Positions 1 to 64,000 of a stretch of 64,000 bases of DNA are shown in pieces. How positions within the stretch are numbered: position 1 is the stretch's first letter; every line of letters starts with the position of its first letter. The notes beneath the pieces are model-generated. The model did no database searches. It was not told where the DNA came from and was given only the letters and a program-made list of their open reading frames with translations. Both the position numbers and the translations under genes were made by a program. Source of the stretch: Burkholderiaceae bacterium (GTDB lineage Bacteria > Pseudomonadota > Gammaproteobacteria > Burkholderiales > Rhodocyclaceae); the NCBI GenBank assembly GCA_021738065.1, contig JAIPCT010000003.1:474-64473 (forward strand), in the 5' to 3' direction.

Positions 1-713
1 CCGAACAGCGACAGCGGCTGATTTTCACCATCCACGGTCCAGCTCGCGTTGAATATCTTGTGCCGGCAATGCTCGGAATTGGCCTGGGCGAACATCATCA
101 GCTCGACGTCGGTCGGATTGCGACCCAGCGTGCCGAAGTTCTCCACCAGATAGTCGATCTCGTCGGCCGAGAGCGCGAAGCCCATCTCGGTATTAGCCTT
201 GACCAGCGCCTCGCGCCCGCCACCGAGAATATCCACCGTCGCCAGGGGCTGCGGCGCGACATGGTGAAACAGAGCCTTGGCGGCGTCGATGGAGGGCAGC
301 ACGGATTCCGTCATGCGGTCATGCAGCCGTGCCGCCAGCGCCGACTTTTGCTCATTCGCCACAGAGCCGACGATATGAAACGCCGTGCCGCGCTCGACGC
401 GTTTGACGCCGGTAAAGCCGCAATTGCGGGCAATATCGGTGGCCTTGGAACTCCAGGGTGAAATCGTTCCCAGGCGCGGCGTGACCAGCAACAACTCGCC
501 TTTGAGCGGGGCCGGCAGCTCGCCAGGGACGCCCAGCAGATCCTTGAGCCGTGCGGATTCGTCCTCGCTCAAGGGTCCGTCAAGCTCAATGAAATACCAA
601 TGCTCGGCGGCAAGCTCAAGCCCGGCAATGCTTGCGTCAATGGACGCTTTCAGACGTGCGAGACGGGGCAGCGACAACGCGGCAGAACCACGCAGGGCAA
701 GGAATTCAGCCAT
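1..713 (-). CDS. purL: Phosphoribosylformylglycinamidine synthase, N-terminal part (runs off the left edge)
   Basis: Reverse-strand translation from ATG at 713 gives [14 protein letters not shown]... and later [24 protein letters not shown], the PurL signature. Not in the ORF track because it has no stop within the window. Confidence 0.95.
325..349 (-). repeat. Dispersed 25-bp motif, copy 1 (AAAAGTCGGCGCTGGCGGCACGGCT)
   Basis: Inside purL, sense orientation, encodes QKSALAAR. Confidence 0.85.
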
Positions 714-932
714 GAAGAATGGACCGGTGCGGGTAAGGAAATGGTTTGCTAACCAAGGCGCGGAATTATACTCTGGGCCGCTTGACGGACATTCCGGACA
801 AGCGGCAACTTGATGCTCGACCGCATCGACCGGGGCCTGAAGCTTGCCCCTTGGCGAGCGCAGGGCAGCGCATCGGGTGTAAGCCCGGCCTTGCTACACT
901 AGTCGCATTGCGCTCAAGACAACAGGACAGCC

Positions 933-1796
933 ATGACTGCTTACTCGATTGATGTTGGGGTCAGCGACTTTCAAGAGAAAGTCCTTGACGCTTCGCGACT
1001 CGCACCCGTGCTGGTGGACTTCTGGGCCGAGTGGTGCGCCCCCTGCCGCATGCTCAAGCCGATACTGGAAAAACTGGCTGCGGAGTATGGCGGGCGCTTC
1101 ATTCTCGCCAAGCTCGACTCGGACCGGCACCAGGAAATCGCCGCGCGCTACGGCGTGCGCGGCATTCCCAACGTCAAGGCTTTCGTCAATGGTGAAATTG
1201 TCGATGAAATCACCGGCGCCGTGCCCGAGGAGGCGATTCGCAGCTTCATCGAGCGTCTGATGCCCTCCCCCGCCGAACCGCTGCGAGTCGCCGCCCAGGC
1301 CGCGCGCGCGCAGGGCGATACGGATGTCGCCCGCTCCCTGCTGGCCGATGCCCTGGAACTCGATCCGGCCAACGAGACGGTGCAACTCGATCTGGCCGAG
1401 ATTCACATCGACATGCAGGACATCGACGCGGCGAAATCGCTGCTGGTCGCGATTGAACACACCGCACGCGATACCGAGCGGGTACGCACGCTGCTGGCCC
1501 GCCTCAATCTCGTGGCTGCCGGCGGCAACGCCGACCCGGCACCCCTCAAAGCCCGCATCGAGGCCAACGCCGACGATCTCGACGCGCGACTGCAACTGGC
1601 CAACACCCTGGCGCTGTCCCACGAATACCGCGCGGCACTGGAGCACTTGCTGGAGATCGTGCGGCGCGACCGCGGCTGGCAGGACGAAGCGGCGCGCAAG
1701 ACCATGCTGGATTTGTTTACCCTGCTCGGCGGCGATCCGCAGCAGGCCGATCTGGTACGCGAGTTCCGAATTCAGCTGGCGCGCACGCTGAACTGA
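933..1796 (+). CDS. ybbN: Thioredoxin-domain/TPR chaperedoxin (YbbN/CnoX)
   Basis: VDFWAEWCAPC thioredoxin motif followed by TPR-like helical region, 287 aa. Confidence 0.9.
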   Translation: MTAYSIDVGVSDFQEKVLDASRLAPVLVDFWAEWCAPCRMLKPILEKLAAEYGGRFILAKLDSDRHQEIAARYGVRGIPNVKAFVNGEIVDEITGAVPEEAIRSFIERLMPSPAEPLRVAAQAARAQGDTDVARSLLADALELDPANETVQLDLAEIHIDMQDIDAAKSLLVAIEHTARDTERVRTLLARLNLVAAGGNADPAPLKARIEANADDLDARLQLANTLALSHEYRAALEHLLEIVRRDRGWQDEAARKTMLDLFTLLGGDPQQADLVREFRIQLARTLN

Positions 1797-1820
1797 AAAG
1801 TCGGCGATGGCGATACGGCA
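1796..1820 (+). repeat. Dispersed 25-bp motif, copy 2 (AAAAGTCGGCGATGGCGATACGGCA)
   Basis: Overlaps the last base of the ybbN stop codon; identical to copy at 7010-7034. Confidence 0.9.
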
Positions 1821-1824
1821 TCCA

Positions 1825-1849
1825 AAAACTCGGCGCTGGTGACACGGCG
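1825..1849 (+). repeat. Dispersed 25-bp motif, copy 3 (AAAACTCGGCGCTGGTGACACGGCG)
   Basis: Intergenic, tandem with copy 2 at a 29-bp period. Confidence 0.9.
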
Positions 1850-2085
1850 AGCGGCCGGTACCTGGCCCGCACGACCTTACGCATTCCTCGCTGGTAAAGA
1901 CGGCGATCCGGATTCTGTGATTGACATCCGGCGCGCATGCTGCGACGCGGAACAACTTTATTGGTGTTTGGCTCGAGTCTCAAGCCGTCGATGACTCCTG
2001 TGTGCCCTAAGGCGACATTCGACTTGCTCAACAGCGGACAATCAGCAACGGAGTCTTTGTTGGCTCGCCAGTTCGAACAAAGCTG

Positions 2086-2116
2086 AGAACTGGAAACTAT
2101 CGTTCTCGATCCACTA
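2086..2116 (+). repeat. 31-bp direct repeat A flanking the NERD gene
   Basis: AGAACTGGAAACTATCGTTCTCGATCCACTA, 28/31 identical to 2928-2958. Confidence 0.85.
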
Positions 2117-2183
2117 AAGCGCGCTTCAAGTGATGAAGGTGGGCGCTAGATAAAGTTTTAATAATTTTAACGCCAATTCACTA

Positions 2184-2885
2184 CTATGCAAGGGATCGCA
2201 TGAAGCGGCAAGTCGGATAGCCGCTGCACCCGAGAAATTCGGTGCCCGCATTGGCTCCTTTCTTTGCCGTTCGCTTCACCAGAGGGTTTCCACATTTCGG
2301 ACATGTGCTTGTGCTGGAATGCCGCTCGGTGAGAGAACTCAGGTGTTCTTTGCGAGTCTGCAACGACTTGATGATACCTTTAGGCATCATTCCGGCTTTG
2401 ATGGCCTCGACGATCTGCACAACTTCATCGTCGGTAAAGCGAACCTCTGTATGCTTTTTGATGTAACTGGTATATCCCGTGCCGAGCACATTGGAAGGCA
2501 TATCGGTTTTGAATTCGCAATCGCCCCAGAACATCACAAAGGGGATCAACTTGTCCTCGTCCACTCGCAGAAACTCCGCAAGCGCCTTAGTGTGGCGATA
2601 GTTCTGGTGTAGCGGATTCTGAAATTTGTACTTCTTGCCGTAGATGCTTTGAGTCCATTGTGGGTTTGTGGCACTACCAAATATCCAGCCATTCATATTT
2701 TTTGACTCGATTACGAAGACACCATATTTTGAGACGATGATGTGGTCGATCTGGGTTGTACCATTCGATGTCTGAAGAGTTGCGTTATTGAGGCTGATAT
2801 AAATATTTTTATCGAGATGCAGATGCTGTGAAATGGATGCTACAGCCTCGCCAATCCAACCCTTTACAAGTGATCTAATTGACAT
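2184..2885 (-). CDS. NERD nuclease-related protein with C-terminal topoisomerase-type C4 zinc finger
   Basis: KGWIGE...TTQIDHIIVSKYGVFVIESKN...QNPLHQNYRH (NERD); CPKCG...FLGCSGYPTCR (zf-C4_Topoisom). Confidence 0.9.
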   Translation of the reverse strand: MSIRSLVKGWIGEAVASISQHLHLDKNIYISLNNATLQTSNGTTQIDHIIVSKYGVFVIESKNMNGWIFGSATNPQWTQSIYGKKYKFQNPLHQNYRHTKALAEFLRVDEDKLIPFVMFWGDCEFKTDMPSNVLGTGYTSYIKKHTEVRFTDDEVVQIVEAIKAGMMPKGIIKSLQTRKEHLSSLTERHSSTSTCPKCGNPLVKRTAKKGANAGTEFLGCSGYPTCRFMRSLA

Positions 2886-2927
2886 TCGGATCTTTCAAAA
2901 CTTAGTTCGCCATTCCTTACAAAAGTA

Positions 2928-2958
2928 AGAACTGGAAACTATCGGTCTTGATCGACTA
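2928..2958 (+). repeat. 31-bp direct repeat B flanking the NERD gene
   Basis: AGAACTGGAAACTATCGGTCTTGATCGACTA. Confidence 0.85.
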
Positions 2959-2993
2959 GAAATCGCAATTCCAGTATTGCCCGCAAGAGAGGG

Positions 2994-3416
2994 CTAATTG
3001 TCCTTTAGCTTGGCTCTGGGTTTGGGACGTGCGGCTGACTTTGATGTTATCGATGTCGGCTCAGATGACGCCGCCGTGAAGTTTTTTAGCATGTCCATCA
3101 CCCTCCTTTTAGATGTGTCATCGAGGTCATTCATTAGACGAGCCTCGAAAGACTTTGCCTTGGAAAGAACCAAGTGTGCAAGTTGTATCATTGCGACTGT
3201 TGGCATACTTAGGACCTCGGTTGCCTTTCGCACTTCGGTATTACCTTGGCCTTCTGGGGAGAGCACCGTGTGAAGCAATAGCTTCGATATCGGGTGACCA
3301 AATAGTATCTGAGTGGTGCCCTCGGCAAATGACTCGGTTGCATTTAAACGGCCGACAAGCGTGAAGTTCTCGTGGCTAATTGTGTCTGGGTTGTCCTTCT
3401 TTTTTTCTATCGGCAT
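2994..3416 (-). CDS. Hypothetical protein, third gene of the TA operon (loosely DUF3467-like)
   Basis: 140-aa ORF starting 10 nt after the antitoxin stop; family resemblance judged by eye only. Confidence 0.7.
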   Translation of the reverse strand: MPIEKKKDNPDTISHENFTLVGRLNATESFAEGTTQILFGHPISKLLLHTVLSPEGQGNTEVRKATEVLSMPTVAMIQLAHLVLSKAKSFEARLMNDLDDTSKRRVMDMLKNFTAASSEPTSITSKSAARPKPRAKLKDN

Positions 3417-3426
3417 GTTATTTCTC

Positions 3427-3951
3427 TCAGATGGCTGCGGGTATCAAGTCGGCTTCAAATTCGCGGGTATCAGGAGTTATGACTAAGGTATAATTACAAG
3501 TGTCATAGTCTTTTAGTACCCTATTATTTACTTCATATATGTCGGTTGTCTGGCTCGGTAGGAGAGTTGCAACGTAGCTGGGGTCATCCTCGGAGTAGAA
3601 CTGTATAGAGGCAAGTTCTTCCTCGTATGTGGGTACCTTAAAGTTTTCTGGGTTCGTATTCCATGTATTGGACATGAACTTAGAGAACGGAAGGTAACGG
3701 ACGTGCAGGGCGACATCGAAAACTTTGCCTAAGGCTAACAAAGAGCGAATCGAGTATCGGCCATAAGAAGGATCTTCTAGCCTCGAAACGGTTGTCTGAG
3801 TTGTTCCAAGCTTCTCGCCTAATTGTCGCTGAGTCCAACCGCGTTCTTGTCTGATGATTCGAATCTGGTGGGCAAGGCCGTTTACGAGTTCGGCGTCGAC
3901 ATACGCCTCCCTTGCTCTAGGGCTTTTCAGCGCAAGGAAACTTTTCTCCAT
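3427..3951 (-). CDS. Xre/HTH_3 antitoxin (HigA-like) with long C-terminal extension
   Basis: QIRIIRQERGWTQRQLGEKLGTTQTTVSRLE helix-turn-helix. Start at MEKSF (3951) chosen because it overlaps the toxin end; the ORF track starts at 4098. Confidence 0.85.
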   Translation of the reverse strand: MEKSFLALKSPRAREAYVDAELVNGLAHQIRIIRQERGWTQRQLGEKLGTTQTTVSRLEDPSYGRYSIRSLLALGKVFDVALHVRYLPFSKFMSNTWNTNPENFKVPTYEEELASIQFYSEDDPSYVATLLPSQTTDIYEVNNRVLKDYDTCNYTLVITPDTREFEADLIPAAI

Positions 3952-4441
3952 TGATTTTGAGAGGCAAACAGTCGGCATCTCGGTTTGATACGAGCTTGCG
4001 TCTTCCATCTGCGGTGTTGATTGCGTTATGTGGGTCATAGATGTCCTGTTTGTGCGTTGCCCATAGCACGATTGTGAATTCTTTTTCACCGGGTCCAAAA
4101 AAACCTAGCGGTCGGTGTTGAACTCCGCTTGCTGCAAACCTTATTTCGTAGATATCTCGAACCCCTTTGAGCTTCTTGGCATGTGGCTGCTTCCAATCGC
4201 GCTTTGGTGTGTTTGCGAGGTATCTGATCCGTGTCTTAAAGTACTGAATAACGACTTCATCCTTAGCGTCTATAGATTTCTGTAACGCTTGGCTTCCAGT
4301 TTCTGATACATAGACCTTAAAGGTCCAGTTCAGTTCATCGCAATTTTGCGATACTTTTTGCGTGGGCGCAATAGTATTCGTTGCGACTGCCTTAGAAAGT
4401 TTTGTCTTTTTCAATGGGTCGTTCGAACTCATCCCGTCCAA
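3917..4441 (-). CDS. RelE/HigB-superfamily (Gp49-like) toxin; true start probably near 4333-4338
   Basis: WKQPHAKKLKGVRDIYEIRF...QHRPLGFF...FTIVLWATHK RelE-like pattern; lies upstream of the Xre gene (higBA order). Confidence 0.75.
   Translation of the reverse strand: MDGMSSNDPLKKTKLSKAVATNTIAPTQKVSQNCDELNWTFKVYVSETGSQALQKSIDAKDEVVIQYFKTRIRYLANTPKRDWKQPHAKKLKGVRDIYEIRFAASGVQHRPLGFFGPGEKEFTIVLWATHKQDIYDPHNAINTADGRRKLVSNRDADCLPLKINGEKFPCAEKP
4338..4371. promoter_or_regulatory. Putative antitoxin operator palindromes overlapping a candidate promoter
   Basis: TCGCAA-TT-TTGCGA (4338-4351) and TTGCG-TGGG-CGCAA (4358-4371); minus strand reads TTGCGC-17 nt-CAAAAT. Confidence 0.5.
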
Positions 4442-4793
4442 GTAACACGGGGGGTTATAGATACATGTTGCACTAGATCATGAGCATAGCCCATATTATG
4501 CCAATGAATAGATCTTGGTTCGAGCCCTGACCGGGGAGCCAACCAGAAGTCGACGCTGACCGCATCCTAATGCTCGGTAGCGCCAGGTAACCGCGATATA
4601 AACGAAATGTAAGCGCGATGGTCCGCATTTGGCCGAACTGAGGCATCCAGCCTGACCAAAGACCACAGCCTGGTGGCATTGTGCGTCGCACGGTGAGCAA
4701 TCAATTGCGAGTTCCGGATGACCGTCAAGACTTGCCTTTGCCGGCGCCTGCCTTTAAGGTGCGCGTCCCGCGCTCCAACTTCGGTCGTCAATC

Positions 4794-7139
4794 ATGCAGC
4801 CCTCCACCCAGTCGCGTATCGCGCAACGCATTGCCGAAGAACTCGGCGTCCGCCCGCAGCAGGTTGTCGCTGCTGTGCAGTTGCTGGACGAAGGCGCCAC
4901 CGTGCCCTTCATTTCGCGTTATCGCAAAGAGGTGACAGACAACCTCGATGACACGCAATTGCGCAATCTGGAAGAGCGCCTGAACTACCTGCGCGAGCTG
5001 GAAGACCGCCGCACGGTGATCCTTGCTTCGATCGAGGAACAGGGCAAGCTGACGCCGGAACTCCAGGCCACCATTGCCACGGCGGAAACCAAGCAAAGCC
5101 TCGAGGATCTTTACCTGCCCTACAAGCAAAAGCGCCGCACCAAGGCGCAGATCGCGCGCGAAGCCGGCCTTGAACCGCTGGCGGATGCGCTGTTCAATGA
5201 TCCGCTGCGGGTACCCGAAGTCGAGGCCGAAAAGTACCTCAACCCGGAACTGGATCCGCCCGAAAAACACGTTGCGGACATCAAGTCTGCGCTTGAAGGC
5301 GCGCGCCAGATTCTGATGGAACGCTTCAGCGAAGACGCGGCGCTGTTGGCCAAACTGCGCTCCTATCTCGGCGACTACGCCCTCCTTGTGTCGACCGTGG
5401 TCGAAGGCAAGGAAGTGGCCGGCGCCAAATTCCGCGACTGGTTCGACTTCCGCGAATCCATCAAGACCCTGCCTTCGCACCGCGCCCTGGCCCTGCTGCG
5501 CGGACGCAATGAAGACGTCCTGCGCCTGGCCCTGAAAACCGAGCAGGAACTGCGTGAGCCGCCTGAATCCTCGCCCTGCACGGCCATGGTCTCGGGTCAT
5601 TTTTCGATCCGCGACCAGGGTCGCGCGGCAGACAAATGGCTGCTGGAAACCGCGCGCTGGGCATGGATGGTGAAGCTTTCCCTGCACCTGGAATCGGAAC
5701 TGATGAACCAGTTGCGCGAACGTGCCGAAGCGGAAGCCATCCGTGTCTTCGCCCGCAATCTGCACGATCTGCTGCTGGCCGCACCGGCCGGGCAGCACAC
5801 CGTCATCGGCCTCGATCCCGGCATCCGCACCGGCGTCAAGGTGGCCGTCGTCGATCTCACCGGCAAGGTGGTGGACACCGCAACCATCTATCCGCATGAG
5901 CCGCGCCGCGACTGGGAAGGCTCGCTGGCTACATTGCGCCAGTTGGCGCAAAAACATGGCGCCGGGCTGATCAGCATCGGCAACGGCACCGCCAGCCGGG
6001 AGACCGACAAACTCGCGGCCGAACTGATGCGCCGCCATGCCGAACTCAAGCTGACCCGTATCGTGGTCTCCGAGGCCGGCGCCTCGGTGTATTCGGCGTC
6101 CGAACTCGCGGCGAAGGAGTTTCCCGATCTCGACGTATCCCTGCGCGGCGCGGTATCCATCGCTCGTCGCCTGCAGGATCCGCTGGCGGAACTGGTGAAG
6201 ATCGAGCCGAAGGCCATCGGTGTCGGCCAGTATCAGCACGATCTCAACCAATCACGGCTGGCGCGCGCGCTCGATGCGGTGGTGGAAGACTGCGTGAACT
6301 CGGTGGGTGTCGATGTGAACACCGCCAGCGCCGCGCTGCTGAAACGCATCTCGGGGCTCAACAGCACACTGGCCGGCAACATCGTCAGCTATCGCGATAC
6401 TCACGGCGCCTTCAAGTCGCGCGCGGCGTTGAAGCAGGTGCCGCGCCTCGGCGACAAGGCCTTCGAACAGGCGGCCGGGTTTTTGCGGATACGCGATGGC
6501 GACAACCCGCTGGATGCTTCGGCGGTGCACCCGGAGGCCTATCCCGTGGTCGAGCGCATCCTCGACGACATCAAGCGTGGTGTCCGCGAGATCATCGGCG
6601 ACAGCAGCAGCCTGCGCGCTCTGGATGCCCGCAAGTACATTGACGAACGCTTCGGCCTGCCGACCGTGCAGGACATCCTCAGGGAACTGGAAAAACCCGG
6701 CCGCGACCCGCGTCCCGAGTTCAAGACGGCGTCATTCAAGGACGGCATCGAGGAACTCAAGGATCTGCAACCCGGCATGCTGCTCGAAGGCGTGGTGACC
6801 AATGTCACCAACTTCGGCGCTTTCGTCGATATCGGCGTGCATCAGGACGGCCTGGTGCACGTTTCGGCGCTGGCCAATCGCTTCGTCAAGGACCCGCACG
6901 AAGTGGTCAAGGCCGGTGATGTGGTCAAGGTCAAAGTGCTGGAAGTTGACGCGGCGCGCAAGCGCATCGCGCTGACCATGCGCCTGGCGGACGAACTGCC
7001 CGCCGCCGGAAAAGTCGGCGATGGCGATACGGCAAATCGGAATCGCGGCGGCACGGCAAGGGGAAAACCGCCGCCTCAGGAGCGCAAATCCGATACTGGC
7101 GGCGCCATGGCTGCCGCTTTCGCCAAGCTCAAGAACTGA
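4794..7139 (+). CDS. tex: Tex transcription accessory protein (S1 RNA-binding)
   Basis: [27 protein letters not shown]-terminal S1 domain. Confidence 0.97.
7010..7034 (+). repeat. Dispersed 25-bp motif, copy 4 (AAAAGTCGGCGATGGCGATACGGCA)
   Basis: In the tex C-terminal tail, encodes KVGDGDTA. Confidence 0.9.
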
Positions 7140-7191
7140 GCGGAAAAGCGGCGGGGCCGGCCGCGCCCTGTAGCGGCCTGCCCTCGCTTGC

Positions 7192-8223
7192 TCAGCCCTT
7201 GATTCGTGCCACCAGCGCCTTGGCGTATTGGTCGGTGCTGGCCTTGCCGCCGAGATCGCCGGTGCGGATGTTGTCCTTGTTCAGCACGTCGTCGATGGCC
7301 TGGCGCAGACGGTCGCCAAGCTCGGTGCGGCCGACATGGTCGAGCATCATGGCGGCGGCCATCAGCAGCGCGGTCGGATTGGCGATGCCCTTGCCCGCGA
7401 TGTCGGGCGCCGAGCCATGCACGGCCTCGAAGATGGCCGCGTCGGCGCCGATGTTGGCACCGGGCGCCATGCCCAGGCCGCCGACCAGGCCGGCGATTTC
7501 GTCGGACAGAATGTCACCGAACAGATTGGTGGTCACCAGCACGTCGAACTGCCAGGGGTTCATCACCAGCTTCATGGCGCAGGCGTCGATGATCACCTGC
7601 TCGAACTCGATCTTGCCCTTGTAGTGCGCTTCGTGCATTTCCTGCGCGGTTTCGAGAAATATCCCGGTCAGCGCCTTCATGATGTTGGCCTTGTGCACCA
7701 CCGTGACTTTCTTGCGCCCCTTGTTGATGGCGTACTCGAAGGCGAACTTGAGAATGTTGCGGCAGCCCTGGCGCGTGTTGATGCCGGTGGACATGCCCAC
7801 CGCGTGCGGATCGCCGTCGATGGGAATGTAGTGCTCGTAGCCCATGTAGAGGCCTTCGATGTTCTCGCGACAGAGAATCAGGTCGATGTTCTCGAAGCGG
7901 CCGCCCGGCACCAGCGATTTCGCTGGGCGCAGATTGGCGTAGAGCTGGAACTGCTCGCGCAGGCGCACGTTGGACGAGCGATAGCCGCCGCCCGAGGGTG
8001 TTTCCAGCGGCCCTTTTAGCGCCAGGCGGGTGCGCTCGATGGAATCCAGCGTGGCTTGCGGCAGCGGATCGCCAAAGGCGGTGACGCCCGCCAGACCGGC
8101 GACATGGGTCTCCCACTGAAAGGGCGCGCCCAAGGCGTCGAGGACGGCGATGGTGGCGGCGGTAATTTCTGGGCCGATGCCGTCGCCGGGGATCAGGGTG
8201 GCTGGTATTAGGGTGGCACTCAT
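7192..8223 (-). CDS. Isocitrate/isopropylmalate dehydrogenase family (NAD-dependent IDH-like)
   Basis: PGDGIGPEI, NLFGDILSD, FEAVHGSAPDIAGK motifs. Confidence 0.92.
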   Translation of the reverse strand: MSATLIPATLIPGDGIGPEITAATIAVLDALGAPFQWETHVAGLAGVTAFGDPLPQATLDSIERTRLALKGPLETPSGGGYRSSNVRLREQFQLYANLRPAKSLVPGGRFENIDLILCRENIEGLYMGYEHYIPIDGDPHAVGMSTGINTRQGCRNILKFAFEYAINKGRKKVTVVHKANIMKALTGIFLETAQEMHEAHYKGKIEFEQVIIDACAMKLVMNPWQFDVLVTTNLFGDILSDEIAGLVGGLGMAPGANIGADAAIFEAVHGSAPDIAGKGIANPTALLMAAAMMLDHVGRTELGDRLRQAIDDVLNKDNIRTGDLGGKASTDQYAKALVARIKG

Positions 8224-8398
8224 GGAGTTCTCCGCACAGTCGGTAAGCAAAAAATATTGGCGCGCCGTTACATCACTGCAACCGGCAAGGGGTCGCTGCG
8301 ATCATGGCGCCAGAGGGTGCAGCATGCCATGTCCGACTGAATGGCCGCTTACAGCGAGCCATGGCAGGCCGAATTTTACGCACGTTGTGCCGCGCTAC

Positions 8399-9307
8399 TC
8401 AGCCGGGGCTTGGCGTCATCGCCCACAGATGGGCTGCGACCAAAGCGCGCCAGGGGGCGAACTCGGCCAGCCAGTGCTGGACGAAGGCCTCGGAGAGCCT
8501 GTCCGGGGCCGCCAGCAGTTGCTGCAACTTGCGTCGCACCGCCACATCGCCGTGCAAGGAGCCATCCAGCCAGCCGAAGCCACGCAACAGCGCGTAATTC
8601 ACCGTCCACGGACCGACGCCGCGCAAGCGCAGCAGGCGATCCTGGATTTCCGCAGCCGGCAAGCCAATCGTCCATGCATCCAGAGGCAGCCGGTTTGCCA
8701 TCACTTCGCGGCACAGCAGGATCAGCGTCTGTGCCTTGGCTTGCGAGAATCCGGCCTGGCGCAAATCGGCTTCGCTCAGCATGGTCAGCCGTTTCGCATC
8801 CGGATGGCAGCCCAGGCCGCCGGAATGCCGCAGACCACAGGCTTGAATCAGCTTGCGGCGTATGGAAATCGCCGCGCCGAGACTGATCTGCTGCCCGGTG
8901 ATCGCCCAGGTCAAAGCCTCGAATGGCGTTGCCGCCAGGGCGACACGCAGCCCGGGCCTTTGCGCGATCAGCCCGCCCAGTTGCGGATGGGCATGAAACG
9001 CCTGCTCGAATTCCTCGACACCTTGGGTCAAGCCCAGCATGCGGGCGACCTGGCGCGCAAGTCCTTCCGCGTCTGTCGTTGTCGCCCCATCGACCGCCAG
9101 TTCCACCGAGACCTGCCCGCGCGCGAAGCGCATCGTCAAACAAGCGGGCCGCCCGCCCCAACTCAAACCCTTCTGCAAACTATCGCCATCGACCCGCTCC
9201 GCCAGCGCCAAGGGATCACGGCCATGAAATGCCAGCACATCGGCTACCCGGAAATTGTCCGGCAGGCGAATGACGCAGCTCAGCCGCGATGGGCTTTCAG
9301 TTTTCAT
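8399..9307 (-). CDS. alkA: DNA-3-methyladenine glycosylase II (AlkA-like)
   Basis: PFEALTWAITGQQIS and LRGVGPWTVNY HhH-GPD motifs. Confidence 0.85.
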   Translation of the reverse strand: MKTESPSRLSCVIRLPDNFRVADVLAFHGRDPLALAERVDGDSLQKGLSWGGRPACLTMRFARGQVSVELAVDGATTTDAEGLARQVARMLGLTQGVEEFEQAFHAHPQLGGLIAQRPGLRVALAATPFEALTWAITGQQISLGAAISIRRKLIQACGLRHSGGLGCHPDAKRLTMLSEADLRQAGFSQAKAQTLILLCREVMANRLPLDAWTIGLPAAEIQDRLLRLRGVGPWTVNYALLRGFGWLDGSLHGDVAVRRKLQQLLAAPDRLSEAFVQHWLAEFAPWRALVAAHLWAMTPSPG

Positions 9308-9461
9308 GGAGCAAGGCGTATTTCATTTCGCCACCCCGCGAATGCACGGGCTTTCAGCTTCGTGCAAATCTCGACTCCATGATCCCGGTACTCCATCCGA
9401 TTGCGGAACGGGTGCCAAGCGGAACCATCATCAGGATAAAGGCAAGACCGCGACTGGCAAA

Positions 9462-11705
9462 CTATCGTGGAGTCTTTCGGTAGCGTGGCGCAGCGTAGGG
9501 ATGTGTGTTGCGGAAGGCCTCGAAGAGCTTCCAGCGCACCACCGGAATCCTCGACACCAATTGCAGCGGTACCGAGTAGATTTCGCAGGCTTCGAGGGCA
9601 ATCAGTTTAGGTGCCGGCCCGGATAGATTTTCTCGAGCCGCATCGCCTTTCTGGTGGTTCTCAAACAAGCTGTCGGCGCCCCAGAAGTCGCCTTTTTCCA
9701 GCACCTGCGCCGCCTTGCCTTTGCCTTTGGCAAGTTTTCCCTCGCCGAGAAGATGCATCCGCTTGGCGTCGCCGACAAAGTGCTCGCCCGCGGCGAGCGT
9801 GCTTATGTTGCAGTCCTTGGCCAGAGAAAACAGGGTGATGCTGGTCACGGCATCGCTGAAAAGATATGTGCGGCGCAGTTTGTCCTCAACTTTGCGCACC
9901 TCGATCAGTTCGCTGCTTGAAAAGAAGCGTTCGATGAAACTGCGGTAAAGATCGGACGGAAGACGAAGGGCCTGCACAAAGCCCACCGAGCGGTAGGTTT
10001 CCTCGCAGGCTCGATTGTCGATCGCTGCCGACTCGGCAAGCACGGAGCCGCTGAACAAAAACCGCGAATCGCCGGGATCCTGCGTCAGCATTTCCACCTT
10101 GCCCGCCAGCAGGAGATAAATCTCCCGGGGGACTTTCCCGGCCGGTGCAATGATGGTTTCCGGATTGAAGGTAACGATGCGGTTATTGAGCAGCATGTGC
10201 AGCCGCTCCACGGGCACCGAGGGAAAGTAACTCTTGAGAAACTCGCTGGCGTCACGCAACAGAAAATTCTGCTGTCCCGGAATCATCACATCCAGCGTGC
10301 CAAAGGGTGCGCCGGACCCGATTCTGCGTTCGGCGTCAGTCAGTTCGCGCGAGGTATGGGCCAGCAGCAGACGGCTCGACGCGTCCGCCGCGAAGTCGAC
10401 GGCGTCGCCATGGATCATGCCGCCGCCGATATCGATCTTCTTCAGATCGGCGGCTTCGAGATAGTAGCGTTTGATGTTGTTGGCGCGCTCGGTACTCAAG
10501 CCTGGCGACGTGGGATTGGAAGTGACCATGCCATCGAGCACACTGAACGAGGTGATATCCGCCAGATGCGAATAGGTTCGGTAGCCGCCTTCCCACAAGA
10601 CGCGGAAATTGAATATCGTCGTTTCGACCGGGTGCGGCGAACTGATCGGACGAACTTCCAGCCCGAGAATGTCATTCCACTCGCCTTCCACCAGATCGTG
10701 AATGTCGAAGTAGCGGGCGAATTCGCTTTCGGGTATCGACAGCAAGGCGCAAAACTTCCGCGTCACCGAGGCACGAACCAGCGGTGTGGCGAAATACTGC
10801 AAAGGCTGATCGCATTGCAGCAGGGTTGTCAGCCCGGCGAAGTGATCGTCGTGGCAGTGGGTATGAAAAATCCCCGCGACTTCCTTCTTGCCGATTCCCA
10901 GTGCATCGAGGCTGTAATGAATGTTCGGACCGGCGTCGATCAGGAATACCCGACCCTGATGAATGACGACGCTGCCCATCGCCGGCCGGTTGAAGTCCCA
11001 GCCGTCACCGTCCCCGGTATGGACCACGGCGAAATAGTGGCGATCGATTGCGACATGGCTCAGGGGATAGGGACAGGGATAGGTTTCGCTGCGCCCAAGA
11101 TTGAGGTCGACCTCGACACTGTCTTCGCCATGGCGAATCTCGAATACGTTGTGCGCCAGTCGCTCGATGGTGACTCCGTTCTCGATCTCGATGGCATCGG
11201 CGGCCAAAGGCAGGGTGTCGACAAAGGCGTCGGGGCTGGCAATCTGGCCAAAGGCGAACTTGAGCTTGATGCGCATGAGCGCTTCGGCTTCCGCCTGACC
11301 GAGCCCGGCCTTGATCATTTCCTCCACCGAGATCAAACCGTAGTTGCCGCGATGTATGTATCGAAGCTGCGCCGCAAGCTGTTCCGGCGTGCCGATCAGT
11401 TTCGGCTTTTTGCCGGTATTGCTGGGATGGTTCGGCAGCAGCATGCCCTGTCGATAGAGCATCTGCAGAATCGGAAACTCGGCCAGATTGCACAAGTGCC
11501 CGTTCTGTATCATCGAATCGGACAACAGGATGGCATTCGGACCGTTCTCGTAAATCACCCCGCCACGTTCCGTCGTCTGAATGATTCCGCGGCGAAACAG
11601 ATGCTTGATGCTGTCCGCCGGCGTGCCGCAAAGCAGACTGAGTCCGGCCTCGGGAATCTCGACATAGCAGATACCGTTGGCAACAACCAGTTTCCGTATT
11701 GACAT
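9462..11705 (-). CDS. Metallo-beta-lactamase-fold protein with C-terminal cyclic-nucleotide-binding domains
   Basis: LIDAG...FHTHCHDDHFAG...HPVET MBL motifs; two cNMP-like segments at the C terminus; start taken at MSIRKL. Confidence 0.8.
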   Translation of the reverse strand: MSIRKLVVANGICYVEIPEAGLSLLCGTPADSIKHLFRRGIIQTTERGGVIYENGPNAILLSDSMIQNGHLCNLAEFPILQMLYRQGMLLPNHPSNTGKKPKLIGTPEQLAAQLRYIHRGNYGLISVEEMIKAGLGQAEAEALMRIKLKFAFGQIASPDAFVDTLPLAADAIEIENGVTIERLAHNVFEIRHGEDSVEVDLNLGRSETYPCPYPLSHVAIDRHYFAVVHTGDGDGWDFNRPAMGSVVIHQGRVFLIDAGPNIHYSLDALGIGKKEVAGIFHTHCHDDHFAGLTTLLQCDQPLQYFATPLVRASVTRKFCALLSIPESEFARYFDIHDLVEGEWNDILGLEVRPISSPHPVETTIFNFRVLWEGGYRTYSHLADITSFSVLDGMVTSNPTSPGLSTERANNIKRYYLEAADLKKIDIGGGMIHGDAVDFAADASSRLLLAHTSRELTDAERRIGSGAPFGTLDVMIPGQQNFLLRDASEFLKSYFPSVPVERLHMLLNNRIVTFNPETIIAPAGKVPREIYLLLAGKVEMLTQDPGDSRFLFSGSVLAESAAIDNRACEETYRSVGFVQALRLPSDLYRSFIERFFSSSELIEVRKVEDKLRRTYLFSDAVTSITLFSLAKDCNISTLAAGEHFVGDAKRMHLLGEGKLAKGKGKAAQVLEKGDFWGADSLFENHQKGDAARENLSGPAPKLIALEACEIYSVPLQLVSRIPVVRWKLFEAFRNTHPYAAPRYRKTPR

Positions 11706-12025
11706 CAGTCGCTTTCCGCAGGATCGGCGAGGGATAGCATGAAAGACATGACTGGAAATGGTCTCCAAACAATGGACGAGGGTGACGACACGAACACGGC
11801 GACTTGATCTGGATCCGCTTGTGCCGGGGCTTTTCGGCGAACAAACAATTTCTTCAACTGGCAACAAATCAACTCTAGCATTTCCCCATGTGCCTGCGCC
11901 AGATTGCCGGATGTATGGTTGCGGCAAGCTTACCGACGGTCGGTTTCTCCATCAACACCCTCGACGCCGCGATTGCCGTCCGCCGCGCGCGGTATCAACA
12001 TAATTCCCGGGCAGATCAGTCGCTC

Positions 12026-12937
12026 CTAGGGACGGCAGTTCGCGGGCCGCAGGCGCTGCGTGCCTGCGCCATGCGTAATCTCGATCGTGCCTTCGCCGAG
12101 ATCGGTGATCGCACCCGTGGCTGGCGCCGCAAGAACACAGCGCCCGGTTTCACGCAGGCGTCCGGCGGCAAACTCGACCACCCTCAGCACCATGCGGCTC
12201 TGGTCGGGTATCAGCAGACGCTTGCGACCGCCCTCCTCCCACAGCATCGCCAAACCGAGCTCCGCGGAGCCATAGACATGATTGGAAAATCCGCCGAGAG
12301 CGGCGATTTCAACCAGTTTGGCGCCGGACTGCCGGTAGATTTTCAGGATGCCATTGATATGCGGCGTGATGACGGCGGCGATCTCGGCAATACCGTCGTT
12401 GTCGAGACCCGCGGTCGCAACCGGGTTCAGCCAGCGCATCGGGGTTCCGATCGCCGCCGAGCGCGCGATAACGACCAGTTGCTTGTTCTCGATCCCGAGC
12501 AGCATCAGGGCAGCGCCCCGTCGAACATGGCTGACCACCGCCAACAGCCGCTGCGGTTGGTCGCCGGCAAGTCGCACCAGGCGGGGTTCTACGTCCTCGA
12601 ATACCTCGGTTTCGGGAAGCACATGGACGAGGCGAGCTCCCGAACCGGTGCGCGCTTCGATACGCGCATATTCATGCGCCGGTCCTGCGGCGAAATGCCC
12701 ATAGCGCGCCACCGGATCGACGAAACGGGCGGCAACTATTTCATCGGAAGCCGCGGCCCACGCTGCGGGAATGCCGATAGCGAACGCGAAAACGCCGGCC
12801 GTCAGGCGTCTCGCCGCACGACCGATGATGTGCCGGTAGCAGGCTGCCGCCAGTAACGCGGCAGAATTCGAACCGATTCCAGACGCGAAGCGGTATCGCC
12901 TTGCCACGTCGCATACGACCGACCTTGTCGCCATCAT
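12026..12937 (-). CDS. Secreted FG-GAP/VCBS-like protein; start uncertain
   Basis: DPVARYGH...VFEDVEPRL...RWLNP...LDNDGIAEIAAVITPHI; hydrophobic AWA signal-like segment. Confidence 0.65.
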   Translation of the reverse strand: MMATRSVVCDVARRYRFASGIGSNSAALLAAACYRHIIGRAARRLTAGVFAFAIGIPAAWAAASDEIVAARFVDPVARYGHFAAGPAHEYARIEARTGSGARLVHVLPETEVFEDVEPRLVRLAGDQPQRLLAVVSHVRRGAALMLLGIENKQLVVIARSAAIGTPMRWLNPVATAGLDNDGIAEIAAVITPHINGILKIYRQSGAKLVEIAALGGFSNHVYGSAELGLAMLWEEGGRKRLLIPDQSRMVLRVVEFAAGRLRETGRCVLAAPATGAITDLGEGTIEITHGAGTQRLRPANCRP

Positions 12938-12951
12938 GTCGGTGTACTCGG

Positions 12952-15453
12952 CTACTGCGCCGACCTCAGCGCCGGCAGCGCCGACTGGCGCAACATGGAT
13001 GAGGCGCCCAGCCAGCCGGCGACCACCACCAGCACGACACCGGCCAGCAATCCGACGCCCCACAATTCCGCTTGCGGCAAGTACTCGAGGCGAAACACGA
13101 AGCGCGCCAAGCCCCAGCCAATCAGGCTTGCCGCGATGCCGGCGAGCAGGCCGGCGAGCGCGCCAAGTGCGGCGAATTCGGCCAGCAAGGCGCTGGAAAG
13201 TTGCCGACTGCGAGCGCCCAGCGCCCGCAACACCGCTAGTTCATGACGCCGTTCGTCGCTGCTGGCCTGCAATGCCGCATACAGCACAGCCAGCCCGGCA
13301 AGCACCGCGAAGCCGAACACCAGTTGCACGGCACGCGCCACTTGGTCGATCGTGGCATGGAGTTGCTTGACCAAGGCGGCGACATCAATCACCGTCAGGT
13401 TGGGGAATGCGCGCACCAGCTCGGGTATGACATAGGCCTTGTCGGGCGGCAAGTGAAAGCTGGTGATGAAACTGGCCGGATAGTCCTTGAGTACATCCGG
13501 CGGCGCCATGACGAAGAAATTGACTCGCATCGAATCCCAGTCGAGCTTTCTCAGGCTGGTAATCGCCGCCTCGACCGAATTGCCGGCGATGTCGTAGCGC
13601 AGGCGATCGCCCAGTTTCAGATTCAGGGTCTCGGCCAGGCCCTGTTCCACGGAAAACTCGGCCGCCTGTGTCGCGCCATGCCAACGACCGCCGCTGACGG
13701 TATTGCCGGCAGGCAATGCGGCCGACCATGACAGGTTGAACTCGCGATCGACCAGACGCTGGGCGCGATCATCGGTATAGCTTTCCGGACTGACCGCCTG
13801 GCCATTGACCTGCGTCAGGCGGCCGCGCACCATCGGTTCAAGTTCCGGCGGCGTCAGCCCCCTCGCCCTGAAAAAGTCGGCGATGGCGACACGCTGATCA
13901 GGCTGGATATTGATCGCAAACCGATTGGGGGCGTCGACGGGAACCCGCGCCAGCCAGCTATCGAGCAGATCGCCGCGCGCCACCGTAAGCAGCAGCAGGG
14001 CCGTGAGTCCCAGCGCCAGCGCCACGGCTTGCACCAGAGTTGCCGCCAGGCGCCGCCGCAGGTTGGCCAGTCCATGGCGCCAGCCATAGCCTTTGCCCGC
14101 CGGGCGAACGCGGCCCAGCAGCGCCAGCAGCGCACGCGCCATCAGGTAGAAAAAGCCGAGGGCGATGAGGAAACCGCTCAGCACGATCAAACCCAGACGC
14201 AGTTCGCCCGCCATCCACAGCATCAGTGCGGCGAGCACCGATGCGCCCAGCAGATAGGCGCCGACGGAGGCCGACAGTGAGGAATATTCGGACCCGCTCC
14301 ACTCCCGGCGCAGCACGCGTATGGTCGGCACCCGCCGCAGGCGCAGCAAGGGCGGCAAGGCAAAGCCGATGATCAGGGTCAGGCCGACCAGGAGGCCATG
14401 AATCCAGGGCAAGGGCGATGGCGCCGGCAACTGTGTCACCAGCAATCCAGCCAACAGCTGCTGCAACGCGGCTTGCACGCCATAGCCCAGAGCGCATCCG
14501 GCCAGCGTCGCCGCCAGACCAAACAGCAAAAACTCGCCACCATGGATCAGCAGCAGCTGCTGCGCCGAGGCGCCCATGCAGCGCATCACCGCGCAGCCAT
14601 CGAGATGCCGCCGCATATAGCGTTCGGCAGCCAGTGCCACGGCAACCGCGGCAAGAATCACGGCCAGCAGCGCCGCCAGCCGCAAAAAGCGTTGTGCGCG
14701 CTCGGTCACGTTGCGGATCTCGGGCCGAGCGTTGTCCAGGCTTTCAATTTTTTCGCCCCGCTCGAGCCGGCTCGTGGCCCAGAATTCGAAGGCCGCGACC
14801 GCCGCCGTGTCACCCGCCAGATGCAGGCGATAGCGAACGCGGCTGCCGTTCTGGATCAGGCCGGTTGCCGGCAAGTCCGCAAGGTTGATCATCAGACGCG
14901 GCGCCAGGGCAAACACATTCATGCCGCGATCCGGTTCCAGGGTTAGCACCGGGCCGCTGAGGACTTCGATTTTCCCCAGGGCGAGCGACGTGCCGGCCGC
15001 GAGATTGAGGGATGTCGCCAGACGTTCGTCGGGCCACGCCTCGCCGACGCGAGGCACACGCGGCATCGGCGCATCGGGCGCATTCAGTTCGGGCGCGCTG
15101 CGCAAGCCGCCGCGCAGGGGATAGCCTTCCGTCACCGCCTTGATATCGGCGAGTATCGAAGTTTCACCGAGGCTGACCATGCTCGGAAAGGTGACGCTTT
15201 CCGCCTGGCGCAGCCCTCGCGCCGCGGCTTCCTGACGAAAACCGTCGGTCCAGGGATGATCGGAACTCAGCAGCAGGTCGCCGCCGAGCAGCTGGTGCGA
15301 CTCCAGGCGCAAGGCCTGTTCGACGCGGTCGGTGAGAAAGCCGACGCTGGTCAGCGCGGCGACCGCCAGCATCAGGGCAATGCCCAACACCGTCAATTCA
15401 CCCGCGCGCCAGTCACGGATGAGCATGCGCAGAGCCAGTCTCAGGGAGGTCAT
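12952..15453 (-). CDS. ABC transporter permease, YbbP/FtsX family
   Basis: RDWRAGEL, LLGGDL, NRFAINIQPDQ, LDWDSMRVNFF; many transmembrane segments. Confidence 0.92.
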   Translation of the reverse strand: MTSLRLALRMLIRDWRAGELTVLGIALMLAVAALTSVGFLTDRVEQALRLESHQLLGGDLLLSSDHPWTDGFRQEAAARGLRQAESVTFPSMVSLGETSILADIKAVTEGYPLRGGLRSAPELNAPDAPMPRVPRVGEAWPDERLATSLNLAAGTSLALGKIEVLSGPVLTLEPDRGMNVFALAPRLMINLADLPATGLIQNGSRVRYRLHLAGDTAAVAAFEFWATSRLERGEKIESLDNARPEIRNVTERAQRFLRLAALLAVILAAVAVALAAERYMRRHLDGCAVMRCMGASAQQLLLIHGGEFLLFGLAATLAGCALGYGVQAALQQLLAGLLVTQLPAPSPLPWIHGLLVGLTLIIGFALPPLLRLRRVPTIRVLRREWSGSEYSSLSASVGAYLLGASVLAALMLWMAGELRLGLIVLSGFLIALGFFYLMARALLALLGRVRPAGKGYGWRHGLANLRRRLAATLVQAVALALGLTALLLLTVARGDLLDSWLARVPVDAPNRFAINIQPDQRVAIADFFRARGLTPPELEPMVRGRLTQVNGQAVSPESYTDDRAQRLVDREFNLSWSAALPAGNTVSGGRWHGATQAAEFSVEQGLAETLNLKLGDRLRYDIAGNSVEAAITSLRKLDWDSMRVNFFVMAPPDVLKDYPASFITSFHLPPDKAYVIPELVRAFPNLTVIDVAALVKQLHATIDQVARAVQLVFGFAVLAGLAVLYAALQASSDERRHELAVLRALGARSRQLSSALLAEFAALGALAGLLAGIAASLIGWGLARFVFRLEYLPQAELWGVGLLAGVVLVVVAGWLGASSMLRQSALPALRSAQ
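13872..13896 (+). repeat. Dispersed 25-bp motif, copy 5 (AAAAGTCGGCGATGGCGACACGCTG)
   Basis: Antisense in the permease gene, encodes QRVAIADF. Confidence 0.85.
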
Positions 15454-15547
15454 GAACACATCCCTGTCCGAGTGCGCGACTTGATCGCGGAGTTCGGGAA
15501 ACCTCGGCGATTTTCTCGGTATCTTGTGTGGCTCATGATTTTGATTT

Positions 15548-16915
15548 CTACCAACTGCGCATCTGTTCGATCGCCTGTTCGACGCGGTCGAGCGCGATGA
15601 CTTCGATGCCCTTGATGGCGGCTTTCGGCGCATTGGCCTTGGGCACAATGGCATGGCTGAAGCCCAGCTTCGCGGCTTCCTTCAGGCGTTCCTGCCCGCG
15701 CGGCGCGGGCCGGATTTCGCCGGCGAGGCCGATTTCGCCGAAGACTACCAGTTTGCCCGGCAGGGGCGTGTTGCGCAGCGACGAAACGATCGCCAGCAGC
15801 ACCGCCAGATCGGCCGCCGGCTCGGTGATCTTGACGCCGCCGACGGCATTGACGAAAACATCCTGATCGCCGCAAACGACGCCGGCATGACGATGCAATA
15901 CCGCCAGCAGCATCGCCAGACGATTCTGTTCTAGACCCACGGTGAGCCGGCGCGGGCTCGGTGCCTGCGAGCTGTCGACCAGCGCCTGTATCTCCACCAG
16001 CAAAGGCCGCGTGCCTTCCTGGGTGCACAGTACGCAGGAGCCGGCAACGTCGAGCGAATGCTGCGAGAGAAACAAGGCGGAAGGATTGGAAACACCGCGC
16101 AGGCCCTTCTCGGTCATGGCGAACACGCCCAGCTCATTGACGGCGCCGAAGCGATTCTTGACCGCGCGTACCAGACGAAAGCTGGAGTGCGTGTCGCCTT
16201 CGAAGTAGAGCACGGTGTCCACCATGTGTTCCAGCACGCGCGGGCCGGCCAGGCTGCCTTCCTTGGTGACATGGCCGACCAGGATCACGCAGGTGCCGCT
16301 TTGCTTGGCAAAACGCGTCAGCTGCGCCGCGCATTCACGCACCTGCGCCACCGAGCCGGGCGCCGATTGCAGCGCATCCGACCACACGGTCTGAATCGAA
16401 TCGATCACCGCCACCGCCGGGCGCAAGCTGATCAACGTCGCGAGAATTTTTTCCAGGTTGATCTCGGTCAGCAGTTGCATGCCGCCGACATCGAGTTGCA
16501 AACGTCGCGAACGCAGGGCGACTTGCTCGCCGGATTCTTCGCCCGACACGTAGAGCACGTTTTGCCGCGCCTGGGCCAGGGGCGCCAATGCCTGTAGCAG
16601 CAGGGTTGATTTACCGATGCCCGGATCGCCGCCGATCAGCACCACACCACCGGCCACCAGGCCGCCGCCGAGTACGCGGTCGAATTCCTCGAAACCGGTA
16701 GGCTGGCGCGGTTCTTCTCGCGGCCGGATTTCGGCCAGCATCTGCAAGCCGCTGGCGCCGCCGAGCGCGGCAAAACTGCGCCCGGCCGGGGCCGCGGTTT
16801 CGATCACGGCTTCAACCAGGGTGTTCCACTGGCTGCAACCCGGACACTGTCCTTGCCACTTGGGCAGGCTGGCACCGCATTCGGTGCAGGCGTACTGTGT
16901 TTTTACTTTCGCCAT
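15548..16915 (-). CDS. radA: DNA repair protein RadA/Sms
   Basis: CTECG...CPGC zinc finger, GDPGIGKST Walker A, KNRFG motif. Confidence 0.97.
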   Translation of the reverse strand: MAKVKTQYACTECGASLPKWQGQCPGCSQWNTLVEAVIETAAPAGRSFAALGGASGLQMLAEIRPREEPRQPTGFEEFDRVLGGGLVAGGVVLIGGDPGIGKSTLLLQALAPLAQARQNVLYVSGEESGEQVALRSRRLQLDVGGMQLLTEINLEKILATLISLRPAVAVIDSIQTVWSDALQSAPGSVAQVRECAAQLTRFAKQSGTCVILVGHVTKEGSLAGPRVLEHMVDTVLYFEGDTHSSFRLVRAVKNRFGAVNELGVFAMTEKGLRGVSNPSALFLSQHSLDVAGSCVLCTQEGTRPLLVEIQALVDSSQAPSPRRLTVGLEQNRLAMLLAVLHRHAGVVCGDQDVFVNAVGGVKITEPAADLAVLLAIVSSLRNTPLPGKLVVFGEIGLAGEIRPAPRGQERLKEAAKLGFSHAIVPKANAPKAAIKGIEVIALDRVEQAIEQMRSW

Positions 16916-16925
16916 CAATGCTGTT

Positions 16926-18017
16926 TCAATTTTCGTCGACGATCGGCACACGCGCCGCCAGCGCACAAAACAATTCGTAGGCCACGGTGCCGGCGGCACT
17001 GGCTACCTCGTCCGCCGCGAGGTACATGTCGCCCTGGCCGCCCCATAAGGTCGCCGTCTCGCCAACGCCGACTTTTTCCGGCAGCCCGCTCAAATCAATG
17101 CAGATCTTGTCCATCGAGACACGACCCAGCGTGCGCGTGCGCTGCCCGGCGATCTGCACCGGCGTTCCGGTAGGTGCGTGGCGCGGGTAGCCGTCGCCAT
17201 AGCCGCAGGCCAGCACGCCCACGCGCATCGGCGAATCTGCGACAAAGCTGCCGCCATAGCCAACGGCATCGCCGGCTTGCAGTTCGCGCACGGCGATCAA
17301 TTCGCTTTCAAGCGTCATCACCGGCTGCAAGCCGATCTCGGCGGCGGTTTGCAGGGCGGGAAATGGCGACGAGCCATAGAGCATGATCCCGGGGCGAACC
17401 CAGTCGCCCACCGCTTCGGGAAAGCGCAGCAGCGCGGCGGAGTTGGCCAGGGACACGGGCAAATCGCGCCCATTTGTCATGGACTGGAAGCGTGCGAGCT
17501 GGGCGGCGATGCCGCGAACTTCGTCGGCGTCGGCAAAATGCGTCATCAGCGTGACCGCTCCGGCACAATCCGCCGCGTCCAATCGGGTCAAGGCGGCAAT
17601 GAACTCGTCCTGGTTGAATCCCAGGCGGTTCATGCCGGTGTTCAGTTTGAGATAGACCGGCAAGCGCATCGGCAGGCCGGCTTCAAGCAAGGCTTCAATC
17701 TGCCACGGAGAATGCAGTACCGGGACCAGATCCAGTTCCGCATACAGCGAGAATTCATAGCCCTGATACGGCCCTTCCAGCATCAGTATCGGCTGGGAAA
17801 TTCCCGCATCGCGCAAGGCCATCGCGCCCTCAAGCTCGACCAGGGCGAATCCGTCGGCGACATCCTCCAGTGCGCGTGCCGCGGATAGCAGTCCGTGTCC
17901 ATAGGCATCGGCCTTGACAACGCTCCAGACGCGAGCGCCGCCGGCATGGTGGCGCGCGACGTTCTGATTGTGCCGCAACGCGGCCCAATCAAGACGCGCG
18001 CGTATTGGTCGCGACAT
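16926..18017 (-). CDS. alr: Alanine racemase
   Basis: VVKADAYGHG, TGMNRLG, GYGDGYPR, GRVSMD. Confidence 0.96.
   Translation of the reverse strand: MSRPIRARLDWAALRHNQNVARHHAGGARVWSVVKADAYGHGLLSAARALEDVADGFALVELEGAMALRDAGISQPILMLEGPYQGYEFSLYAELDLVPVLHSPWQIEALLEAGLPMRLPVYLKLNTGMNRLGFNQDEFIAALTRLDAADCAGAVTLMTHFADADEVRGIAAQLARFQSMTNGRDLPVSLANSAALLRFPEAVGDWVRPGIMLYGSSPFPALQTAAEIGLQPVMTLESELIAVRELQAGDAVGYGGSFVADSPMRVGVLACGYGDGYPRHAPTGTPVQIAGQRTRTLGRVSMDKICIDLSGLPEKVGVGETATLWGGQGDMYLAADEVASAAGTVAYELFCALAARVPIVDEN
17052..17076 (-). repeat. Dispersed 25-bp motif, copy 6 (AAAAGTCGGCGTTGGCGAGACGGCG)
   Basis: Sense in alr, encodes KVGVGETA. Confidence 0.85.
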
Positions 18018-18024
18018 TCGTGGT

Positions 18025-18939
18025 TCAGCCCGATTTCTGGGTGATCAACGCATGCAGGCGCTCGGATGCGAATTGGACAAAGGTCGCGACCAGGCGCGAG
18101 CGGAATTTTTCCTTTGGATAGACCATCGACAGGGTGCGTATCAGGCGCGGTTTGAGCGGTATCGCGACGATATCTCCCAGTCTTTGCTCCTTGGTCACCG
18201 ATGCCCGCGAGGCGATGGCGAAGCCAAGGCCGGTTTCCACGACGCCGTTGAGGGCAATCGGACTGCCGAGTTCCATCACCATGTTCATCTGGTCGAGTGC
18301 GATCCCCGCGCTGCGCAGGTAGTTTTCGGTGAATTCCCTTGTTCCGGAACCCGGTTCGCGCGAAATGAAGGCATGATCCAGCAGTTTTTGCGGCGTCAGT
18401 TCCTTGAAACGCGCCAGCGGAAAACGTGGATGGCAGATCACCACCAGTTCGTCATCGCAGCACACCTCGCATTCCAGGTTGGGCTCATGCGAAAGCGACT
18501 CGATGAAGCCAATGTCGATGGTGTGCGCTGTGACGAGGCTTTCAATCGACTCGGAGTTGCCGACAATCAAACGCGAGCGCACATTCGGAAACGTTGACTT
18601 GAATTCACCGAGAACTCCCGGCAGCATGAACTCGGCGATCGTGGTCGATGCGCCCACCATCAGCGAGCCGCCGATCTCGCCAGTCAGTTCCGACAAGCGC
18701 ACGTCCATTTCGGACGACAATCCGAGGATTCTTTCCGCGTAACCCAGCACGACCTCGCCCGCCGGCGTCAGTGTGATCTTCCCGTGGCCGCGATCAAACA
18801 GCCGAGTATTGAAATGTTCTTCGAGTTGCTTGATCTGAAACGTTACTGCCGGCTGCGTCATGAACAGCACTTCCGCCGCCTTGGTAAACGACAGTTGCTT
18901 GGCAACGGCATGAAAAACCTGAAGCCGCCTATCCGCCAT
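18025..18939 (-). CDS. LysR-family transcriptional regulator (CysL/CbbR-like)
   Basis: LSFTKAAEVLFMTQPAVTFQIKQLEE HTH; REPGSGTR. Confidence 0.93.
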   Translation of the reverse strand: MADRRLQVFHAVAKQLSFTKAAEVLFMTQPAVTFQIKQLEEHFNTRLFDRGHGKITLTPAGEVVLGYAERILGLSSEMDVRLSELTGEIGGSLMVGASTTIAEFMLPGVLGEFKSTFPNVRSRLIVGNSESIESLVTAHTIDIGFIESLSHEPNLECEVCCDDELVVICHPRFPLARFKELTPQKLLDHAFISREPGSGTREFTENYLRSAGIALDQMNMVMELGSPIALNGVVETGLGFAIASRASVTKEQRLGDIVAIPLKPRLIRTLSMVYPKEKFRSRLVATFVQFASERLHALITQKSG

Positions 18940-19150
18940 GGATTGATCCTCCGAATATAAGAATTTGCTGGTTGACGGTATTCAATCACAAATCATCCCT
19001 CATGAGCGCAATTTATACTGTGAGTGGGCATTAAAGACGGGGTTTCTCGGCGGAATACCGCATTTTTTGGCAACCATCAAACCGGGTCCGATTCTCCTTT
19101 CGTGATATAAACCCGCAGCCAAAGCGACGGTCGGTCCACCGACCACATCA

Positions 19151-20419
19151 ATGAGTAAAGGTTTTTACATCATCATGGCGGCGCAGTTTTTTTCCGCGCT
19201 TGCCGACAACGCGCTGCTGATCGCTGCCATCGCCATCCTGCGCGACATGCAGGCGCCGGCGGAATACGAGCCCTTGCTGAAAACCTTTTTTACCGTGTCC
19301 TATGTCGCCTTGGCGGCCTTTGTCGGCGCTTTTGCCGATTCCATGCCCAAATGGCGGGTCATGTTCATCAGCAACGGCATCAAGATATTCGGCTGCAGCC
19401 TGATGTTTTTCGATGTTCATCCCTTGATGGCCTACGCCGTGGTCGGCCTCGGCGCCGCCGCCTATTCGCCGGCCAAATACGGCATCCTGACCGAGTATCT
19501 GCCGCACCGGCTGCTGGTGGTCGCCAATGGCTGGATTGAAGGCCTTACGGTGGCTGCGATCATTCTTGGCGTCGTCTTGGGCGGCGCCCTGATCCGGCCC
19601 GAAATCGCCCACGGACTGCTTTCCCTGGACCCGATTCCCATCATCGATTTCGGTGTCGACACCGTGGCCGAAATGACGCTGGTCATCGTCGGCACGATCT
19701 ACCTTGTCGCGGCACTTTTCAACCTCTACATCCCGGACACCGGCGTCGACCACAAACCGCTGAAGAAGAATCCTGTCTATCTGTTTCATGAATTCAATCA
19801 CTGCCTCAAGTTGTTGTGGCGCGACAAACTGGGTCAGATTTCACTGGCAGTAACGACACTGTTCTGGGGCGCCGGAGCGACGCTTCAGTTCATCGTGCTG
19901 GAGTGGGCCAAGGCGGCGCTCCATCTCGATCTGTCGAAAGCCAGCATGTTGCAAGGTGTGGTCGCGCTGGGCGTGGCCGTCGGTGCGGTGCTTGCCGCCA
20001 AAATGATCACCCTGAAAAAATCCGTGCGCGTGATTCCTTTGGGTATCGCCATGGGCATCGGCGTCATGGTCATGGTCGCCGTGCGTGACATGTGGCTGGC
20101 CGCGCCGCTGCTGGTCCTGATCGGCGTTTGTTCCGGCTTCTTCGTTGTCCCCATGAACGCCCTGCTGCAGCATCGCGGCCATATCCTGATGGGCGCCGGG
20201 CATTCCATCGCGGTGCAAAACTTCAACGAGAACCTGTCGATCCTGATCATGACCACCATCTACTCACTGCTGCTGGCGGCTCAACTCTCGATCTACTGGA
20301 TCATCATCCTGTTCGGCCTGTTCGTCGCCGGGACGATGTGGCTGGTCAAGCGCCAGCACGAGATAAACCAGTCGGTGCGCGACGATGTCGCCCATCTGGA
20401 TGACAATGCCCATCCCTGA
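19151..20419 (+). CDS. lplT: Lysophospholipid transporter (MFS)
   Basis: AQFFSALADNALL, YSPAKYGILTE, GHSIAVQNFNEN. Confidence 0.92.
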   Translation: MSKGFYIIMAAQFFSALADNALLIAAIAILRDMQAPAEYEPLLKTFFTVSYVALAAFVGAFADSMPKWRVMFISNGIKIFGCSLMFFDVHPLMAYAVVGLGAAAYSPAKYGILTEYLPHRLLVVANGWIEGLTVAAIILGVVLGGALIRPEIAHGLLSLDPIPIIDFGVDTVAEMTLVIVGTIYLVAALFNLYIPDTGVDHKPLKKNPVYLFHEFNHCLKLLWRDKLGQISLAVTTLFWGAGATLQFIVLEWAKAALHLDLSKASMLQGVVALGVAVGAVLAAKMITLKKSVRVIPLGIAMGIGVMVMVAVRDMWLAAPLLVLIGVCSGFFVVPMNALLQHRGHILMGAGHSIAVQNFNENLSILIMTTIYSLLLAAQLSIYWIIILFGLFVAGTMWLVKRQHEINQSVRDDVAHLDDNAHP

Positions 20420-20443
20420 ATCACTGTTTGAAAGGCATCCGGC

Positions 20444-20725
20444 ATGAAGCGCCCTGTGCGCCTTGTCCTGCTCCTGCTCGGCCTTGCCGGATTTGCCGCG
20501 ACGGCGCCTGCCGCCACGGAGGCCAATCAAGACAACTGCCGCAAGGCGGTCGAAGAGGGGCTAAACGCCCTGCGCCATCCCGCTCCAGGCAGCAGGGCAC
20601 GTGACGAAGAGCGACGCAAGGAACTTCTCGCCATGATGGAGCGTCTGGTTGAAAGCAGCCGGCAACAAGGTAAATCGGAGTGTGAAACCTGGGGACAAAT
20701 GATGCGTAAGGCGTTTACCCAATAG
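20444..20725 (+). CDS. Small secreted hypothetical protein with two Cys
   Basis: Signal peptide MKRPVRLVLLLLGLAGFAATAPA; fills the gap between lplT and the CDF gene. Confidence 0.7.
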   Translation: MKRPVRLVLLLLGLAGFAATAPAATEANQDNCRKAVEEGLNALRHPAPGSRARDEERRKELLAMMERLVESSRQQGKSECETWGQMMRKAFTQ

Positions 20726-20728
20726 CGC

Positions 20729-21643
20729 TCAGCGGACGTCCGGCTCGAAGAACACCCATTGCGCGCTGGGAAATTTCTCCTGCATGCGCGCTTCGACCGC
20801 ATTGATGGCTTCGACCATCTGCCGACCCGTTCCGCCCTGCATGCCATGCATGCGGGCCTTGACCGCGATGACGACTTTTTCACCCCAGGCCAGGGTGATG
20901 ACATTCAACACTTCTTCAACTTCCGGCTGAGCGGCGACAAAGCTCTCGATCTCGGCGCGCAACCGCGGCGCCGCGGACTCGCCGACGATCAGGCCCTTGA
21001 CTTCGATCATGATGGCGACGGCAATCACCATCAAGACGATGCCGATCGCCAGGGTACCCAGCGCATCCCACAAAGGATTGCCGGTGACGACCGTCGCCGC
21101 GACCGCGATGAAAGCCAGTGCCAGGCCAAGCAAGGCGGCAATATCCTCGCCGGCGACCACCATCAACTCGGACTGCCGTGTTTCGCGGAACCAGACCAGG
21201 AATGACTGCGCTCCGGCCACTTTGCGGATCTCGATCAGCGCCCCCCACAAGGAAAACGCCTCCAGCACAACAGCGCCGCCCAGCACCGCCATGGCGATCA
21301 GGCCGTTCTCCAGCGGATGCGGATGCAGCAGCCGCTCGATGCCCTCGTACACCGAGAACGCTCCGCCCATGAAAAACAGCAGCAGCGCCACGATCATCGA
21401 CCAGAAGTAGGTGACGCGGTGGTGGCCCAGCGGAAAGTCGGCGCTGGCGGGACGGCGTGCCTGCTTCAAACCCAGCAGAAGCAACACCTGGTTGGCGCAA
21501 TCGGCGGTGGAGTGAATCGCCTCGGCCAGCATCGACCCGGACCCGGTCCAGAACGCAGCGATGAACTTCGACACGGCAATGCCGAAATTGGCGCCCAGCG
21601 CATAGTAGATCGCCCGTACCGAGCCGTCGCTGCTGCTTGACAT
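20729..21643 (-). CDS. Cation diffusion facilitator family transporter
   Basis: GSGSMLAEAIHSTAD, EDIAAL; six TM segments; start MSSSSDG overlaps the udg stop. Confidence 0.9.
   Translation of the reverse strand: MSSSSDGSVRAIYYALGANFGIAVSKFIAAFWTGSGSMLAEAIHSTADCANQVLLLLGLKQARRPASADFPLGHHRVTYFWSMIVALLLFFMGGAFSVYEGIERLLHPHPLENGLIAMAVLGGAVVLEAFSLWGALIEIRKVAGAQSFLVWFRETRQSELMVVAGEDIAALLGLALAFIAVAATVVTGNPLWDALGTLAIGIVLMVIAVAIMIEVKGLIVGESAAPRLRAEIESFVAAQPEVEEVLNVITLAWGEKVVIAVKARMHGMQGGTGRQMVEAINAVEARMQEKFPSAQWVFFEPDVR
21433..21457 (+). repeat. Dispersed 25-bp motif, copy 7 (GAAAGTCGGCGCTGGCGGGACGGCG)
   Basis: Antisense in the CDF gene, encodes RRPASADF. Confidence 0.85.
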
Positions 21644-22407
21644 CAGTCGACCTTTCGCGTTTCCATGGTCTGTCGCATAAAGCATAGGTCTTCCCATGCT
21701 TTGGCCTTGTCCAGCAAGGTTCGCAGCAGATACGCCGGGTGGTAGCTGACGATCAACGGAATGCCCTGATAGTCGTGCAGTTTGCCGCGCGCGGCACCGA
21801 TCTTGACTTCAGTCTGCAGCAACGTCTGCGCCGCCGGACGACCCAGCGCGGCGATCAGCTTTGGTTGCAGCAATTCGATCTGCCGTTCAAGAAACGGGCG
21901 ACACGCAGCGATTTCGTCAGCCGCCGGTGTGCGATTTTCCGGCGGCCGGCATTTGACGGCATTGGCGATATAGACATCGCGACCACGCTTGAGTCCAATC
22001 GCTGCCAGCATGTTGTCGAGCAGTTTTCCCGCCTGGCCGACGAAAGGCTCGCCACACTCATCCTCTTCCGCACCCGGCCCCTCGCCGACAAACAGCCAGT
22101 CGGCGCCGGTATCGCCAACGCCCAGCACGGCTTGCTTGCGTTGCTCGCAAAGTCGGCACCGGCGACACGCCGATGCAGCGGCCGCCAGTTCATCCCAAGC
22201 CATTGCGGAAACCGGGATAGCGTCCGCGTTCGATACAAAGCTGGGTACCGGCAACTCCGCTGCCGCCGGATTGGCTTCCGGCGACTCGACTATCGCCGCA
22301 TGGGTTTCCATCGCTGCGTCAGGCATCACCTCAGTTGCGGGTGTACGCAGCTTCCAGATGGGGCCCAGCCCCATTTCATGCACGATCCGCTCACGGTCCA
22401 TCGTCAT
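21643..22407 (-). CDS. Uracil-DNA glycosylase, family 4
   Basis: CRRCRLC, VGEGPG, KCRPPENR, YHPAYLLR. Confidence 0.93.
   Translation of the reverse strand: MTMDRERIVHEMGLGPIWKLRTPATEVMPDAAMETHAAIVESPEANPAAAELPVPSFVSNADAIPVSAMAWDELAAAASACRRCRLCEQRKQAVLGVGDTGADWLFVGEGPGAEEDECGEPFVGQAGKLLDNMLAAIGLKRGRDVYIANAVKCRPPENRTPAADEIAACRPFLERQIELLQPKLIAALGRPAAQTLLQTEVKIGAARGKLHDYQGIPLIVSYHPAYLLRTLLDKAKAWEDLCFMRQTMETRKVD
22148..22172 (+). repeat. Dispersed 25-bp motif, degenerate copy (CAAAGTCGGCACCGGCGACACGCCG)
   Basis: 21/25 to consensus; antisense in udg, encodes ACRRCRLC. Confidence 0.55.
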
Positions 22408-22847
22408 AGCTCGCGCGCCATGACGATGGCGTCCTCGCGGCCCTGAGTTGCGGGATAGTAATCGCGCCGGCGGCCGATCTCGACGAAGCCGTGCCGTCGG
22501 TACAAACCCAGCGCGGACACATTCCCGGGACGAACCTCAAGCAGCATGCGGCTTGCGGCCTGTTGCCTGGCCATTTCGAAGAGTCGAAGCAACAAGCTGG
22601 AGCCCAAGCCCTTGCGTTGCAGCTCAGGCAGCACCGTGATGTTGAGCAGGTGAATTTCGTCCAGTATTTGCATCATCACGGCATAGCCTATCATCCGCCC
22701 GTCTTCCAACGCCAGCCAGGCGCCGTGACCGGCCGTCAGCGAATCCAGGAAATTGCCGCGAGTCCACGGGAACTTATGGCTGCGTGCTTCGGCATCGACC
22801 ACGGCATCGACGTCGGCTGCCGTCATGGCGACGCACTCGAGCATCAT
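22404..22847 (-). CDS. rimI: Ribosomal protein S18 alanine N-acetyltransferase
   Basis: FPWTRGNF, EIHLLNI, LLEVRPGN, RRDYY. Confidence 0.93.
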   Translation of the reverse strand: MMLECVAMTAADVDAVVDAEARSHKFPWTRGNFLDSLTAGHGAWLALEDGRMIGYAVMMQILDEIHLLNITVLPELQRKGLGSSLLLRLFEMARQQAASRMLLEVRPGNVSALGLYRRHGFVEIGRRRDYYPATQGREDAIVMAREL

Positions 22848-23533
22848 TTTGCGCCGCCGCGGGCCAGCCGTTCCGCCGTCGTCAACGCCACCTTGTCGCG
22901 CACATAAATCGGTTGCGCCAGGGCCGCGTCATGCGCGGTGCCACGATCAAACACCGGCACGGCAAGACGCAGCACCGCGGACGCCGTGGGAAATACATCG
23001 GTGCGTACGCCCAGCAGATCGGGCTTGCGGGCACGCAGCAGATCGCCATAACCGACGAAAGCATCGCCCGCGCCCCAGCCTCCCGGAAAACTCGGCGCTG
23101 GTGCTACGGCGGGCGGCAGGCAAACCGGCGCCATCAGCTGCACCACGCTGTCGCCTGTAACCCGAAAGGCAGCGCTATACACTTCGTTCATGCGCGCGTC
23201 GAGACAAGTCCAGACGTCACCATCGCCAAACGCCAACGCCAGCGCCTCCAGCGTCGATACCGGAACCACCGGACGCTCAAGACCGTAGGCCAGGCCTTGC
23301 GCCACGCCACAGGCCAGGCGCAAGCCGGTGAAGCCGCCCGGGCCCGCGCCAAAAGCCACGCCATCGATTTGCGACAAAGCGATGCCGGCTTCGGCCAGCA
23401 ATTCATGCGTCCATGGCAACAAATGTTCCGAGCCGCCGTTGACGACTTCTGCCGTGCGTTCGATGATTTCGCCGTCCTGCCACAAAGCGGCGGACAATTG
23501 GCGTGTCGCCGTCTCGAATGCCAGCAGCCGCAT
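22844..23533 (-). CDS. tsaB: tRNA t6A biosynthesis protein TsaB
   Basis: LAFETAT, GPGGFTGLR, LDARMNEVY, PIYVRDKVA. Confidence 0.95.
   Translation of the reverse strand: MRLLAFETATRQLSAALWQDGEIIERTAEVVNGGSEHLLPWTHELLAEAGIALSQIDGVAFGAGPGGFTGLRLACGVAQGLAYGLERPVVPVSTLEALALAFGDGDVWTCLDARMNEVYSAAFRVTGDSVVQLMAPVCLPPAVAPAPSFPGGWGAGDAFVGYGDLLRARKPDLLGVRTDVFPTASAVLRLAVPVFDRGTAHDAALAQPIYVRDKVALTTAERLARGGAK
23087..23111 (+). repeat. Dispersed 25-bp motif, copy 8 (AAAACTCGGCGCTGGTGCTACGGCG)
   Basis: Antisense in tsaB, encodes AVAPAPSF. Confidence 0.85.
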
Positions 23534-23559
23534 CGGGTGTTGTCCCGCCCCCGACCGTC

Positions 23560-24414
23560 TTACTTGCGGCTGCCGAGAATGCCGCGCAGCGTATCCTGGA
23601 TATCGGCCGGAATCAGCACGGTCTTGGCATTGTCGGAACTCGCCAGATTGCCGATGGCTTGAATGTACTTCTCACCCAGCATATAGCGCATCGGCGCGTC
23701 CTCGCTGCCGATCGCGGCGGCGACGCGGCGAATGGCCTCGGCCGAAGCATCGGCCAGCGTGACCTGCGCTTCGGCCTGCAATCGCGCCGCCTGCAGCAAT
23801 GCTTCCGCGTTGAGGATGGTGGATTGCTTGGTGCCTTCCGCCTTGGTCACCATCGCCTTGCGTTCGCGCTCGGCGGAGGCTTGAGCTTCCATCGCACGCT
23901 GCATCGAATCCGAGGGATTGATGTCCTGAATCTCGACCGATTTCACCGTCAGGCCCCAGTCGATGGCTTCGTCGGCAACGCCCTCACGCAGCCGTGCCTT
24001 GATTTTTTCCCGATTCGAAAGCGCCTCGTCGAGCGTCATCTCGCCGATGATCGAGCGCAAGGTGGTCATGATCATGTTGCGGATTGCCTCGGAAAAATCC
24101 GTCACACCGTACACCGCCTTGATCGGATCGGTGACCTTGATGAAGGCAATCGCATTGGTCAGGATGACGGCATTGTCCTTGGTGATGACTTCCTGCTCCT
24201 GCACATCGAGGATGATGTCCTTGGTGGTCAGTTTGTAGCGCACCTGATCCAGGTAGGGAATGATGATGTTCAGGCCGGGAAGCAGCGTGGCGTGATATTT
24301 GCCCAGCCGTTCGACAATCCATTCCTCGCCCTGCGGCACGATGCGAACACCCTTGGCGATGGTGACGGCGACAAAGACAAACAGTGCAATGACAACAACA
24401 GCGAACTCACCCAT
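23560..24414 (-). CDS. SPFH/Band 7 (QmcA/stomatin-like) protein
   Basis: VPQGEEWIVERLGKY, VITKDN, WGLTVKSVEIQDI. Confidence 0.93.
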   Translation of the reverse strand: MGEFAVVVIALFVFVAVTIAKGVRIVPQGEEWIVERLGKYHATLLPGLNIIIPYLDQVRYKLTTKDIILDVQEQEVITKDNAVILTNAIAFIKVTDPIKAVYGVTDFSEAIRNMIMTTLRSIIGEMTLDEALSNREKIKARLREGVADEAIDWGLTVKSVEIQDINPSDSMQRAMEAQASAERERKAMVTKAEGTKQSTILNAEALLQAARLQAEAQVTLADASAEAIRRVAAAIGSEDAPMRYMLGEKYIQAIGNLASSDNAKTVLIPADIQDTLRGILGSRK

Positions 24415-24425
24415 GACCGGTCCCT

Positions 24426-24884
24426 TCAGTACTTTCCAACTTTCAATATCTGACCATCCACGGCCAGCACTTTGACCCGCGCCCCTGCCGCGATAGCCTC
24501 GTCGGCGAGACAGGGCCAGGTATCGGCGCCCAGTATCGGCTTCTGAAAACGAACTTCCCCGCGTGCCGAGGCCACACCCAGCGGCTCGACCGCCCGCACC
24601 AGAATGCCGATCTCGCCCAGCACTTCATCCGCCTGACCCGAGCGGGTCTTGTCGGCATCGTTGCGCAAGACCTTGAACCAGAATACGGTCATCGCCACCG
24701 ACGCCAGCGTCCATAGCAAAACCTGGGTGCTGAATGCCAACGTCGGCTCGACCAGCATGGCCACCCCCACCAGCAGGGCGCCCAAGCCGAACCAGATGAC
24801 AAAGAAACTGGGGATGAGAAGTTCCACCAGTCCAAGCCCAAGGCCGAGAACAATCCAGTGCCACCAGACGAGTTCCATCGGCAT
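24426..24884 (-). CDS. NfeD/YbbJ-like membrane protein, partner of SPFH
   Basis: WWHWIVLG...ELLIPSFF N-terminal TMs plus OB-like C terminus; adjacent to the SPFH gene. Confidence 0.88.
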   Translation of the reverse strand: MPMELVWWHWIVLGLGLGLVELLIPSFFVIWFGLGALLVGVAMLVEPTLAFSTQVLLWTLASVAMTVFWFKVLRNDADKTRSGQADEVLGEIGILVRAVEPLGVASARGEVRFQKPILGADTWPCLADEAIAAGARVKVLAVDGQILKVGKY

Positions 24885-25220
24885 CGTGTCCTTTTCAATA
24901 GAGATTGCCAGGGCCAGCGAACCTGTCGGCTCAACAAATTTTCAACGGCAAGGTCCCGCTGGCCCGATAAAAAAGATATTTTATCGCCTTTGCCTTACGC
25001 GCCTTGCACCTTCCGGCATAATATCCAGAGATTCAGCGCCAGCCGATTGGCAGAAAGAAGAAATATTGGCAAAGGAAATACGAGTCTGTTATTGACCCGA
25101 CTGATTGATGCTATCGTTCTAGAATAATCCGCAACTCGAAAAAAATTGTTTCCCACTCCCGGTTACCATTCGCATAGAATTCAACCCGCCGCTAACTTCA
25201 CCACTTCCACGAGGTCACAC

Positions 25221-25517
25221 ATGAACAAGTCCGAACTGATTGAAATCACCGCCAAGGAAGCCGATATCAGCAAGGCTGCTGCCGAGAAGGCGCTGTCTGC
25301 TGTCATGGCCGCCATCGTCAAAGCCGTCTCCAAGGGTGACAGCGTTACCCTGGTCGGCTTCGGCAGCTTCAAGTCGTCCAAGCGCGCCGCCCGCGTCGGC
25401 CGCAACCCGCAAACGGGCAAGGAACTCAAAATCGCTGCTACCACCGTGCCGCGTTTCACTGCCGGCGCCACCTTCAAGGCTGCCGTTGCTGGCAAGAAGG
25501 CCGCCAAGAAGAAATAA
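25221..25517 (+). CDS. hup: DNA-binding protein HU with short Lys/Ala tail
   Basis: MNKSELI...VTLVGFGSF...RVGRNPQTG. Confidence 0.95.
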   Translation: MNKSELIEITAKEADISKAAAEKALSAVMAAIVKAVSKGDSVTLVGFGSFKSSKRAARVGRNPQTGKELKIAATTVPRFTAGATFKAAVAGKKAAKKK

Positions 25518-25540
25518 GCGCAAGGCTCAGGCAATCTCTC

Positions 25541-25570
25541 AGGCCCGCTTTTGCGGGCCTGTTTGTTTTT
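25541..25570 (+). terminator. Rho-independent terminator after hup
   Basis: AGGCCCGC-TTTT-GCGGGCCT hairpin followed by GTTTGTTTTT. Confidence 0.8.
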
Positions 25571-25574
25571 GGCG

Positions 25575-26390
25575 TCAGGAATTCGCGGACCGGCTTGCCG
25601 TGTTGCGCTGACGCACCACCTCGAACAAACATACGGCGGTCGCTGCCGCCACGTTCAGCGATTCGGAACTGCCAGCGAGTGGAATCGTGGCGCGCAAACC
25701 CGCCGCGTCCACAAGCTCCTGCGCCAAGCCCGCACCTTCGTTGCCGACCAGCCAAGCGATCGGACCGGCAAGATCGAGTTCATAGAGGCTGGTGCCGCCG
25801 TGCGCCACCGTGGCTACCGAAGTGGCTTGACAGGCCGCCAACGCAGCCTTCAGATCAACTCGTTCGCGGATCGCCAGGGAGAAATGCGCACCCTGCCCGG
25901 CTCGCAGCACGCGCGGTGTCCAGGCGCCTGCACAGCCCGGTCCCAGAAGCACATCGCGTACTCCGGCGGCGGCGGCGGTACGCAATATGGTGCCTACATT
26001 TCCCGCATCCTGCACCGCATCGAGCAACAGCGCATCGCCCGTAATCACACCCTCGGATGCGGCCGGTATTTCGATGATCGCGGCAATTCCGGTCGGCGTC
26101 GCGATGCCGGAAAACTCGCGAAACAAACTGTCGCGCATGAGCACGCAATCAACGCCCGCCGCGCTTTTCAGCAACGCGCCAACTTCCGGATTGTTCAGCC
26201 CGCTTTCACTGACCAGCAGTTGCTGTACCTCGATTTCACGGCGCAGGCACTCGGCAACCAGATGAATGCCATCAAGCAATGCGCGTCCGTGGTGGCGCGG
26301 GTCATCGGCCAGCGCACGCAGTTGCTTGAATATCGCATTGTCGCGCGAACTGATATGCCGGGGAGCCTTCACCGGCTGCCTCTCGCGCAT
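25575..26390 (-). CDS. TrmH/SpoU family RNA methyltransferase
   Basis: QDAGNVGTILRTA, GNEGAGL, ESLNVA; start uncertain. Confidence 0.92.
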   Translation of the reverse strand: MRERQPVKAPRHISSRDNAIFKQLRALADDPRHHGRALLDGIHLVAECLRREIEVQQLLVSESGLNNPEVGALLKSAAGVDCVLMRDSLFREFSGIATPTGIAAIIEIPAASEGVITGDALLLDAVQDAGNVGTILRTAAAAGVRDVLLGPGCAGAWTPRVLRAGQGAHFSLAIRERVDLKAALAACQATSVATVAHGGTSLYELDLAGPIAWLVGNEGAGLAQELVDAAGLRATIPLAGSSESLNVAAATAVCLFEVVRQRNTASRSANS

Positions 26391-26423
26391 ATCTGGCGGT
26401 GACGGTTCTCGGCCAGCCATCGA

Positions 26424-27014
26424 CTATCCACCGGCATGTTCTTTCCCGAGATCGAGCAAGGCCCGGATCGGTGAAAAACTTTTTCGGTGAAATTGGGCGG
26501 GACCGTGCAGTTTCAGCGCGGCGCGATGTACCGCCGTGTCATAGCCCTTGTGGCGATCCAGCGCATACTGCGGAAACGCCTCATGGATCCTGCGCATTTC
26601 GGCATCACGCGCCGTCTTGGCGAGTATCGATGCCGCGGAAATCGCCGGCTCCGTGGCATCGCCGCCAATGATCGCGCGCGCCGGCATCGCCAGAAGCGGA
26701 CAGCGGTTGCCATCGATCAAGGCTTCCTCCGGCATGACCGTAAGCGCTTCGACCGCACGGCACATCGCCAACAGGGTCGCCTGCAAAATATTGATCCGGT
26801 CGATTTCTTCGACGGATGCCGCAGCGATGCCGAACGCCAGCGCCTTCTCGCGGATTTCCAGCGCCAGACGTTCGCGCTTGCGTTCGGAGATTTTTTTCGA
26901 ATCGGCCAGGCCGTCGATGGGGCGGGCCGGGTCGAGAATCACAGCCGCGGCATACACCGGACCCGCGAGCGGCCCCCGTCCAGCCTCGTCGACGCCGCAA
27001 ATCAGACGCATCAT
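26424..27014 (-). CDS. rnhB: Ribonuclease HII
   Basis: [29 protein letters not shown]. Confidence 0.97.
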
Positions 27015-28153
27015 GCCTTCTGCAAATAGGGCAGCACCGCATCGGCGGCTTTCTGCGCTGTATCTTGTCGCAGCAAGCGATGGATACTGCCGAAGACGCG
27101 GCTGATGGCGGCGCGGGCCGGACGGTCAACCAGCAGATTGCCCAAGGCTTGTGCCAGGTTTTCCGGTGTCGCCTCATCTTGCAGGAACTCAGGCACGACG
27201 TAACGTCCGGCAAGGATATTCGGCAGTCCAACCCAAGGCAGATAGCGCATCCCCCGCATCAAGCGCCAGGACCACGGCGACATTTTGTAGGCAATCACCA
27301 TTGGGCGACCGACCAGTGCGGTTTCCAAAGTGGCGGTGCCGCTGGCGACCAGCACGACGTCGCTGGCGGCGACGGCCTCGGCGGCATGACCGAACATCAG
27401 GGTAAACGGCATTTCATCCGCCTTCTGCTTCCACAAGGCCGTTTCAAACTGATTTCGCGTCTCGCGCGAGACCAACGGCACCAGAAACAGCGCGCGCGGA
27501 TAACGCAGCAGCAGCAACTTGGCGGCGCCGATAAAGGTCTCGGCCATGAATTCCAGTTCGGACTGACGGCTGCCCGGCAGCAGCGCAATAACCGGCCTGT
27601 CCTGAGCCAGGCCGAGCTGTTCGCGTACGGCGCGCTGATCGATTTCAAGCGGAATCACATCGGCGAGCGGGTGGCCGACGTAGCTGCACTTGACCGTTGT
27701 GTCGCGATACAGCTCCGGCTCGAAAGGATACAGCGCCAGAATATGACTCACCGACTGGACAATCTTGTTCATCCGGTTCTTGCGCCAGGCCCAGATCGAG
27801 GGACTGACGAAATGGATGGTCGGAATTCCCTGGCGTTTAAGCCGCTTCTCCAGCCACAAATTGAAATCGGACCCATCGACGCCGATGAAGACATCGGGCC
27901 GGTCTTCAAGCAGGCGACTGAGCAACTGACGCCGCATGCGGGTGATCGCCCGATAGTGTCGCAGCACTTCGGCATAGCCGCGGACCGCGAGCATCTCGGC
28001 AGGCCAGAGCGATTCGAAGCCTTGGCGTTGCATCTTGGGTCCGCCGATTCCATAGAACGTGGCGTTCGGCAGGTGCTTTTTGAGCGCCGTGACCAAATGC
28101 GCCGCAAGCTGATCACTGGACGCCTCTCCCGCCACCATGGCAATGCGTACCAT
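27011..28153 (-). CDS. lpxB: Lipid-A-disaccharide synthase
   Basis: [29 protein letters not shown]; start MVRIAM. Confidence 0.96.
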
Positions 28154-28154
28154 G

Positions 28155-28928
28155 TCAGCGAATAATGCCTCGTCCGGGAGCGGCGAGAAAACCCGAAAGC
28201 ATCGCCAGTTCAGGAACTGTCGCGGACTCAGCCTCAATGTCGGCGCGCGCCTCCTCCAGCTTCAGGCCGCTCTTGTACAGCGTCTTGAAAGCGCGCTTCA
28301 CCGCAGTCACGGCTGCAGCCGAGAACCCTCGCCGCTTCAGGCCTTCCGCATTTATGGCGCGCGGCTCGCCAGGATTGCCGGCGGCCATGACATAGGGCGG
28401 CAAATCCTGCAGCAGAATGGTGCCCATTGCGGTAATGCTGTGGGCGCCTATCCGGACAAACTGATGGACAACCGTGAATCCTCCAAGAATGGCCCAGTCA
28501 CCAACATGCACGTGACCTGCCAGTTGCGCGTTGTTGGCAAAAATCGTCTGGTTGCCTACCTGGCAATCATGGGCCAGATGGACATAAGCCATGATCCAGT
28601 TGTCGTCACCCAGTCGCGTCACGCCGACATCTTGTGCCGTTCCGCAGTTAAGCGTGCAGAACTCGCGAATCGTGTTGCGGTCGCCGATTTCCAGGCGGGT
28701 TGGCTCGCCCGCATATTTCTTGTCCTGCGGCGCTTCGCCAATCGAGCAGAACTGAAAGATACGGTTGCTTTGGCCGATCCGGGTATGGCCGGAAACCACC
28801 ACGTGCGGACCGATAACGGTATCGTCGCCTACTTCGACATGTTCGCCGATGATCGAATAAGCGCCGACAGAGACTCCCCGGCCGAGTCTCGCCGCGGGAT
28901 GAACAACGGCGCTGGGATGAACACTCAT
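28155..28928 (-). CDS. lpxA: UDP-N-acetylglucosamine acyltransferase
   Basis: Hexapeptide repeats, PQDKKY, HLAHDC. Confidence 0.97.
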   Translation of the reverse strand: MSVHPSAVVHPAARLGRGVSVGAYSIIGEHVEVGDDTVIGPHVVVSGHTRIGQSNRIFQFCSIGEAPQDKKYAGEPTRLEIGDRNTIREFCTLNCGTAQDVGVTRLGDDNWIMAYVHLAHDCQVGNQTIFANNAQLAGHVHVGDWAILGGFTVVHQFVRIGAHSITAMGTILLQDLPPYVMAAGNPGEPRAINAEGLKRRGFSAAAVTAVKRAFKTLYKSGLKLEEARADIEAESATVPELAMLSGFLAAPGRGIIR

Positions 28929-29404
28929 CAGGGAGTCGGACGAACCGCGCAGATCAAATCGCCTTCGGCCACGATCTGATCATCGACTTTGGCGACCGCC
29001 GAAAATTTCCAGATACCGCGCTTGTTGGCTTTCAGCACGACCTCGATCACCAGTTGATCGCCGGGGCCGACAGGCTTCTTGAAACGCGCATTGTCGATGC
29101 CGACAAAGTAGTACACCGACTTGTCATCCGGTTTGCTGTCCATCGTCTTGAAAGACAGTATGGCCGCGGTCTGCGCCATTGCTTCAACAATCAATACGCC
29201 CGGCATCACCGGGTGATGGGGATAGTGGCCGGGAAAAAACGGCTCGTTCACACTGACGTTCTTGAGTGCGATGATGCGCTCGCCGGGAACCACTTCAAGT
29301 ACCCGATCGACCAGCAGGATAGGGAAGCGATGCGGCAGATAGTCAAGTATCTGGTGGATATCCATACGCGTATCCGTTGCCCCGCCGGTGCGTGATTCGC
29401 TCAT
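28928..29404 (-). CDS. fabZ: 3-hydroxyacyl-ACP dehydratase
   Basis: [31 protein letters not shown]. Confidence 0.97.
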
Positions 29405-30426
29405 TTCTTCTTCTCCAGTGCGGCCAGCCGCTGTTCGAGGGCCCGAATTTTATCGGCCATCGCGTCGAGATGGCGCAACCGGGAAAAATTTTTCAGCCAG
29501 CCGCCATGTTCGAGAAATGGAACCGCGCCACTATAGGTTCCCGCGTTCGGGATCGATTTCGCTACCAAAGTACCGGCTGAAACATTGACATCGTCCGCAA
29601 GGTGCAGGTGACCCAGGATCACCGCACCGCCACCTACGGTACACCGCTGGCCTATCACCGCACTACCTGCTATTCCGACACATCCGGCCATGGCGGTGTG
29701 TGCTCCGATCCGCACGTTGTGTCCCACCTGTATCTGATTGTCGAGCTTGACGCCGTCCGCAATGACTGTATCGCCCAAGGCACCGCGATCTATCGTGGTT
29801 CCTGCGCCGATCTCGACATCGTCACCGATCAGCACCCGTCCTATCTGGGGGATCTTGACCCAAGCACCCTCGGCTTCGCGAGCAAAGCCGAATCCATCGG
29901 TGCCAATTACCGCTCCCGAATGAAGCAGGCAGCGCGCGCCGATACGACTGCCTGAATAGACCGCGACATTGGCGGCAAGACGACTGTCGGAACCGATCTC
30001 GACATCCGCGGCGATACTGCAGTTGGCGCCAAGCACCACCCGCTCGCCAATCCTTGACCCCTCTCCGACCCAGACGTTTGGCCCGATGCTCGCCGTTGCG
30101 GCCACGTCGCCCTCGACCACGGCGCTGGGATGAATTCCCGGTTCCGCCCGGGGCGGCGGATTGATCAACTGCGCCACGCGGGCATAATAAAGATAGGGCT
30201 GTGGAGTTAGTATCGCCGCCGTCAGGCCGTCCACGGCCGGCCCGGCCATGATCACGGCCGCTGCGCGGGTTGTCTGCAACTGGTGGCGGTATTTTGGATT
30301 GGCCAGAAAGGCCAAATCTCCCGTGCCGGCACTTTCCAGCGTGGCAACATGCGACACCACCGTATCACCAGCGCCGACTATTTCTCCACCGAACCGGGCG
30401 ACGATCTGGTCGAGCCGCAGTTCCAC
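29401..30426 (-). CDS. lpxD: UDP-3-O-acyl-glucosamine N-acyltransferase
   Basis: [29 protein letters not shown]. Confidence 0.97.
30358..30382 (-). repeat. Dispersed 25-bp motif, copy 9 (AATAGTCGGCGCTGGTGATACGGTG)
   Basis: Sense in lpxD, encodes IVGAGDTV. Confidence 0.8.
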
Positions 30427-30437
30427 GGCGAAAGGGG

Positions 30438-30938
30438 TTACTTGCCGCCGTCGCCCAGCGCCTTGATCACCTTGTCGGTGATGTCGATGCGGGGGTTGGC
30501 GTAGACCGCCTCCTGGAAAATGATGTCGTACTTTTCGGCCTCGGCGATCTGCTTGATGATCTTGTTCACGCGCTCGAATATCGCCGCCGTTTCCTCGTTC
30601 TGCCTTTGACTCAGGTCTTCACGAAACTCTCGCTGCTTGCGCTGAAAATCGCGATTGAGTTCCCCAAATTCACGTTCTTTGGCGCGGCGATCGCTTTCGC
30701 TCATGGTTACAGCATTCTTGTCCAGATTTTCCTGCAGTGCCTGCAATTGCTTGGAAAGACGCTGCAAATCCTGATCCCGCTTTTCAAAATCCTTCTCGAT
30801 CTTTTTCTTCGCACGAGCGGCCTGCGGCGCGTCGTTGAGGATTCTCTGGCTGTTGACGAAACCGATCTTGCTCTCGGCAAGAACGGCCGCGGAGACCGAC
30901 AACAAGACAAATCCCGCAATGAAATATTTCTTCAGCAT
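30438..30938 (-). CDS. skp: Periplasmic chaperone Skp/OmpH
   Basis: Signal peptide, KIGFVN, coiled coil, DITDKVIK; located between bamA and lpxD. Confidence 0.95.
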   Translation of the reverse strand: MLKKYFIAGFVLLSVSAAVLAESKIGFVNSQRILNDAPQAARAKKKIEKDFEKRDQDLQRLSKQLQALQENLDKNAVTMSESDRRAKEREFGELNRDFQRKQREFREDLSQRQNEETAAIFERVNKIIKQIAEAEKYDIIFQEAVYANPRIDITDKVIKALGDGGK

Positions 30939-30962
30939 AGCTCTCTCACTAGAAGGAAGGGG

Positions 30963-33305
30963 TCAGAACACCGAACCCATTTGAAACTGGAACCGCTGCA
31001 ATTTATCTTCGGGCTTTTTATTGAACGGATTGGCAAAGGAAAATTTCAGCGGACCCATTGGCGAATTCCAAGACAGCGCCACGCCACCACTGTACCGCAG
31101 GCTACCCAGACTGAACTTGCGATCATAGCCCCACACATTGCCTGCATCCAGGAATGCACTCAGGCGCATCGAGTTGTCACGTCCCATGCCGGGGACTGGA
31201 AACAACAGTTCGACGTTTCCAATCAGCCTCTTGTCGCCACCAACGGCCTCCCCGGTTGCCGCATCGCGCGGACCCAGGGAACCGGAATCGAAACCGCGCA
31301 CCGAACCGATGCCGCCAGCGTAATAGTTCTTGAAAAAGGGTAGTTCCTTGTTGCCGTAGGCCTTGGCCAAACCTATCTCCCCATTCAGCGCGAGCGTGAG
31401 CCTGCGATCCAGCGGGAAAAAATGCTGATGCTGATAAGTGGCGCGGGTATAGGTCGCCGTGCTGCCGGGCAGGGAAAGCTCAAGCACCGCGCGACGATAG
31501 ACGCCCTTGGTGGTGACCAGCAGACTGTCGCGTCCATCCTTTTGCCAGCCAAGCGTAGTCAGCAAGGTATTGCCCTTGGCGCCAAAGTCTCGAACATAGT
31601 CCTGATAGCGTTGCGGGCTAGTGGCGTCAACCTTGAGCGTGGTGCGATCAATAGCCAGACCGAAGTTGAGGAAGTCATCTTCCCCCACCGGAATTCCATA
31701 GCGCACGCCGCCACCGAGCGAGTCGGAGCCGAAGGCACCGACCGACAAGGTGCTGCTGTCGGTTTTACGGGAGTACACATCGAACCCCTGGCTAATCCCA
31801 TCGACCGTGAAGTAGGGATCGGTGTGCGACAAGGAGTAAACCTTGTTTGAACTGCTGGTGCTGACCTGGACCCCGACGTGTTTGCCGCTGCCGAACAGGT
31901 TCTGCTGTTGCACCGAGCCGGAAACCGTGAACCGTTCCGCGCTGGAGAAGCCGGCACCGAGCATGATGTTGCCAGTGGGCTTCTCCTTGACCTTGACTTC
32001 CATATCGACCTGATCGGTCGTTCCGACCACGGGCGGTGTTTCGACCGTTACTTCATCGAAATAGCCGAGCCGATCAACCCGGGTGCGTGACTTGTTGATT
32101 TTTTCGCCGTCGTACCAGGCGGACTCGGTTTGGCGCAACTCACGGCGAACAACTTCGTCACGCGTCCGCGTGTTGCCGGTTACATTGATACGGCGCACAT
32201 AGACACGGCGGCCCGGATCGATAAACACGGTGAACGCGACTTGACGCTTTTCCTTGTCCAGTTCCGGCGCTGCATTGACATTGGCAAACGCATAGCCGTC
32301 ATTGCCAAAACGCTCACTGATGGCTTTGGTGGTTTCAGTCATTTTCTCCCGCGAAAACACCTCACCGGGCTTGATCTGCACCAGCTTCGTCAACTCTTCT
32401 TCCGGCAACAGCAGTTGCCCGGCAAGTTTGACCGAGGAGACCGTATACCGCTCCCCTTCGTTGATGTTGATGGTGATGTAGATATCCTGCTTGTCCGGTG
32501 AAATCGATACCTGGGTCGACTCGATATTGAATTCGAGATATCCCCGATCAAGATAGTGGGAACGCAGCGTCTCCAGATCACCCGTTAGCTTCTGTTTGGA
32601 ATACTGATCGTTTTTGGTGTACCAAGTCAGCATTCCCGGCGTTCGCAACACCATCAGGTCAAGCAACTCGCTTTCCTTGACTGCAGCTGCGCCAATGATG
32701 TTGATCAGCTTTATCTTGGCAATATCGCCTTCAGCAACCGCAAAGCTTATCCCGACCCGATTGCGCTCCAGCGGTGTGATGGTCGTCGTCACTTGAACCG
32801 CATAGTAGCCCTGAGCAAGATACTGACGTTTGAGTTCCTGCTCGGCGCGCTCAACCAGCGCCCGGTCAAATATTCGTGATTCAGCGAGGCCGACTTCACG
32901 CAGCGACTTCTTGAGATCTTCCGGTTTGAAGGACTTGAGGCCACTGAACTCAAGCGAGGCGATAGCTGGACGCTCTTCCAGCACGACGACCAGAACGCCG
33001 CCGTCGATCTCGAGCCGCACGTCCTTGAAAAAACCGGTGGCGAACAAGGTCTTGATCGCCGCCGCGGCCTTTTCATCGTTCATTGTGTCGCCTACCTTGA
33101 CGGGAAGATAGGAGAAAACGGTCCCGGCCTCGGTGCGTTGAATGCCCTCGACACGAATATCCTTGATCTGGAACGGATCAAACGCAAACGCGGAGTGAAC
33201 CAGAAGCGCAGAAACCAGACCGGCAAATAGTTTTCTCGGTGCGCCTGCCGCGCTCAGCGCCGCTGAAACTTGCGTAAGCCTGCGCTGAAACTTGGTTTTC
33301 TTCAT
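30963..33305 (-). CDS. bamA: Outer membrane protein assembly factor BamA
   Basis: POTRA domains (DIRVEGIQR), VRGF motif, terminal Phe. Confidence 0.97.
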   Translation of the reverse strand: MKKTKFQRRLTQVSAALSAAGAPRKLFAGLVSALLVHSAFAFDPFQIKDIRVEGIQRTEAGTVFSYLPVKVGDTMNDEKAAAAIKTLFATGFFKDVRLEIDGGVLVVVLEERPAIASLEFSGLKSFKPEDLKKSLREVGLAESRIFDRALVERAEQELKRQYLAQGYYAVQVTTTITPLERNRVGISFAVAEGDIAKIKLINIIGAAAVKESELLDLMVLRTPGMLTWYTKNDQYSKQKLTGDLETLRSHYLDRGYLEFNIESTQVSISPDKQDIYITININEGERYTVSSVKLAGQLLLPEEELTKLVQIKPGEVFSREKMTETTKAISERFGNDGYAFANVNAAPELDKEKRQVAFTVFIDPGRRVYVRRINVTGNTRTRDEVVRRELRQTESAWYDGEKINKSRTRVDRLGYFDEVTVETPPVVGTTDQVDMEVKVKEKPTGNIMLGAGFSSAERFTVSGSVQQQNLFGSGKHVGVQVSTSSSNKVYSLSHTDPYFTVDGISQGFDVYSRKTDSSTLSVGAFGSDSLGGGVRYGIPVGEDDFLNFGLAIDRTTLKVDATSPQRYQDYVRDFGAKGNTLLTTLGWQKDGRDSLLVTTKGVYRRAVLELSLPGSTATYTRATYQHQHFFPLDRRLTLALNGEIGLAKAYGNKELPFFKNYYAGGIGSVRGFDSGSLGPRDAATGEAVGGDKRLIGNVELLFPVPGMGRDNSMRLSAFLDAGNVWGYDRKFSLGSLRYSGGVALSWNSPMGPLKFSFANPFNKKPEDKLQRFQFQMGSVF

Positions 33306-33320
33306 GTGTTTGGACGAAAA

Positions 33321-34694
33321 TTAGCCAGAAACAAGACGGTTGATATCATTGTAGAAGGCAAAAGCCATCAGCAGCGCCAGCAAGGCGAAACCGATCTGTT
33401 GGCCGATTTCCAGAACCCGTTCTGACACCGGGCCTCCCTTGAGAAACTCCACAAGATAATACATCAAATGCCCGCCATCCAGAACAGGCACCGGGAGCAG
33501 ATTGAGGACTCCGAGACTGATGCTGATCAGGGCAAGAAACCGCAAGTAATAGCTTGGCCCCAGACGCGCGGATTGACCCGCATAATCGGCGATGGTCACC
33601 GGTCCCGAGAGGTTTTTCCACGACAACTCTCCGGTGAGCATACGGCCCATCATACGCAGACTGAGTATTGACGTTTCCCAGGTTTGGTCCAGCGCGCGAG
33701 CGATCGATTCAACCGGACCGTAGGTAACGACAGTCGTCATCTCGAACTCTTCGCCGTGGCCCTCGCTTGCCATCAATCCCAGCCGTCCGATGGTGCGCCC
33801 GCCCTCGTCCACAACTTGAGGAACCGCAGTCAGACCGATCCGCATGCCGGCACGGTCGATCTGGACAGCCAGGGATCGCCCCGGCGAAGCCCGCGCGACG
33901 GACGCCAATTCGGCCCATTCCGTGATGGCCTTTTCATCGATCGACAGCACCCGGTCACCGTTTCGAAAACCGGCCAATTCAGCTGCCGAATCCGGCTGTA
34001 CGCTACCGACCACCGCGGGCAGGCGCGGCCGGAAAAGCACCAGCCCGAGAGCCCGCAGTTGATCGGATTCCAGTTTTTCCAGATCGAAGAGATCGCTGTC
34101 AAGTCGGCGAACGCTTATCTCGTGTTGCGGACTGATCACTTCAAGTTGCAAGGCTTCCTTGTCGAGGGCACGACTGATCACTTCCCAGCGCATTTGCTGC
34201 CAGGTTGCGATCGCTTTTCCATTCACCGCGCGCACCGTCTCGCCTTCGCGCACGCCCGCTACTGCGGCCGGCGTGCCAACGGGTGGTGGCCCGAGACGCG
34301 GCTTGAGTTCGGCAATGCCGTGCATGAAAAGCAACCAGTAGAGCAGAATCGCCAACAGAAAGTTGGCGGCGGGACCGGCGGCCACGATAAAGGCGCGGCG
34401 CCCGACCGTTTGTCGATTGAAGGCACGATGGAGTTCCTCGGCGGGAACCTCACCCTCCCGCTCGTCGAGCATTTTGACATAGCCGCCCAAGGGAAAAGCG
34501 GAGACCGCCCATTCGGTATTGTCTTTGCCAAAGCGCTTCATCATGAGCACTTTGCCGAAACCAAATGCAAAGCGCAGCACCTTGACGTTGCATGCACGCG
34601 CGGCAAGATAGTGACCCAATTCGTGCACCACAACCAGTATGGCCAGCGCGAGAAGAAACGCCCCCGCATATACCATGGTCAGTTGGAAGTTCAT
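33321..34694 (-). CDS. rseP: Intramembrane zinc metalloprotease RseP
   Basis: HELGH, two PDZ domains, [11 protein letters not shown]. Confidence 0.97.
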
Positions 34695-35878
34695 CCGGAT
34701 GGTTTGCCCAAGCGCTTGAGAAGCGCTGTTGCCACGTCCCGGCCTTGGCGATCGGCCTCCAGCACGCCATCCAGATCGGAGACCGACGCTTGAGGTACGA
34801 CGTCCAGCGTGGCGGCAATCAAATCGCCAATACCCGGAAACGGAAGATAGCCATCAAGAAATGCGCTGACTGCAATCTCGTTTGCCGCGTTCAGCACGGC
34901 GGCGGCATTGCCTTCGGCTCGCAGTGCGCGATAGGCCAGCTCGAGACAGGGAAAGCGCTCCAAATCCGGCCGCTCAAAGTTGAGCTGCCCGATCGCACAA
35001 AGATCAAGTGCCGCTACACCGGAGTCGATACGTTCCGGCCAGGCCAGCGCATGCGCGATCGGTGTCCGCATATCAGGATTGCCGAGCTGCGCAAGTACCG
35101 ATCCATCTTCGTAGTCCACGAGAGAATGAATCACGCTCTGCGGATGGATGACCACCTCGATCCTGTCGGCCGGCGCATTGAACAACCAATGCGCCTCGAT
35201 GACCTCAAGGCCCTTGTTCATCATGGTGGCCGAGTCGACCGAAATCTTCCTGCCCATTGACCAGTTGGGATGCGCAACGGCCTGTTCCGGGGTTACACCA
35301 AGAAGCTGCTCGAGCGGCGTGCAGCGAAACGGCCCTCCCGACGCGGTCAGCAAGACGCGTCGCACGCCGCCTCGCGTCATGTCGCCCGCATAGTTGTGCG
35401 GCATCGACTGGAAAACCGCATTGTGTTCGCTGTCGATCGGCAGCAACAGTGCACCTGCGCGGCGCACTGCGCCCATGAATACCGCGCCGGCCATGACCAG
35501 CGCTTCCTTGTTCGCCAGCAATATCCGTTTACCCGCACTCGCGGCAGCCAGTGTCGGCTGAAGGCCTGCGGCACCTACAATGGCAGCCATCACGGCATCG
35601 ACTTCGGGCAAACTCGCGATCTGAATCAGGGCCTGCTCACCGTGAAGAACTTCAGTCGGCGTCCCGGTTTTTTTGAGCAAGGCGGCAAGCCGCTTTGCAT
35701 CCTCGCCGCTGCCGACGACTGCACACGACGGCCGGAACTTGCTGCATTGGGCAGCCAGAACCTCAACTTGACGATGCCCGCTCAGGGCCACCACTTCAAA
35801 ACGATCCGGATGCCGCGCCACCACGTCAAGAGTGCTGACGCCTATCGAACCGGTGGCACCCAGAATGGTCAGCTTCAT
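34691..35878 (-). CDS. dxr: 1-deoxy-D-xylulose-5-phosphate reductoisomerase
   Basis: [26 protein letters not shown]. Confidence 0.97.
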
Positions 35879-36678
35879 GATTGGACGAAATACAGAATCA
35901 ACGCGGCCAGCGGCAGTGTCGAGGTTAGCGCGTCGATGCGATCCAGCACACCACCATGCCCCGGCAACAGGTTGCTGCTGTCCTTGATGCCGGCCTGACG
36001 TTTCAGCAGCGATTCAAACAAGTCACCCATGACGCTTGCCGCCGTCAGCAGGACCAGCATCAATGTCAGCAGCGGAACGGATAGCAACAGCTTTCCGGCC
36101 ATCGACGAAAAAGACAGCACAATGGCTCCATAAATGAGGACACCGACCATCGCTCCGGCAACGCCTTCCCAGGTTTTTCCGGGGCTGATTGATGGCGCGA
36201 GTTTATGCTTGCCGAACGTCCGGCCGGCAAAATAGGCGGCAATATCCGCAACCCAAACCAGGCCCATCGCAGCCAGCATCAACCAAGTGTCGACGGCATT
36301 CAAAGCCACCATTGCGGCCCAGGTCGGAAGAATCACCAAAGCACCAAGCAGGTAGCCGAAAAAGTCGTTGCCGGACAAACGCCATTTGAAACGAAACCAG
36401 AACGGGACCACCAATATCCAGAAGGCGGCGGAAATAGCCAAAAGCACCGGCACGACTTCCGGTGCTCCCACCGTTAACTGCCAGCAAAACAGCAGTATCA
36501 CGAACGCATACATCATCCGCGCCGGCTGATCCTGCTTCATCAGGCCGCCCCACTCCCATCCGGCGATCGCCGCAATCGAGGCAAAGGCCAGGGCCGCCGC
36601 CAGTGGTGGCATGGCAAATAGAATCAGCGCGAGGCCGGTAATCAGCAGCAGTGCGGTAATGATCCGCTGCTTAAGCAT
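35875..36678 (-). CDS. cdsA: Phosphatidate cytidylyltransferase
   Basis: Start MLKQRIITA; [29 protein letters not shown]. Confidence 0.96.
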
Positions 36679-37483
36679 TTCGATCCGTGGTTGGCGACAA
36701 TTTTGTCGGCGCTGGCGATACGGCGATTTTGGGCTCCAACAACTGTTCGCTGGTCCGACCGAAACGTCGTTCCCGCTGGCGATACGAAGCAATTGCCAGA
36801 TCCAGCGCGGCATCGTCGAAATCCGGCCATAGCGTGTCGGTGAAATGCAATTCGCTGTAAGCCAGTTGCCAGAGCAGAAAGTTGCTGATGCGCTGTTCGC
36901 CGCCGGTACGAATGAAGAGGTCGGGTTCGGGTGCATAAGCCAGCAGCAGATGCGGCGCCAAATCAGTCTCGCCAAAGCAACCCGCCTTCTCCGGATGCGC
37001 CAGTGCCAGCTGATTGACCGCTTGAAGAATGTCGGCGCGACCGCCATAGTTGGCGGCGATGGTGAGCGTCAAGCGAGAATTGTTGGCGGTTTTCGCCTCC
37101 CCTTCGCGAATAAGCGCGAGCAATCGCGGTTCAAAGGCGGAGAGATCGCCAACGACCTTGAGTCGGACGTCGTTGACGTGCAGTTTGTCGATCTCGCCCT
37201 GCAAGGCGCCGACAAACAGACCGAGGAGGAAAGAGACTTCTTCGGCGGGGCGACGCCAGTTTTCTGAAGAAAACGCGAACAGGGTCAGGTATTCGACGCC
37301 GCGCGCGATGCAGGCCTTGACCATCGCCCGCACGGTCTCGAGACCGCGTTTGTGACCGGCAACACGCGGCATGTAGCGCTTCCTGGCCCACCGTCCGTTG
37401 CCATCCATGATGATGGCGATGTGGCGCGGAACGCCTGCTACCTTGGGTATTGCCTGTGTCGAGCTGGTGAATTTTCCTGCCAT
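36671..37483 (-). CDS. uppS: Undecaprenyl diphosphate synthase
   Basis: [33 protein letters not shown]. Confidence 0.97.
36701..36725 (+). repeat. Dispersed 25-bp motif, copy 10 (TTTTGTCGGCGCTGGCGATACGGCG)
   Basis: Antisense in the uppS C-terminal tail, encodes AVSPAPTK; A-tract replaced by a T-tract. Confidence 0.8.
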
Positions 37484-37600
37484 GCTCCTCCCCTCAGGTG
37501 ATCGATTCGTGCCGCATTGCCTTCATGAACCGGCAAGACGTCGCCATGCCAACCGATGCTTCGTGCCCAACATTTGCTCCTTGTTCGGGCTCGAGTCAAA

Positions 37601-38158
37601 TCAGATCGCCATCAAGTCCTTTTCCTTTTCGGCCAATGCCCTATCGACTTCCGCAACATAGCGATCCGTCAGCTTCTGGATGTCATCCTGGGCACGACGC
37701 TCATCGTCCTCGGAAATTTCCTTCTTTTTCACGGCGTCTTTCAGATGGGAAATTGCATCGCGACGTAGGTTGCGAATTGCCACCTTGGCGTTTTCGCCCT
37801 CGTGCTTGATGACTTTGATCAGATCGCGACGCCTCTCCTCGGTCAAGGACGGCATCGGCACGCGAATCAGTTCGCCTTGGGAAGATGGATTGAGTCCGAG
37901 ATCGGAGTCCCGGATGGCTTTTTCCACCTTCGCCACCATCGGCTTTTCCCACGGCTGCACACCAATGGTGCGCGCGTCGATCAGCGTCACATTGGCCACT
38001 TGGGTAATGGCTACCTGGGAACCATAGTAGTCAACCTGCACGTGGTCGAGTATGCCGGTATGCGCACGTCCCGTGCGCACCTTGGCAAGGTCAGCCTTGA
38101 GTGCCTCAAGGCTCTTCTGCATCTTCTGTTCAGACGTCTTTTTCAGTTCGGGAATCAT
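37601..38158 (-). CDS. frr: Ribosome recycling factor
   Basis: VRTGRA, LGLNP, LTEERR. Confidence 0.97.
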
Positions 38159-38175
38159 GTCCCCCTCCTAAAGTC

Positions 38176-38898
38176 TTAAACGTGAACCAGTGTGCCCTCG
38201 TCCTCTCCCAATACCACACGCTTCAGGGCGCCTGTCTTGAAGATCGAAAACACGTTGATTGGCAGCTTCTGGTCGCGGCACAGCGCAAATGCGGTGGCGT
38301 CCATCACCGCCAGATTGCGGCTGATCGCCTCATCAAAACTGATGCGGGTAAATCGGGTAGCCGCAGGATCCTTCTTCGGGTCGGCGGTGTAAATACCGTC
38401 GACCTTGGTCGCCTTCAGAACGATGTCCGCGTCGATTTCCGACCCACGCAAGGCTGCCGCGGTATCGGTCGTGAAAAACGGGCTGCCGGTACCGGCGGCA
38501 AAAATCACCACCTTGCCTTCTTCCAGATAGCGAATTGCTTTGCCGCGGATATAGGGCTCAACCACTTGTTCGATATTAAGCGCCGATTGGACTCGGGCAT
38601 TGATATCAGCCTGCCGCATTGCGTCCGCCAGCGCCATGGCATTCATGACTGTCGCCAGCATGCCCATGTAGTCTGCCGTCGCACGATCCATACCCGTGGC
38701 CGTACCTGCCATGCCGCGAAAAATATTGCCACCGCCGATCACCACGCCAATTTCGACACCGAGATCGACCACCGCCTTGATCTCCCCGACGATACTGCCG
38801 ATCATGGCCGTATTGATGCCGTAGGCATCATCACCCATCAAGGCCTCGCCTGACAGCTTTAGCAGAATGCGGCGAAACTTTGGAGCAGTTGCGGTCAT
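38176..38898 (-). CDS. pyrH: UMP kinase
   Basis: [27 protein letters not shown]. Confidence 0.97.
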
Positions 38899-38916
38899 TG
38901 CCGGCTCTCGGGGGGC

Positions 38917-39816
38917 TTACTTGTTGCCGGCAGCGGCGGCAGCTTGTGCTGCAACTTCCGCGGCAAAATCATTCACCTTTTTCTCGATGCCTTCGCCGAC
39001 GATATACAGCGCAAAGCTGGCAACCGACGCTCCCTTTGCCTTCAGCAACTGCTCGATGGTCTGCTTGCCATCTTCTGCCTTGACGAAAACCTGGCCCAGC
39101 AGCGTCACATCTTTCAGATACTTCTGCACCGTGCCTTCAGCGATTTTCTCCAGCATGGCCTCCGGCTTGCCTGCCTCGCGCGCCTTTTCAATGGCGATGC
39201 GCCGCTCGGTATCCAGCAATTCAGCCGAAACGCCTGTCGAATCCAGAGATTTTGGCTTTGATGCAGCGATATGCATGGCCAGATCCTTCGCCAACTGCTC
39301 ATCGCCACCGATCACATCGACCAGGACACCGATCTTCGATCCGCCGTGTATATAGGATGCCAGCTTGCCTTTTGCCTCAATGCGTTCAAAGCGACGCAGA
39401 CTCATGTTCTCGCCGATTTTCCCCACCAGCGCCGCACGCGTCGACTCGACGGTGCCATCGCCCAAGGGCAACATCGACAACGCTGCTACATCGACTGGAT
39501 TCCTGTCAGCCACTAGACTCGCACAATCGGCCGCCAGCTTGAGGAACTCATCGTTTTTGGCAACAAAATCGGTTTCGCTGTTTATCTCGAGAAGGCTTCC
39601 CAGTTTGCCGTCGGCCGCGATATGAATCGCGACGACGCCTTCGGCCGCAATGCGAGCCGCTGCCTTGCTGGCCTTGTTGCCCAGTTTGACGCGCAGTATC
39701 TCCTCGGCTTTGCTCAGGTCGCCTTCAGCCTCAATCAGCGCCTTCTTGCATTCCATCATTGGCGCGTCGGTTTTCTCGCGCAATTCCTTGACCATGCTTG
39801 CGGTAATGTCCGCCAT
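38917..39816 (-). CDS. tsf: Elongation factor Ts
   Basis: [24 protein letters not shown]. Confidence 0.97.
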
Positions 39817-39908
39817 TTTTTGCTCCAAAATCGAAATTACCCACCACGGCAATACCACGCGACACCGCGATGCTCGCGCTGCCGTGGTATCCGCAGTGAT
39901 TGAAAGTC

Positions 39909-40658
39909 TTACTCGGCTGCATCCTCGACTTCGACGAACTCGTCATCGCCGGCCAACTGCTGCACAACTTCGTTGATTGACTGGCTCTTGCCTTCCAGGA
40001 TGGCATCGGCAACGCCGCGGGCATAGAGGCGGATCGCGCCGGAGGAGTCGTCATTTCCCGGAATCACATAGCTGACGCCGTCGGGAGAATGGTTGGTATC
40101 CACCACGCCGATCACGGGAATGCCCAGTTTGCTCGCTTCGGTGATGGCGATCTTGTGGTAGCCGACATCGATGATGAAAATAGCGTCGGGCAAACCACCC
40201 ATATCCTTGATGCCGCCAATGGACTTTCTCAGCTTGTCCATTTCACGTTGCAGCGTCAGGCCTTCCTTTTTCGAAAGCTTCTCGAACTTGCCCTCGTCCA
40301 TGGCCTGTTCCAGATCCTTCAGGCGCTTGACGGACAGCTTGAGTGTCTTGAAATTGGTCATCATGCCGCCGAGCCAACGATCGTCGACGAACGGCATGCC
40401 GCAGCGCTGGGCTTCCTCGGCGATGATCTCGCGCGCCTGGCGCTTGGTGCTGACAAAAAGAATGGTGCCCTTCTTGCCCGCCATCTTTTTCACGAATGCC
40501 ATGGCTTCCTGATACTTGGCCAGGGTCGTTTCGAGGTTGATGATGTGAATCTTGTTGCGATGACCGAATATGTAGGGGGCCATCTTGGGGTTCCAGAAGC
40601 GGGTCTGGTGGCCGAAGTGAACTCCCGCCTCCAGCATCTGGCGCATGGTTGTGCTCAT
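39909..40658 (-). CDS. rpsB: 30S ribosomal protein S2
   Basis: [24 protein letters not shown]. Confidence 0.98.
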
Positions 40659-40674
40659 AGAACTATCTCCGATA

Positions 40675-40760
40675 TGGGTTAAACCTCCGCCTGGCCGTGC
40701 TGCTTTCTGCTGAAATGATGCAGAAAGCCACCCTATCGGCGCCGGGCGTGTGGATTTTTG
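40675..40760 (-). ncRNA. rpsB 5' leader (t44/S2 autoregulatory element)
   Basis: Minus strand CCACACGCC...AGGGTGGC...hairpin...GGAGGTTTAACCC directly upstream of rpsB, resembling the E. coli S2 leader; TATAAT at 40788-40793. Confidence 0.65.
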
Positions 40761-40960
40761 TCCGGGACACTCCCAGACAAGTCGGCGATTATAGCCGGGT
40801 CTTACGATCCGGCACAAGCCATAACAGTGTTTTCTGGCCGGGATTCAGCTGGATTCCTCTGAATCAGGCTAGACTATGCCATTCGGCATAGTTGCGCACA
40901 AAGATAAAGCCGATCGAGTTCAGATCTCTCCAGCAGATCAACCTTGAGGAGATTTAGTCT

Positions 40961-41722
40961 GTGAGCCTTTTTGCCATGAATCGGCTGGTTGCCGGCAGCT
41001 ACGAAGTTGAACATCAGTTTCTGAGCCGCGCTCCGCTGGATCGCTTCGATCCGTCACGGACCAGCGTTTCTCCTGAAATCAGGAAGGCAATCATCGAGGT
41101 TTTGCCGATCGAAGCCATCGTGCTCACAGTCGATATCCGGCGCTCATCCTGTGTTCTAAAGGAATCCATCGACATTCCTCAATACGCAAGAACACTCGAT
41201 GACTTCATCGCCGAGTTCCGTACCGTTTTGCACTATCACGGCGGCTGGTTCGACAAATTCACAGGCGACGGATTTATCTGCTACTGGCTGGTGGAAGATG
41301 CGTTTGCCGAGCGAATGGACACCGTTCTCGATTTTTGCTGTTCCGTGATGGACAATTTCCGCAGCTACTATTACCCAGCATTTGTAGCCAACATGCGCAA
41401 TGAACCGTCGGGAATCGGACTGTCCATCGGAATCGATGCCGGTCCATGTTACTTGACGCCGATTGTCGGTGATTTGACCATCATTGGATCTCCCATTGTG
41501 GGCTCGGTGAGAATGTGCTCCACTTGTCCGCCCTACCATCTGACGCTCAATGCCTACCCGGGAAGCCGCCTTTTGGAGGGAACGAAGACCATCTGTGGCC
41601 GCCTTTCGGATGATCTTGCCTATCAGGTCGAGTCCATATCAATTGAAACCAAGGAATATCCACAGGGACAGGTAGCCTACGCCGTGGAGTTCTTCAGAAA
41701 GGGCCAGCGCCTGTTCTTTTAG
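40961..41722 (+). CDS. Stand-alone class III nucleotidyl (adenylate/guanylate) cyclase domain protein
   Basis: VLTVDIRRSS, FDKFTGDG, LSIGIDAG, LTIIG...R; GAGGAG RBS upstream of the GTG start. Confidence 0.8.
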   Translation: MSLFAMNRLVAGSYEVEHQFLSRAPLDRFDPSRTSVSPEIRKAIIEVLPIEAIVLTVDIRRSSCVLKESIDIPQYARTLDDFIAEFRTVLHYHGGWFDKFTGDGFICYWLVEDAFAERMDTVLDFCCSVMDNFRSYYYPAFVANMRNEPSGIGLSIGIDAGPCYLTPIVGDLTIIGSPIVGSVRMCSTCPPYHLTLNAYPGSRLLEGTKTICGRLSDDLAYQVESISIETKEYPQGQVAYAVEFFRKGQRLFF

Positions 41723-41882
41723 CGGGCGGTGGAGCGGCGCATACACAGCAGCAAAGACCGGGCTCAAGTGCGGCAAGGATTCCGCGTGGCGAGCGTCGCC
41801 CCGGAGTGACCCGGCCGCCGACTTCCGGCGGTAGCGGCCTGCGGGTAAAATGAAGCGCCCCAACCCCGTCCGGCAATCCTCA

Positions 41883-42692
41883 ATGCCCATTTCAATAAAA
41901 ACCGCCCAAGACATCGTCGAGATGCGCGTCGCTTGCCGTCTGGCGGGTGAAGTACTTGACTATATCGATCCTTTCGTCAAGCCGGGAATCACCACGGCAG
42001 AACTGGATCGCTTGTGTCACGACTATATGGTCAACGTTCAGGGCTGCATCCCCGCGCCACTCAACTATGCACCGCCGGGCTATGCGCCGTATCCGAAATC
42101 GATTTGCGCGTCGGTCAACCATCAAGTCTGCCATGGCGTGCCGAATGAACGGACGCTAAAGAAGGGCGACATTGTCAATCTTGACATCACCACGATCAAG
42201 AACGGCTGGCATGGCGACACCAGCCGCAGTTTTTGTGTCGGCGAGGCATCGATCCTCGCCAAGCGACTGGTGTCGATGACGCATGAGTGCATGTGGGTGG
42301 GCATCGCCGAAGTACGGCCCGGAGTCCATTTGGGCGCTATCGGTGCGGCAATCCAAAGTCATGCGGAGGGCGCGGGATTCTCCGTAGTACGCGAATTCTG
42401 CGGCCACGGCATTGGCCGCAGTTTCCACGAAGAACCGCAGGTCCTTCACTACGGCAAGGCCAGCGATGGCCCCATTCTGGTGCCGGGCATGGTCTTTACC
42501 ATCGAGCCCATGATCAACGCCGGCAAGGCAGCGATATCCGAATTGCCGGACGGCTGGACCATTGTCACCAAAGACCGCAGTCTTTCAGCCCAATGGGAAC
42601 ATACGCTTTGCGTGACCGAAACCGGCGTTGAAGTCATGACACTCTCGGCCGGGGCGCCCCCCTGTCCCGACCATATCCGGATCAAACCTTGA
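41883..42692 (+). CDS. map: Methionine aminopeptidase, type I
   Basis: VCHGVP, GWHGDTS, CGHGIG, FTIEPM, SAQWEHT. Confidence 0.97.
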   Translation: MPISIKTAQDIVEMRVACRLAGEVLDYIDPFVKPGITTAELDRLCHDYMVNVQGCIPAPLNYAPPGYAPYPKSICASVNHQVCHGVPNERTLKKGDIVNLDITTIKNGWHGDTSRSFCVGEASILAKRLVSMTHECMWVGIAEVRPGVHLGAIGAAIQSHAEGAGFSVVREFCGHGIGRSFHEEPQVLHYGKASDGPILVPGMVFTIEPMINAGKAAISELPDGWTIVTKDRSLSAQWEHTLCVTETGVEVMTLSAGAPPCPDHIRIKP

Positions 42693-45301
42693 GCAAAGCG
42701 CTCGAGCCCGCCTCAATCGGCGATCACGTGAGCGAACAGAGTGCAGTTGCCTCCGCGGCAAAAAGTCTTCTGACCGAGAGCCAGAGTGCGCTGGCCCTAG
42801 CCTGGCACGAAAAGCGGCAAGGCCTTCCCCTGCTCAAAGGCCGCGCGGCACTGGTGGATAGCGTGCTGAGACTGGTCTGGTCATCTCTCGCCATGCCGGA
42901 AGATTACGCGCTGGCGGCGGTTGGCGGCTATGGACACGGCCTGCTTTATCCCGGTTCGGACGTTGACCTGCTGATCTTGCTGCCGGAAAGCCCTGGTGCG
43001 GACCATGAACCGCGCGCCGCCTCTCAACTCGAGCAACTGATAGGCACCCTATGGGACGTGGGCCTCGATATCGGTCACAGCGTGCGCAGCGTCGAGCAAT
43101 GCCTCGAAGAGGCCGATCGAGACATTACGGTCAAGACCTCCTTGCTCGAGGCGCGCTATCTGGCCGGCTCGCACACGCTTTTTGAAAACCTCGAACAGCG
43201 CAGCAATGCCGCGCTGGACCCGGCGGAATTTTTCAAAGCCAAGCAACTGGAGCAAGCCGAACGCTACGCCCGATACAACGACACGCCCTACAGCCTTGAA
43301 CCCAACTGCAAGGAGAGTCCCGGCGGACGGCGGGATTTGCAGGTGATTCGCTGGGTCACGCATGCGGCCGGCATAGGCAACGAATGGAAGGCTTTGACGA
43401 AAGCCGAGCTGATCACGACAAGCGAGGTACGTCAGCTTGAAGGCGCCGACCAATTTTTGCGCGAATTGCGTATCGAACTGCATTATCTGGCAGGCCGCCG
43501 TGAGGACAGGCTGCTGTTCGATCACCAGGAGAAACTGGCCCAGGCCATGGGTATCGAGGCGACAGAGGCAAAGCGCGCGTCCGAAGTCTTGATGCAGCGT
43601 TATTACCAGAATGCCAAACTGGTTACGCTGCTGAACGTATTGGTCATGCAGATTCTGGCCGACCGCCTGCTGCCGGCACGACCAGGGCCGCCCATCATCA
43701 TCGACAGCCACTTTCAGATGGTGCGGGAGCAACTCGACGTGCGCGAGGAAACCATCTTCCAGCAATTCCCCCGCACCATTCTTGAATGCTTTCTGCTGCA
43801 GATGCAGCGTTCGGAACTCAAGGGCATGACGCCGCGCACCCTGCGAGCCTTGTGGCGCGCGCAGGGGCGCATCGATGCCGGATTTCGTCGCGATCCGGAG
43901 AATCGCGCCCTGTTTCTCAAACTCTTCCAGCAGCAACATCTGGTACACCCGCTGCGGCGCATGAATCAGTACGGGATTCTGGGGCGCTATCTACCGGCCT
44001 TTGGTCGCATCGTCGGACAAATGCAGCACGATCTCTTCCACGTCTACACAGTGGATCAACACATATTGCAGGTGATGCGCAATTTGCGGCGCTTTGCGAT
44101 GCCCGAATTTGCGCATGAGTACCCATTCTGTTCCCGACTGATGGCAGGCTTCGAGAATCGCTGGCTGCTCTATCTTGCAGCTTTGTTCCATGACATTGCC
44201 AAAGGCCGTGGCGGCGACCATTCCCAACTCGGGAAAAAGGATGTCGCCCGATTTTGCCGCGATCACGAAATAGCCGGCGAGGATGCCGAACTGCTGAGCT
44301 TTCTGGTCGAACAACATCTGACGATGTCGCAAGTCGCACAGAAGCAGGATCTGGCCGACCCCGAAGTGATCCTCGCCTTTGCCAGCACGATTGGCGACAT
44401 GCGCAGACTCATCGCGCTTTACTTGCTGACCGTGGCCGACATTCGGGGTACCAGTCCGAAAGTGTGGAATGCCTGGAAAGCCAAGCTACTCGAAGACCTG
44501 TTCCGGATGACCGCCAGTGTTCTGAGCGGCACCACCGTTCTGCAACTTACCGGCGTCGCGGAACGGCAGGAAGAGGCGCGGCGCATTCTGCGTTACCACG
44601 GACTGCGTCCGGATATCGAAGTGAATTTGTGGAATCAGCTCGATACCGCCTACTTCATGCGCCATGCTGCCGAGGAAATCGCCTGGCATACACGTATTCT
44701 CTATCACCGCCCGGACAGCAAAGTTCCGGTGGTGCGCGCGCGTCTCAACCCCATGGGCGATGGACTCCAGGTGATGGTTTATGTGCCCGATCAAGCCAAT
44801 CTGCTCGCCCGCCTTTGCGGGTTTTTTGCGCGTGCCGGTTACAGCATTGTCGACGCGAAAATCCACACGACTCGACATGGCTACGCGCTGGACAGTTTCG
44901 TGGTCTTTGCTTTCGATTCAACCCAGATCTATCGTGACGTAATCGCCCTAATCGAACATGGAATCACCGAACAGCTTGAACAGCAACCGCCCTTGCCGGC
45001 GGCCCTCAGCGGGCGCGTCTCACGCTTGGTGCGCCACTTTCCGATCGCGCCGGAAGTCGATATTCGCGTCGATGACCGCGGCAGCCATTACCTGATGTCC
45101 ATCAACACCGCGGATCGACCCGGTCTGCTGTATGCCATCGCACGCATTCTGGACGAGCACAACATCACGCTGCACACGGCCAAGATTGCCACTCTGGGCG
45201 AACGTGTCGAGGACGTTTTCCTCATCAGCGGCAAAGAGTTGGAACGCACCGCCACCGTCGTGAGACTGGAACAGGACATCGTCGCCGCGCTGGAGATCTG
45301 A
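42689..45301 (+). CDS. glnD: [Protein-PII] uridylyltransferase
   Basis: AVGGYG...SDVDL, HD domain LFHDIAKGRGGDHS, two ACT domains. Confidence 0.97.
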   Translation: MSKALEPASIGDHVSEQSAVASAAKSLLTESQSALALAWHEKRQGLPLLKGRAALVDSVLRLVWSSLAMPEDYALAAVGGYGHGLLYPGSDVDLLILLPESPGADHEPRAASQLEQLIGTLWDVGLDIGHSVRSVEQCLEEADRDITVKTSLLEARYLAGSHTLFENLEQRSNAALDPAEFFKAKQLEQAERYARYNDTPYSLEPNCKESPGGRRDLQVIRWVTHAAGIGNEWKALTKAELITTSEVRQLEGADQFLRELRIELHYLAGRREDRLLFDHQEKLAQAMGIEATEAKRASEVLMQRYYQNAKLVTLLNVLVMQILADRLLPARPGPPIIIDSHFQMVREQLDVREETIFQQFPRTILECFLLQMQRSELKGMTPRTLRALWRAQGRIDAGFRRDPENRALFLKLFQQQHLVHPLRRMNQYGILGRYLPAFGRIVGQMQHDLFHVYTVDQHILQVMRNLRRFAMPEFAHEYPFCSRLMAGFENRWLLYLAALFHDIAKGRGGDHSQLGKKDVARFCRDHEIAGEDAELLSFLVEQHLTMSQVAQKQDLADPEVILAFASTIGDMRRLIALYLLTVADIRGTSPKVWNAWKAKLLEDLFRMTASVLSGTTVLQLTGVAERQEEARRILRYHGLRPDIEVNLWNQLDTAYFMRHAAEEIAWHTRILYHRPDSKVPVVRARLNPMGDGLQVMVYVPDQANLLARLCGFFARAGYSIVDAKIHTTRHGYALDSFVVFAFDSTQIYRDVIALIEHGITEQLEQQPPLPAALSGRVSRLVRHFPIAPEVDIRVDDRGSHYLMSINTADRPGLLYAIARILDEHNITLHTAKIATLGERVEDVFLISGKELERTATVVRLEQDIVAALEI

Positions 45302-45384
45302 CACCTCGCGCTTCAGGCACTCATGCCGCTAGCCGTTGCCGCCCCGGGCTTCGAGTGCCGCATAGCGCTATTGCCGAAGGCGGA

Positions 45385-46317
45385 CTAGCCGTCGTCATTG
45401 ATGTGGGCAATCAACTCCTTCAGAACCACATCGGCCCGGTCGTTGGCAATCTGACATGTACCGGCGTTCTCATGTCCGCCGCCGGCATAGAACAGCATCA
45501 GTTCGCCGACATTGGTATTTGATGTTCTGTTGATGATCGACTTCCCTGTCGCCAGCACCGTGTTCTGTTTCTGCACGCCCCACAGAACATGAATCGAAAT
45601 ATTGATCTCGGGGAACAGCGCGTAGATCATGAAGCGATTGACGGCAAAAATCGTGTCTTCGTTGCGCAGATCAAGCACGGCAAGGTTCTTGTGCAGCGTG
45701 GTGCAGCGCTTGATCTGCTCCTTGGCCTTTTCGGCATGCTCGAAATAGAGATCGACGCGTTCCTTGACATCCGGCAGGGCCAGAATGTCATCGATGCCGT
45801 GATCCCTGCAATAGGCAATCAGATCCATCATCAACTGGTAGTTGCTGACACGGAATTCGCGGAAGCGGCCGAGGCCGGTGCGTGAGTCCATCAAGTAGTT
45901 GAGCAGCACCCAATCCTGCGGATCAAGGATCTCCTGGCGCGTGAAGGCTGCCGAATCGCTCTTGTCGACCGCAATCATCATTTCCGTGAACGGTGTCGGG
46001 AAACGGCTCTTGCCACCGTAGTGTTCAAACACCACCCGGGCCGCCGAAGGCGCGTCAGGATAGATGATGTGATTGGGTCGCTCACCGGGATTGCGGAAAG
46101 TCTCGGACAGATGATGATCAAACGCCAGATGCACGCCGGGAACAAAGGGCAGATTTGTCGTGATGTCACGTTCCGTAATCTCGATCTTGCCGTCCTGCAT
46201 GTCCTTGGGATGGACAAATTTGATCTCGTCGATCAGATTGATTTCGTTGAGCAAGACCGCGCAGACCAGCCCATCGAAATCGCTGCGCGTCACGAGACGG
46301 AATTTATTTTCGGACAT
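45385..46317 (-). CDS. DHH-family phosphoesterase (exopolyphosphatase/nanoRNase-like)
   Basis: RSDFDG, FDHH and GGGH motifs. Confidence 0.88.
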   Translation of the reverse strand: MSENKFRLVTRSDFDGLVCAVLLNEINLIDEIKFVHPKDMQDGKIEITERDITTNLPFVPGVHLAFDHHLSETFRNPGERPNHIIYPDAPSAARVVFEHYGGKSRFPTPFTEMMIAVDKSDSAAFTRQEILDPQDWVLLNYLMDSRTGLGRFREFRVSNYQLMMDLIAYCRDHGIDDILALPDVKERVDLYFEHAEKAKEQIKRCTTLHKNLAVLDLRNEDTIFAVNRFMIYALFPEINISIHVLWGVQKQNTVLATGKSIINRTSNTNVGELMLFYAGGGHENAGTCQIANDRADVVLKELIAHINDDG

Positions 46318-46337
46318 CGGTCATCTCCCACCCAATC

Positions 46338-49300
46338 TCAGTCGAAGCTTGAATTGTATTCCAGAGTCGCCAGGATGCCATGGGCCACATAAAACACCGC
46401 CAGTCGCTGCGGCAAGTCCTCGGCGGCGAACAACGCAGCATAGGATTCGAGCTGTACACGGAAACGCTCGGCATGCTCCGTCAGTCGAGAACGATCGGCC
46501 GCTTCGCCAAGATCGGCAGTCTTGTAATCGACGATCCAGCGCACGCCATCTTCGACAAAACAACGATCGACCACGCCCACCTGCGCCGTGCCGCCAGCGC
46601 CGACTTTTGTCAGCGCCAGTTCCGCGCCGGCATCCTCACGTCGGCTCAGAACCCAGCGTCCATCCGCGCTGCCCAAGGTGGTGGACAACATTCGCACGAC
46701 ACGGGCCGCACCGGCTCGGGCCTCGGCCGGCGGCCAGCCCCGGCTGGCCAGCCAGCGCTCAAAACCCGGCTGCCGCTGGGCGACCGCCTCCGCCGTCCAC
46801 GCCTCGGGCTCGACGGCGACCAGTTCCAGCACGGCATGCGTCACGATACCTACCGCGGCACCCAGTGGATCCAGTGTCTCGCCGCGGTTCCCATACCTCA
46901 CCGTCGAGAACGCAGGCGCTCGCCAGTGCTCCGAAGCGACAGGCGCTGTGAGCCGCACCAACTGCGGCACGAAATCCGCCAGATCACCTGCGACAAGCTT
47001 GCTCGAATCGTCCGCCGTCGTCGCACTGGCTTGCTGGAAAGTCGATTCGACCGCAGGCCACAGGCGGGCGAGGGGCGAAGCCGCACGTGGCGCCATCAGC
47101 ACGCCCTGCTCATCGCAGCGGGCAACCCCCACCAGATGCAAGCGGCGCACCGCGCGCGTCGCCGCGACGTAAAGCACGCGGGATTCTTCATTGCGGCTGC
47201 GCTCGCGCTCCATGCGCTGCAAAAAGTCGTAAGCGGTCGGCTCGCCGCTGCCGCGGGCGCGTCGCTGGTTCACGGGTGCCGCGACAAGACGCTCGCCCGA
47301 AGCCAGCGAAAAACTGTCCCAGGCCAGCAAAGGTGTATCGCGCCCGGCCGGTTCCCGATGCAGGCCCGGCAAAATCACCGTGTCGAATTCAAGCCCCTTG
47401 GCCTTGTGTATCGTCATCAACTGCAAGCGGCCGTCAGCCTGCGCATCCGGCGCGGCGTACAAGCGGCCCAGATCGTTTTCGAGACTGTCAAGTGCAAAAC
47501 GTCCGGCCGCGACCAGCGCATCGAGACGCTGGAAGAAGGCCCGGGCATTGGCGAGTGCGTCGGCATCCGGTGCGCCGCGTCCATCTGCCAGACACTGCGG
47601 CCCGCCCAGTTTGCGCCAGACGTCTTCGACCCAGCGCCGGCAGCGCTGTCGGCCTTGCCCGGCCAGGGCTTCACCCAATACCTCGCGCAGATAAACCAGA
47701 CGGCGCCGGCCGTCATCCGACAATCTTTCGACGCGCTGCGCGTCATTCATCAGCGACCAGACAGTGGCCTGGTGATTATCGCCGGCCAGGGCATGCAGGT
47801 CGGCCAAACACAGGCCGCACCAGGGTGCGCGCAGGATCGCCAGCCAATGCACCCGATCGCCCCGATGATGCAGGGCGCGGGTCAGGGAGACCAAATCCTG
47901 CACGACCTGACGTCCGGCCAGCGCTTCGATTTCCACGGCAGAGAAACGCCAATCGCCGGCATGCCGGCGGATCGCCGCGACCAGCGCGACCAGATGATCC
48001 CGCGCCCGCACCAGTACCGCGATCTGCCGCGCCGGATCTTCGTGCCATTCGCTTTCGATCAGCGAAATGATGCGCTGCGCCTCGGCGCCGGCAAAGTCAC
48101 CCTCGCCCTTGATGGCCAGCACGGGATGAATCGAGACACCCGCTTGTGCCTGGGTTTCCCTTGTGGCGACGAACTCGCGATAGCGGATCTCGCCGCGCAG
48201 GGGATCGTCGGCTGGCGGAAACACGCCCGGAAAGCAGTCATTGATCCAATTCACCACCTCGGGACAGGAGCGGTTGTTGCGCGACAGGCGCAAGGGCTGC
48301 AGCCGCAGCGAGCCGATGCCTTGGGCGGCAACACGCAGGAAAAGTCCGACATCGGCCTTGCGGAAACGGTAGATGGACTGCATCGGATCACCCACCGCGA
48401 ACAGGGTGCGGCCGTCGTCGGGCTGCCAGCCGGCGATCAGGCGCTCGAGCAGCTCGACCTGGGTTGGGCTGGTGTCCTGGAATTCGTCGACCAGCAAATG
48501 GCGGATGCGGTAATCGAGACGCAAGCCCAATTCGGACGGATCGAGCTCGTCACCCAGCGCGGCAATGGCGCGGCTCGACAGTTCACCGAAATCGACTTCG
48601 CCGGATTCACGAAAGACCAGCCAGAGTTCCGCTGCAGCGAGCTTCATCAGGCGGGCCAGCGCACGCACCACGGCATCATTGTTGTGATCGGGAGCCGGCA
48701 GCACGCGCAAGCCGCGCAAGGCATCGATTGCGGCGGCATCCAGCCCGGCCAATCCTTCCAGCATGCGATCTTTTTGCGCCTTGAACTCCTTGCCGGCGGG
48801 AAAGCCGTTCTTCACGGTCACCGTCTTGCGCGGCTCATCCTTCAGCGTGAGCAGCAAGTCCGCCAGCGCGCGCCAGTCAGGCAGATACTCCGGATCGGCG
48901 GCCAGTGGCTGCGTCCAGTCCTCCAGGCGACCGCCGCCGAGCTGGCCGGCGGCAAAACGCGCCAGCGGCATCCACGGCGTCTGCCAGGACTCGTCGAGCA
49001 CCGCCGCGATCAGCGCCAGCTCTTCGCCGACCATTTCCTGCAACGCTTCGCTGATGGCCGACTCAGGATCGTCAAGCTCTGCAATCTCGCGCCATTGCTC
49101 GCGCCGCGCCAGCATCTCGGCGAGCAGACGCGCCAGCCGCGCAACATCGTTGTCGAGGTAAGCCAGAGCGGATGCCACCGCCTCGGCGTATTCGCGCTCA
49201 TCCTCGCCGCGGCCCTCGAGATGATCCAATGCGCGCCGCGCCGCCTCCTCGTAATGCCGCTGCGCGTCTTCCGCCACTGCCGGCTGCGCGCCGAAGCGTG

Positions 49301-49712
49301 AGAGCAAGGGCATCTGTCGCGCCAGACCGGCACACAGCGCATCGATGGTGGTCAGACGCAGCCGCCCCGGCTGGGTATCGATTTGCCAGTCCAGTTCGGC
49401 GGATCGCGCCAAAGCCATACGCGCCAGCTCGAAGGTAATGCGCTTGTGAGGCGCCTCGGGCATCCGGCCGTCGCGAGCCAGCGTCAGGCTGTCCTGGATG
49501 CGCTGGCGCATTTCGCCGGCGGCCTTGTTGGTGAAGGTGATGGCGATGATTTCTTCGGGCGCGTCCACCGTTGCCAGCAACCGCAGGTAGCGCTGAGTGA
49601 GCAATTCCGTCTTGCCCGCCCCCGCCGGCGCCTCGACGATGAAGGACTCCAGTTCCAGCGCGCGGCGGCGGTTCCCTTCGTCGGTTTCCAGCAGATTCAT
49701 CTTAACTTTCAT
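46338..49712 (-). CDS. addA: AddA/RecB-like UvrD helicase-nuclease
   Basis: APAGAGKT, TFTNKAAGEM, VDEFQDTS, VGDPMQSIYRFR, TIHKAKGLEF, YVAATRA, IVDYKT. Confidence 0.9.
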   Translation of the reverse strand: MKVKMNLLETDEGNRRRALELESFIVEAPAGAGKTELLTQRYLRLLATVDAPEEIIAITFTNKAAGEMRQRIQDSLTLARDGRMPEAPHKRITFELARMALARSAELDWQIDTQPGRLRLTTIDALCAGLARQMPLLSRFGAQPAVAEDAQRHYEEAARRALDHLEGRGEDEREYAEAVASALAYLDNDVARLARLLAEMLARREQWREIAELDDPESAISEALQEMVGEELALIAAVLDESWQTPWMPLARFAAGQLGGGRLEDWTQPLAADPEYLPDWRALADLLLTLKDEPRKTVTVKNGFPAGKEFKAQKDRMLEGLAGLDAAAIDALRGLRVLPAPDHNNDAVVRALARLMKLAAAELWLVFRESGEVDFGELSSRAIAALGDELDPSELGLRLDYRIRHLLVDEFQDTSPTQVELLERLIAGWQPDDGRTLFAVGDPMQSIYRFRKADVGLFLRVAAQGIGSLRLQPLRLSRNNRSCPEVVNWINDCFPGVFPPADDPLRGEIRYREFVATRETQAQAGVSIHPVLAIKGEGDFAGAEAQRIISLIESEWHEDPARQIAVLVRARDHLVALVAAIRRHAGDWRFSAVEIEALAGRQVVQDLVSLTRALHHRGDRVHWLAILRAPWCGLCLADLHALAGDNHQATVWSLMNDAQRVERLSDDGRRRLVYLREVLGEALAGQGRQRCRRWVEDVWRKLGGPQCLADGRGAPDADALANARAFFQRLDALVAAGRFALDSLENDLGRLYAAPDAQADGRLQLMTIHKAKGLEFDTVILPGLHREPAGRDTPLLAWDSFSLASGERLVAAPVNQRRARGSGEPTAYDFLQRMERERSRNEESRVLYVAATRAVRRLHLVGVARCDEQGVLMAPRAASPLARLWPAVESTFQQASATTADDSSKLVAGDLADFVPQLVRLTAPVASEHWRAPAFSTVRYGNRGETLDPLGAAVGIVTHAVLELVAVEPEAWTAEAVAQRQPGFERWLASRGWPPAEARAGAARVVRMLSTTLGSADGRWVLSRREDAGAELALTKVGAGGTAQVGVVDRCFVEDGVRWIVDYKTADLGEAADRSRLTEHAERFRVQLESYAALFAAEDLPQRLAVFYVAHGILATLEYNSSFD
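46584..46608 (-). repeat. Dispersed 25-bp motif, copy 11 (AAAAGTCGGCGCTGGCGGCACGGCG)
   Basis: Sense in addA, encodes KVGAGGTA. Confidence 0.9.
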
Positions 49713-49775
49713 GCAGCGACTGCACCCCTGATGATGAAACAGGACAAAAGCGCCAGGAAGACCCGCCCCTCCCTT

Positions 49776-50084
49776 CCTCCCCTCACGGGGAGGCTATCAA
49801 TCGGCTCGCTTCGCTCGACTATCACTCTTCGCTCTGAACACGAAATTTCACGCTAACGCTCATGGCAGCAAGCTCCATCCGCAGAAGATGAAACACGCGA
49901 AAACCAAATTGAACGCCCGCCCCCCCATCCGCTGCGCGGCCCACGGCTGGCTTTGCACAGCGAGCCGGCTGCGGCGGCGCGACGCTTGCGTCGCGAATTC
50001 CCGCCTCGCCCCTCGCGGGGGCTACTGATTGGCTCGCTTCGCTCGACTCTCACCCGTCGCTCCGAACACGGAATTTCACACTAA
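49776..50084. repeat. Two ~75-80-bp imperfect direct repeats with hairpins (REP-like) between addB and addA
   Basis: ~49776-49856 and ~50008-50084 share CCCCTC.CGGGG...GGCTCGCTTCGCTCGACT.TCAC...TCGCTC.GAACACG.AATTTCAC.CTAA. Confidence 0.85.
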
Positions 50085-50161
50085 ATCCTTCACCAGGGAG
50101 GCTCGGAGAAATTCAGAATCGATTTTCTCCGTTCCTCGGTGATTCTGTACTTCAAGTACTT

Positions 50162-52915
50162 TCACTGCTCTTCCTCGAATTGTGTGCGCCGCTCGGCGAC
50201 GCGCAGCAATGGGTGCACGTCGCAATACGCCAATACCTGTTCGTCATCGAACACCACGGCCGCGGCGCCGTTCCGCACTTCGAGCGCAATCTCCCTGATG
50301 CGCTGCGCCCAGTGCCGCCGCAGGGCGTCCCAGTCGGCAAACTCTTGCTCCGGGTAGCGCTTGCGCAGCGCGTCCAGCGGTTTCACCTCGGGCAGCAAGC
50401 CGTCGCTCTGCGCCACACCGAGAAAACCCGGCTCGTCGCGGGTGACACGCGCAAGGGCCACGGCCGCTACGGCGCGGTCGGGAAACGCCAGTGCGGCATA
50501 GATCGGCAACTGCGGTTCGCTGATGCGCGCGTCGGCCCAGCTATCGGCCGAGACACTACGCCCGCTCTTGTAATCGATCACCACCAGACGCCCGTCGTCG
50601 AGTTGATCGACGCGATCGACCACCACGCGTACCGGCAGGCCTTCGATATCGAGTTCGTGCCGCTCTTCGCAGGCGATTACGCGAAACGGCGCGCGCTGTG
50701 CTTCCAAGGCCAGCCAGACATCTAGCAAGATCTGCAGCCGCTTGTCTTCAAGCTGACGCAAGCGCGGCGGCACGGGCTCGGCGGCGCGATGGTCGAACTC
50801 CACCAGGGCATGGCTCACCACGCGCCGGATTTCTGCCTCGCGCCCGCTCGCGTCCAGTTGCAGCAGATCGGCCAGCGCGCGCCCGCGCCAGAACTCTTCC
50901 AGGGCCGCATGCAGCAGTGAGCCGCGAGCCCGCGCGTCCAGCCCGAAACTCGGCGCTGGCAACACGGCGGCACCGAGCCGGTATTGGTAGAAACCCCATG
51001 CCGGACACATCGCCTGTGCCTGCAACAAGGCCGTGCCGCCCCGAATTCGCTCATCGGCGCCCAGCGGCGGAGCGCGCGCATCGTCGAGGCGTTCCAGCAG
51101 CGCAGCTCCGTGAACTCCCGGCGCATTCTCCGGCGCCGGAGACCACTCGTCGCGAGGAACACCCGCCAGCAAGGGGCTGGCTCGCAGCGGCCGTTCGCCT
51201 TCCTGGCGGAACCAGGAAAACACCACCTCGTCCGCACTACCGCACCACAAAGCCTGCAGGCTCAGCGCCTCCATCGCCAGACTATCGGCGCGCGCGGCAG
51301 AGATCCCGGCACGGCGCTGAAGCTCAGCCGGCAGCAAGGGGTTCGGACGCGGCGCAGGCGGCCAGGCGCCTTCATTCAATCCCATCACCCAAAGTCCGTC
51401 GCCGGCGCCAGCCAGTGCGTCGCCCAGACTGCAAACCTCAACACGAGCCGCACTCTGCCGGGGCGCCGCAAATACCCGGTCCCGACACTGGCGCTGCAAC
51501 TGACGCAAGGCGTCGCTTGCGGTGACGCGGCCGAGAATGACGTCCAGCGCCAGCAACTCGCCCATCGCCTCGCGCAATTGAGCGCAGGCTTCATGCTCCG
51601 TCGCCAGCAGTTCGCGTTGCCCCGGCCAGCCCAGTGCCTCAAGCACTTGGCCAAAGGCGCTGCCCCAGGCCGAGGGCAGCTGGCGGCGCGGCGTGCTCCG
51701 CGCGGATTCAAGCAATGCGCCGAGGTGGATCGCGAGTCGAGGCGCATGCACCGCCGTGGATTCCTCGGCAAGCAGACGCGATACCGCGCGCTGCAAGCGC
51801 TCAAGACTGGTTTCCGGTGGCAGCAACTCGCGCAGTCCGGCCTCAATGCAGGCGCGGCCATCGGCCTCGTCGATGTCGGCCGACCAGCCCGGACCGCAGA
51901 GCAGCGCGCCAAACCCGGCCTGCGCCACGCGCTGCGGATTGACAAAGAGTTGCAGCAGCCGCAGCGCCACGTCGATCAGCGCTTCCGCCGCCAGGGGCGC
52001 ACCCGCGACGAAAACATAGTCCTTTTCCTGGGCGGCCCAGCCTGCCCCTACCGCCTGCGGATGCAATGCATCGTCGAGTGCCGCCTCCAGCAAGCGCCGA
52101 CGCGCAGGCAGATCGGCTACCGCAATTCGCAAGCGCAGCGGCGTTGCCATGGCCGGCTTTTCAGCTCCATGTCGCTGCAGGCAATCGCGCGCCCAGTGCG
52201 CCGCAGCGATGCATTCGGCCTCGGCGTCGGGCAATTCGACGGCCCGCGCCGGTGCGGCAGTTTTGCGCCCGGAATCGACGCGAAACAACTCGATGCCACG
52301 CTTTTCCAGCACCACGAGCAAGCGTGAAACCATCGGATCCGGCGTGACAAAACCGGCGATGCCCAGACGCGCCGGCAGGCCGCCGATGCCACGTTCAAGG
52401 CACTCGATGCGCCACGCCAACACTTCATCCGCCCTGCACCAGTCACCAGCGGCACAGGCCTGCTGAACCTCCTTGTGCCAGCGCCGATAAGCGCGGAACT
52501 CCTCGGTGTGCAAGGCTTCGGGGACTTCAATGCGCCACCAGGCCTGCAGGCTGGCCGCCTCCATGGCTGCCAGCGCCATGCCCTCGCGATCAAACAGGTC
52601 GCCGGTGGCGCCGGTATCACGCGCGATTGCCTGCTCCCATAAACAACGCTCTTGCGCCCGGGAAAGGAAGCTGCCAGGAACGCTGGCCGGCGGGATATCG
52701 CCGCGCAACAAGGCTGTGGAGGTCAGATGATCCAGCCACATTGCCGGCGTCGAACTTTGCAGCGCACGCCAGGTGTCGGCCCCGCGCGCGATTTGCAAAT
52801 CGCCATGCGCGGCGCGCAGGCCCAGCGCCAAACGCGCCGTAGCGCAAAGCACAATCGGCTCCGGCCCGCCGGGCAGATCGGCGAGCGATACGAGAGGCAG
52901 ATCGGAGCGGATCAT
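50162..52915 (-). CDS. addB: AddB-like PD-(D/E)XK nuclease subunit
   Basis: RGSLLHAALE, VDRVD...VIDYKSG, EPQLPIYA; upstream of the addA-like gene. Confidence 0.85.
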   Translation of the reverse strand: MIRSDLPLVSLADLPGGPEPIVLCATARLALGLRAAHGDLQIARGADTWRALQSSTPAMWLDHLTSTALLRGDIPPASVPGSFLSRAQERCLWEQAIARDTGATGDLFDREGMALAAMEAASLQAWWRIEVPEALHTEEFRAYRRWHKEVQQACAAGDWCRADEVLAWRIECLERGIGGLPARLGIAGFVTPDPMVSRLLVVLEKRGIELFRVDSGRKTAAPARAVELPDAEAECIAAAHWARDCLQRHGAEKPAMATPLRLRIAVADLPARRRLLEAALDDALHPQAVGAGWAAQEKDYVFVAGAPLAAEALIDVALRLLQLFVNPQRVAQAGFGALLCGPGWSADIDEADGRACIEAGLRELLPPETSLERLQRAVSRLLAEESTAVHAPRLAIHLGALLESARSTPRRQLPSAWGSAFGQVLEALGWPGQRELLATEHEACAQLREAMGELLALDVILGRVTASDALRQLQRQCRDRVFAAPRQSAARVEVCSLGDALAGAGDGLWVMGLNEGAWPPAPRPNPLLPAELQRRAGISAARADSLAMEALSLQALWCGSADEVVFSWFRQEGERPLRASPLLAGVPRDEWSPAPENAPGVHGAALLERLDDARAPPLGADERIRGGTALLQAQAMCPAWGFYQYRLGAAVLPAPSFGLDARARGSLLHAALEEFWRGRALADLLQLDASGREAEIRRVVSHALVEFDHRAAEPVPPRLRQLEDKRLQILLDVWLALEAQRAPFRVIACEERHELDIEGLPVRVVVDRVDQLDDGRLVVIDYKSGRSVSADSWADARISEPQLPIYAALAFPDRAVAAVALARVTRDEPGFLGVAQSDGLLPEVKPLDALRKRYPEQEFADWDALRRHWAQRIREIALEVRNGAAAVVFDDEQVLAYCDVHPLLRVAERRTQFEEEQ
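50945..50969 (+). repeat. Dispersed 25-bp motif, copy 12 (GAAACTCGGCGCTGGCAACACGGCG)
   Basis: Antisense in addB, encodes AVLPAPSF. Confidence 0.8.
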
Positions 52916-52923
52916 GCGAGACC

Positions 52924-53013
52924 TTATCCGGCCAGCGGCAGCATCAAGGCGCCGAGAGCGCAGAGAATCGTGGTGACGTAGAACACGGCGAGATCGGCTT
53001 GATGGGCAGACAT
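52924..53013 (-). CDS. Putative 29-aa hydrophobic small protein
   Basis: MSAHQADLAVFYVTTILCALGALMLPLAG; AAGGAGGA RBS 6 nt upstream; ends 8 nt before the addB start. Confidence 0.55.
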   Translation of the reverse strand: MSAHQADLAVFYVTTILCALGALMLPLAG

Positions 53014-53059
53014 GTGACTTCCTCCTTGAGAATGGAGATCAGTCTGCATGGTACGAAGC

Positions 53060-54415
53060 TCATGGAATGAGCCTGTCCTCTTCCTTTGCCGACAATTCTG
53101 GCGCCTGCACGTCGCGCGGCAATGCCTCCACCGGATTCAGATCGCGGATTTCCTTGTCTTCGCTGGTGACTTTCAGGTCGCGGAACTTGCGCGCCGAGAC
53201 CAGCACCCGCCGCTCCATCGAAGCGACGGAATCGTTGTAGGCGCCGACCGCCTCGCCGAGGTTCTTGCCGACGCGGCTCCAGTGCTCGGCGACGGTGGCG
53301 ATCCGGTCGTACAGTTCGCGCCCGAGGACGCTGATGCGTTCTGCATTTTCGGTCAGCGCCTGCTGGGTCCAGCCGTAGGAAACGGCACGCAGCAAGGCAA
53401 TCAGCGTGGTCGGCGTGGCGAGGATCACGCGCTGCTCGACGCCCTGCTCGATCAGCGAAGGGTCGGCTTCCAGCGCGGCCGAGTAGAACATTTCGCCCGG
53501 CAGGAACAGCACGACAAAATCCGGCGAGGGCTGAAACTGCTCCCAGTAGGCTTTCTGGCCGAGCTTCTTGAGGTGCTCGCGCACCTGCCGCGCGTGATCG
53601 GCGAGCTTGCGCTTCTTCTCCGCCTCGTCGTCGGTTTCCAGCGCTTCGAGATAGGCCGCCAGCGGTGCCTTGGCATCGACCACGATATTCTTGCCGCCGG
53701 GCAGACGCACGATCATGTCCGGGCGCAGCCGGCCATCTTCGGAGTTGGTACTGGCTTGTTCCTCGAAGTCGCAGTGATCGAGCATGCCGGCCATTTCGAC
53801 CACGCGCTTGAGCTGCAGCTCGCCCCAGCGCCCGCGTGTTTGCGGCGCGCGCAGCGCCTTGACCAAGTTGCCGGTCTCCAGGCGCAGTGCGCCCTGCGCC
53901 TCGGCCATGGCGCGCACCTGCTCGGTCAGCGTGGCATAGGCATCGACGCGCGACTTTTCGATGCCCTGAATCTGCTGTTCGAATTTCTCCAGCGACGCCT
54001 TTACAGGGGTCACCAGTTCACCGATCGCCAACTGCCGCTTGTCCAAATCGGTCCGCGCCGCCGCCAGCGCGGCCGCCTGCTGCGCTTCCAGCGTGTTGCG
54101 GGCGAGTTCGAGGAATGACTGGTTGTTCTTGGTCAATGCCTCGGCCGAAATCACCTTGAAGGCATCGGCAAAACTGTCGCGCGCCGCTTCCAGCGTGGCC
54201 TGGCGCTCGGCAAACAGCGCCTGGTCTTTTTCCAGCTCGGTTTGCAGTGTGGCACAGCGTATCGCCAGCGCCGACTCTTGAGAACGCAGCCGTGCCAGCT
54301 CGCCTTCGAACAACCCTATCTGCGCTTTGGCTTCGCGCAAGCGTGCGCCAAAAACCCAGGCCACCAGCCCGCCGCCGAGCAACAAGCCCACCACCAGCGC
54401 AATACTCATGTCCAT
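53060..54415 (-). CDS. rmuC: DNA recombination protein RmuC
   Basis: N-terminal TM plus coiled coil, RGRWGELQL, RPDMIVRLP, VDAKAP, ATPTTLIALL. Confidence 0.95.
   Translation of the reverse strand: MDMSIALVVGLLLGGGLVAWVFGARLREAKAQIGLFEGELARLRSQESALAIRCATLQTELEKDQALFAERQATLEAARDSFADAFKVISAEALTKNNQSFLELARNTLEAQQAAALAAARTDLDKRQLAIGELVTPVKASLEKFEQQIQGIEKSRVDAYATLTEQVRAMAEAQGALRLETGNLVKALRAPQTRGRWGELQLKRVVEMAGMLDHCDFEEQASTNSEDGRLRPDMIVRLPGGKNIVVDAKAPLAAYLEALETDDEAEKKRKLADHARQVREHLKKLGQKAYWEQFQPSPDFVVLFLPGEMFYSAALEADPSLIEQGVEQRVILATPTTLIALLRAVSYGWTQQALTENAERISVLGRELYDRIATVAEHWSRVGKNLGEAVGAYNDSVASMERRVLVSARKFRDLKVTSEDKEIRDLNPVEALPRDVQAPELSAKEEDRLIP
54255..54279 (-). repeat. Dispersed 25-bp motif, copy 13 (AAGAGTCGGCGCTGGCGATACGCTG)
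   Basis: Sense in rmuC, encodes QESALAIRC. Confidence 0.8.
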
Positions 54416-54483
54416 ATCGTGTTCCGCTTTACGTTTTTCCCGAACGGGAGAGTATCACCCGCAACAGGCTCGGCGGATGAGCC

Positions 54484-54879
54484 TCATTCATTGAATCCGC
54501 GGATCAAGCGGCCCGCCTTTTTGGTCGGTCGGCCCTTCAGGTCGGCACCGGGCATCGGCGCCAGCCGGCGTATTTCCTGTTGCTGCTGGCGGCGGGCTGC
54601 GCTCTCGTCCGTTTCTGCATACAGCAGACGGGCTTCCGTCGCAGGACGGCGCTGAGCGCTCACGCCGCGCACGATCACGGTCCAGCGCTGCTCGCCGGCC
54701 ACAATCTCAAGCCTGTCGTCCGCCTTCAATTCGCGCGAGGGTTTGACCGTCTGGGCGTTCCATTTGATCTTGCCGCCATCCACCGCCGCCGCCGCGAGGC
54801 TGCGCGTCTTGAAAAAGCGCGCGACCCAGAGCCATTTGTCGATGCGTTGCCGTGCCTGCTCGTGCGCTTCCGCCATCAC
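54484..54879 (-). CDS. hslR: Ribosome-associated heat shock protein Hsp15 (S4 domain)
   Basis: RIDKWLWVARFFKTRSLA, GRPTKK. Confidence 0.93.
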   Translation of the reverse strand: MMAEAHEQARQRIDKWLWVARFFKTRSLAAAAVDGGKIKWNAQTVKPSRELKADDRLEIVAGEQRWTVIVRGVSAQRRPATEARLLYAETDESAARRQQQQEIRRLAPMPGADLKGRPTKKAGRLIRGFNE

Positions 54880-55617
54880 TCAGTCGTGAAACACGACGAA
54901 CTCGTCAAGCGAGGCGCGCTCAGTTTGCAGGCCGTTCTCGAGCGCGTCCGGGTCGGTCCAGCCCAAAGACATGCCGCAAACCAGTTGCTCCTCTGCACCG
55001 AAGCCGAGCGTTTCGGCAATGATGCGGTGGTAGTCGAGCCAGGCCACCTGGGGGCAGGTATCGAGGCCCCGCGCCCGCGCGGCAAGCATCACGTTTTGCA
55101 AGAACATCCCATAGTCGAGCCAGCCACCCTGCCCCATGCGTCGGTCGATGCTGAAAATCAGGCCGACCGGAGCGCCGAAAAACTCATAGTTGCGCCGCAT
55201 TTGCACCTTCATGCGATCGGCGTCGCCTTTGCCGATGCCCAGCAGGCCATAGAGCCCCCAGCCAATCTTGCGTCGGCGTGCGAGATAGGGTTCAAAAAAT
55301 TCCGCCGGATAGTAGTTGTATTCGGCGTGGTGACCGGGCTCTGCGGCGTCGTAGGCGTCGCACACGGCATCGACCAGACGCTGTCGCGTCTTGCCGACCA
55401 GTACATGCACGCGCCAGGGCTGCAGATTGGTGCCGGAAGGCGCGCGACGGGCGACCGCCAGAATTTCCGAGACGTACTCACGGGGAACATCCCGCGGCAG
55501 GAAGGCGCGCACCGCATGGCGCCCAGCCATCACGGCATCGACCGCCTCGCTCAATGAATTCTGTGCAACACCCAATCGGCCAGAATCAAGCTGCGAAGTC
55601 CGATTGTTTCCCACCAT
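54880..55617 (-). CDS. Nitroreductase family protein
   Basis: RHAVRAF, APSGTNLQPW, FFGAPVG, GLDTCPQ; start uncertain. Confidence 0.92.
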   Translation of the reverse strand: MVGNNRTSQLDSGRLGVAQNSLSEAVDAVMAGRHAVRAFLPRDVPREYVSEILAVARRAPSGTNLQPWRVHVLVGKTRQRLVDAVCDAYDAAEPGHHAEYNYYPAEFFEPYLARRRKIGWGLYGLLGIGKGDADRMKVQMRRNYEFFGAPVGLIFSIDRRMGQGGWLDYGMFLQNVMLAARARGLDTCPQVAWLDYHRIIAETLGFGAEEQLVCGMSLGWTDPDALENGLQTERASLDEFVVFHD

Positions 55618-56066
55618 TACTTGGAACTGGTTTCGCGCTTTTGGCGTGACGTAGTCATGACCATGGCTTCACCATCGATGACGACCTTGCCGCCCACGGT
55701 GCAGACGGTATCCAGCACCACCCGGCACTTCTCGGCGATGACTTCCTTGACGGTCACCTTGGCGCGAACGGTATCGCCGGGACGCACCGGTGCGCGAAAG
55801 CGCAGGGACTGGCTCATGTAGATCACGCCGGCGCCAGGCAGCCGATTACCCAGCACGGCTGAAATCAGGCTGGCGCTCAACATGCCATGTGCGATGCGGC
55901 CGCCGAACATCGTGCTTTTTCCGAACTCCTCATCCATATGCACCGCGTTGACGTCCGTGGACACTCCTGCAAACATCACGATATCGGCATCGGTGATGGT
56001 CTTGCCAAGCTCGGCGCTCATGCCGACGGTGATGTCCTCAATGTCGTATCCATTCTGGGGATTCAT
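55617..56066 (-). CDS. MaoC-family (R)-enoyl-CoA hydratase (PhaJ-like)
   Basis: FAGVSTDVNAVH, RIAHGML, FRAPVRPGDT. Confidence 0.92.
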   Translation of the reverse strand: MNPQNGYDIEDITVGMSAELGKTITDADIVMFAGVSTDVNAVHMDEEFGKSTMFGGRIAHGMLSASLISAVLGNRLPGAGVIYMSQSLRFRAPVRPGDTVRAKVTVKEVIAEKCRVVLDTVCTVGGKVVIDGEAMVMTTSRQKRETSSK

Positions 56067-56150
56067 GCATGTCCTTTCGTTGAGTCAATCAATCGGTCCT
56101 GACCGGGGTCGGCCAAGCTTGCACAGGAAGCTGTTCATTCATCGCCGCCA

Positions 56151-58103
56151 TCAACGCCATTCGATACTCGCCGCGGTTCCGGATAGCGCCAGATTGGCGC
56201 GTCGCTGATCTGTCCCCAGCTTGAGATCCACCGCGAGACGGCCGCGGACTTTGCTGTCGGCATCGATATCCACCGTTCCGCTGGCGGACATGGCGCCCTC
56301 GCCAAACCGCAACTGCCGCAATTGAGTGGCACCGCGTTCATGAACAAAGTTGGCGCCGAGGTCGACGAAGCGCGTCGTACCGCGTGTTCCTCGGCCCTGC
56401 AAAAGCCTGCCGATATCCACTCCCAGCAGTGTTCCGCGCGGGATGACGATAGTGCCTTCCAGGCGTGGTGCGGCGAAAAGCTTTGCCGCCTCCTGCGCCT
56501 GCATCGCATACTTTGCCGTGCCGGCGAGTCTGGCATCGCTCAGCGCACCGGGCGCCAACAGTGCCGCATCCATTTGCTTCGCTTGCAAATCCCCGCTCAG
56601 GCTCCAGTTTGCGCCCCATTCGAGCCTGGCGTCGCCGCTGAGGAAGCCGTCTATGACAAATCCCTTGAATTCGCTCAGGACAATTCCGTTCCTATCCGCC
56701 GCTCCTTTGGCAACCCAGTCTTCCAGCGTAAATGCGGCGCCGAATGGAACCTTGAAGGACTTGGCGTCGATGGCAAGCTGCACCTTTTCGCCTTGCGGAG
56801 CAAGTTTCAGACTGAAGCTCTTGTCCAGGGATTCAAGCGCGATGCTGGTCCAGACTCCGCCATCGTCAGCCTTCAGTACGGCTGAGAAATCGGGCAGGCT
56901 GAGGTACTTCGACTCGAGTTTGGCATTCAGCACGCTGATCTGTCCGGCCAGGACGTCGCGCGCCAGTGGTTTGCCGAACAGGACCCAACCCAAGGCCTCG
57001 TCGTCAAGCACCAGCGAGTCAAGTTCAACCGCGTTGAATACTTTGCTGTCGCTGAACAGATTGCCAATACTGCCCATGGCTTTGATACGGGAAACTCTGA
57101 TCTGCCCTGCCGCACCGACCGACACGTCTTCAAGCCGCAAATGCGGGCGTGGCAGCAGCGAGAGGTGGAGCGCCTTGATCTTTACCGGCTGCTGAAACTG
57201 CCCGGTCAAGGCCTTCTCGAAGCGCGGAATTTGTCCATCGAAAGAAATCAGATGAAGCAACCCGAGGCCGATGGCGACGAGCGCCACAAGTCCGAAGGCA
57301 AGCCCTCTGCCCCAGGCGCGCAACCATCCCAGAATCGCGTTTCCGCTTGCGCTTGCTGACGCCGATTTGTCTTTTGATCGCTTGCGAGCTTTGGCCTTTT
57401 TCTCCGACTTTCGATTCTTCTCCTCTTCTGCTTGCCGAGCGGCGTCCTCGGCGGCCAGGCGGTCCCGCAACTCGGCTTCCTGGCGTGCGCGCTCCTCGAC
57501 TTCGAACCTTGCCTGTTCCTCGGCCTGCCGTCTCGCCGCCGCTTCGGCTTCCTGTTGCACCAGCGCTGCGGCCTCTCGCCGAGCCTTCGCTTCGGCTTCC
57601 TGTCGGGCGCGCTCCTCCGCTTCCCGCCGGGCGTTTGCTGCGGCCTCCTCGCGAGCGCGGTCCTCAGCTTCTCGTTGGAGCTTGGATTCCGCTTCCTCTC
57701 GGGCGCGCGCCTCGTTTTCGTCTTGCGTCGCTAGTTTGCCTTGAGACTCGCCCGCGTCGGCCTCTGGCGTCAAGCGGTCGGCTTTCTCGCGTCTGGCCTT
57801 GATTTTTGCGCGCAGTGCCAGAGCCCGACGTTGGGCTTCGGCAGCCGACGACACGGATCCAGCCCCGTTTTCGGATGTGGGGCTCTCCAGTTCCTCGATA
57901 AAGTCGTCACCCGCAAGGGTGTCCAGCGTCTCTTCGAGCTGCTCGGCCGACAGATGGCCGAGTTTGCCTCTCAGCGATTCGACGGTAGAACTTCCATCAA
58001 TTGCTTGCAGCAGCCTGAATACATCGGGCGCCAGCGCATGGCCGCCGGTGACTGCCTCCCGCTCTCCCTTTTCGGTTCTGCAATAAATGACTTCTGTATT
58101 CAT
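56151..58103 (-). CDS. AsmA-like membrane-anchored protein with N-terminal winged-helix-like domain and charged coiled coil
   Basis: IYCRTEKGERE...RLLQAIDG...LAGDDFIE; EAE/ARR repeats; single TM; LHLSLLPRPHLRLEDV AsmA-like segment. Confidence 0.75.
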   Translation of the reverse strand: MNTEVIYCRTEKGEREAVTGGHALAPDVFRLLQAIDGSSTVESLRGKLGHLSAEQLEETLDTLAGDDFIEELESPTSENGAGSVSSAAEAQRRALALRAKIKARREKADRLTPEADAGESQGKLATQDENEARAREEAESKLQREAEDRAREEAAANARREAEERARQEAEAKARREAAALVQQEAEAAARRQAEEQARFEVEERARQEAELRDRLAAEDAARQAEEEKNRKSEKKAKARKRSKDKSASASASGNAILGWLRAWGRGLAFGLVALVAIGLGLLHLISFDGQIPRFEKALTGQFQQPVKIKALHLSLLPRPHLRLEDVSVGAAGQIRVSRIKAMGSIGNLFSDSKVFNAVELDSLVLDDEALGWVLFGKPLARDVLAGQISVLNAKLESKYLSLPDFSAVLKADDGGVWTSIALESLDKSFSLKLAPQGEKVQLAIDAKSFKVPFGAAFTLEDWVAKGAADRNGIVLSEFKGFVIDGFLSGDARLEWGANWSLSGDLQAKQMDAALLAPGALSDARLAGTAKYAMQAQEAAKLFAAPRLEGTIVIPRGTLLGVDIGRLLQGRGTRGTTRFVDLGANFVHERGATQLRQLRFGEGAMSASGTVDIDADSKVRGRLAVDLKLGTDQRRANLALSGTAASIEWR

Positions 58104-58177
58104 AGTGATCCGGTCGACACGATAGAAAGGATTTGATGGGTGGGCATAACTCAAAAGCCGGCAGAAATCACCCGACT

Positions 58178-58543
58178 TCAGCCCGGTGGATCGAGCTCCG
58201 CCTTGAGTTGCCGCAACAGGGTTTCAATCCGCTCCGACAGCAAGCCGAAATCGACGATAGCATTGTCATTCAATTGAACGATCGCGCCATTCCGGATATC
58301 GTCGGCAATCAGTTTTGCCCGATGGTGGAATTCTTCATGCACCTTCAAGAGCTTGCCCGCCAATTTCGATCCCGCGAGTTCGCTGGAGTTTGCCGCCAAC
58401 CAGAGTCCCAGCTTGCACTGCGCATCATCGCCGATGAGCTGCGTATCGAAATCCCTGCCGTGAATGGAATTGAGCGCCAGATGAAACTTCATCTTCCACG
58501 ACCGGTGGAATGTTATGGCGCCGTCAAAATCAAATGCTTGCAT
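58178..58543 (-). CDS. Stand-alone CZB (chemoreceptor zinc-binding) domain protein
   Basis: AITFHRSWK...CKLGLWL...HEEFHH His/Cys pattern. Confidence 0.85.
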   Translation of the reverse strand: MQAFDFDGAITFHRSWKMKFHLALNSIHGRDFDTQLIGDDAQCKLGLWLAANSSELAGSKLAGKLLKVHEEFHHRAKLIADDIRNGAIVQLNDNAIVDFGLLSERIETLLRQLKAELDPPG

Positions 58544-58618
58544 GTCTGAGACCTCTTTGTCACGGCATTGCAAAGCGTAACGGTAACACTCCTGGATGCC
58601 AAGGGGTTAAACCATAAT

Positions 58619-60682
58619 TCAGCCCGTCGCCAGTTGCAGCACGCTCAGAATCAGGCGCACCGCACCGCTCACCAGCAACGCCACGGCAACGGAAAGCGCT
58701 ACCGAGAACAAGGCATCACGCCGGCCGATGGTTTTCAGCATGACGGCAAAGGTCGACACGCAAGGGATATAGAAGGTGAGGAACAGCAACAGCGTCACGA
58801 TCTGGACCGAATCGAGCAGTGTGCCGATTTCCTGCGTACCCAAGGCCTGAAAGATCATCAGCAAGGAGAGTTCCTTGCGCAATACTCCAAAGAGCAGCGG
58901 CACGCCCAACGCCAGCGGCAGTCCCAGCCACCAGACGCTCACCGGCATCAGCAAGATGTTGATAAGACTGTCTGCGCCGACGTGGTTGAGCAGCGCCAGA
59001 ACCACACTGCCTCCTACCAGCAGGGGCGTGACGATGGTGAGGATGTCGCTGGTGCGGGCCCAGGTTTCAACCAGCAGCTTGCGCCACGTCGGCAGCGCAT
59101 AGTCGGGGATTTCCTGCACCTGGCCTGGTCCGAGCTCGCGATCTCCCCGTGAAAGCACGCGACCCATGATGGCAATAATGATCACGGTCAACGCAAACAT
59201 GCCGAATACACCGCCTGCACCGAGGTATTTGCCGGCGATGGCCAGGATGATGGCGGAACGTGCGGAACAGGGTACAAAAGTAATCAACACCGAAGCGATC
59301 ACGCGTTCTCGTCCGCTGGTAGCCTTCGCGGCGCCTGAAATGGCGGGCACGTTGCAACCCAGACCCAACAGAAAAGGTACGGCAACCCCGCCGTGCAAAC
59401 CGATCTTGTGGAAACCGCGGTCCACCACAAAAGCGATGCGATGCATCAGCCCGGCTTCTTCCAGCGTTACCAAAAGCATGACCAAGGGAATCATGTAGGG
59501 CACGACGATTCCCGTCAATCCGATGAGGCCATCGAGCACCGCCCGCGCGACCACGCCCCCGGTAGACAGCGGCTGCCAGTCGGTGAAGGCTTCGGTCAGA
59601 CGTACCGTGGTCATGGAATCGATCCAGCCACTGACTTCGAAAACGACGAAAAGCACCGCGGCGAACACGGCCAGGCTGCCGATCAATCCCCATTGCGGAT
59701 GCAAGAACAGTTCGTCCAGCCAGAAGCGCCAGCCATGGCTTTGAACCGGCGATCCCATGCGCAACGCCGCTTCAACCAGAGTCGCGGCCTGGTGATGGCG
59801 GTCGGCGTGCAGTTCTTCGGCCAGAGGGCGCGGCAGGCTCAATCCAGCGGCATCACGCAGGGCTCGAAACTCGGGCAACAGTTGCGGAAAATGCTGGCGC
59901 AGTTCATCGTCGACAAAAGGATCATCGGCGGCAAACTGCATCAGCAACAAGGGATGCGGCACACGAAACGCCGCGTGGATTTCCGGGCGGTTCAGCGCCG
60001 CATCGAGCTGTTGCAGACTCTCGGCAATGTGCCGGCTGGGCGGTTGCGGCAATGGGCAAATCGCTTCGCGTGCGGCGTTCATCGCGGTGCTGAAAAGCTG
60101 CGCAATGCCCTGCCCCATCAGCGCCACGGTGGGAACCACCGGGATGCCGAGAAGCTTCTCCATTGCCTTGACGTTGATGTACAGCCCTTTCTTCGCCGCC
60201 TGATCCATGTGATTGAGCGCCAGCACAATCGGCCGCCCTAACTGGCTCAGCTCAAGCGTCAGTTCGAGGTGACTTTGCAGATTGCTGGCGTCGACCACCT
60301 GGATTATCAGATCAGGTGGTGAAAAAGGTGCGGGAGGACTCGACGGCTCGTGCGCCGAAACCGGCGGTCGATCATCGCCCCAGAGCAGATACTTCATCGC
60401 GGAAAGGTCGTCGCCTTCCAGTAGATGCAGCGAATGAATGCTGGGCAGATCGATCACGCCGGCTTCATCGAGGCCTATTTGCACCGTGCACTCACGATAG
60501 ACGCGATGCGTGCCTGTCAGTTCGCCGGTCTGTGGCGCGGTACTCGATACTGCCTCGAACAGTGTCGTCTTGCCGGCGCCCGGCAAACCAGCCAGCGCAA
60601 TGCGCAGGCGACGTTCGCCGCGAAACAAGGGCATGCGCAGGGGAATGGCAGTAGTCGTGATTCCGGCGGCGGCGTTCAGCAT
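58619..60682 (-). CDS. feoB: Ferrous iron transporter B (atypical G-domain)
   Basis: GLPGAGKTT P-loop, VVDASNL, GLGCNVPA, VPCSAR, FYIPCVST gate motifs. Confidence 0.9.
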   Translation of the reverse strand: MLNAAAGITTTAIPLRMPLFRGERRLRIALAGLPGAGKTTLFEAVSSTAPQTGELTGTHRVYRECTVQIGLDEAGVIDLPSIHSLHLLEGDDLSAMKYLLWGDDRPPVSAHEPSSPPAPFSPPDLIIQVVDASNLQSHLELTLELSQLGRPIVLALNHMDQAAKKGLYINVKAMEKLLGIPVVPTVALMGQGIAQLFSTAMNAAREAICPLPQPPSRHIAESLQQLDAALNRPEIHAAFRVPHPLLLMQFAADDPFVDDELRQHFPQLLPEFRALRDAAGLSLPRPLAEELHADRHHQAATLVEAALRMGSPVQSHGWRFWLDELFLHPQWGLIGSLAVFAAVLFVVFEVSGWIDSMTTVRLTEAFTDWQPLSTGGVVARAVLDGLIGLTGIVVPYMIPLVMLLVTLEEAGLMHRIAFVVDRGFHKIGLHGGVAVPFLLGLGCNVPAISGAAKATSGRERVIASVLITFVPCSARSAIILAIAGKYLGAGGVFGMFALTVIIIAIMGRVLSRGDRELGPGQVQEIPDYALPTWRKLLVETWARTSDILTIVTPLLVGGSVVLALLNHVGADSLINILLMPVSVWWLGLPLALGVPLLFGVLRKELSLLMIFQALGTQEIGTLLDSVQIVTLLLFLTFYIPCVSTFAVMLKTIGRRDALFSVALSVAVALLVSGAVRLILSVLQLATG

Positions 60683-60766
60683 CCGCTTGCGCCCTGCTGC
60701 CTCATGCCTCCAAAGCGCGGAAAGGCCTTCGCGCGCCGCATTGATCCTGATGACATCGAAATCCGT

Positions 60767-63121
60767 TCAATACTTGATACGGGCAAAATAGGTTTCCTGG
60801 GCGGCATCCAGCGCCTGACGCAAGGTGAATATTCCCTTGTCGGCAAGCAAGGGAATCATCTTGAGGAACACTTCGCCCGTGACGAAGGCGTCACCGAGTG
60901 CGGTGTGGCGGCCAATTACATTGATGCCGAGCCGCTGGGCGATGCTTTCCAGCCGATGTGACTCCTGATTGGGATGAATCACCGCCGACAGCAGCAAGGT
61001 GTCGAGTACCGGCTGAGCAAAACGCACGCCCAGACTGTCCTCTTTGATCTGGAAAAAGCGCATGTCAAATGCCGCGTTGTGTGCAACCAGCACGGTCTCG
61101 CTGCAAAACGCATGGAAGGCCGGCAGAACAACATCCAGCGTCGGCTGATTCCTGACCATGGCCGGAGTGATGCCGTGAATCGGTATGCCCGCCGGCTTCA
61201 GGGGAATGCGCGGATCGACCAGTTGATCGAAGATCTCCTGCCTCAGGAGGCGATTGTTGACAATCCGAACGGCACCCAACTGAATGATCTCATCGCCTTT
61301 CGACGGTTCCAGCCCCGTGGTTTCCGTGTCGAACACGGAATAGGCGAGATCGGTCAGGCGACGTTCGGGATCGATCCCGGAGCCCTCGGCGTCGCGGGCT
61401 GCGAACAGATCAAAATCGTAGTATTCGGGGCGACTGTCGCTATGAAGATGCTGCACTTGTCCGGCCGCCGGCAGCTCGGGCATTGCCGCAGCCGGCAATA
61501 CGATGCGGAAAAAAGCCCGATGCGCGGCCTTGTCGCGCTGGTACCAAATTTCTCCGCCGTGCCGGTCGATCACGTCGCGCAGGGTCAACGGGCTGGTTTC
61601 GGCACCGACATTCATCGGCTCCAGTTCCCAAGTGTACAGAGTCTCGGAAGAAACCGGCGTGCCCGACCAGATCAGATCGACGAACACCATCTTGCCTTCG
61701 GCGCATAGCCGCAAACGCAGTTCCCGTATGGCATAGTGCTCCTGCAAACGCGATGCGAGAAAAGTGATCGCCTGGATCAGGGCAAAACTATCGACGCGAA
61801 CCCACAGGCGGCTGTCCTGTTCTTCATTCTTTATCGCCAGCTTCAAGCGGTCTTCAATACGCCGCGCGGCAGCCCCCAGGATGTCGATGCCAAGAACATC
61901 TTCCAGCGGCCAGCGGGTCTTGAGCGAGGCGGCAAAGCCGCTCATCGTGGCTTCAAGGCGCTGGCTCATGACTGCGGCCTCATCGGCGATGACACGCGTG
62001 AATCGCTCGCGAAAATCGGTCTCCATATCCGGCGTGCCAATCAGCATTTCCACCGCGGCACGAATGTTGGCCAGCGCGGCGCGGTTGCCATCGGTCAATG
62101 CCTGCAGAACTTGATCGCGCTCGGCTTCGCGTTCAAAACTGTGGGTAATGTTTTCGATGGTCAGCACATAGCCCGTGACATGAAGCTCGGTAGCAAAGTC
62201 GTCAGCAGCCGACAGGTCAGGGACGAGCCCCCCTCCTTTCGCATCGCCACTCACATTTTCCGAAGCGGTCGCGCTGGCGGAATTTTGCCCGGCAGCGCTT
62301 TGCGACGCGGCAACCGAGTCGCCGTCCAAAGCGTCCTGTTGATCGGAGAGATTGGCCAGCTTCGCAGGCCGCTCGACGGAACCGAGCACCGGCGCCATTC
62401 GGGCGCGCATGAGTTGTCCGCCGTGGGTCGAGGTGATGAAATTGGCGGCTGGCTCCTTGCTGCCTTTGCGCAGGCGCTGCTCGATAGTCTCCAGCGAATG
62501 GGTGATCTGGCCGCGTTCAAGTATCGAAAAGATCGAGCGCCCCAGGCCGATCGGCACGTTTCCGCTCACGGCCGTTCCGCTCGGCGCCAGCGCCGAGAAT
62601 TCGAGCCGCGCACGGCTGTTGTAGAGCAGGATGCGGCCATCGAGATTACACACCAACACACCCATCGCCAGTTCGGACATCAGGGCGGCCAGGCGGTTTT
62701 TCTCCTCTTCCACGCTTGCCTTGGCGAGTTCGATCTGCGCCTCGACATCGCTCAGCAATTCGTCACGCTGCTGTGCCAGATCGTTGGCGGCTCGCGCCAG
62801 TTCGCGGATTTCCGGCGGGCCCTCGGTGGCAACGCGAAAGTTCCGGTTGGCCCCGAGCATCAACCTCAGGCTCTCGGCCATGCGCAACAGACCATGCACA
62901 TACCGGCGGAACAGATCGCGCAGCAGCGCCAGTCCGGCGATGAATCCAAACAGGGTGATCAGTCCGCCCAGCGGCAGTCGCGGTAGAAGAAACTCCGAAA
63001 AAGCGGCGCGTTCGGCCTCGGTCGCGTCGGCTGCCAGCAACAGGGCGGTAATCGCAAACGGGCCCGTCATCAGCAGCCCCAGTACAGCAGCTGCCAGAAT
63101 GAAGCGAATCTTCGCCTTCAT
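60767..63121 (-). CDS. Membrane-anchored HAMP/PAS protein with C-terminal DEDDh 3'-5' exonuclease (DnaQ-like)
   Basis: Two N-terminal TMs, GVLVCNLDGRILLYN PAS, RPEYYDFDLF, VFDTETTGL, AHNAAFD, RHTALGDA. Confidence 0.9.
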   Translation of the reverse strand: MKAKIRFILAAAVLGLLMTGPFAITALLLAADATEAERAAFSEFLLPRLPLGGLITLFGFIAGLALLRDLFRRYVHGLLRMAESLRLMLGANRNFRVATEGPPEIRELARAANDLAQQRDELLSDVEAQIELAKASVEEEKNRLAALMSELAMGVLVCNLDGRILLYNSRARLEFSALAPSGTAVSGNVPIGLGRSIFSILERGQITHSLETIEQRLRKGSKEPAANFITSTHGGQLMRARMAPVLGSVERPAKLANLSDQQDALDGDSVAASQSAAGQNSASATASENVSGDAKGGGLVPDLSAADDFATELHVTGYVLTIENITHSFEREAERDQVLQALTDGNRAALANIRAAVEMLIGTPDMETDFRERFTRVIADEAAVMSQRLEATMSGFAASLKTRWPLEDVLGIDILGAAARRIEDRLKLAIKNEEQDSRLWVRVDSFALIQAITFLASRLQEHYAIRELRLRLCAEGKMVFVDLIWSGTPVSSETLYTWELEPMNVGAETSPLTLRDVIDRHGGEIWYQRDKAAHRAFFRIVLPAAAMPELPAAGQVQHLHSDSRPEYYDFDLFAARDAEGSGIDPERRLTDLAYSVFDTETTGLEPSKGDEIIQLGAVRIVNNRLLRQEIFDQLVDPRIPLKPAGIPIHGITPAMVRNQPTLDVVLPAFHAFCSETVLVAHNAAFDMRFFQIKEDSLGVRFAQPVLDTLLLSAVIHPNQESHRLESIAQRLGINVIGRHTALGDAFVTGEVFLKMIPLLADKGIFTLRQALDAAQETYFARIKY

Positions 63122-63483
63122 GCCAGATGCGATTTGATCAGGAGCACGAGATCCTTTGTTGAAAACGGCTTGGTGACGTAGGCATCCGCGCCCAGCGCCA
63201 ATCCTTTCGCGACTTCCGTCTCGCGCCCCTTGGCAGTGAGCATGATGATCTTCACCGAGGCCGTTGCCGGATCGGTGCGCAAAGCCTGACAGACTTCGAA
63301 GCCCGATTTCTTGGGCATCATCACATCGAGCAATATCAGATCGGGCGCAAACTCAGCCGCTTTGCGCAAGGCATCGTCGCCGTCTACGGCGACAGCGGTC
63401 TCGAAGCCTTCCTTCTTCATCAGAAACTCAAGCGAAATGACGATGTTCGGCTCGTCATCAACAATCAGGATGCGACGACTCAT
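63118..63483 (-). CDS. Single-domain response regulator
   Basis: ILIVDDEPNI, LLDVMMPK, MLTAKG, YVTKPF. Confidence 0.93.
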   Translation of the reverse strand: MSRRILIVDDEPNIVISLEFLMKKEGFETAVAVDGDDALRKAAEFAPDLILLDVMMPKKSGFEVCQALRTDPATASVKIIMLTAKGRETEVAKGLALGADAYVTKPFSTKDLVLLIKSHLA

Positions 63484-63555
63484 GCAACTCCCCCCGACAA
63501 AATATTTGCTCCAGGTGACCACGTCATTTGTCGACCTGCCTCCCCTTTGACTGCA

Positions 63556-64000
63556 CTAGCTGTTCTTGCTTGCATCATTATCTCCCGTGAGCCGGGGAAG
63601 TGTGAACACAAAACTCGTGCCGGCAGCCGGCGAGCTTTCCACCCACAGCCGGCCATGGAAATACTCAATGATCTGACGGCTGATCGGCAAGCCGAGGCCG
63701 GTTCCTTGCGGCTTGTCGGTAAGCACGTCGGCGGTGCCGGCACCCTGACGGAATTTGTCGAAGATCAATTCCTGATCGGCGAGCGGGACTCCGGGGCCGT
63801 TGTCGGTGACATGGACACGCACTTCGTTCGCCGTACCGCGAGCGCCGACTTTGACGTGGCCGCTTCCCGCCGGCGCAAACTTGAGCGCGTTGGACAACAG
63901 GTTGACCATGACCTGGATCAGGCGATCACAATCGGCCTGGACGGCGAGCCCGGGTTCGCAGGTTTCGATCTCGAGCGTGACACGCTTTTCGGTAAAGAGC
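63556..64000 (-). CDS. Sensor histidine kinase, C-terminal HATPase part (continues beyond the window)
   Basis: DRLIQVMVNLLSNALKF, DNGPG, GTGLGL. Confidence 0.92.
   Translation of the reverse strand, partial: LFTEKRVTLEIETCEPGLAVQADCDRLIQVMVNLLSNALKFAPAGSGHVKVGARGTANEVRVHVTDNGPGVPLADQELIFDKFRQGAGTADVLTDKPQGTGLGLPISRQIIEYFHGRLWVESSPAAGTSFVFTLPRLTGDNDASKNS
63829..63853 (-). repeat. Dispersed 25-bp motif, degenerate copy (CAAAGTCGGCGCTCGCGGTACGGCG)
   Basis: One core mismatch; sense in the kinase gene, encodes KVGARGTA. Confidence 0.7.

Follow-up and report, generated by a model that had tools for sequence, protein, structure and literature searches.

A non-palindromic 26-bp word with the consensus RAAAGTCGGCGCTGGCGANACGGCG is dispersed through the genome of a Sulfuritalea-like freshwater bacterium of the Rhodocyclaceae, where it is probably a DNA uptake sequence under molecular drive, a candidate function that we assign from sequence comparison. 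The source assembly (G000; 148 contigs, 88% complete) contains 618 sites on both strands, a density of approximately 180 per Mb or about one per 5 kb. In natural transformation, a reader specific to the lineage would give preference to motif-bearing fragments, and new copies would become fixed by molecular drive as the imported fragments undergo homologous recombination; the carriers would be transformable and the bias would act at uptake. To our knowledge, sequence-specific DNA uptake has been described for two families only, both of them host-associated. Our literature search, which covered articles outside subscription journals and without their supplements, found no published description of the motif.

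The window, by which we mean the whole 64,000-nucleotide stretch of DNA that was analysed, contains the following sites, scored with a matrix re-estimated genome-wide:

324..349, minus strand: motif site, sense, in purL (FGAR amidotransferase, Pfam), 35.2 bits
1796..1821, plus strand: motif site whose first base is the final one of a thioredoxin/TPR gene, first of a direct pair, 36.5 bits
1825..1850, plus strand: intergenic site in a convergent spacer, second member of the direct pair and 29 bases after the first, 40.6 bits
7010..7035, plus strand: motif site, sense, in tex, within the part encoding the C-terminal tail, 38.8 bits
13872..13897, plus strand: motif site, antisense, in a YbbP-like ABC permease gene, 34.8 bits
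17051..17076, minus strand: motif site, sense, in the alanine racemase gene, in the same loop in a relative, 41.1 bits
21433..21458, plus strand: motif site, antisense, in a cation diffusion facilitator gene, 37.8 bits
22148..22173, plus strand: degenerate site, antisense, in the N-terminal part of a family-4 uracil-DNA glycosylase frame (21643-22407), 27.4 bits
23087..23112, plus strand: motif site, antisense, in tsaB, 36.7 bits
30357..30382, minus strand: motif site, sense, near the lpxD start, 34.1 bits
36701..36726, plus strand: motif site with a T-tract replacing the A-tract, antisense, at the uppS 3' end, 22.9 bits
46583..46608, minus strand: motif site, sense, in an AddA-like helicase gene, position kept in a relative, 40.0 bits
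50945..50970, plus strand: motif site, antisense, in an AddB-like repair gene (TIGR03623), position kept in a relative, 35.6 bits
54254..54279, minus strand: motif site, sense, in rmuC, 30.5 bits
63828..63853, minus strand: degenerate site, sense, in a sensor kinase gene, 34.3 bits

A preliminary description of the window had listed 13 clear copies of the pattern TCGGCG-H-TGG-Y-R-NN-ACG, all of which were found within 1 base of their listed places, and had expected far less than one match by chance; none occurred in any of 100 dinucleotide shuffles of the window. The matrix scan gave the same mixed orientation (9 plus, 6 minus), scored all 15 sites at 22.9-41.1 bits, including the two described as degenerate, and returned no further site in the window at 10 bits or more. 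The GC content had been put too high, at about 65%; the measured values are approximately 60% for the window and 61% genome-wide. An A/T-rich 5' flank is present as described, but it is the A-rich part of the motif itself, with A at 94-98% in three positions.

Genome-wide, the same pattern has 446 matches in G000 where a fifth-order Markov model predicts 1.3, and the comparison with codon-preserving shuffles that had been proposed as a check yielded 369 coding-region matches against 39-53 in 10 synonymous-codon shuffles. These shuffles, together with the use of four frames and both strands, rule out a codon or peptide artefact. Seeds made from the left and right halves of the motif each independently recover the opposite half, which shows that the pattern did not arise from having been derived from its own matches. 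The 22 strongly fixed positions form one block, while two free positions vary freely among sites; the motif forms no hairpin and has no terminal repeats. It holds 36.5 bits of information, compared with the 13.4 needed for finding 618 sites. An RNA element was also ruled out, as there is no Rfam match in the window and no strand preference relative to transcription. The score distribution and the mismatch spectrum are both bimodal, with 164, 214, 140, 65 and 37 sites at zero to four mismatches and few intermediate states. This scarcity of intermediates, which a slow climb by point mutation does not obviously predict, speaks against an uptake sequence.

The motif shows little polarity with respect to replication. 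Leading-to-lagging counts are 243:206 in G000 (100 of the 148 contigs), 87:64 in the closed genome G002 and 265:240 in G163, a carrier from another genus, so that 53-58% of sites are leading, as against 66-76% for KOPS (228:73 and 191:99). Sites are uniform over eight sectors of the closed G002 chromosome (p 0.62) and do not cluster at ori or ter on closed chromosomes, one of which has site-free stretches of 117, 40 and 34 kb. They also avoid one another: only 28 spacings of 60-750 bp were seen where 76.5 were expected, and G163 has none below 300 bp (31 expected). A second site within approximately 750 bp would add little because one site would suffice per fragment. Among the 13 close pairs in G000, 12 are direct, and contig C38 carries seven copies in a row. 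Hairpin-forming inverted pairs are absent both from these 13 pairs and from 2.4 Mb of G163, which rules out a role as terminator; one perfect inverted pair was seen in a relative's locus (L193).

The motif had been described as intragenic and dispersed through core genes, but 233 of the 618 sites in G000 (~38%) are intergenic, and it is not mainly a core-gene feature of the genome. Convergent spacers carry 2.03 sites per kb, tandem spacers 0.69, divergent spacers 0.46 and coding sequence 0.12; a transcription-factor site was rejected, as there is no enrichment upstream of genes. Reading frames are used very unequally (161/87/63/45/8/5 sites in G000 and 147/89/47/44/8/3 in G163). Genes whose orthologues are more than 85% identical carry 0.0/3.0 sites per 100 kb of gene, those at 55-70% identity 19.7/25.8 and those with no partner 10.7/11.4. 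A 40-kb ribosomal-protein cluster has no motif site and a 150-kb prophage-like region has one. Phage genes also carry the motif, at a third of the chromosomal density, and 26 of the 128 phage loci represent one inherited site in a methyltransferase tail. The phage methyltransferase was ruled out as the reader: its variable middle portions are followed by a common C-terminal tail, and it is in this tail that the site is located.

Representatives of about a dozen genera carry the motif, which is abundant in 39 of 400 Rhodocyclaceae genomes and is thus far from confined to the window; other families of the order have at most six matches in 244 genomes of 57 families. By GlnD identity alone, the motif-poor genomes G092, G077, G205, G096 and G211 stand no further from G000 than some carriers do. 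Dialects are present in G163, G116, G156 and G146, with AG in 79 of 82 listed sites of G156, GA in G116 and CC in many sites of G146. The elements AAAGTC and ACG are fixed across dialects while the GG units vary, which lends no support to the earlier proposal that three GG(C/T)G units are read by a repeated module. At 47 shared orthologous sites, one position is G in 41 in G000 and A in 44 in G163; orthologous sites therefore change dialect in place. Among 190 G000 sites lying in aligned orthologues, 98 face a non-site in a gap-free alignment, 64 have a partner site at the same or an adjacent place, 22 show small gaps and six are insertion-like. From these alignments, the motif appears to arise mostly by substitution, in permissive protein loops.

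About 57 motif sites are split by hairpin modules of 9-77 nt, which target the motif, occupy fixed positions within it and are copied between sites. One module is found in seven genera that use the common dialect and is absent from all eight genomes of a genus with its own dialect. These modules are secondary passengers inserting into existing sites, and insertion would likely proceed by single-stranded DNA annealing at the motif halves. Each of the two Y1 transposases in G000 is flanked by repeats of its own, distinct from the motif's modules, and neither has a match in the examined part of G163; no link to module movement was seen. REPs, as the sections of PMC3733652 used here present them, are short hairpins that often lie in frame inside genes; the main text of that paper contains no match to Rhodocycl-, Azoarcus or Dechloromonas. 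The inserted modules, likewise short hairpins and often in frame within genes, resemble REP/CGTC repeats and Rickettsia palindromic elements, but the motif itself forms no hairpin and is mostly substitution-born. A REP or MITE was ruled out on these grounds, with only 6 of 190 sites insertion-like, no link to a transposase seen and no Rfam match in the window.

The genes for a type IV pilus, ComEC, DprA and ComM form an intact set: ComEC and DprA are intact in five of five genomes each, and pilins are present. ComM exceeds the cut-off in 70 of 75 genomes and is equally intact in motif-poor relatives, so ComEC, DprA and ComM are not specific evidence. A ComEA above the cut-off occurs in 3 of the 28 motif-rich genomes, in none of the 5 that have low counts or dialects and in 17 of the 47 that are motif-poor; the ComEA query found none in five closed or nearly closed carriers and none in G000. 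As most carriers do not possess ComEA, the outer-membrane step would differ from that of Neisseria and Haemophilus. In a comparison of five carriers, PilE and FimT proved strongly divergent, with no conserved basic patch, and the only PF16732 match above the cut-off is the ordinary PilE of the fimT-pilVWXY1 operon, which is variable among carriers. No conserved basic minor pilin and no convincing candidate for a pilin receptor like ComP or the predicted ComN emerged from a prepilin scan and pilin operon comparison in five carriers, with G000 88% complete, nor from basic or exported proteins common to G000 and G163 (minus its last 337 kb) judged by eye. Long inserts interrupt comM in G002 and G315, and in G000 the gene lies in two contig-end pieces; we dropped this as a sign of transformation, since 4 of 44 motif-poor genomes also have a split comM and none of 31 further carriers does.

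DUS and USS commonly occur as inverted pairs in terminators. The sequence is neither of these, as had been stated, the consensus differing from both cores. According to the parts of PMC7811141 that we draw on, the USS of Pasteurellaceae is asymmetric, on both strands, evenly spaced and depleted both in recently acquired DNA and in genes under constraint; frame bias of USS and DUS is treated in the relevant part of PMC2817400. The motif is alike in its asymmetry, even dispersal, depletion pattern and frame bias, with ~38% of sites intergenic here, and begins with AAAGT as does the USS core. It differs in sequence, in its 22 fixed positions in one block, in density (about 1 per 5 kb against 1 per 1 kb), in having no terminator pairs and in the absence of ComEA from most carriers. 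Its lower density and much greater length than the known cores also count against an uptake sequence. With the DUS/ComP system of Neisseriaceae, from the same order (GTDB), it shares genus-level dialects differing by 1-3 letters and a use of permissive protein positions, but it is more than twice as long and lacks inverted-repeat terminators.

The preliminary description had left two possibilities, an uptake signal or the site of a nucleoid or segregation protein. The former is supported in part: it fits the strand, position, copy number, even spacing, depletion in prophage and conserved genes, frame use, lineage limits, dialects and the presence of a type IV pilus, ComEC, DprA and ComM, but no receptor was found in five carriers, most carriers lack ComEA, and hairpin-forming terminator pairs are absent from G000 and from 2.4 Mb of G163. 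A cytoplasmic protein acting chromosome-wide (a nucleoid organiser, spreading clamp or self-marking protector), for which selection keeps one site every few kb, would explain the even spacing and exclusion below ~750 bp, the lack of ComEA, the sites in phage genes and the in-place dialect change, which needs only a changing reader. We consider it unlikely, because the motif lacks polarity and any ori or ter pattern, its information is 2.7 times a reader's need, divergent promoter regions are avoided, phage density is lower, with 26 of the 128 loci being the single inherited methyltransferase-tail site, and the 117-, 40- and 34-kb gaps imply that coverage is not essential. Sites for matS, SlmA/Noc and parS are chromosome-level signals independent of promoters, palindromic and regional; the motif is likewise promoter-independent, but non-palindromic, non-regional and present in hundreds of copies. 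Together with its lack of polarity, this upholds the earlier exclusion of Chi, KOPS, parS, matS and SlmA sites.

It is distinctly unlikely that the bias acts after entry, with the motif, as a long Chi-like or RecA-loading signal under the same drive, helping incoming DNA, whether single-stranded or transduced, to survive or recombine. Every drive-type statistic fits this equally, no surface receptor was found, the inserts are hairpins loopable from a single strand, and the middle of the motif resembles Chi-type words. That middle, however, is the part that varies between dialects, and the genome encodes AddAB-type enzymes. Chi and KOPS are likewise asymmetric, over-represented and found in genes, but Chi-type signals are polar and short, whereas the motif is unpolarised to replication and three times longer. 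A self-copying micro-repeat without cell function, spread by short-patch replacement or an enzyme, would suit the direct tandem copies, the bimodal mismatch spectrum and the copying of modules between sites. It is highly unlikely, as copying predicts clustering where exclusion is seen, few sites are insertion-like, two positions vary, hairpins and terminal repeats are lacking and the Y1 transposases carry other flanking repeats.

If the motif is an uptake sequence, the Rhodocyclaceae, which here are free-living sulfur oxidisers and denitrifiers, would supply a third case and extend self-DNA preference beyond mucosal niches. Such a case would provide an independent test of the molecular-drive model, a new reader recognising ~25 bp and, given the ComEA-less carriers, another mechanism for drawing DNA across the outer membrane. 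We put forward only tentatively, as rather doubtful, the fuller proposal of a third independently evolved system, in which a tag operating without ComEA or a ComP/ComN-type pilin would define a gene pool across several environmental genera, dialect changes would split the pool and hairpin modules of 21-60 nt would ride the imported single strand into the tag. A chromosome-wide binding system, should that alternative be true, would also be new. In practical terms, placing the motif on donor DNA could make these hard-to-engineer organisms transformable, and the motif is a strong host marker for the phages of its carriers.

The preliminary description of the motif, a 26-bp word dispersed in 15 copies through the window, had proposed the pattern TCGGCG-H-TGG-Y-R-NN-ACG; this is borne out, with 13 clear copies in the window and none in 100 shuffles of it. 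Across the source genome, that of a Sulfuritalea-like member of the Rhodocyclaceae (assembly of 3.40 Mb in 148 contigs, 61% GC, 88% complete), the pattern matches 446 times against 1.3 expected under a fifth-order Markov model. At a cut-off of 16 bits, an iterated matrix with consensus RAAAGTCGGCGCTGGCGANACGGCG retrieves 618 sites, and the score distribution has a clear valley; seeding with either half of the motif recovers the other, and the 15 previously listed window sites score 22.9-41.1 bits. Genome-wide, 369 coding sites stand against 39-53 after synonymous-codon shuffling (10 shuffles), and the motif extends well beyond the window, both over this genome and into relatives. As noted at the outset, its sequence differs from both the Neisseriaceae uptake sequence (DUS) and the Pasteurellaceae uptake signal (USS), and a search of openly available papers found no description of it.

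The window genes are betaproteobacterial core genes, and proteins clustering with RadA carry the names Sulfuritalea sp. and Rhodocyclales. The exact pattern is present in all 36 sampled genomes of the genus (3-287 matches each) and occurs 0-1 times in each of 24 genomes outside the family. With one mismatch allowed, 39 of 400 genomes of the family gave at least 91 matches and the remaining 361 at most 23. Allowing three mismatches in 80 genomes revealed four further carriers (G116, G156, G146 and G085; 88-219 matches), and a weak member of the genus, G030, gave 87. The maximum among 244 genomes from 57 other families of the order was six. The 80 matches listed in a GTDB-wide species scan belong mostly to Sulfuritalea, Sulfurisoma, Rhodocyclaceae or betaproteobacteria, together with records labelled Methyloversatilis and Rugosibacter. 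When genomes are ranked by GlnD identity, 14 carriers stand on top and below them carriers and motif-poor genomes are interleaved; the distribution is therefore patchy, as judged from GlnD identity. The few matches in motif-poor genomes (G135, G087, G236, G481 and others) are grouped within short segments, the pattern that import of carrier DNA would give.

The coding sites of the source genome (211 sense, 158 antisense) are accompanied by 233 intergenic sites and 16 that lie across a gene end, counts that are approximate because genes were called by a hexamer-based caller. Coding sites use four of the six frames, the two frames giving Trp/Arg-rich peptides holding 13 sites, and usage is the same in G163, a carrier from another genus with its own variant of the word. 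Site density is highest in convergent-gene spacers, and divergent spacers are the lowest among spacers. Replication-strand bias is weak in the source genome (243:206, p 0.09), in the closed carrier G002 (87:64, p 0.07) and in G163 (265:240; p 0.25 from a near-identical hand count of 266:239), unlike KOPS, which is clearly skewed to replication in both genomes counted. The 151 exact sites of G002 are uniform across eight sectors, and G163 (2.4 of 2.74 Mb read) holds 16-31 sites per 100 kb everywhere but a prophage-like region. Close neighbours are avoided: spacings of 60-750 bp number 28 in the source genome against 76.5 expected, and spacings below 300 bp number none in G163 against 31. The largest gaps in G163, labelled from a reading of protein starts, are the prophage-like region, where 150 kb holds one site, a 40-kb cluster of ribosomal-protein genes, and an island rich in IS elements. 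Among 1424 orthologue pairs, there are 0 to 3 sites per 100 kb of gene where identity exceeds 85% and 20-26 where it is 55-70%; genes with no orthologue partner have about 11. A gene at C29:575-3940 of the source assembly, which we take from its N-terminus to be Cas9, has acquired two sites. Seven tandem copies with a period of 24-25 bases occupy a single spacer (L005:6491-6640, contig C38), and a low-GC stretch at 2184-4441 of the window has no sites; its genes are one with a NERD nuclease domain and two that hit no family.

Of 190 source-genome sites in orthologues aligned with G163, 47 coincide in register with a G163 site and 17 have one close by; 98 face a non-site without gaps, small gaps occur at 22 and large gaps at six. 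In a smaller sample, taken from 127 loci, the 100 comparisons comprised 52 shared, 20 substituted, 21 small-gap and seven large-gap cases. Fourfold-degenerate positions are identical at 202 of 261 within shared sites, compared with 89,676 of 170,797 elsewhere. In the G163 dialect the word ends ACGGCAC, and at the 47 shared sites the dialect position is G in 41 (source genome) and A in 44 (G163). Each site has thus been rewritten to the dialect of its own lineage, showing that every copy remains under pressure. Elsewhere the first GG becomes GA in G116 and AG in G156 and G146, and the last GG becomes CC in G146; AAAGTC and ACG are unchanged across dialects. At C115:6029-7306 and C68:12096-14900 of the source assembly, the protein loop that carries the motif also carries it in G163 but in reverse orientation, pointing to independent origins at one permissive position.

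On balance we favour the motif being a putative DNA uptake sequence, maintained by biased uptake of motif-bearing DNA followed by homologous replacement. One site would be enough per fragment, giving even spacing; placement would be set by tolerance, with the motif absent from new and constrained DNA; and both excess information (36.5 bits against 13.4 bits) and in-place dialect change would result. These features agree with accounts of USS and DUS (PMC7811141, PMC2817400, bioRxiv 10.1101/2025.10.24.684340). The motif falls outside both known families, because its sequence differs and ComEA and terminator pairs are missing. That it is a functionless self-copying repeat is very improbable; a recombination signal acting after DNA entry is hardly more probable. 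The site of a cytoplasmic factor would be a further alternative, and one that we consider doubtful.

ComEC and DprA are each intact in five of five genomes, and ComM is above cut-off in 70 of 75. The comM gene is split by long inserts in G002 (C1:460.6-521.1 kb, no exact motif match in the insert) and G315 (C1:1180-1220 kb). Pilus genes of the source genome include those for minor pilins and for a major pilin of short length, along with genes read as pilMNOPQ, pilC and pilD. The exception is ComEA, described in PMC7811141 as the presumed ratchet for drawing DNA in: 17 of 47 motif-poor genomes are above cut-off for it, compared with 3 of 28 motif-rich genomes and none of the five with low counts or a dialect. 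The Fisher p of 0.017 is overstated, since related genomes are not independent. When the source genome and five carriers with closed or almost closed assemblies were queried with a genuine ComEA domain, the hits were long HhH proteins only. The search for a comP-like minor pilin yielded no convincing candidate: the sole PF16732 match above cut-off is PilE, PilE and FimT from five carriers have nothing in common beyond the pilin scaffold, and no protein recognising the word emerged. The major pilin at C77:5313-5495 is seemingly truncated (about 52 mature residues); after it come an exported protein, encoded separately, and an ABC transporter. This short form of the pilin is conserved in three genera, and the G163 pilin is full-length.

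At least 128 viral loci carry the motif. With the seed match set aside, site density in those listed is 0.55 per 10 kb, compared with 1.65 per 10 kb for chromosomal loci (overlapping loci counted), and phage-gene sites have little host-like sequence around them. The 20 site-bearing phage proteins scanned include terminase, portal, tail, antirepressor, reverse transcriptase and methyltransferases; the antirepressors suggest temperate phages, which may be exposed to the motif drive while prophages. Of the 128 viral loci listed, 26 represent a single site inherited within the tail of a methyltransferase. In this beta-class DNA methyltransferase family (L016, L019, L023 and other loci) the motif lies in the common C-terminal tail and middle parts are swapped.

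A split-motif search showed that 57 source-genome sites are interrupted by 19-77 nt, a length divisible by three in 49; a looser rule gave 56, against three in the reversed genome. Examples are:

C113:2460, module-split site
C3, module-split site
C94, module-split site
C97, module-split site

The window yielded none. The modules form families with fixed insertion points, at least six of them 21-60-nt hairpins, and some are nested within others (C12, C143 and C130). Copies in motif context number 14 of 15, 5 of 5, 2 of 2 and 18 of 18 in four families, 5 of 7 in a 27-nt family and about 13 of 20 in one that also enters other repeats. Seven split coding sites have an aligned G163 orthologue; the orthologue holds the intact word in five cases and the word in opposite orientation in two, so the modules are inserted into sites that were already there. 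Twenty of 34 carriers, from seven common-dialect genera, have the 60-nt module; G146 has a single copy, and among 46 motif-poor genomes it occurs in one (G071, a genus sister of the dialect carrier G156). The 27-nt module is present in 14 of the 34 carriers and in one of the 46 motif-poor genomes. The 60-nt module is absent from all eight g44 genomes; in G163 this group has a 54-nt unit of its own (44 copies in the first 2.4 Mb, 43 adjoining motif sequence, sometimes in tandem), itself holding a degenerate inverted motif copy. Shared descent could explain the spread across genera as well as exchange. Entry might proceed by single strands annealing at short homologies, as in SPDIR. No mover enzyme could be linked to the modules in the source genome. 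Two neighbouring Y1-type transposase genes (C83:9700-12600), 88% identical and with their own repeated flanks, lie beside secreted-protein genes. Another repeat family, distinct from the motif and built on a CACAGAG unit, has 82 matches in the source genome, and one hairpin module enters it too.
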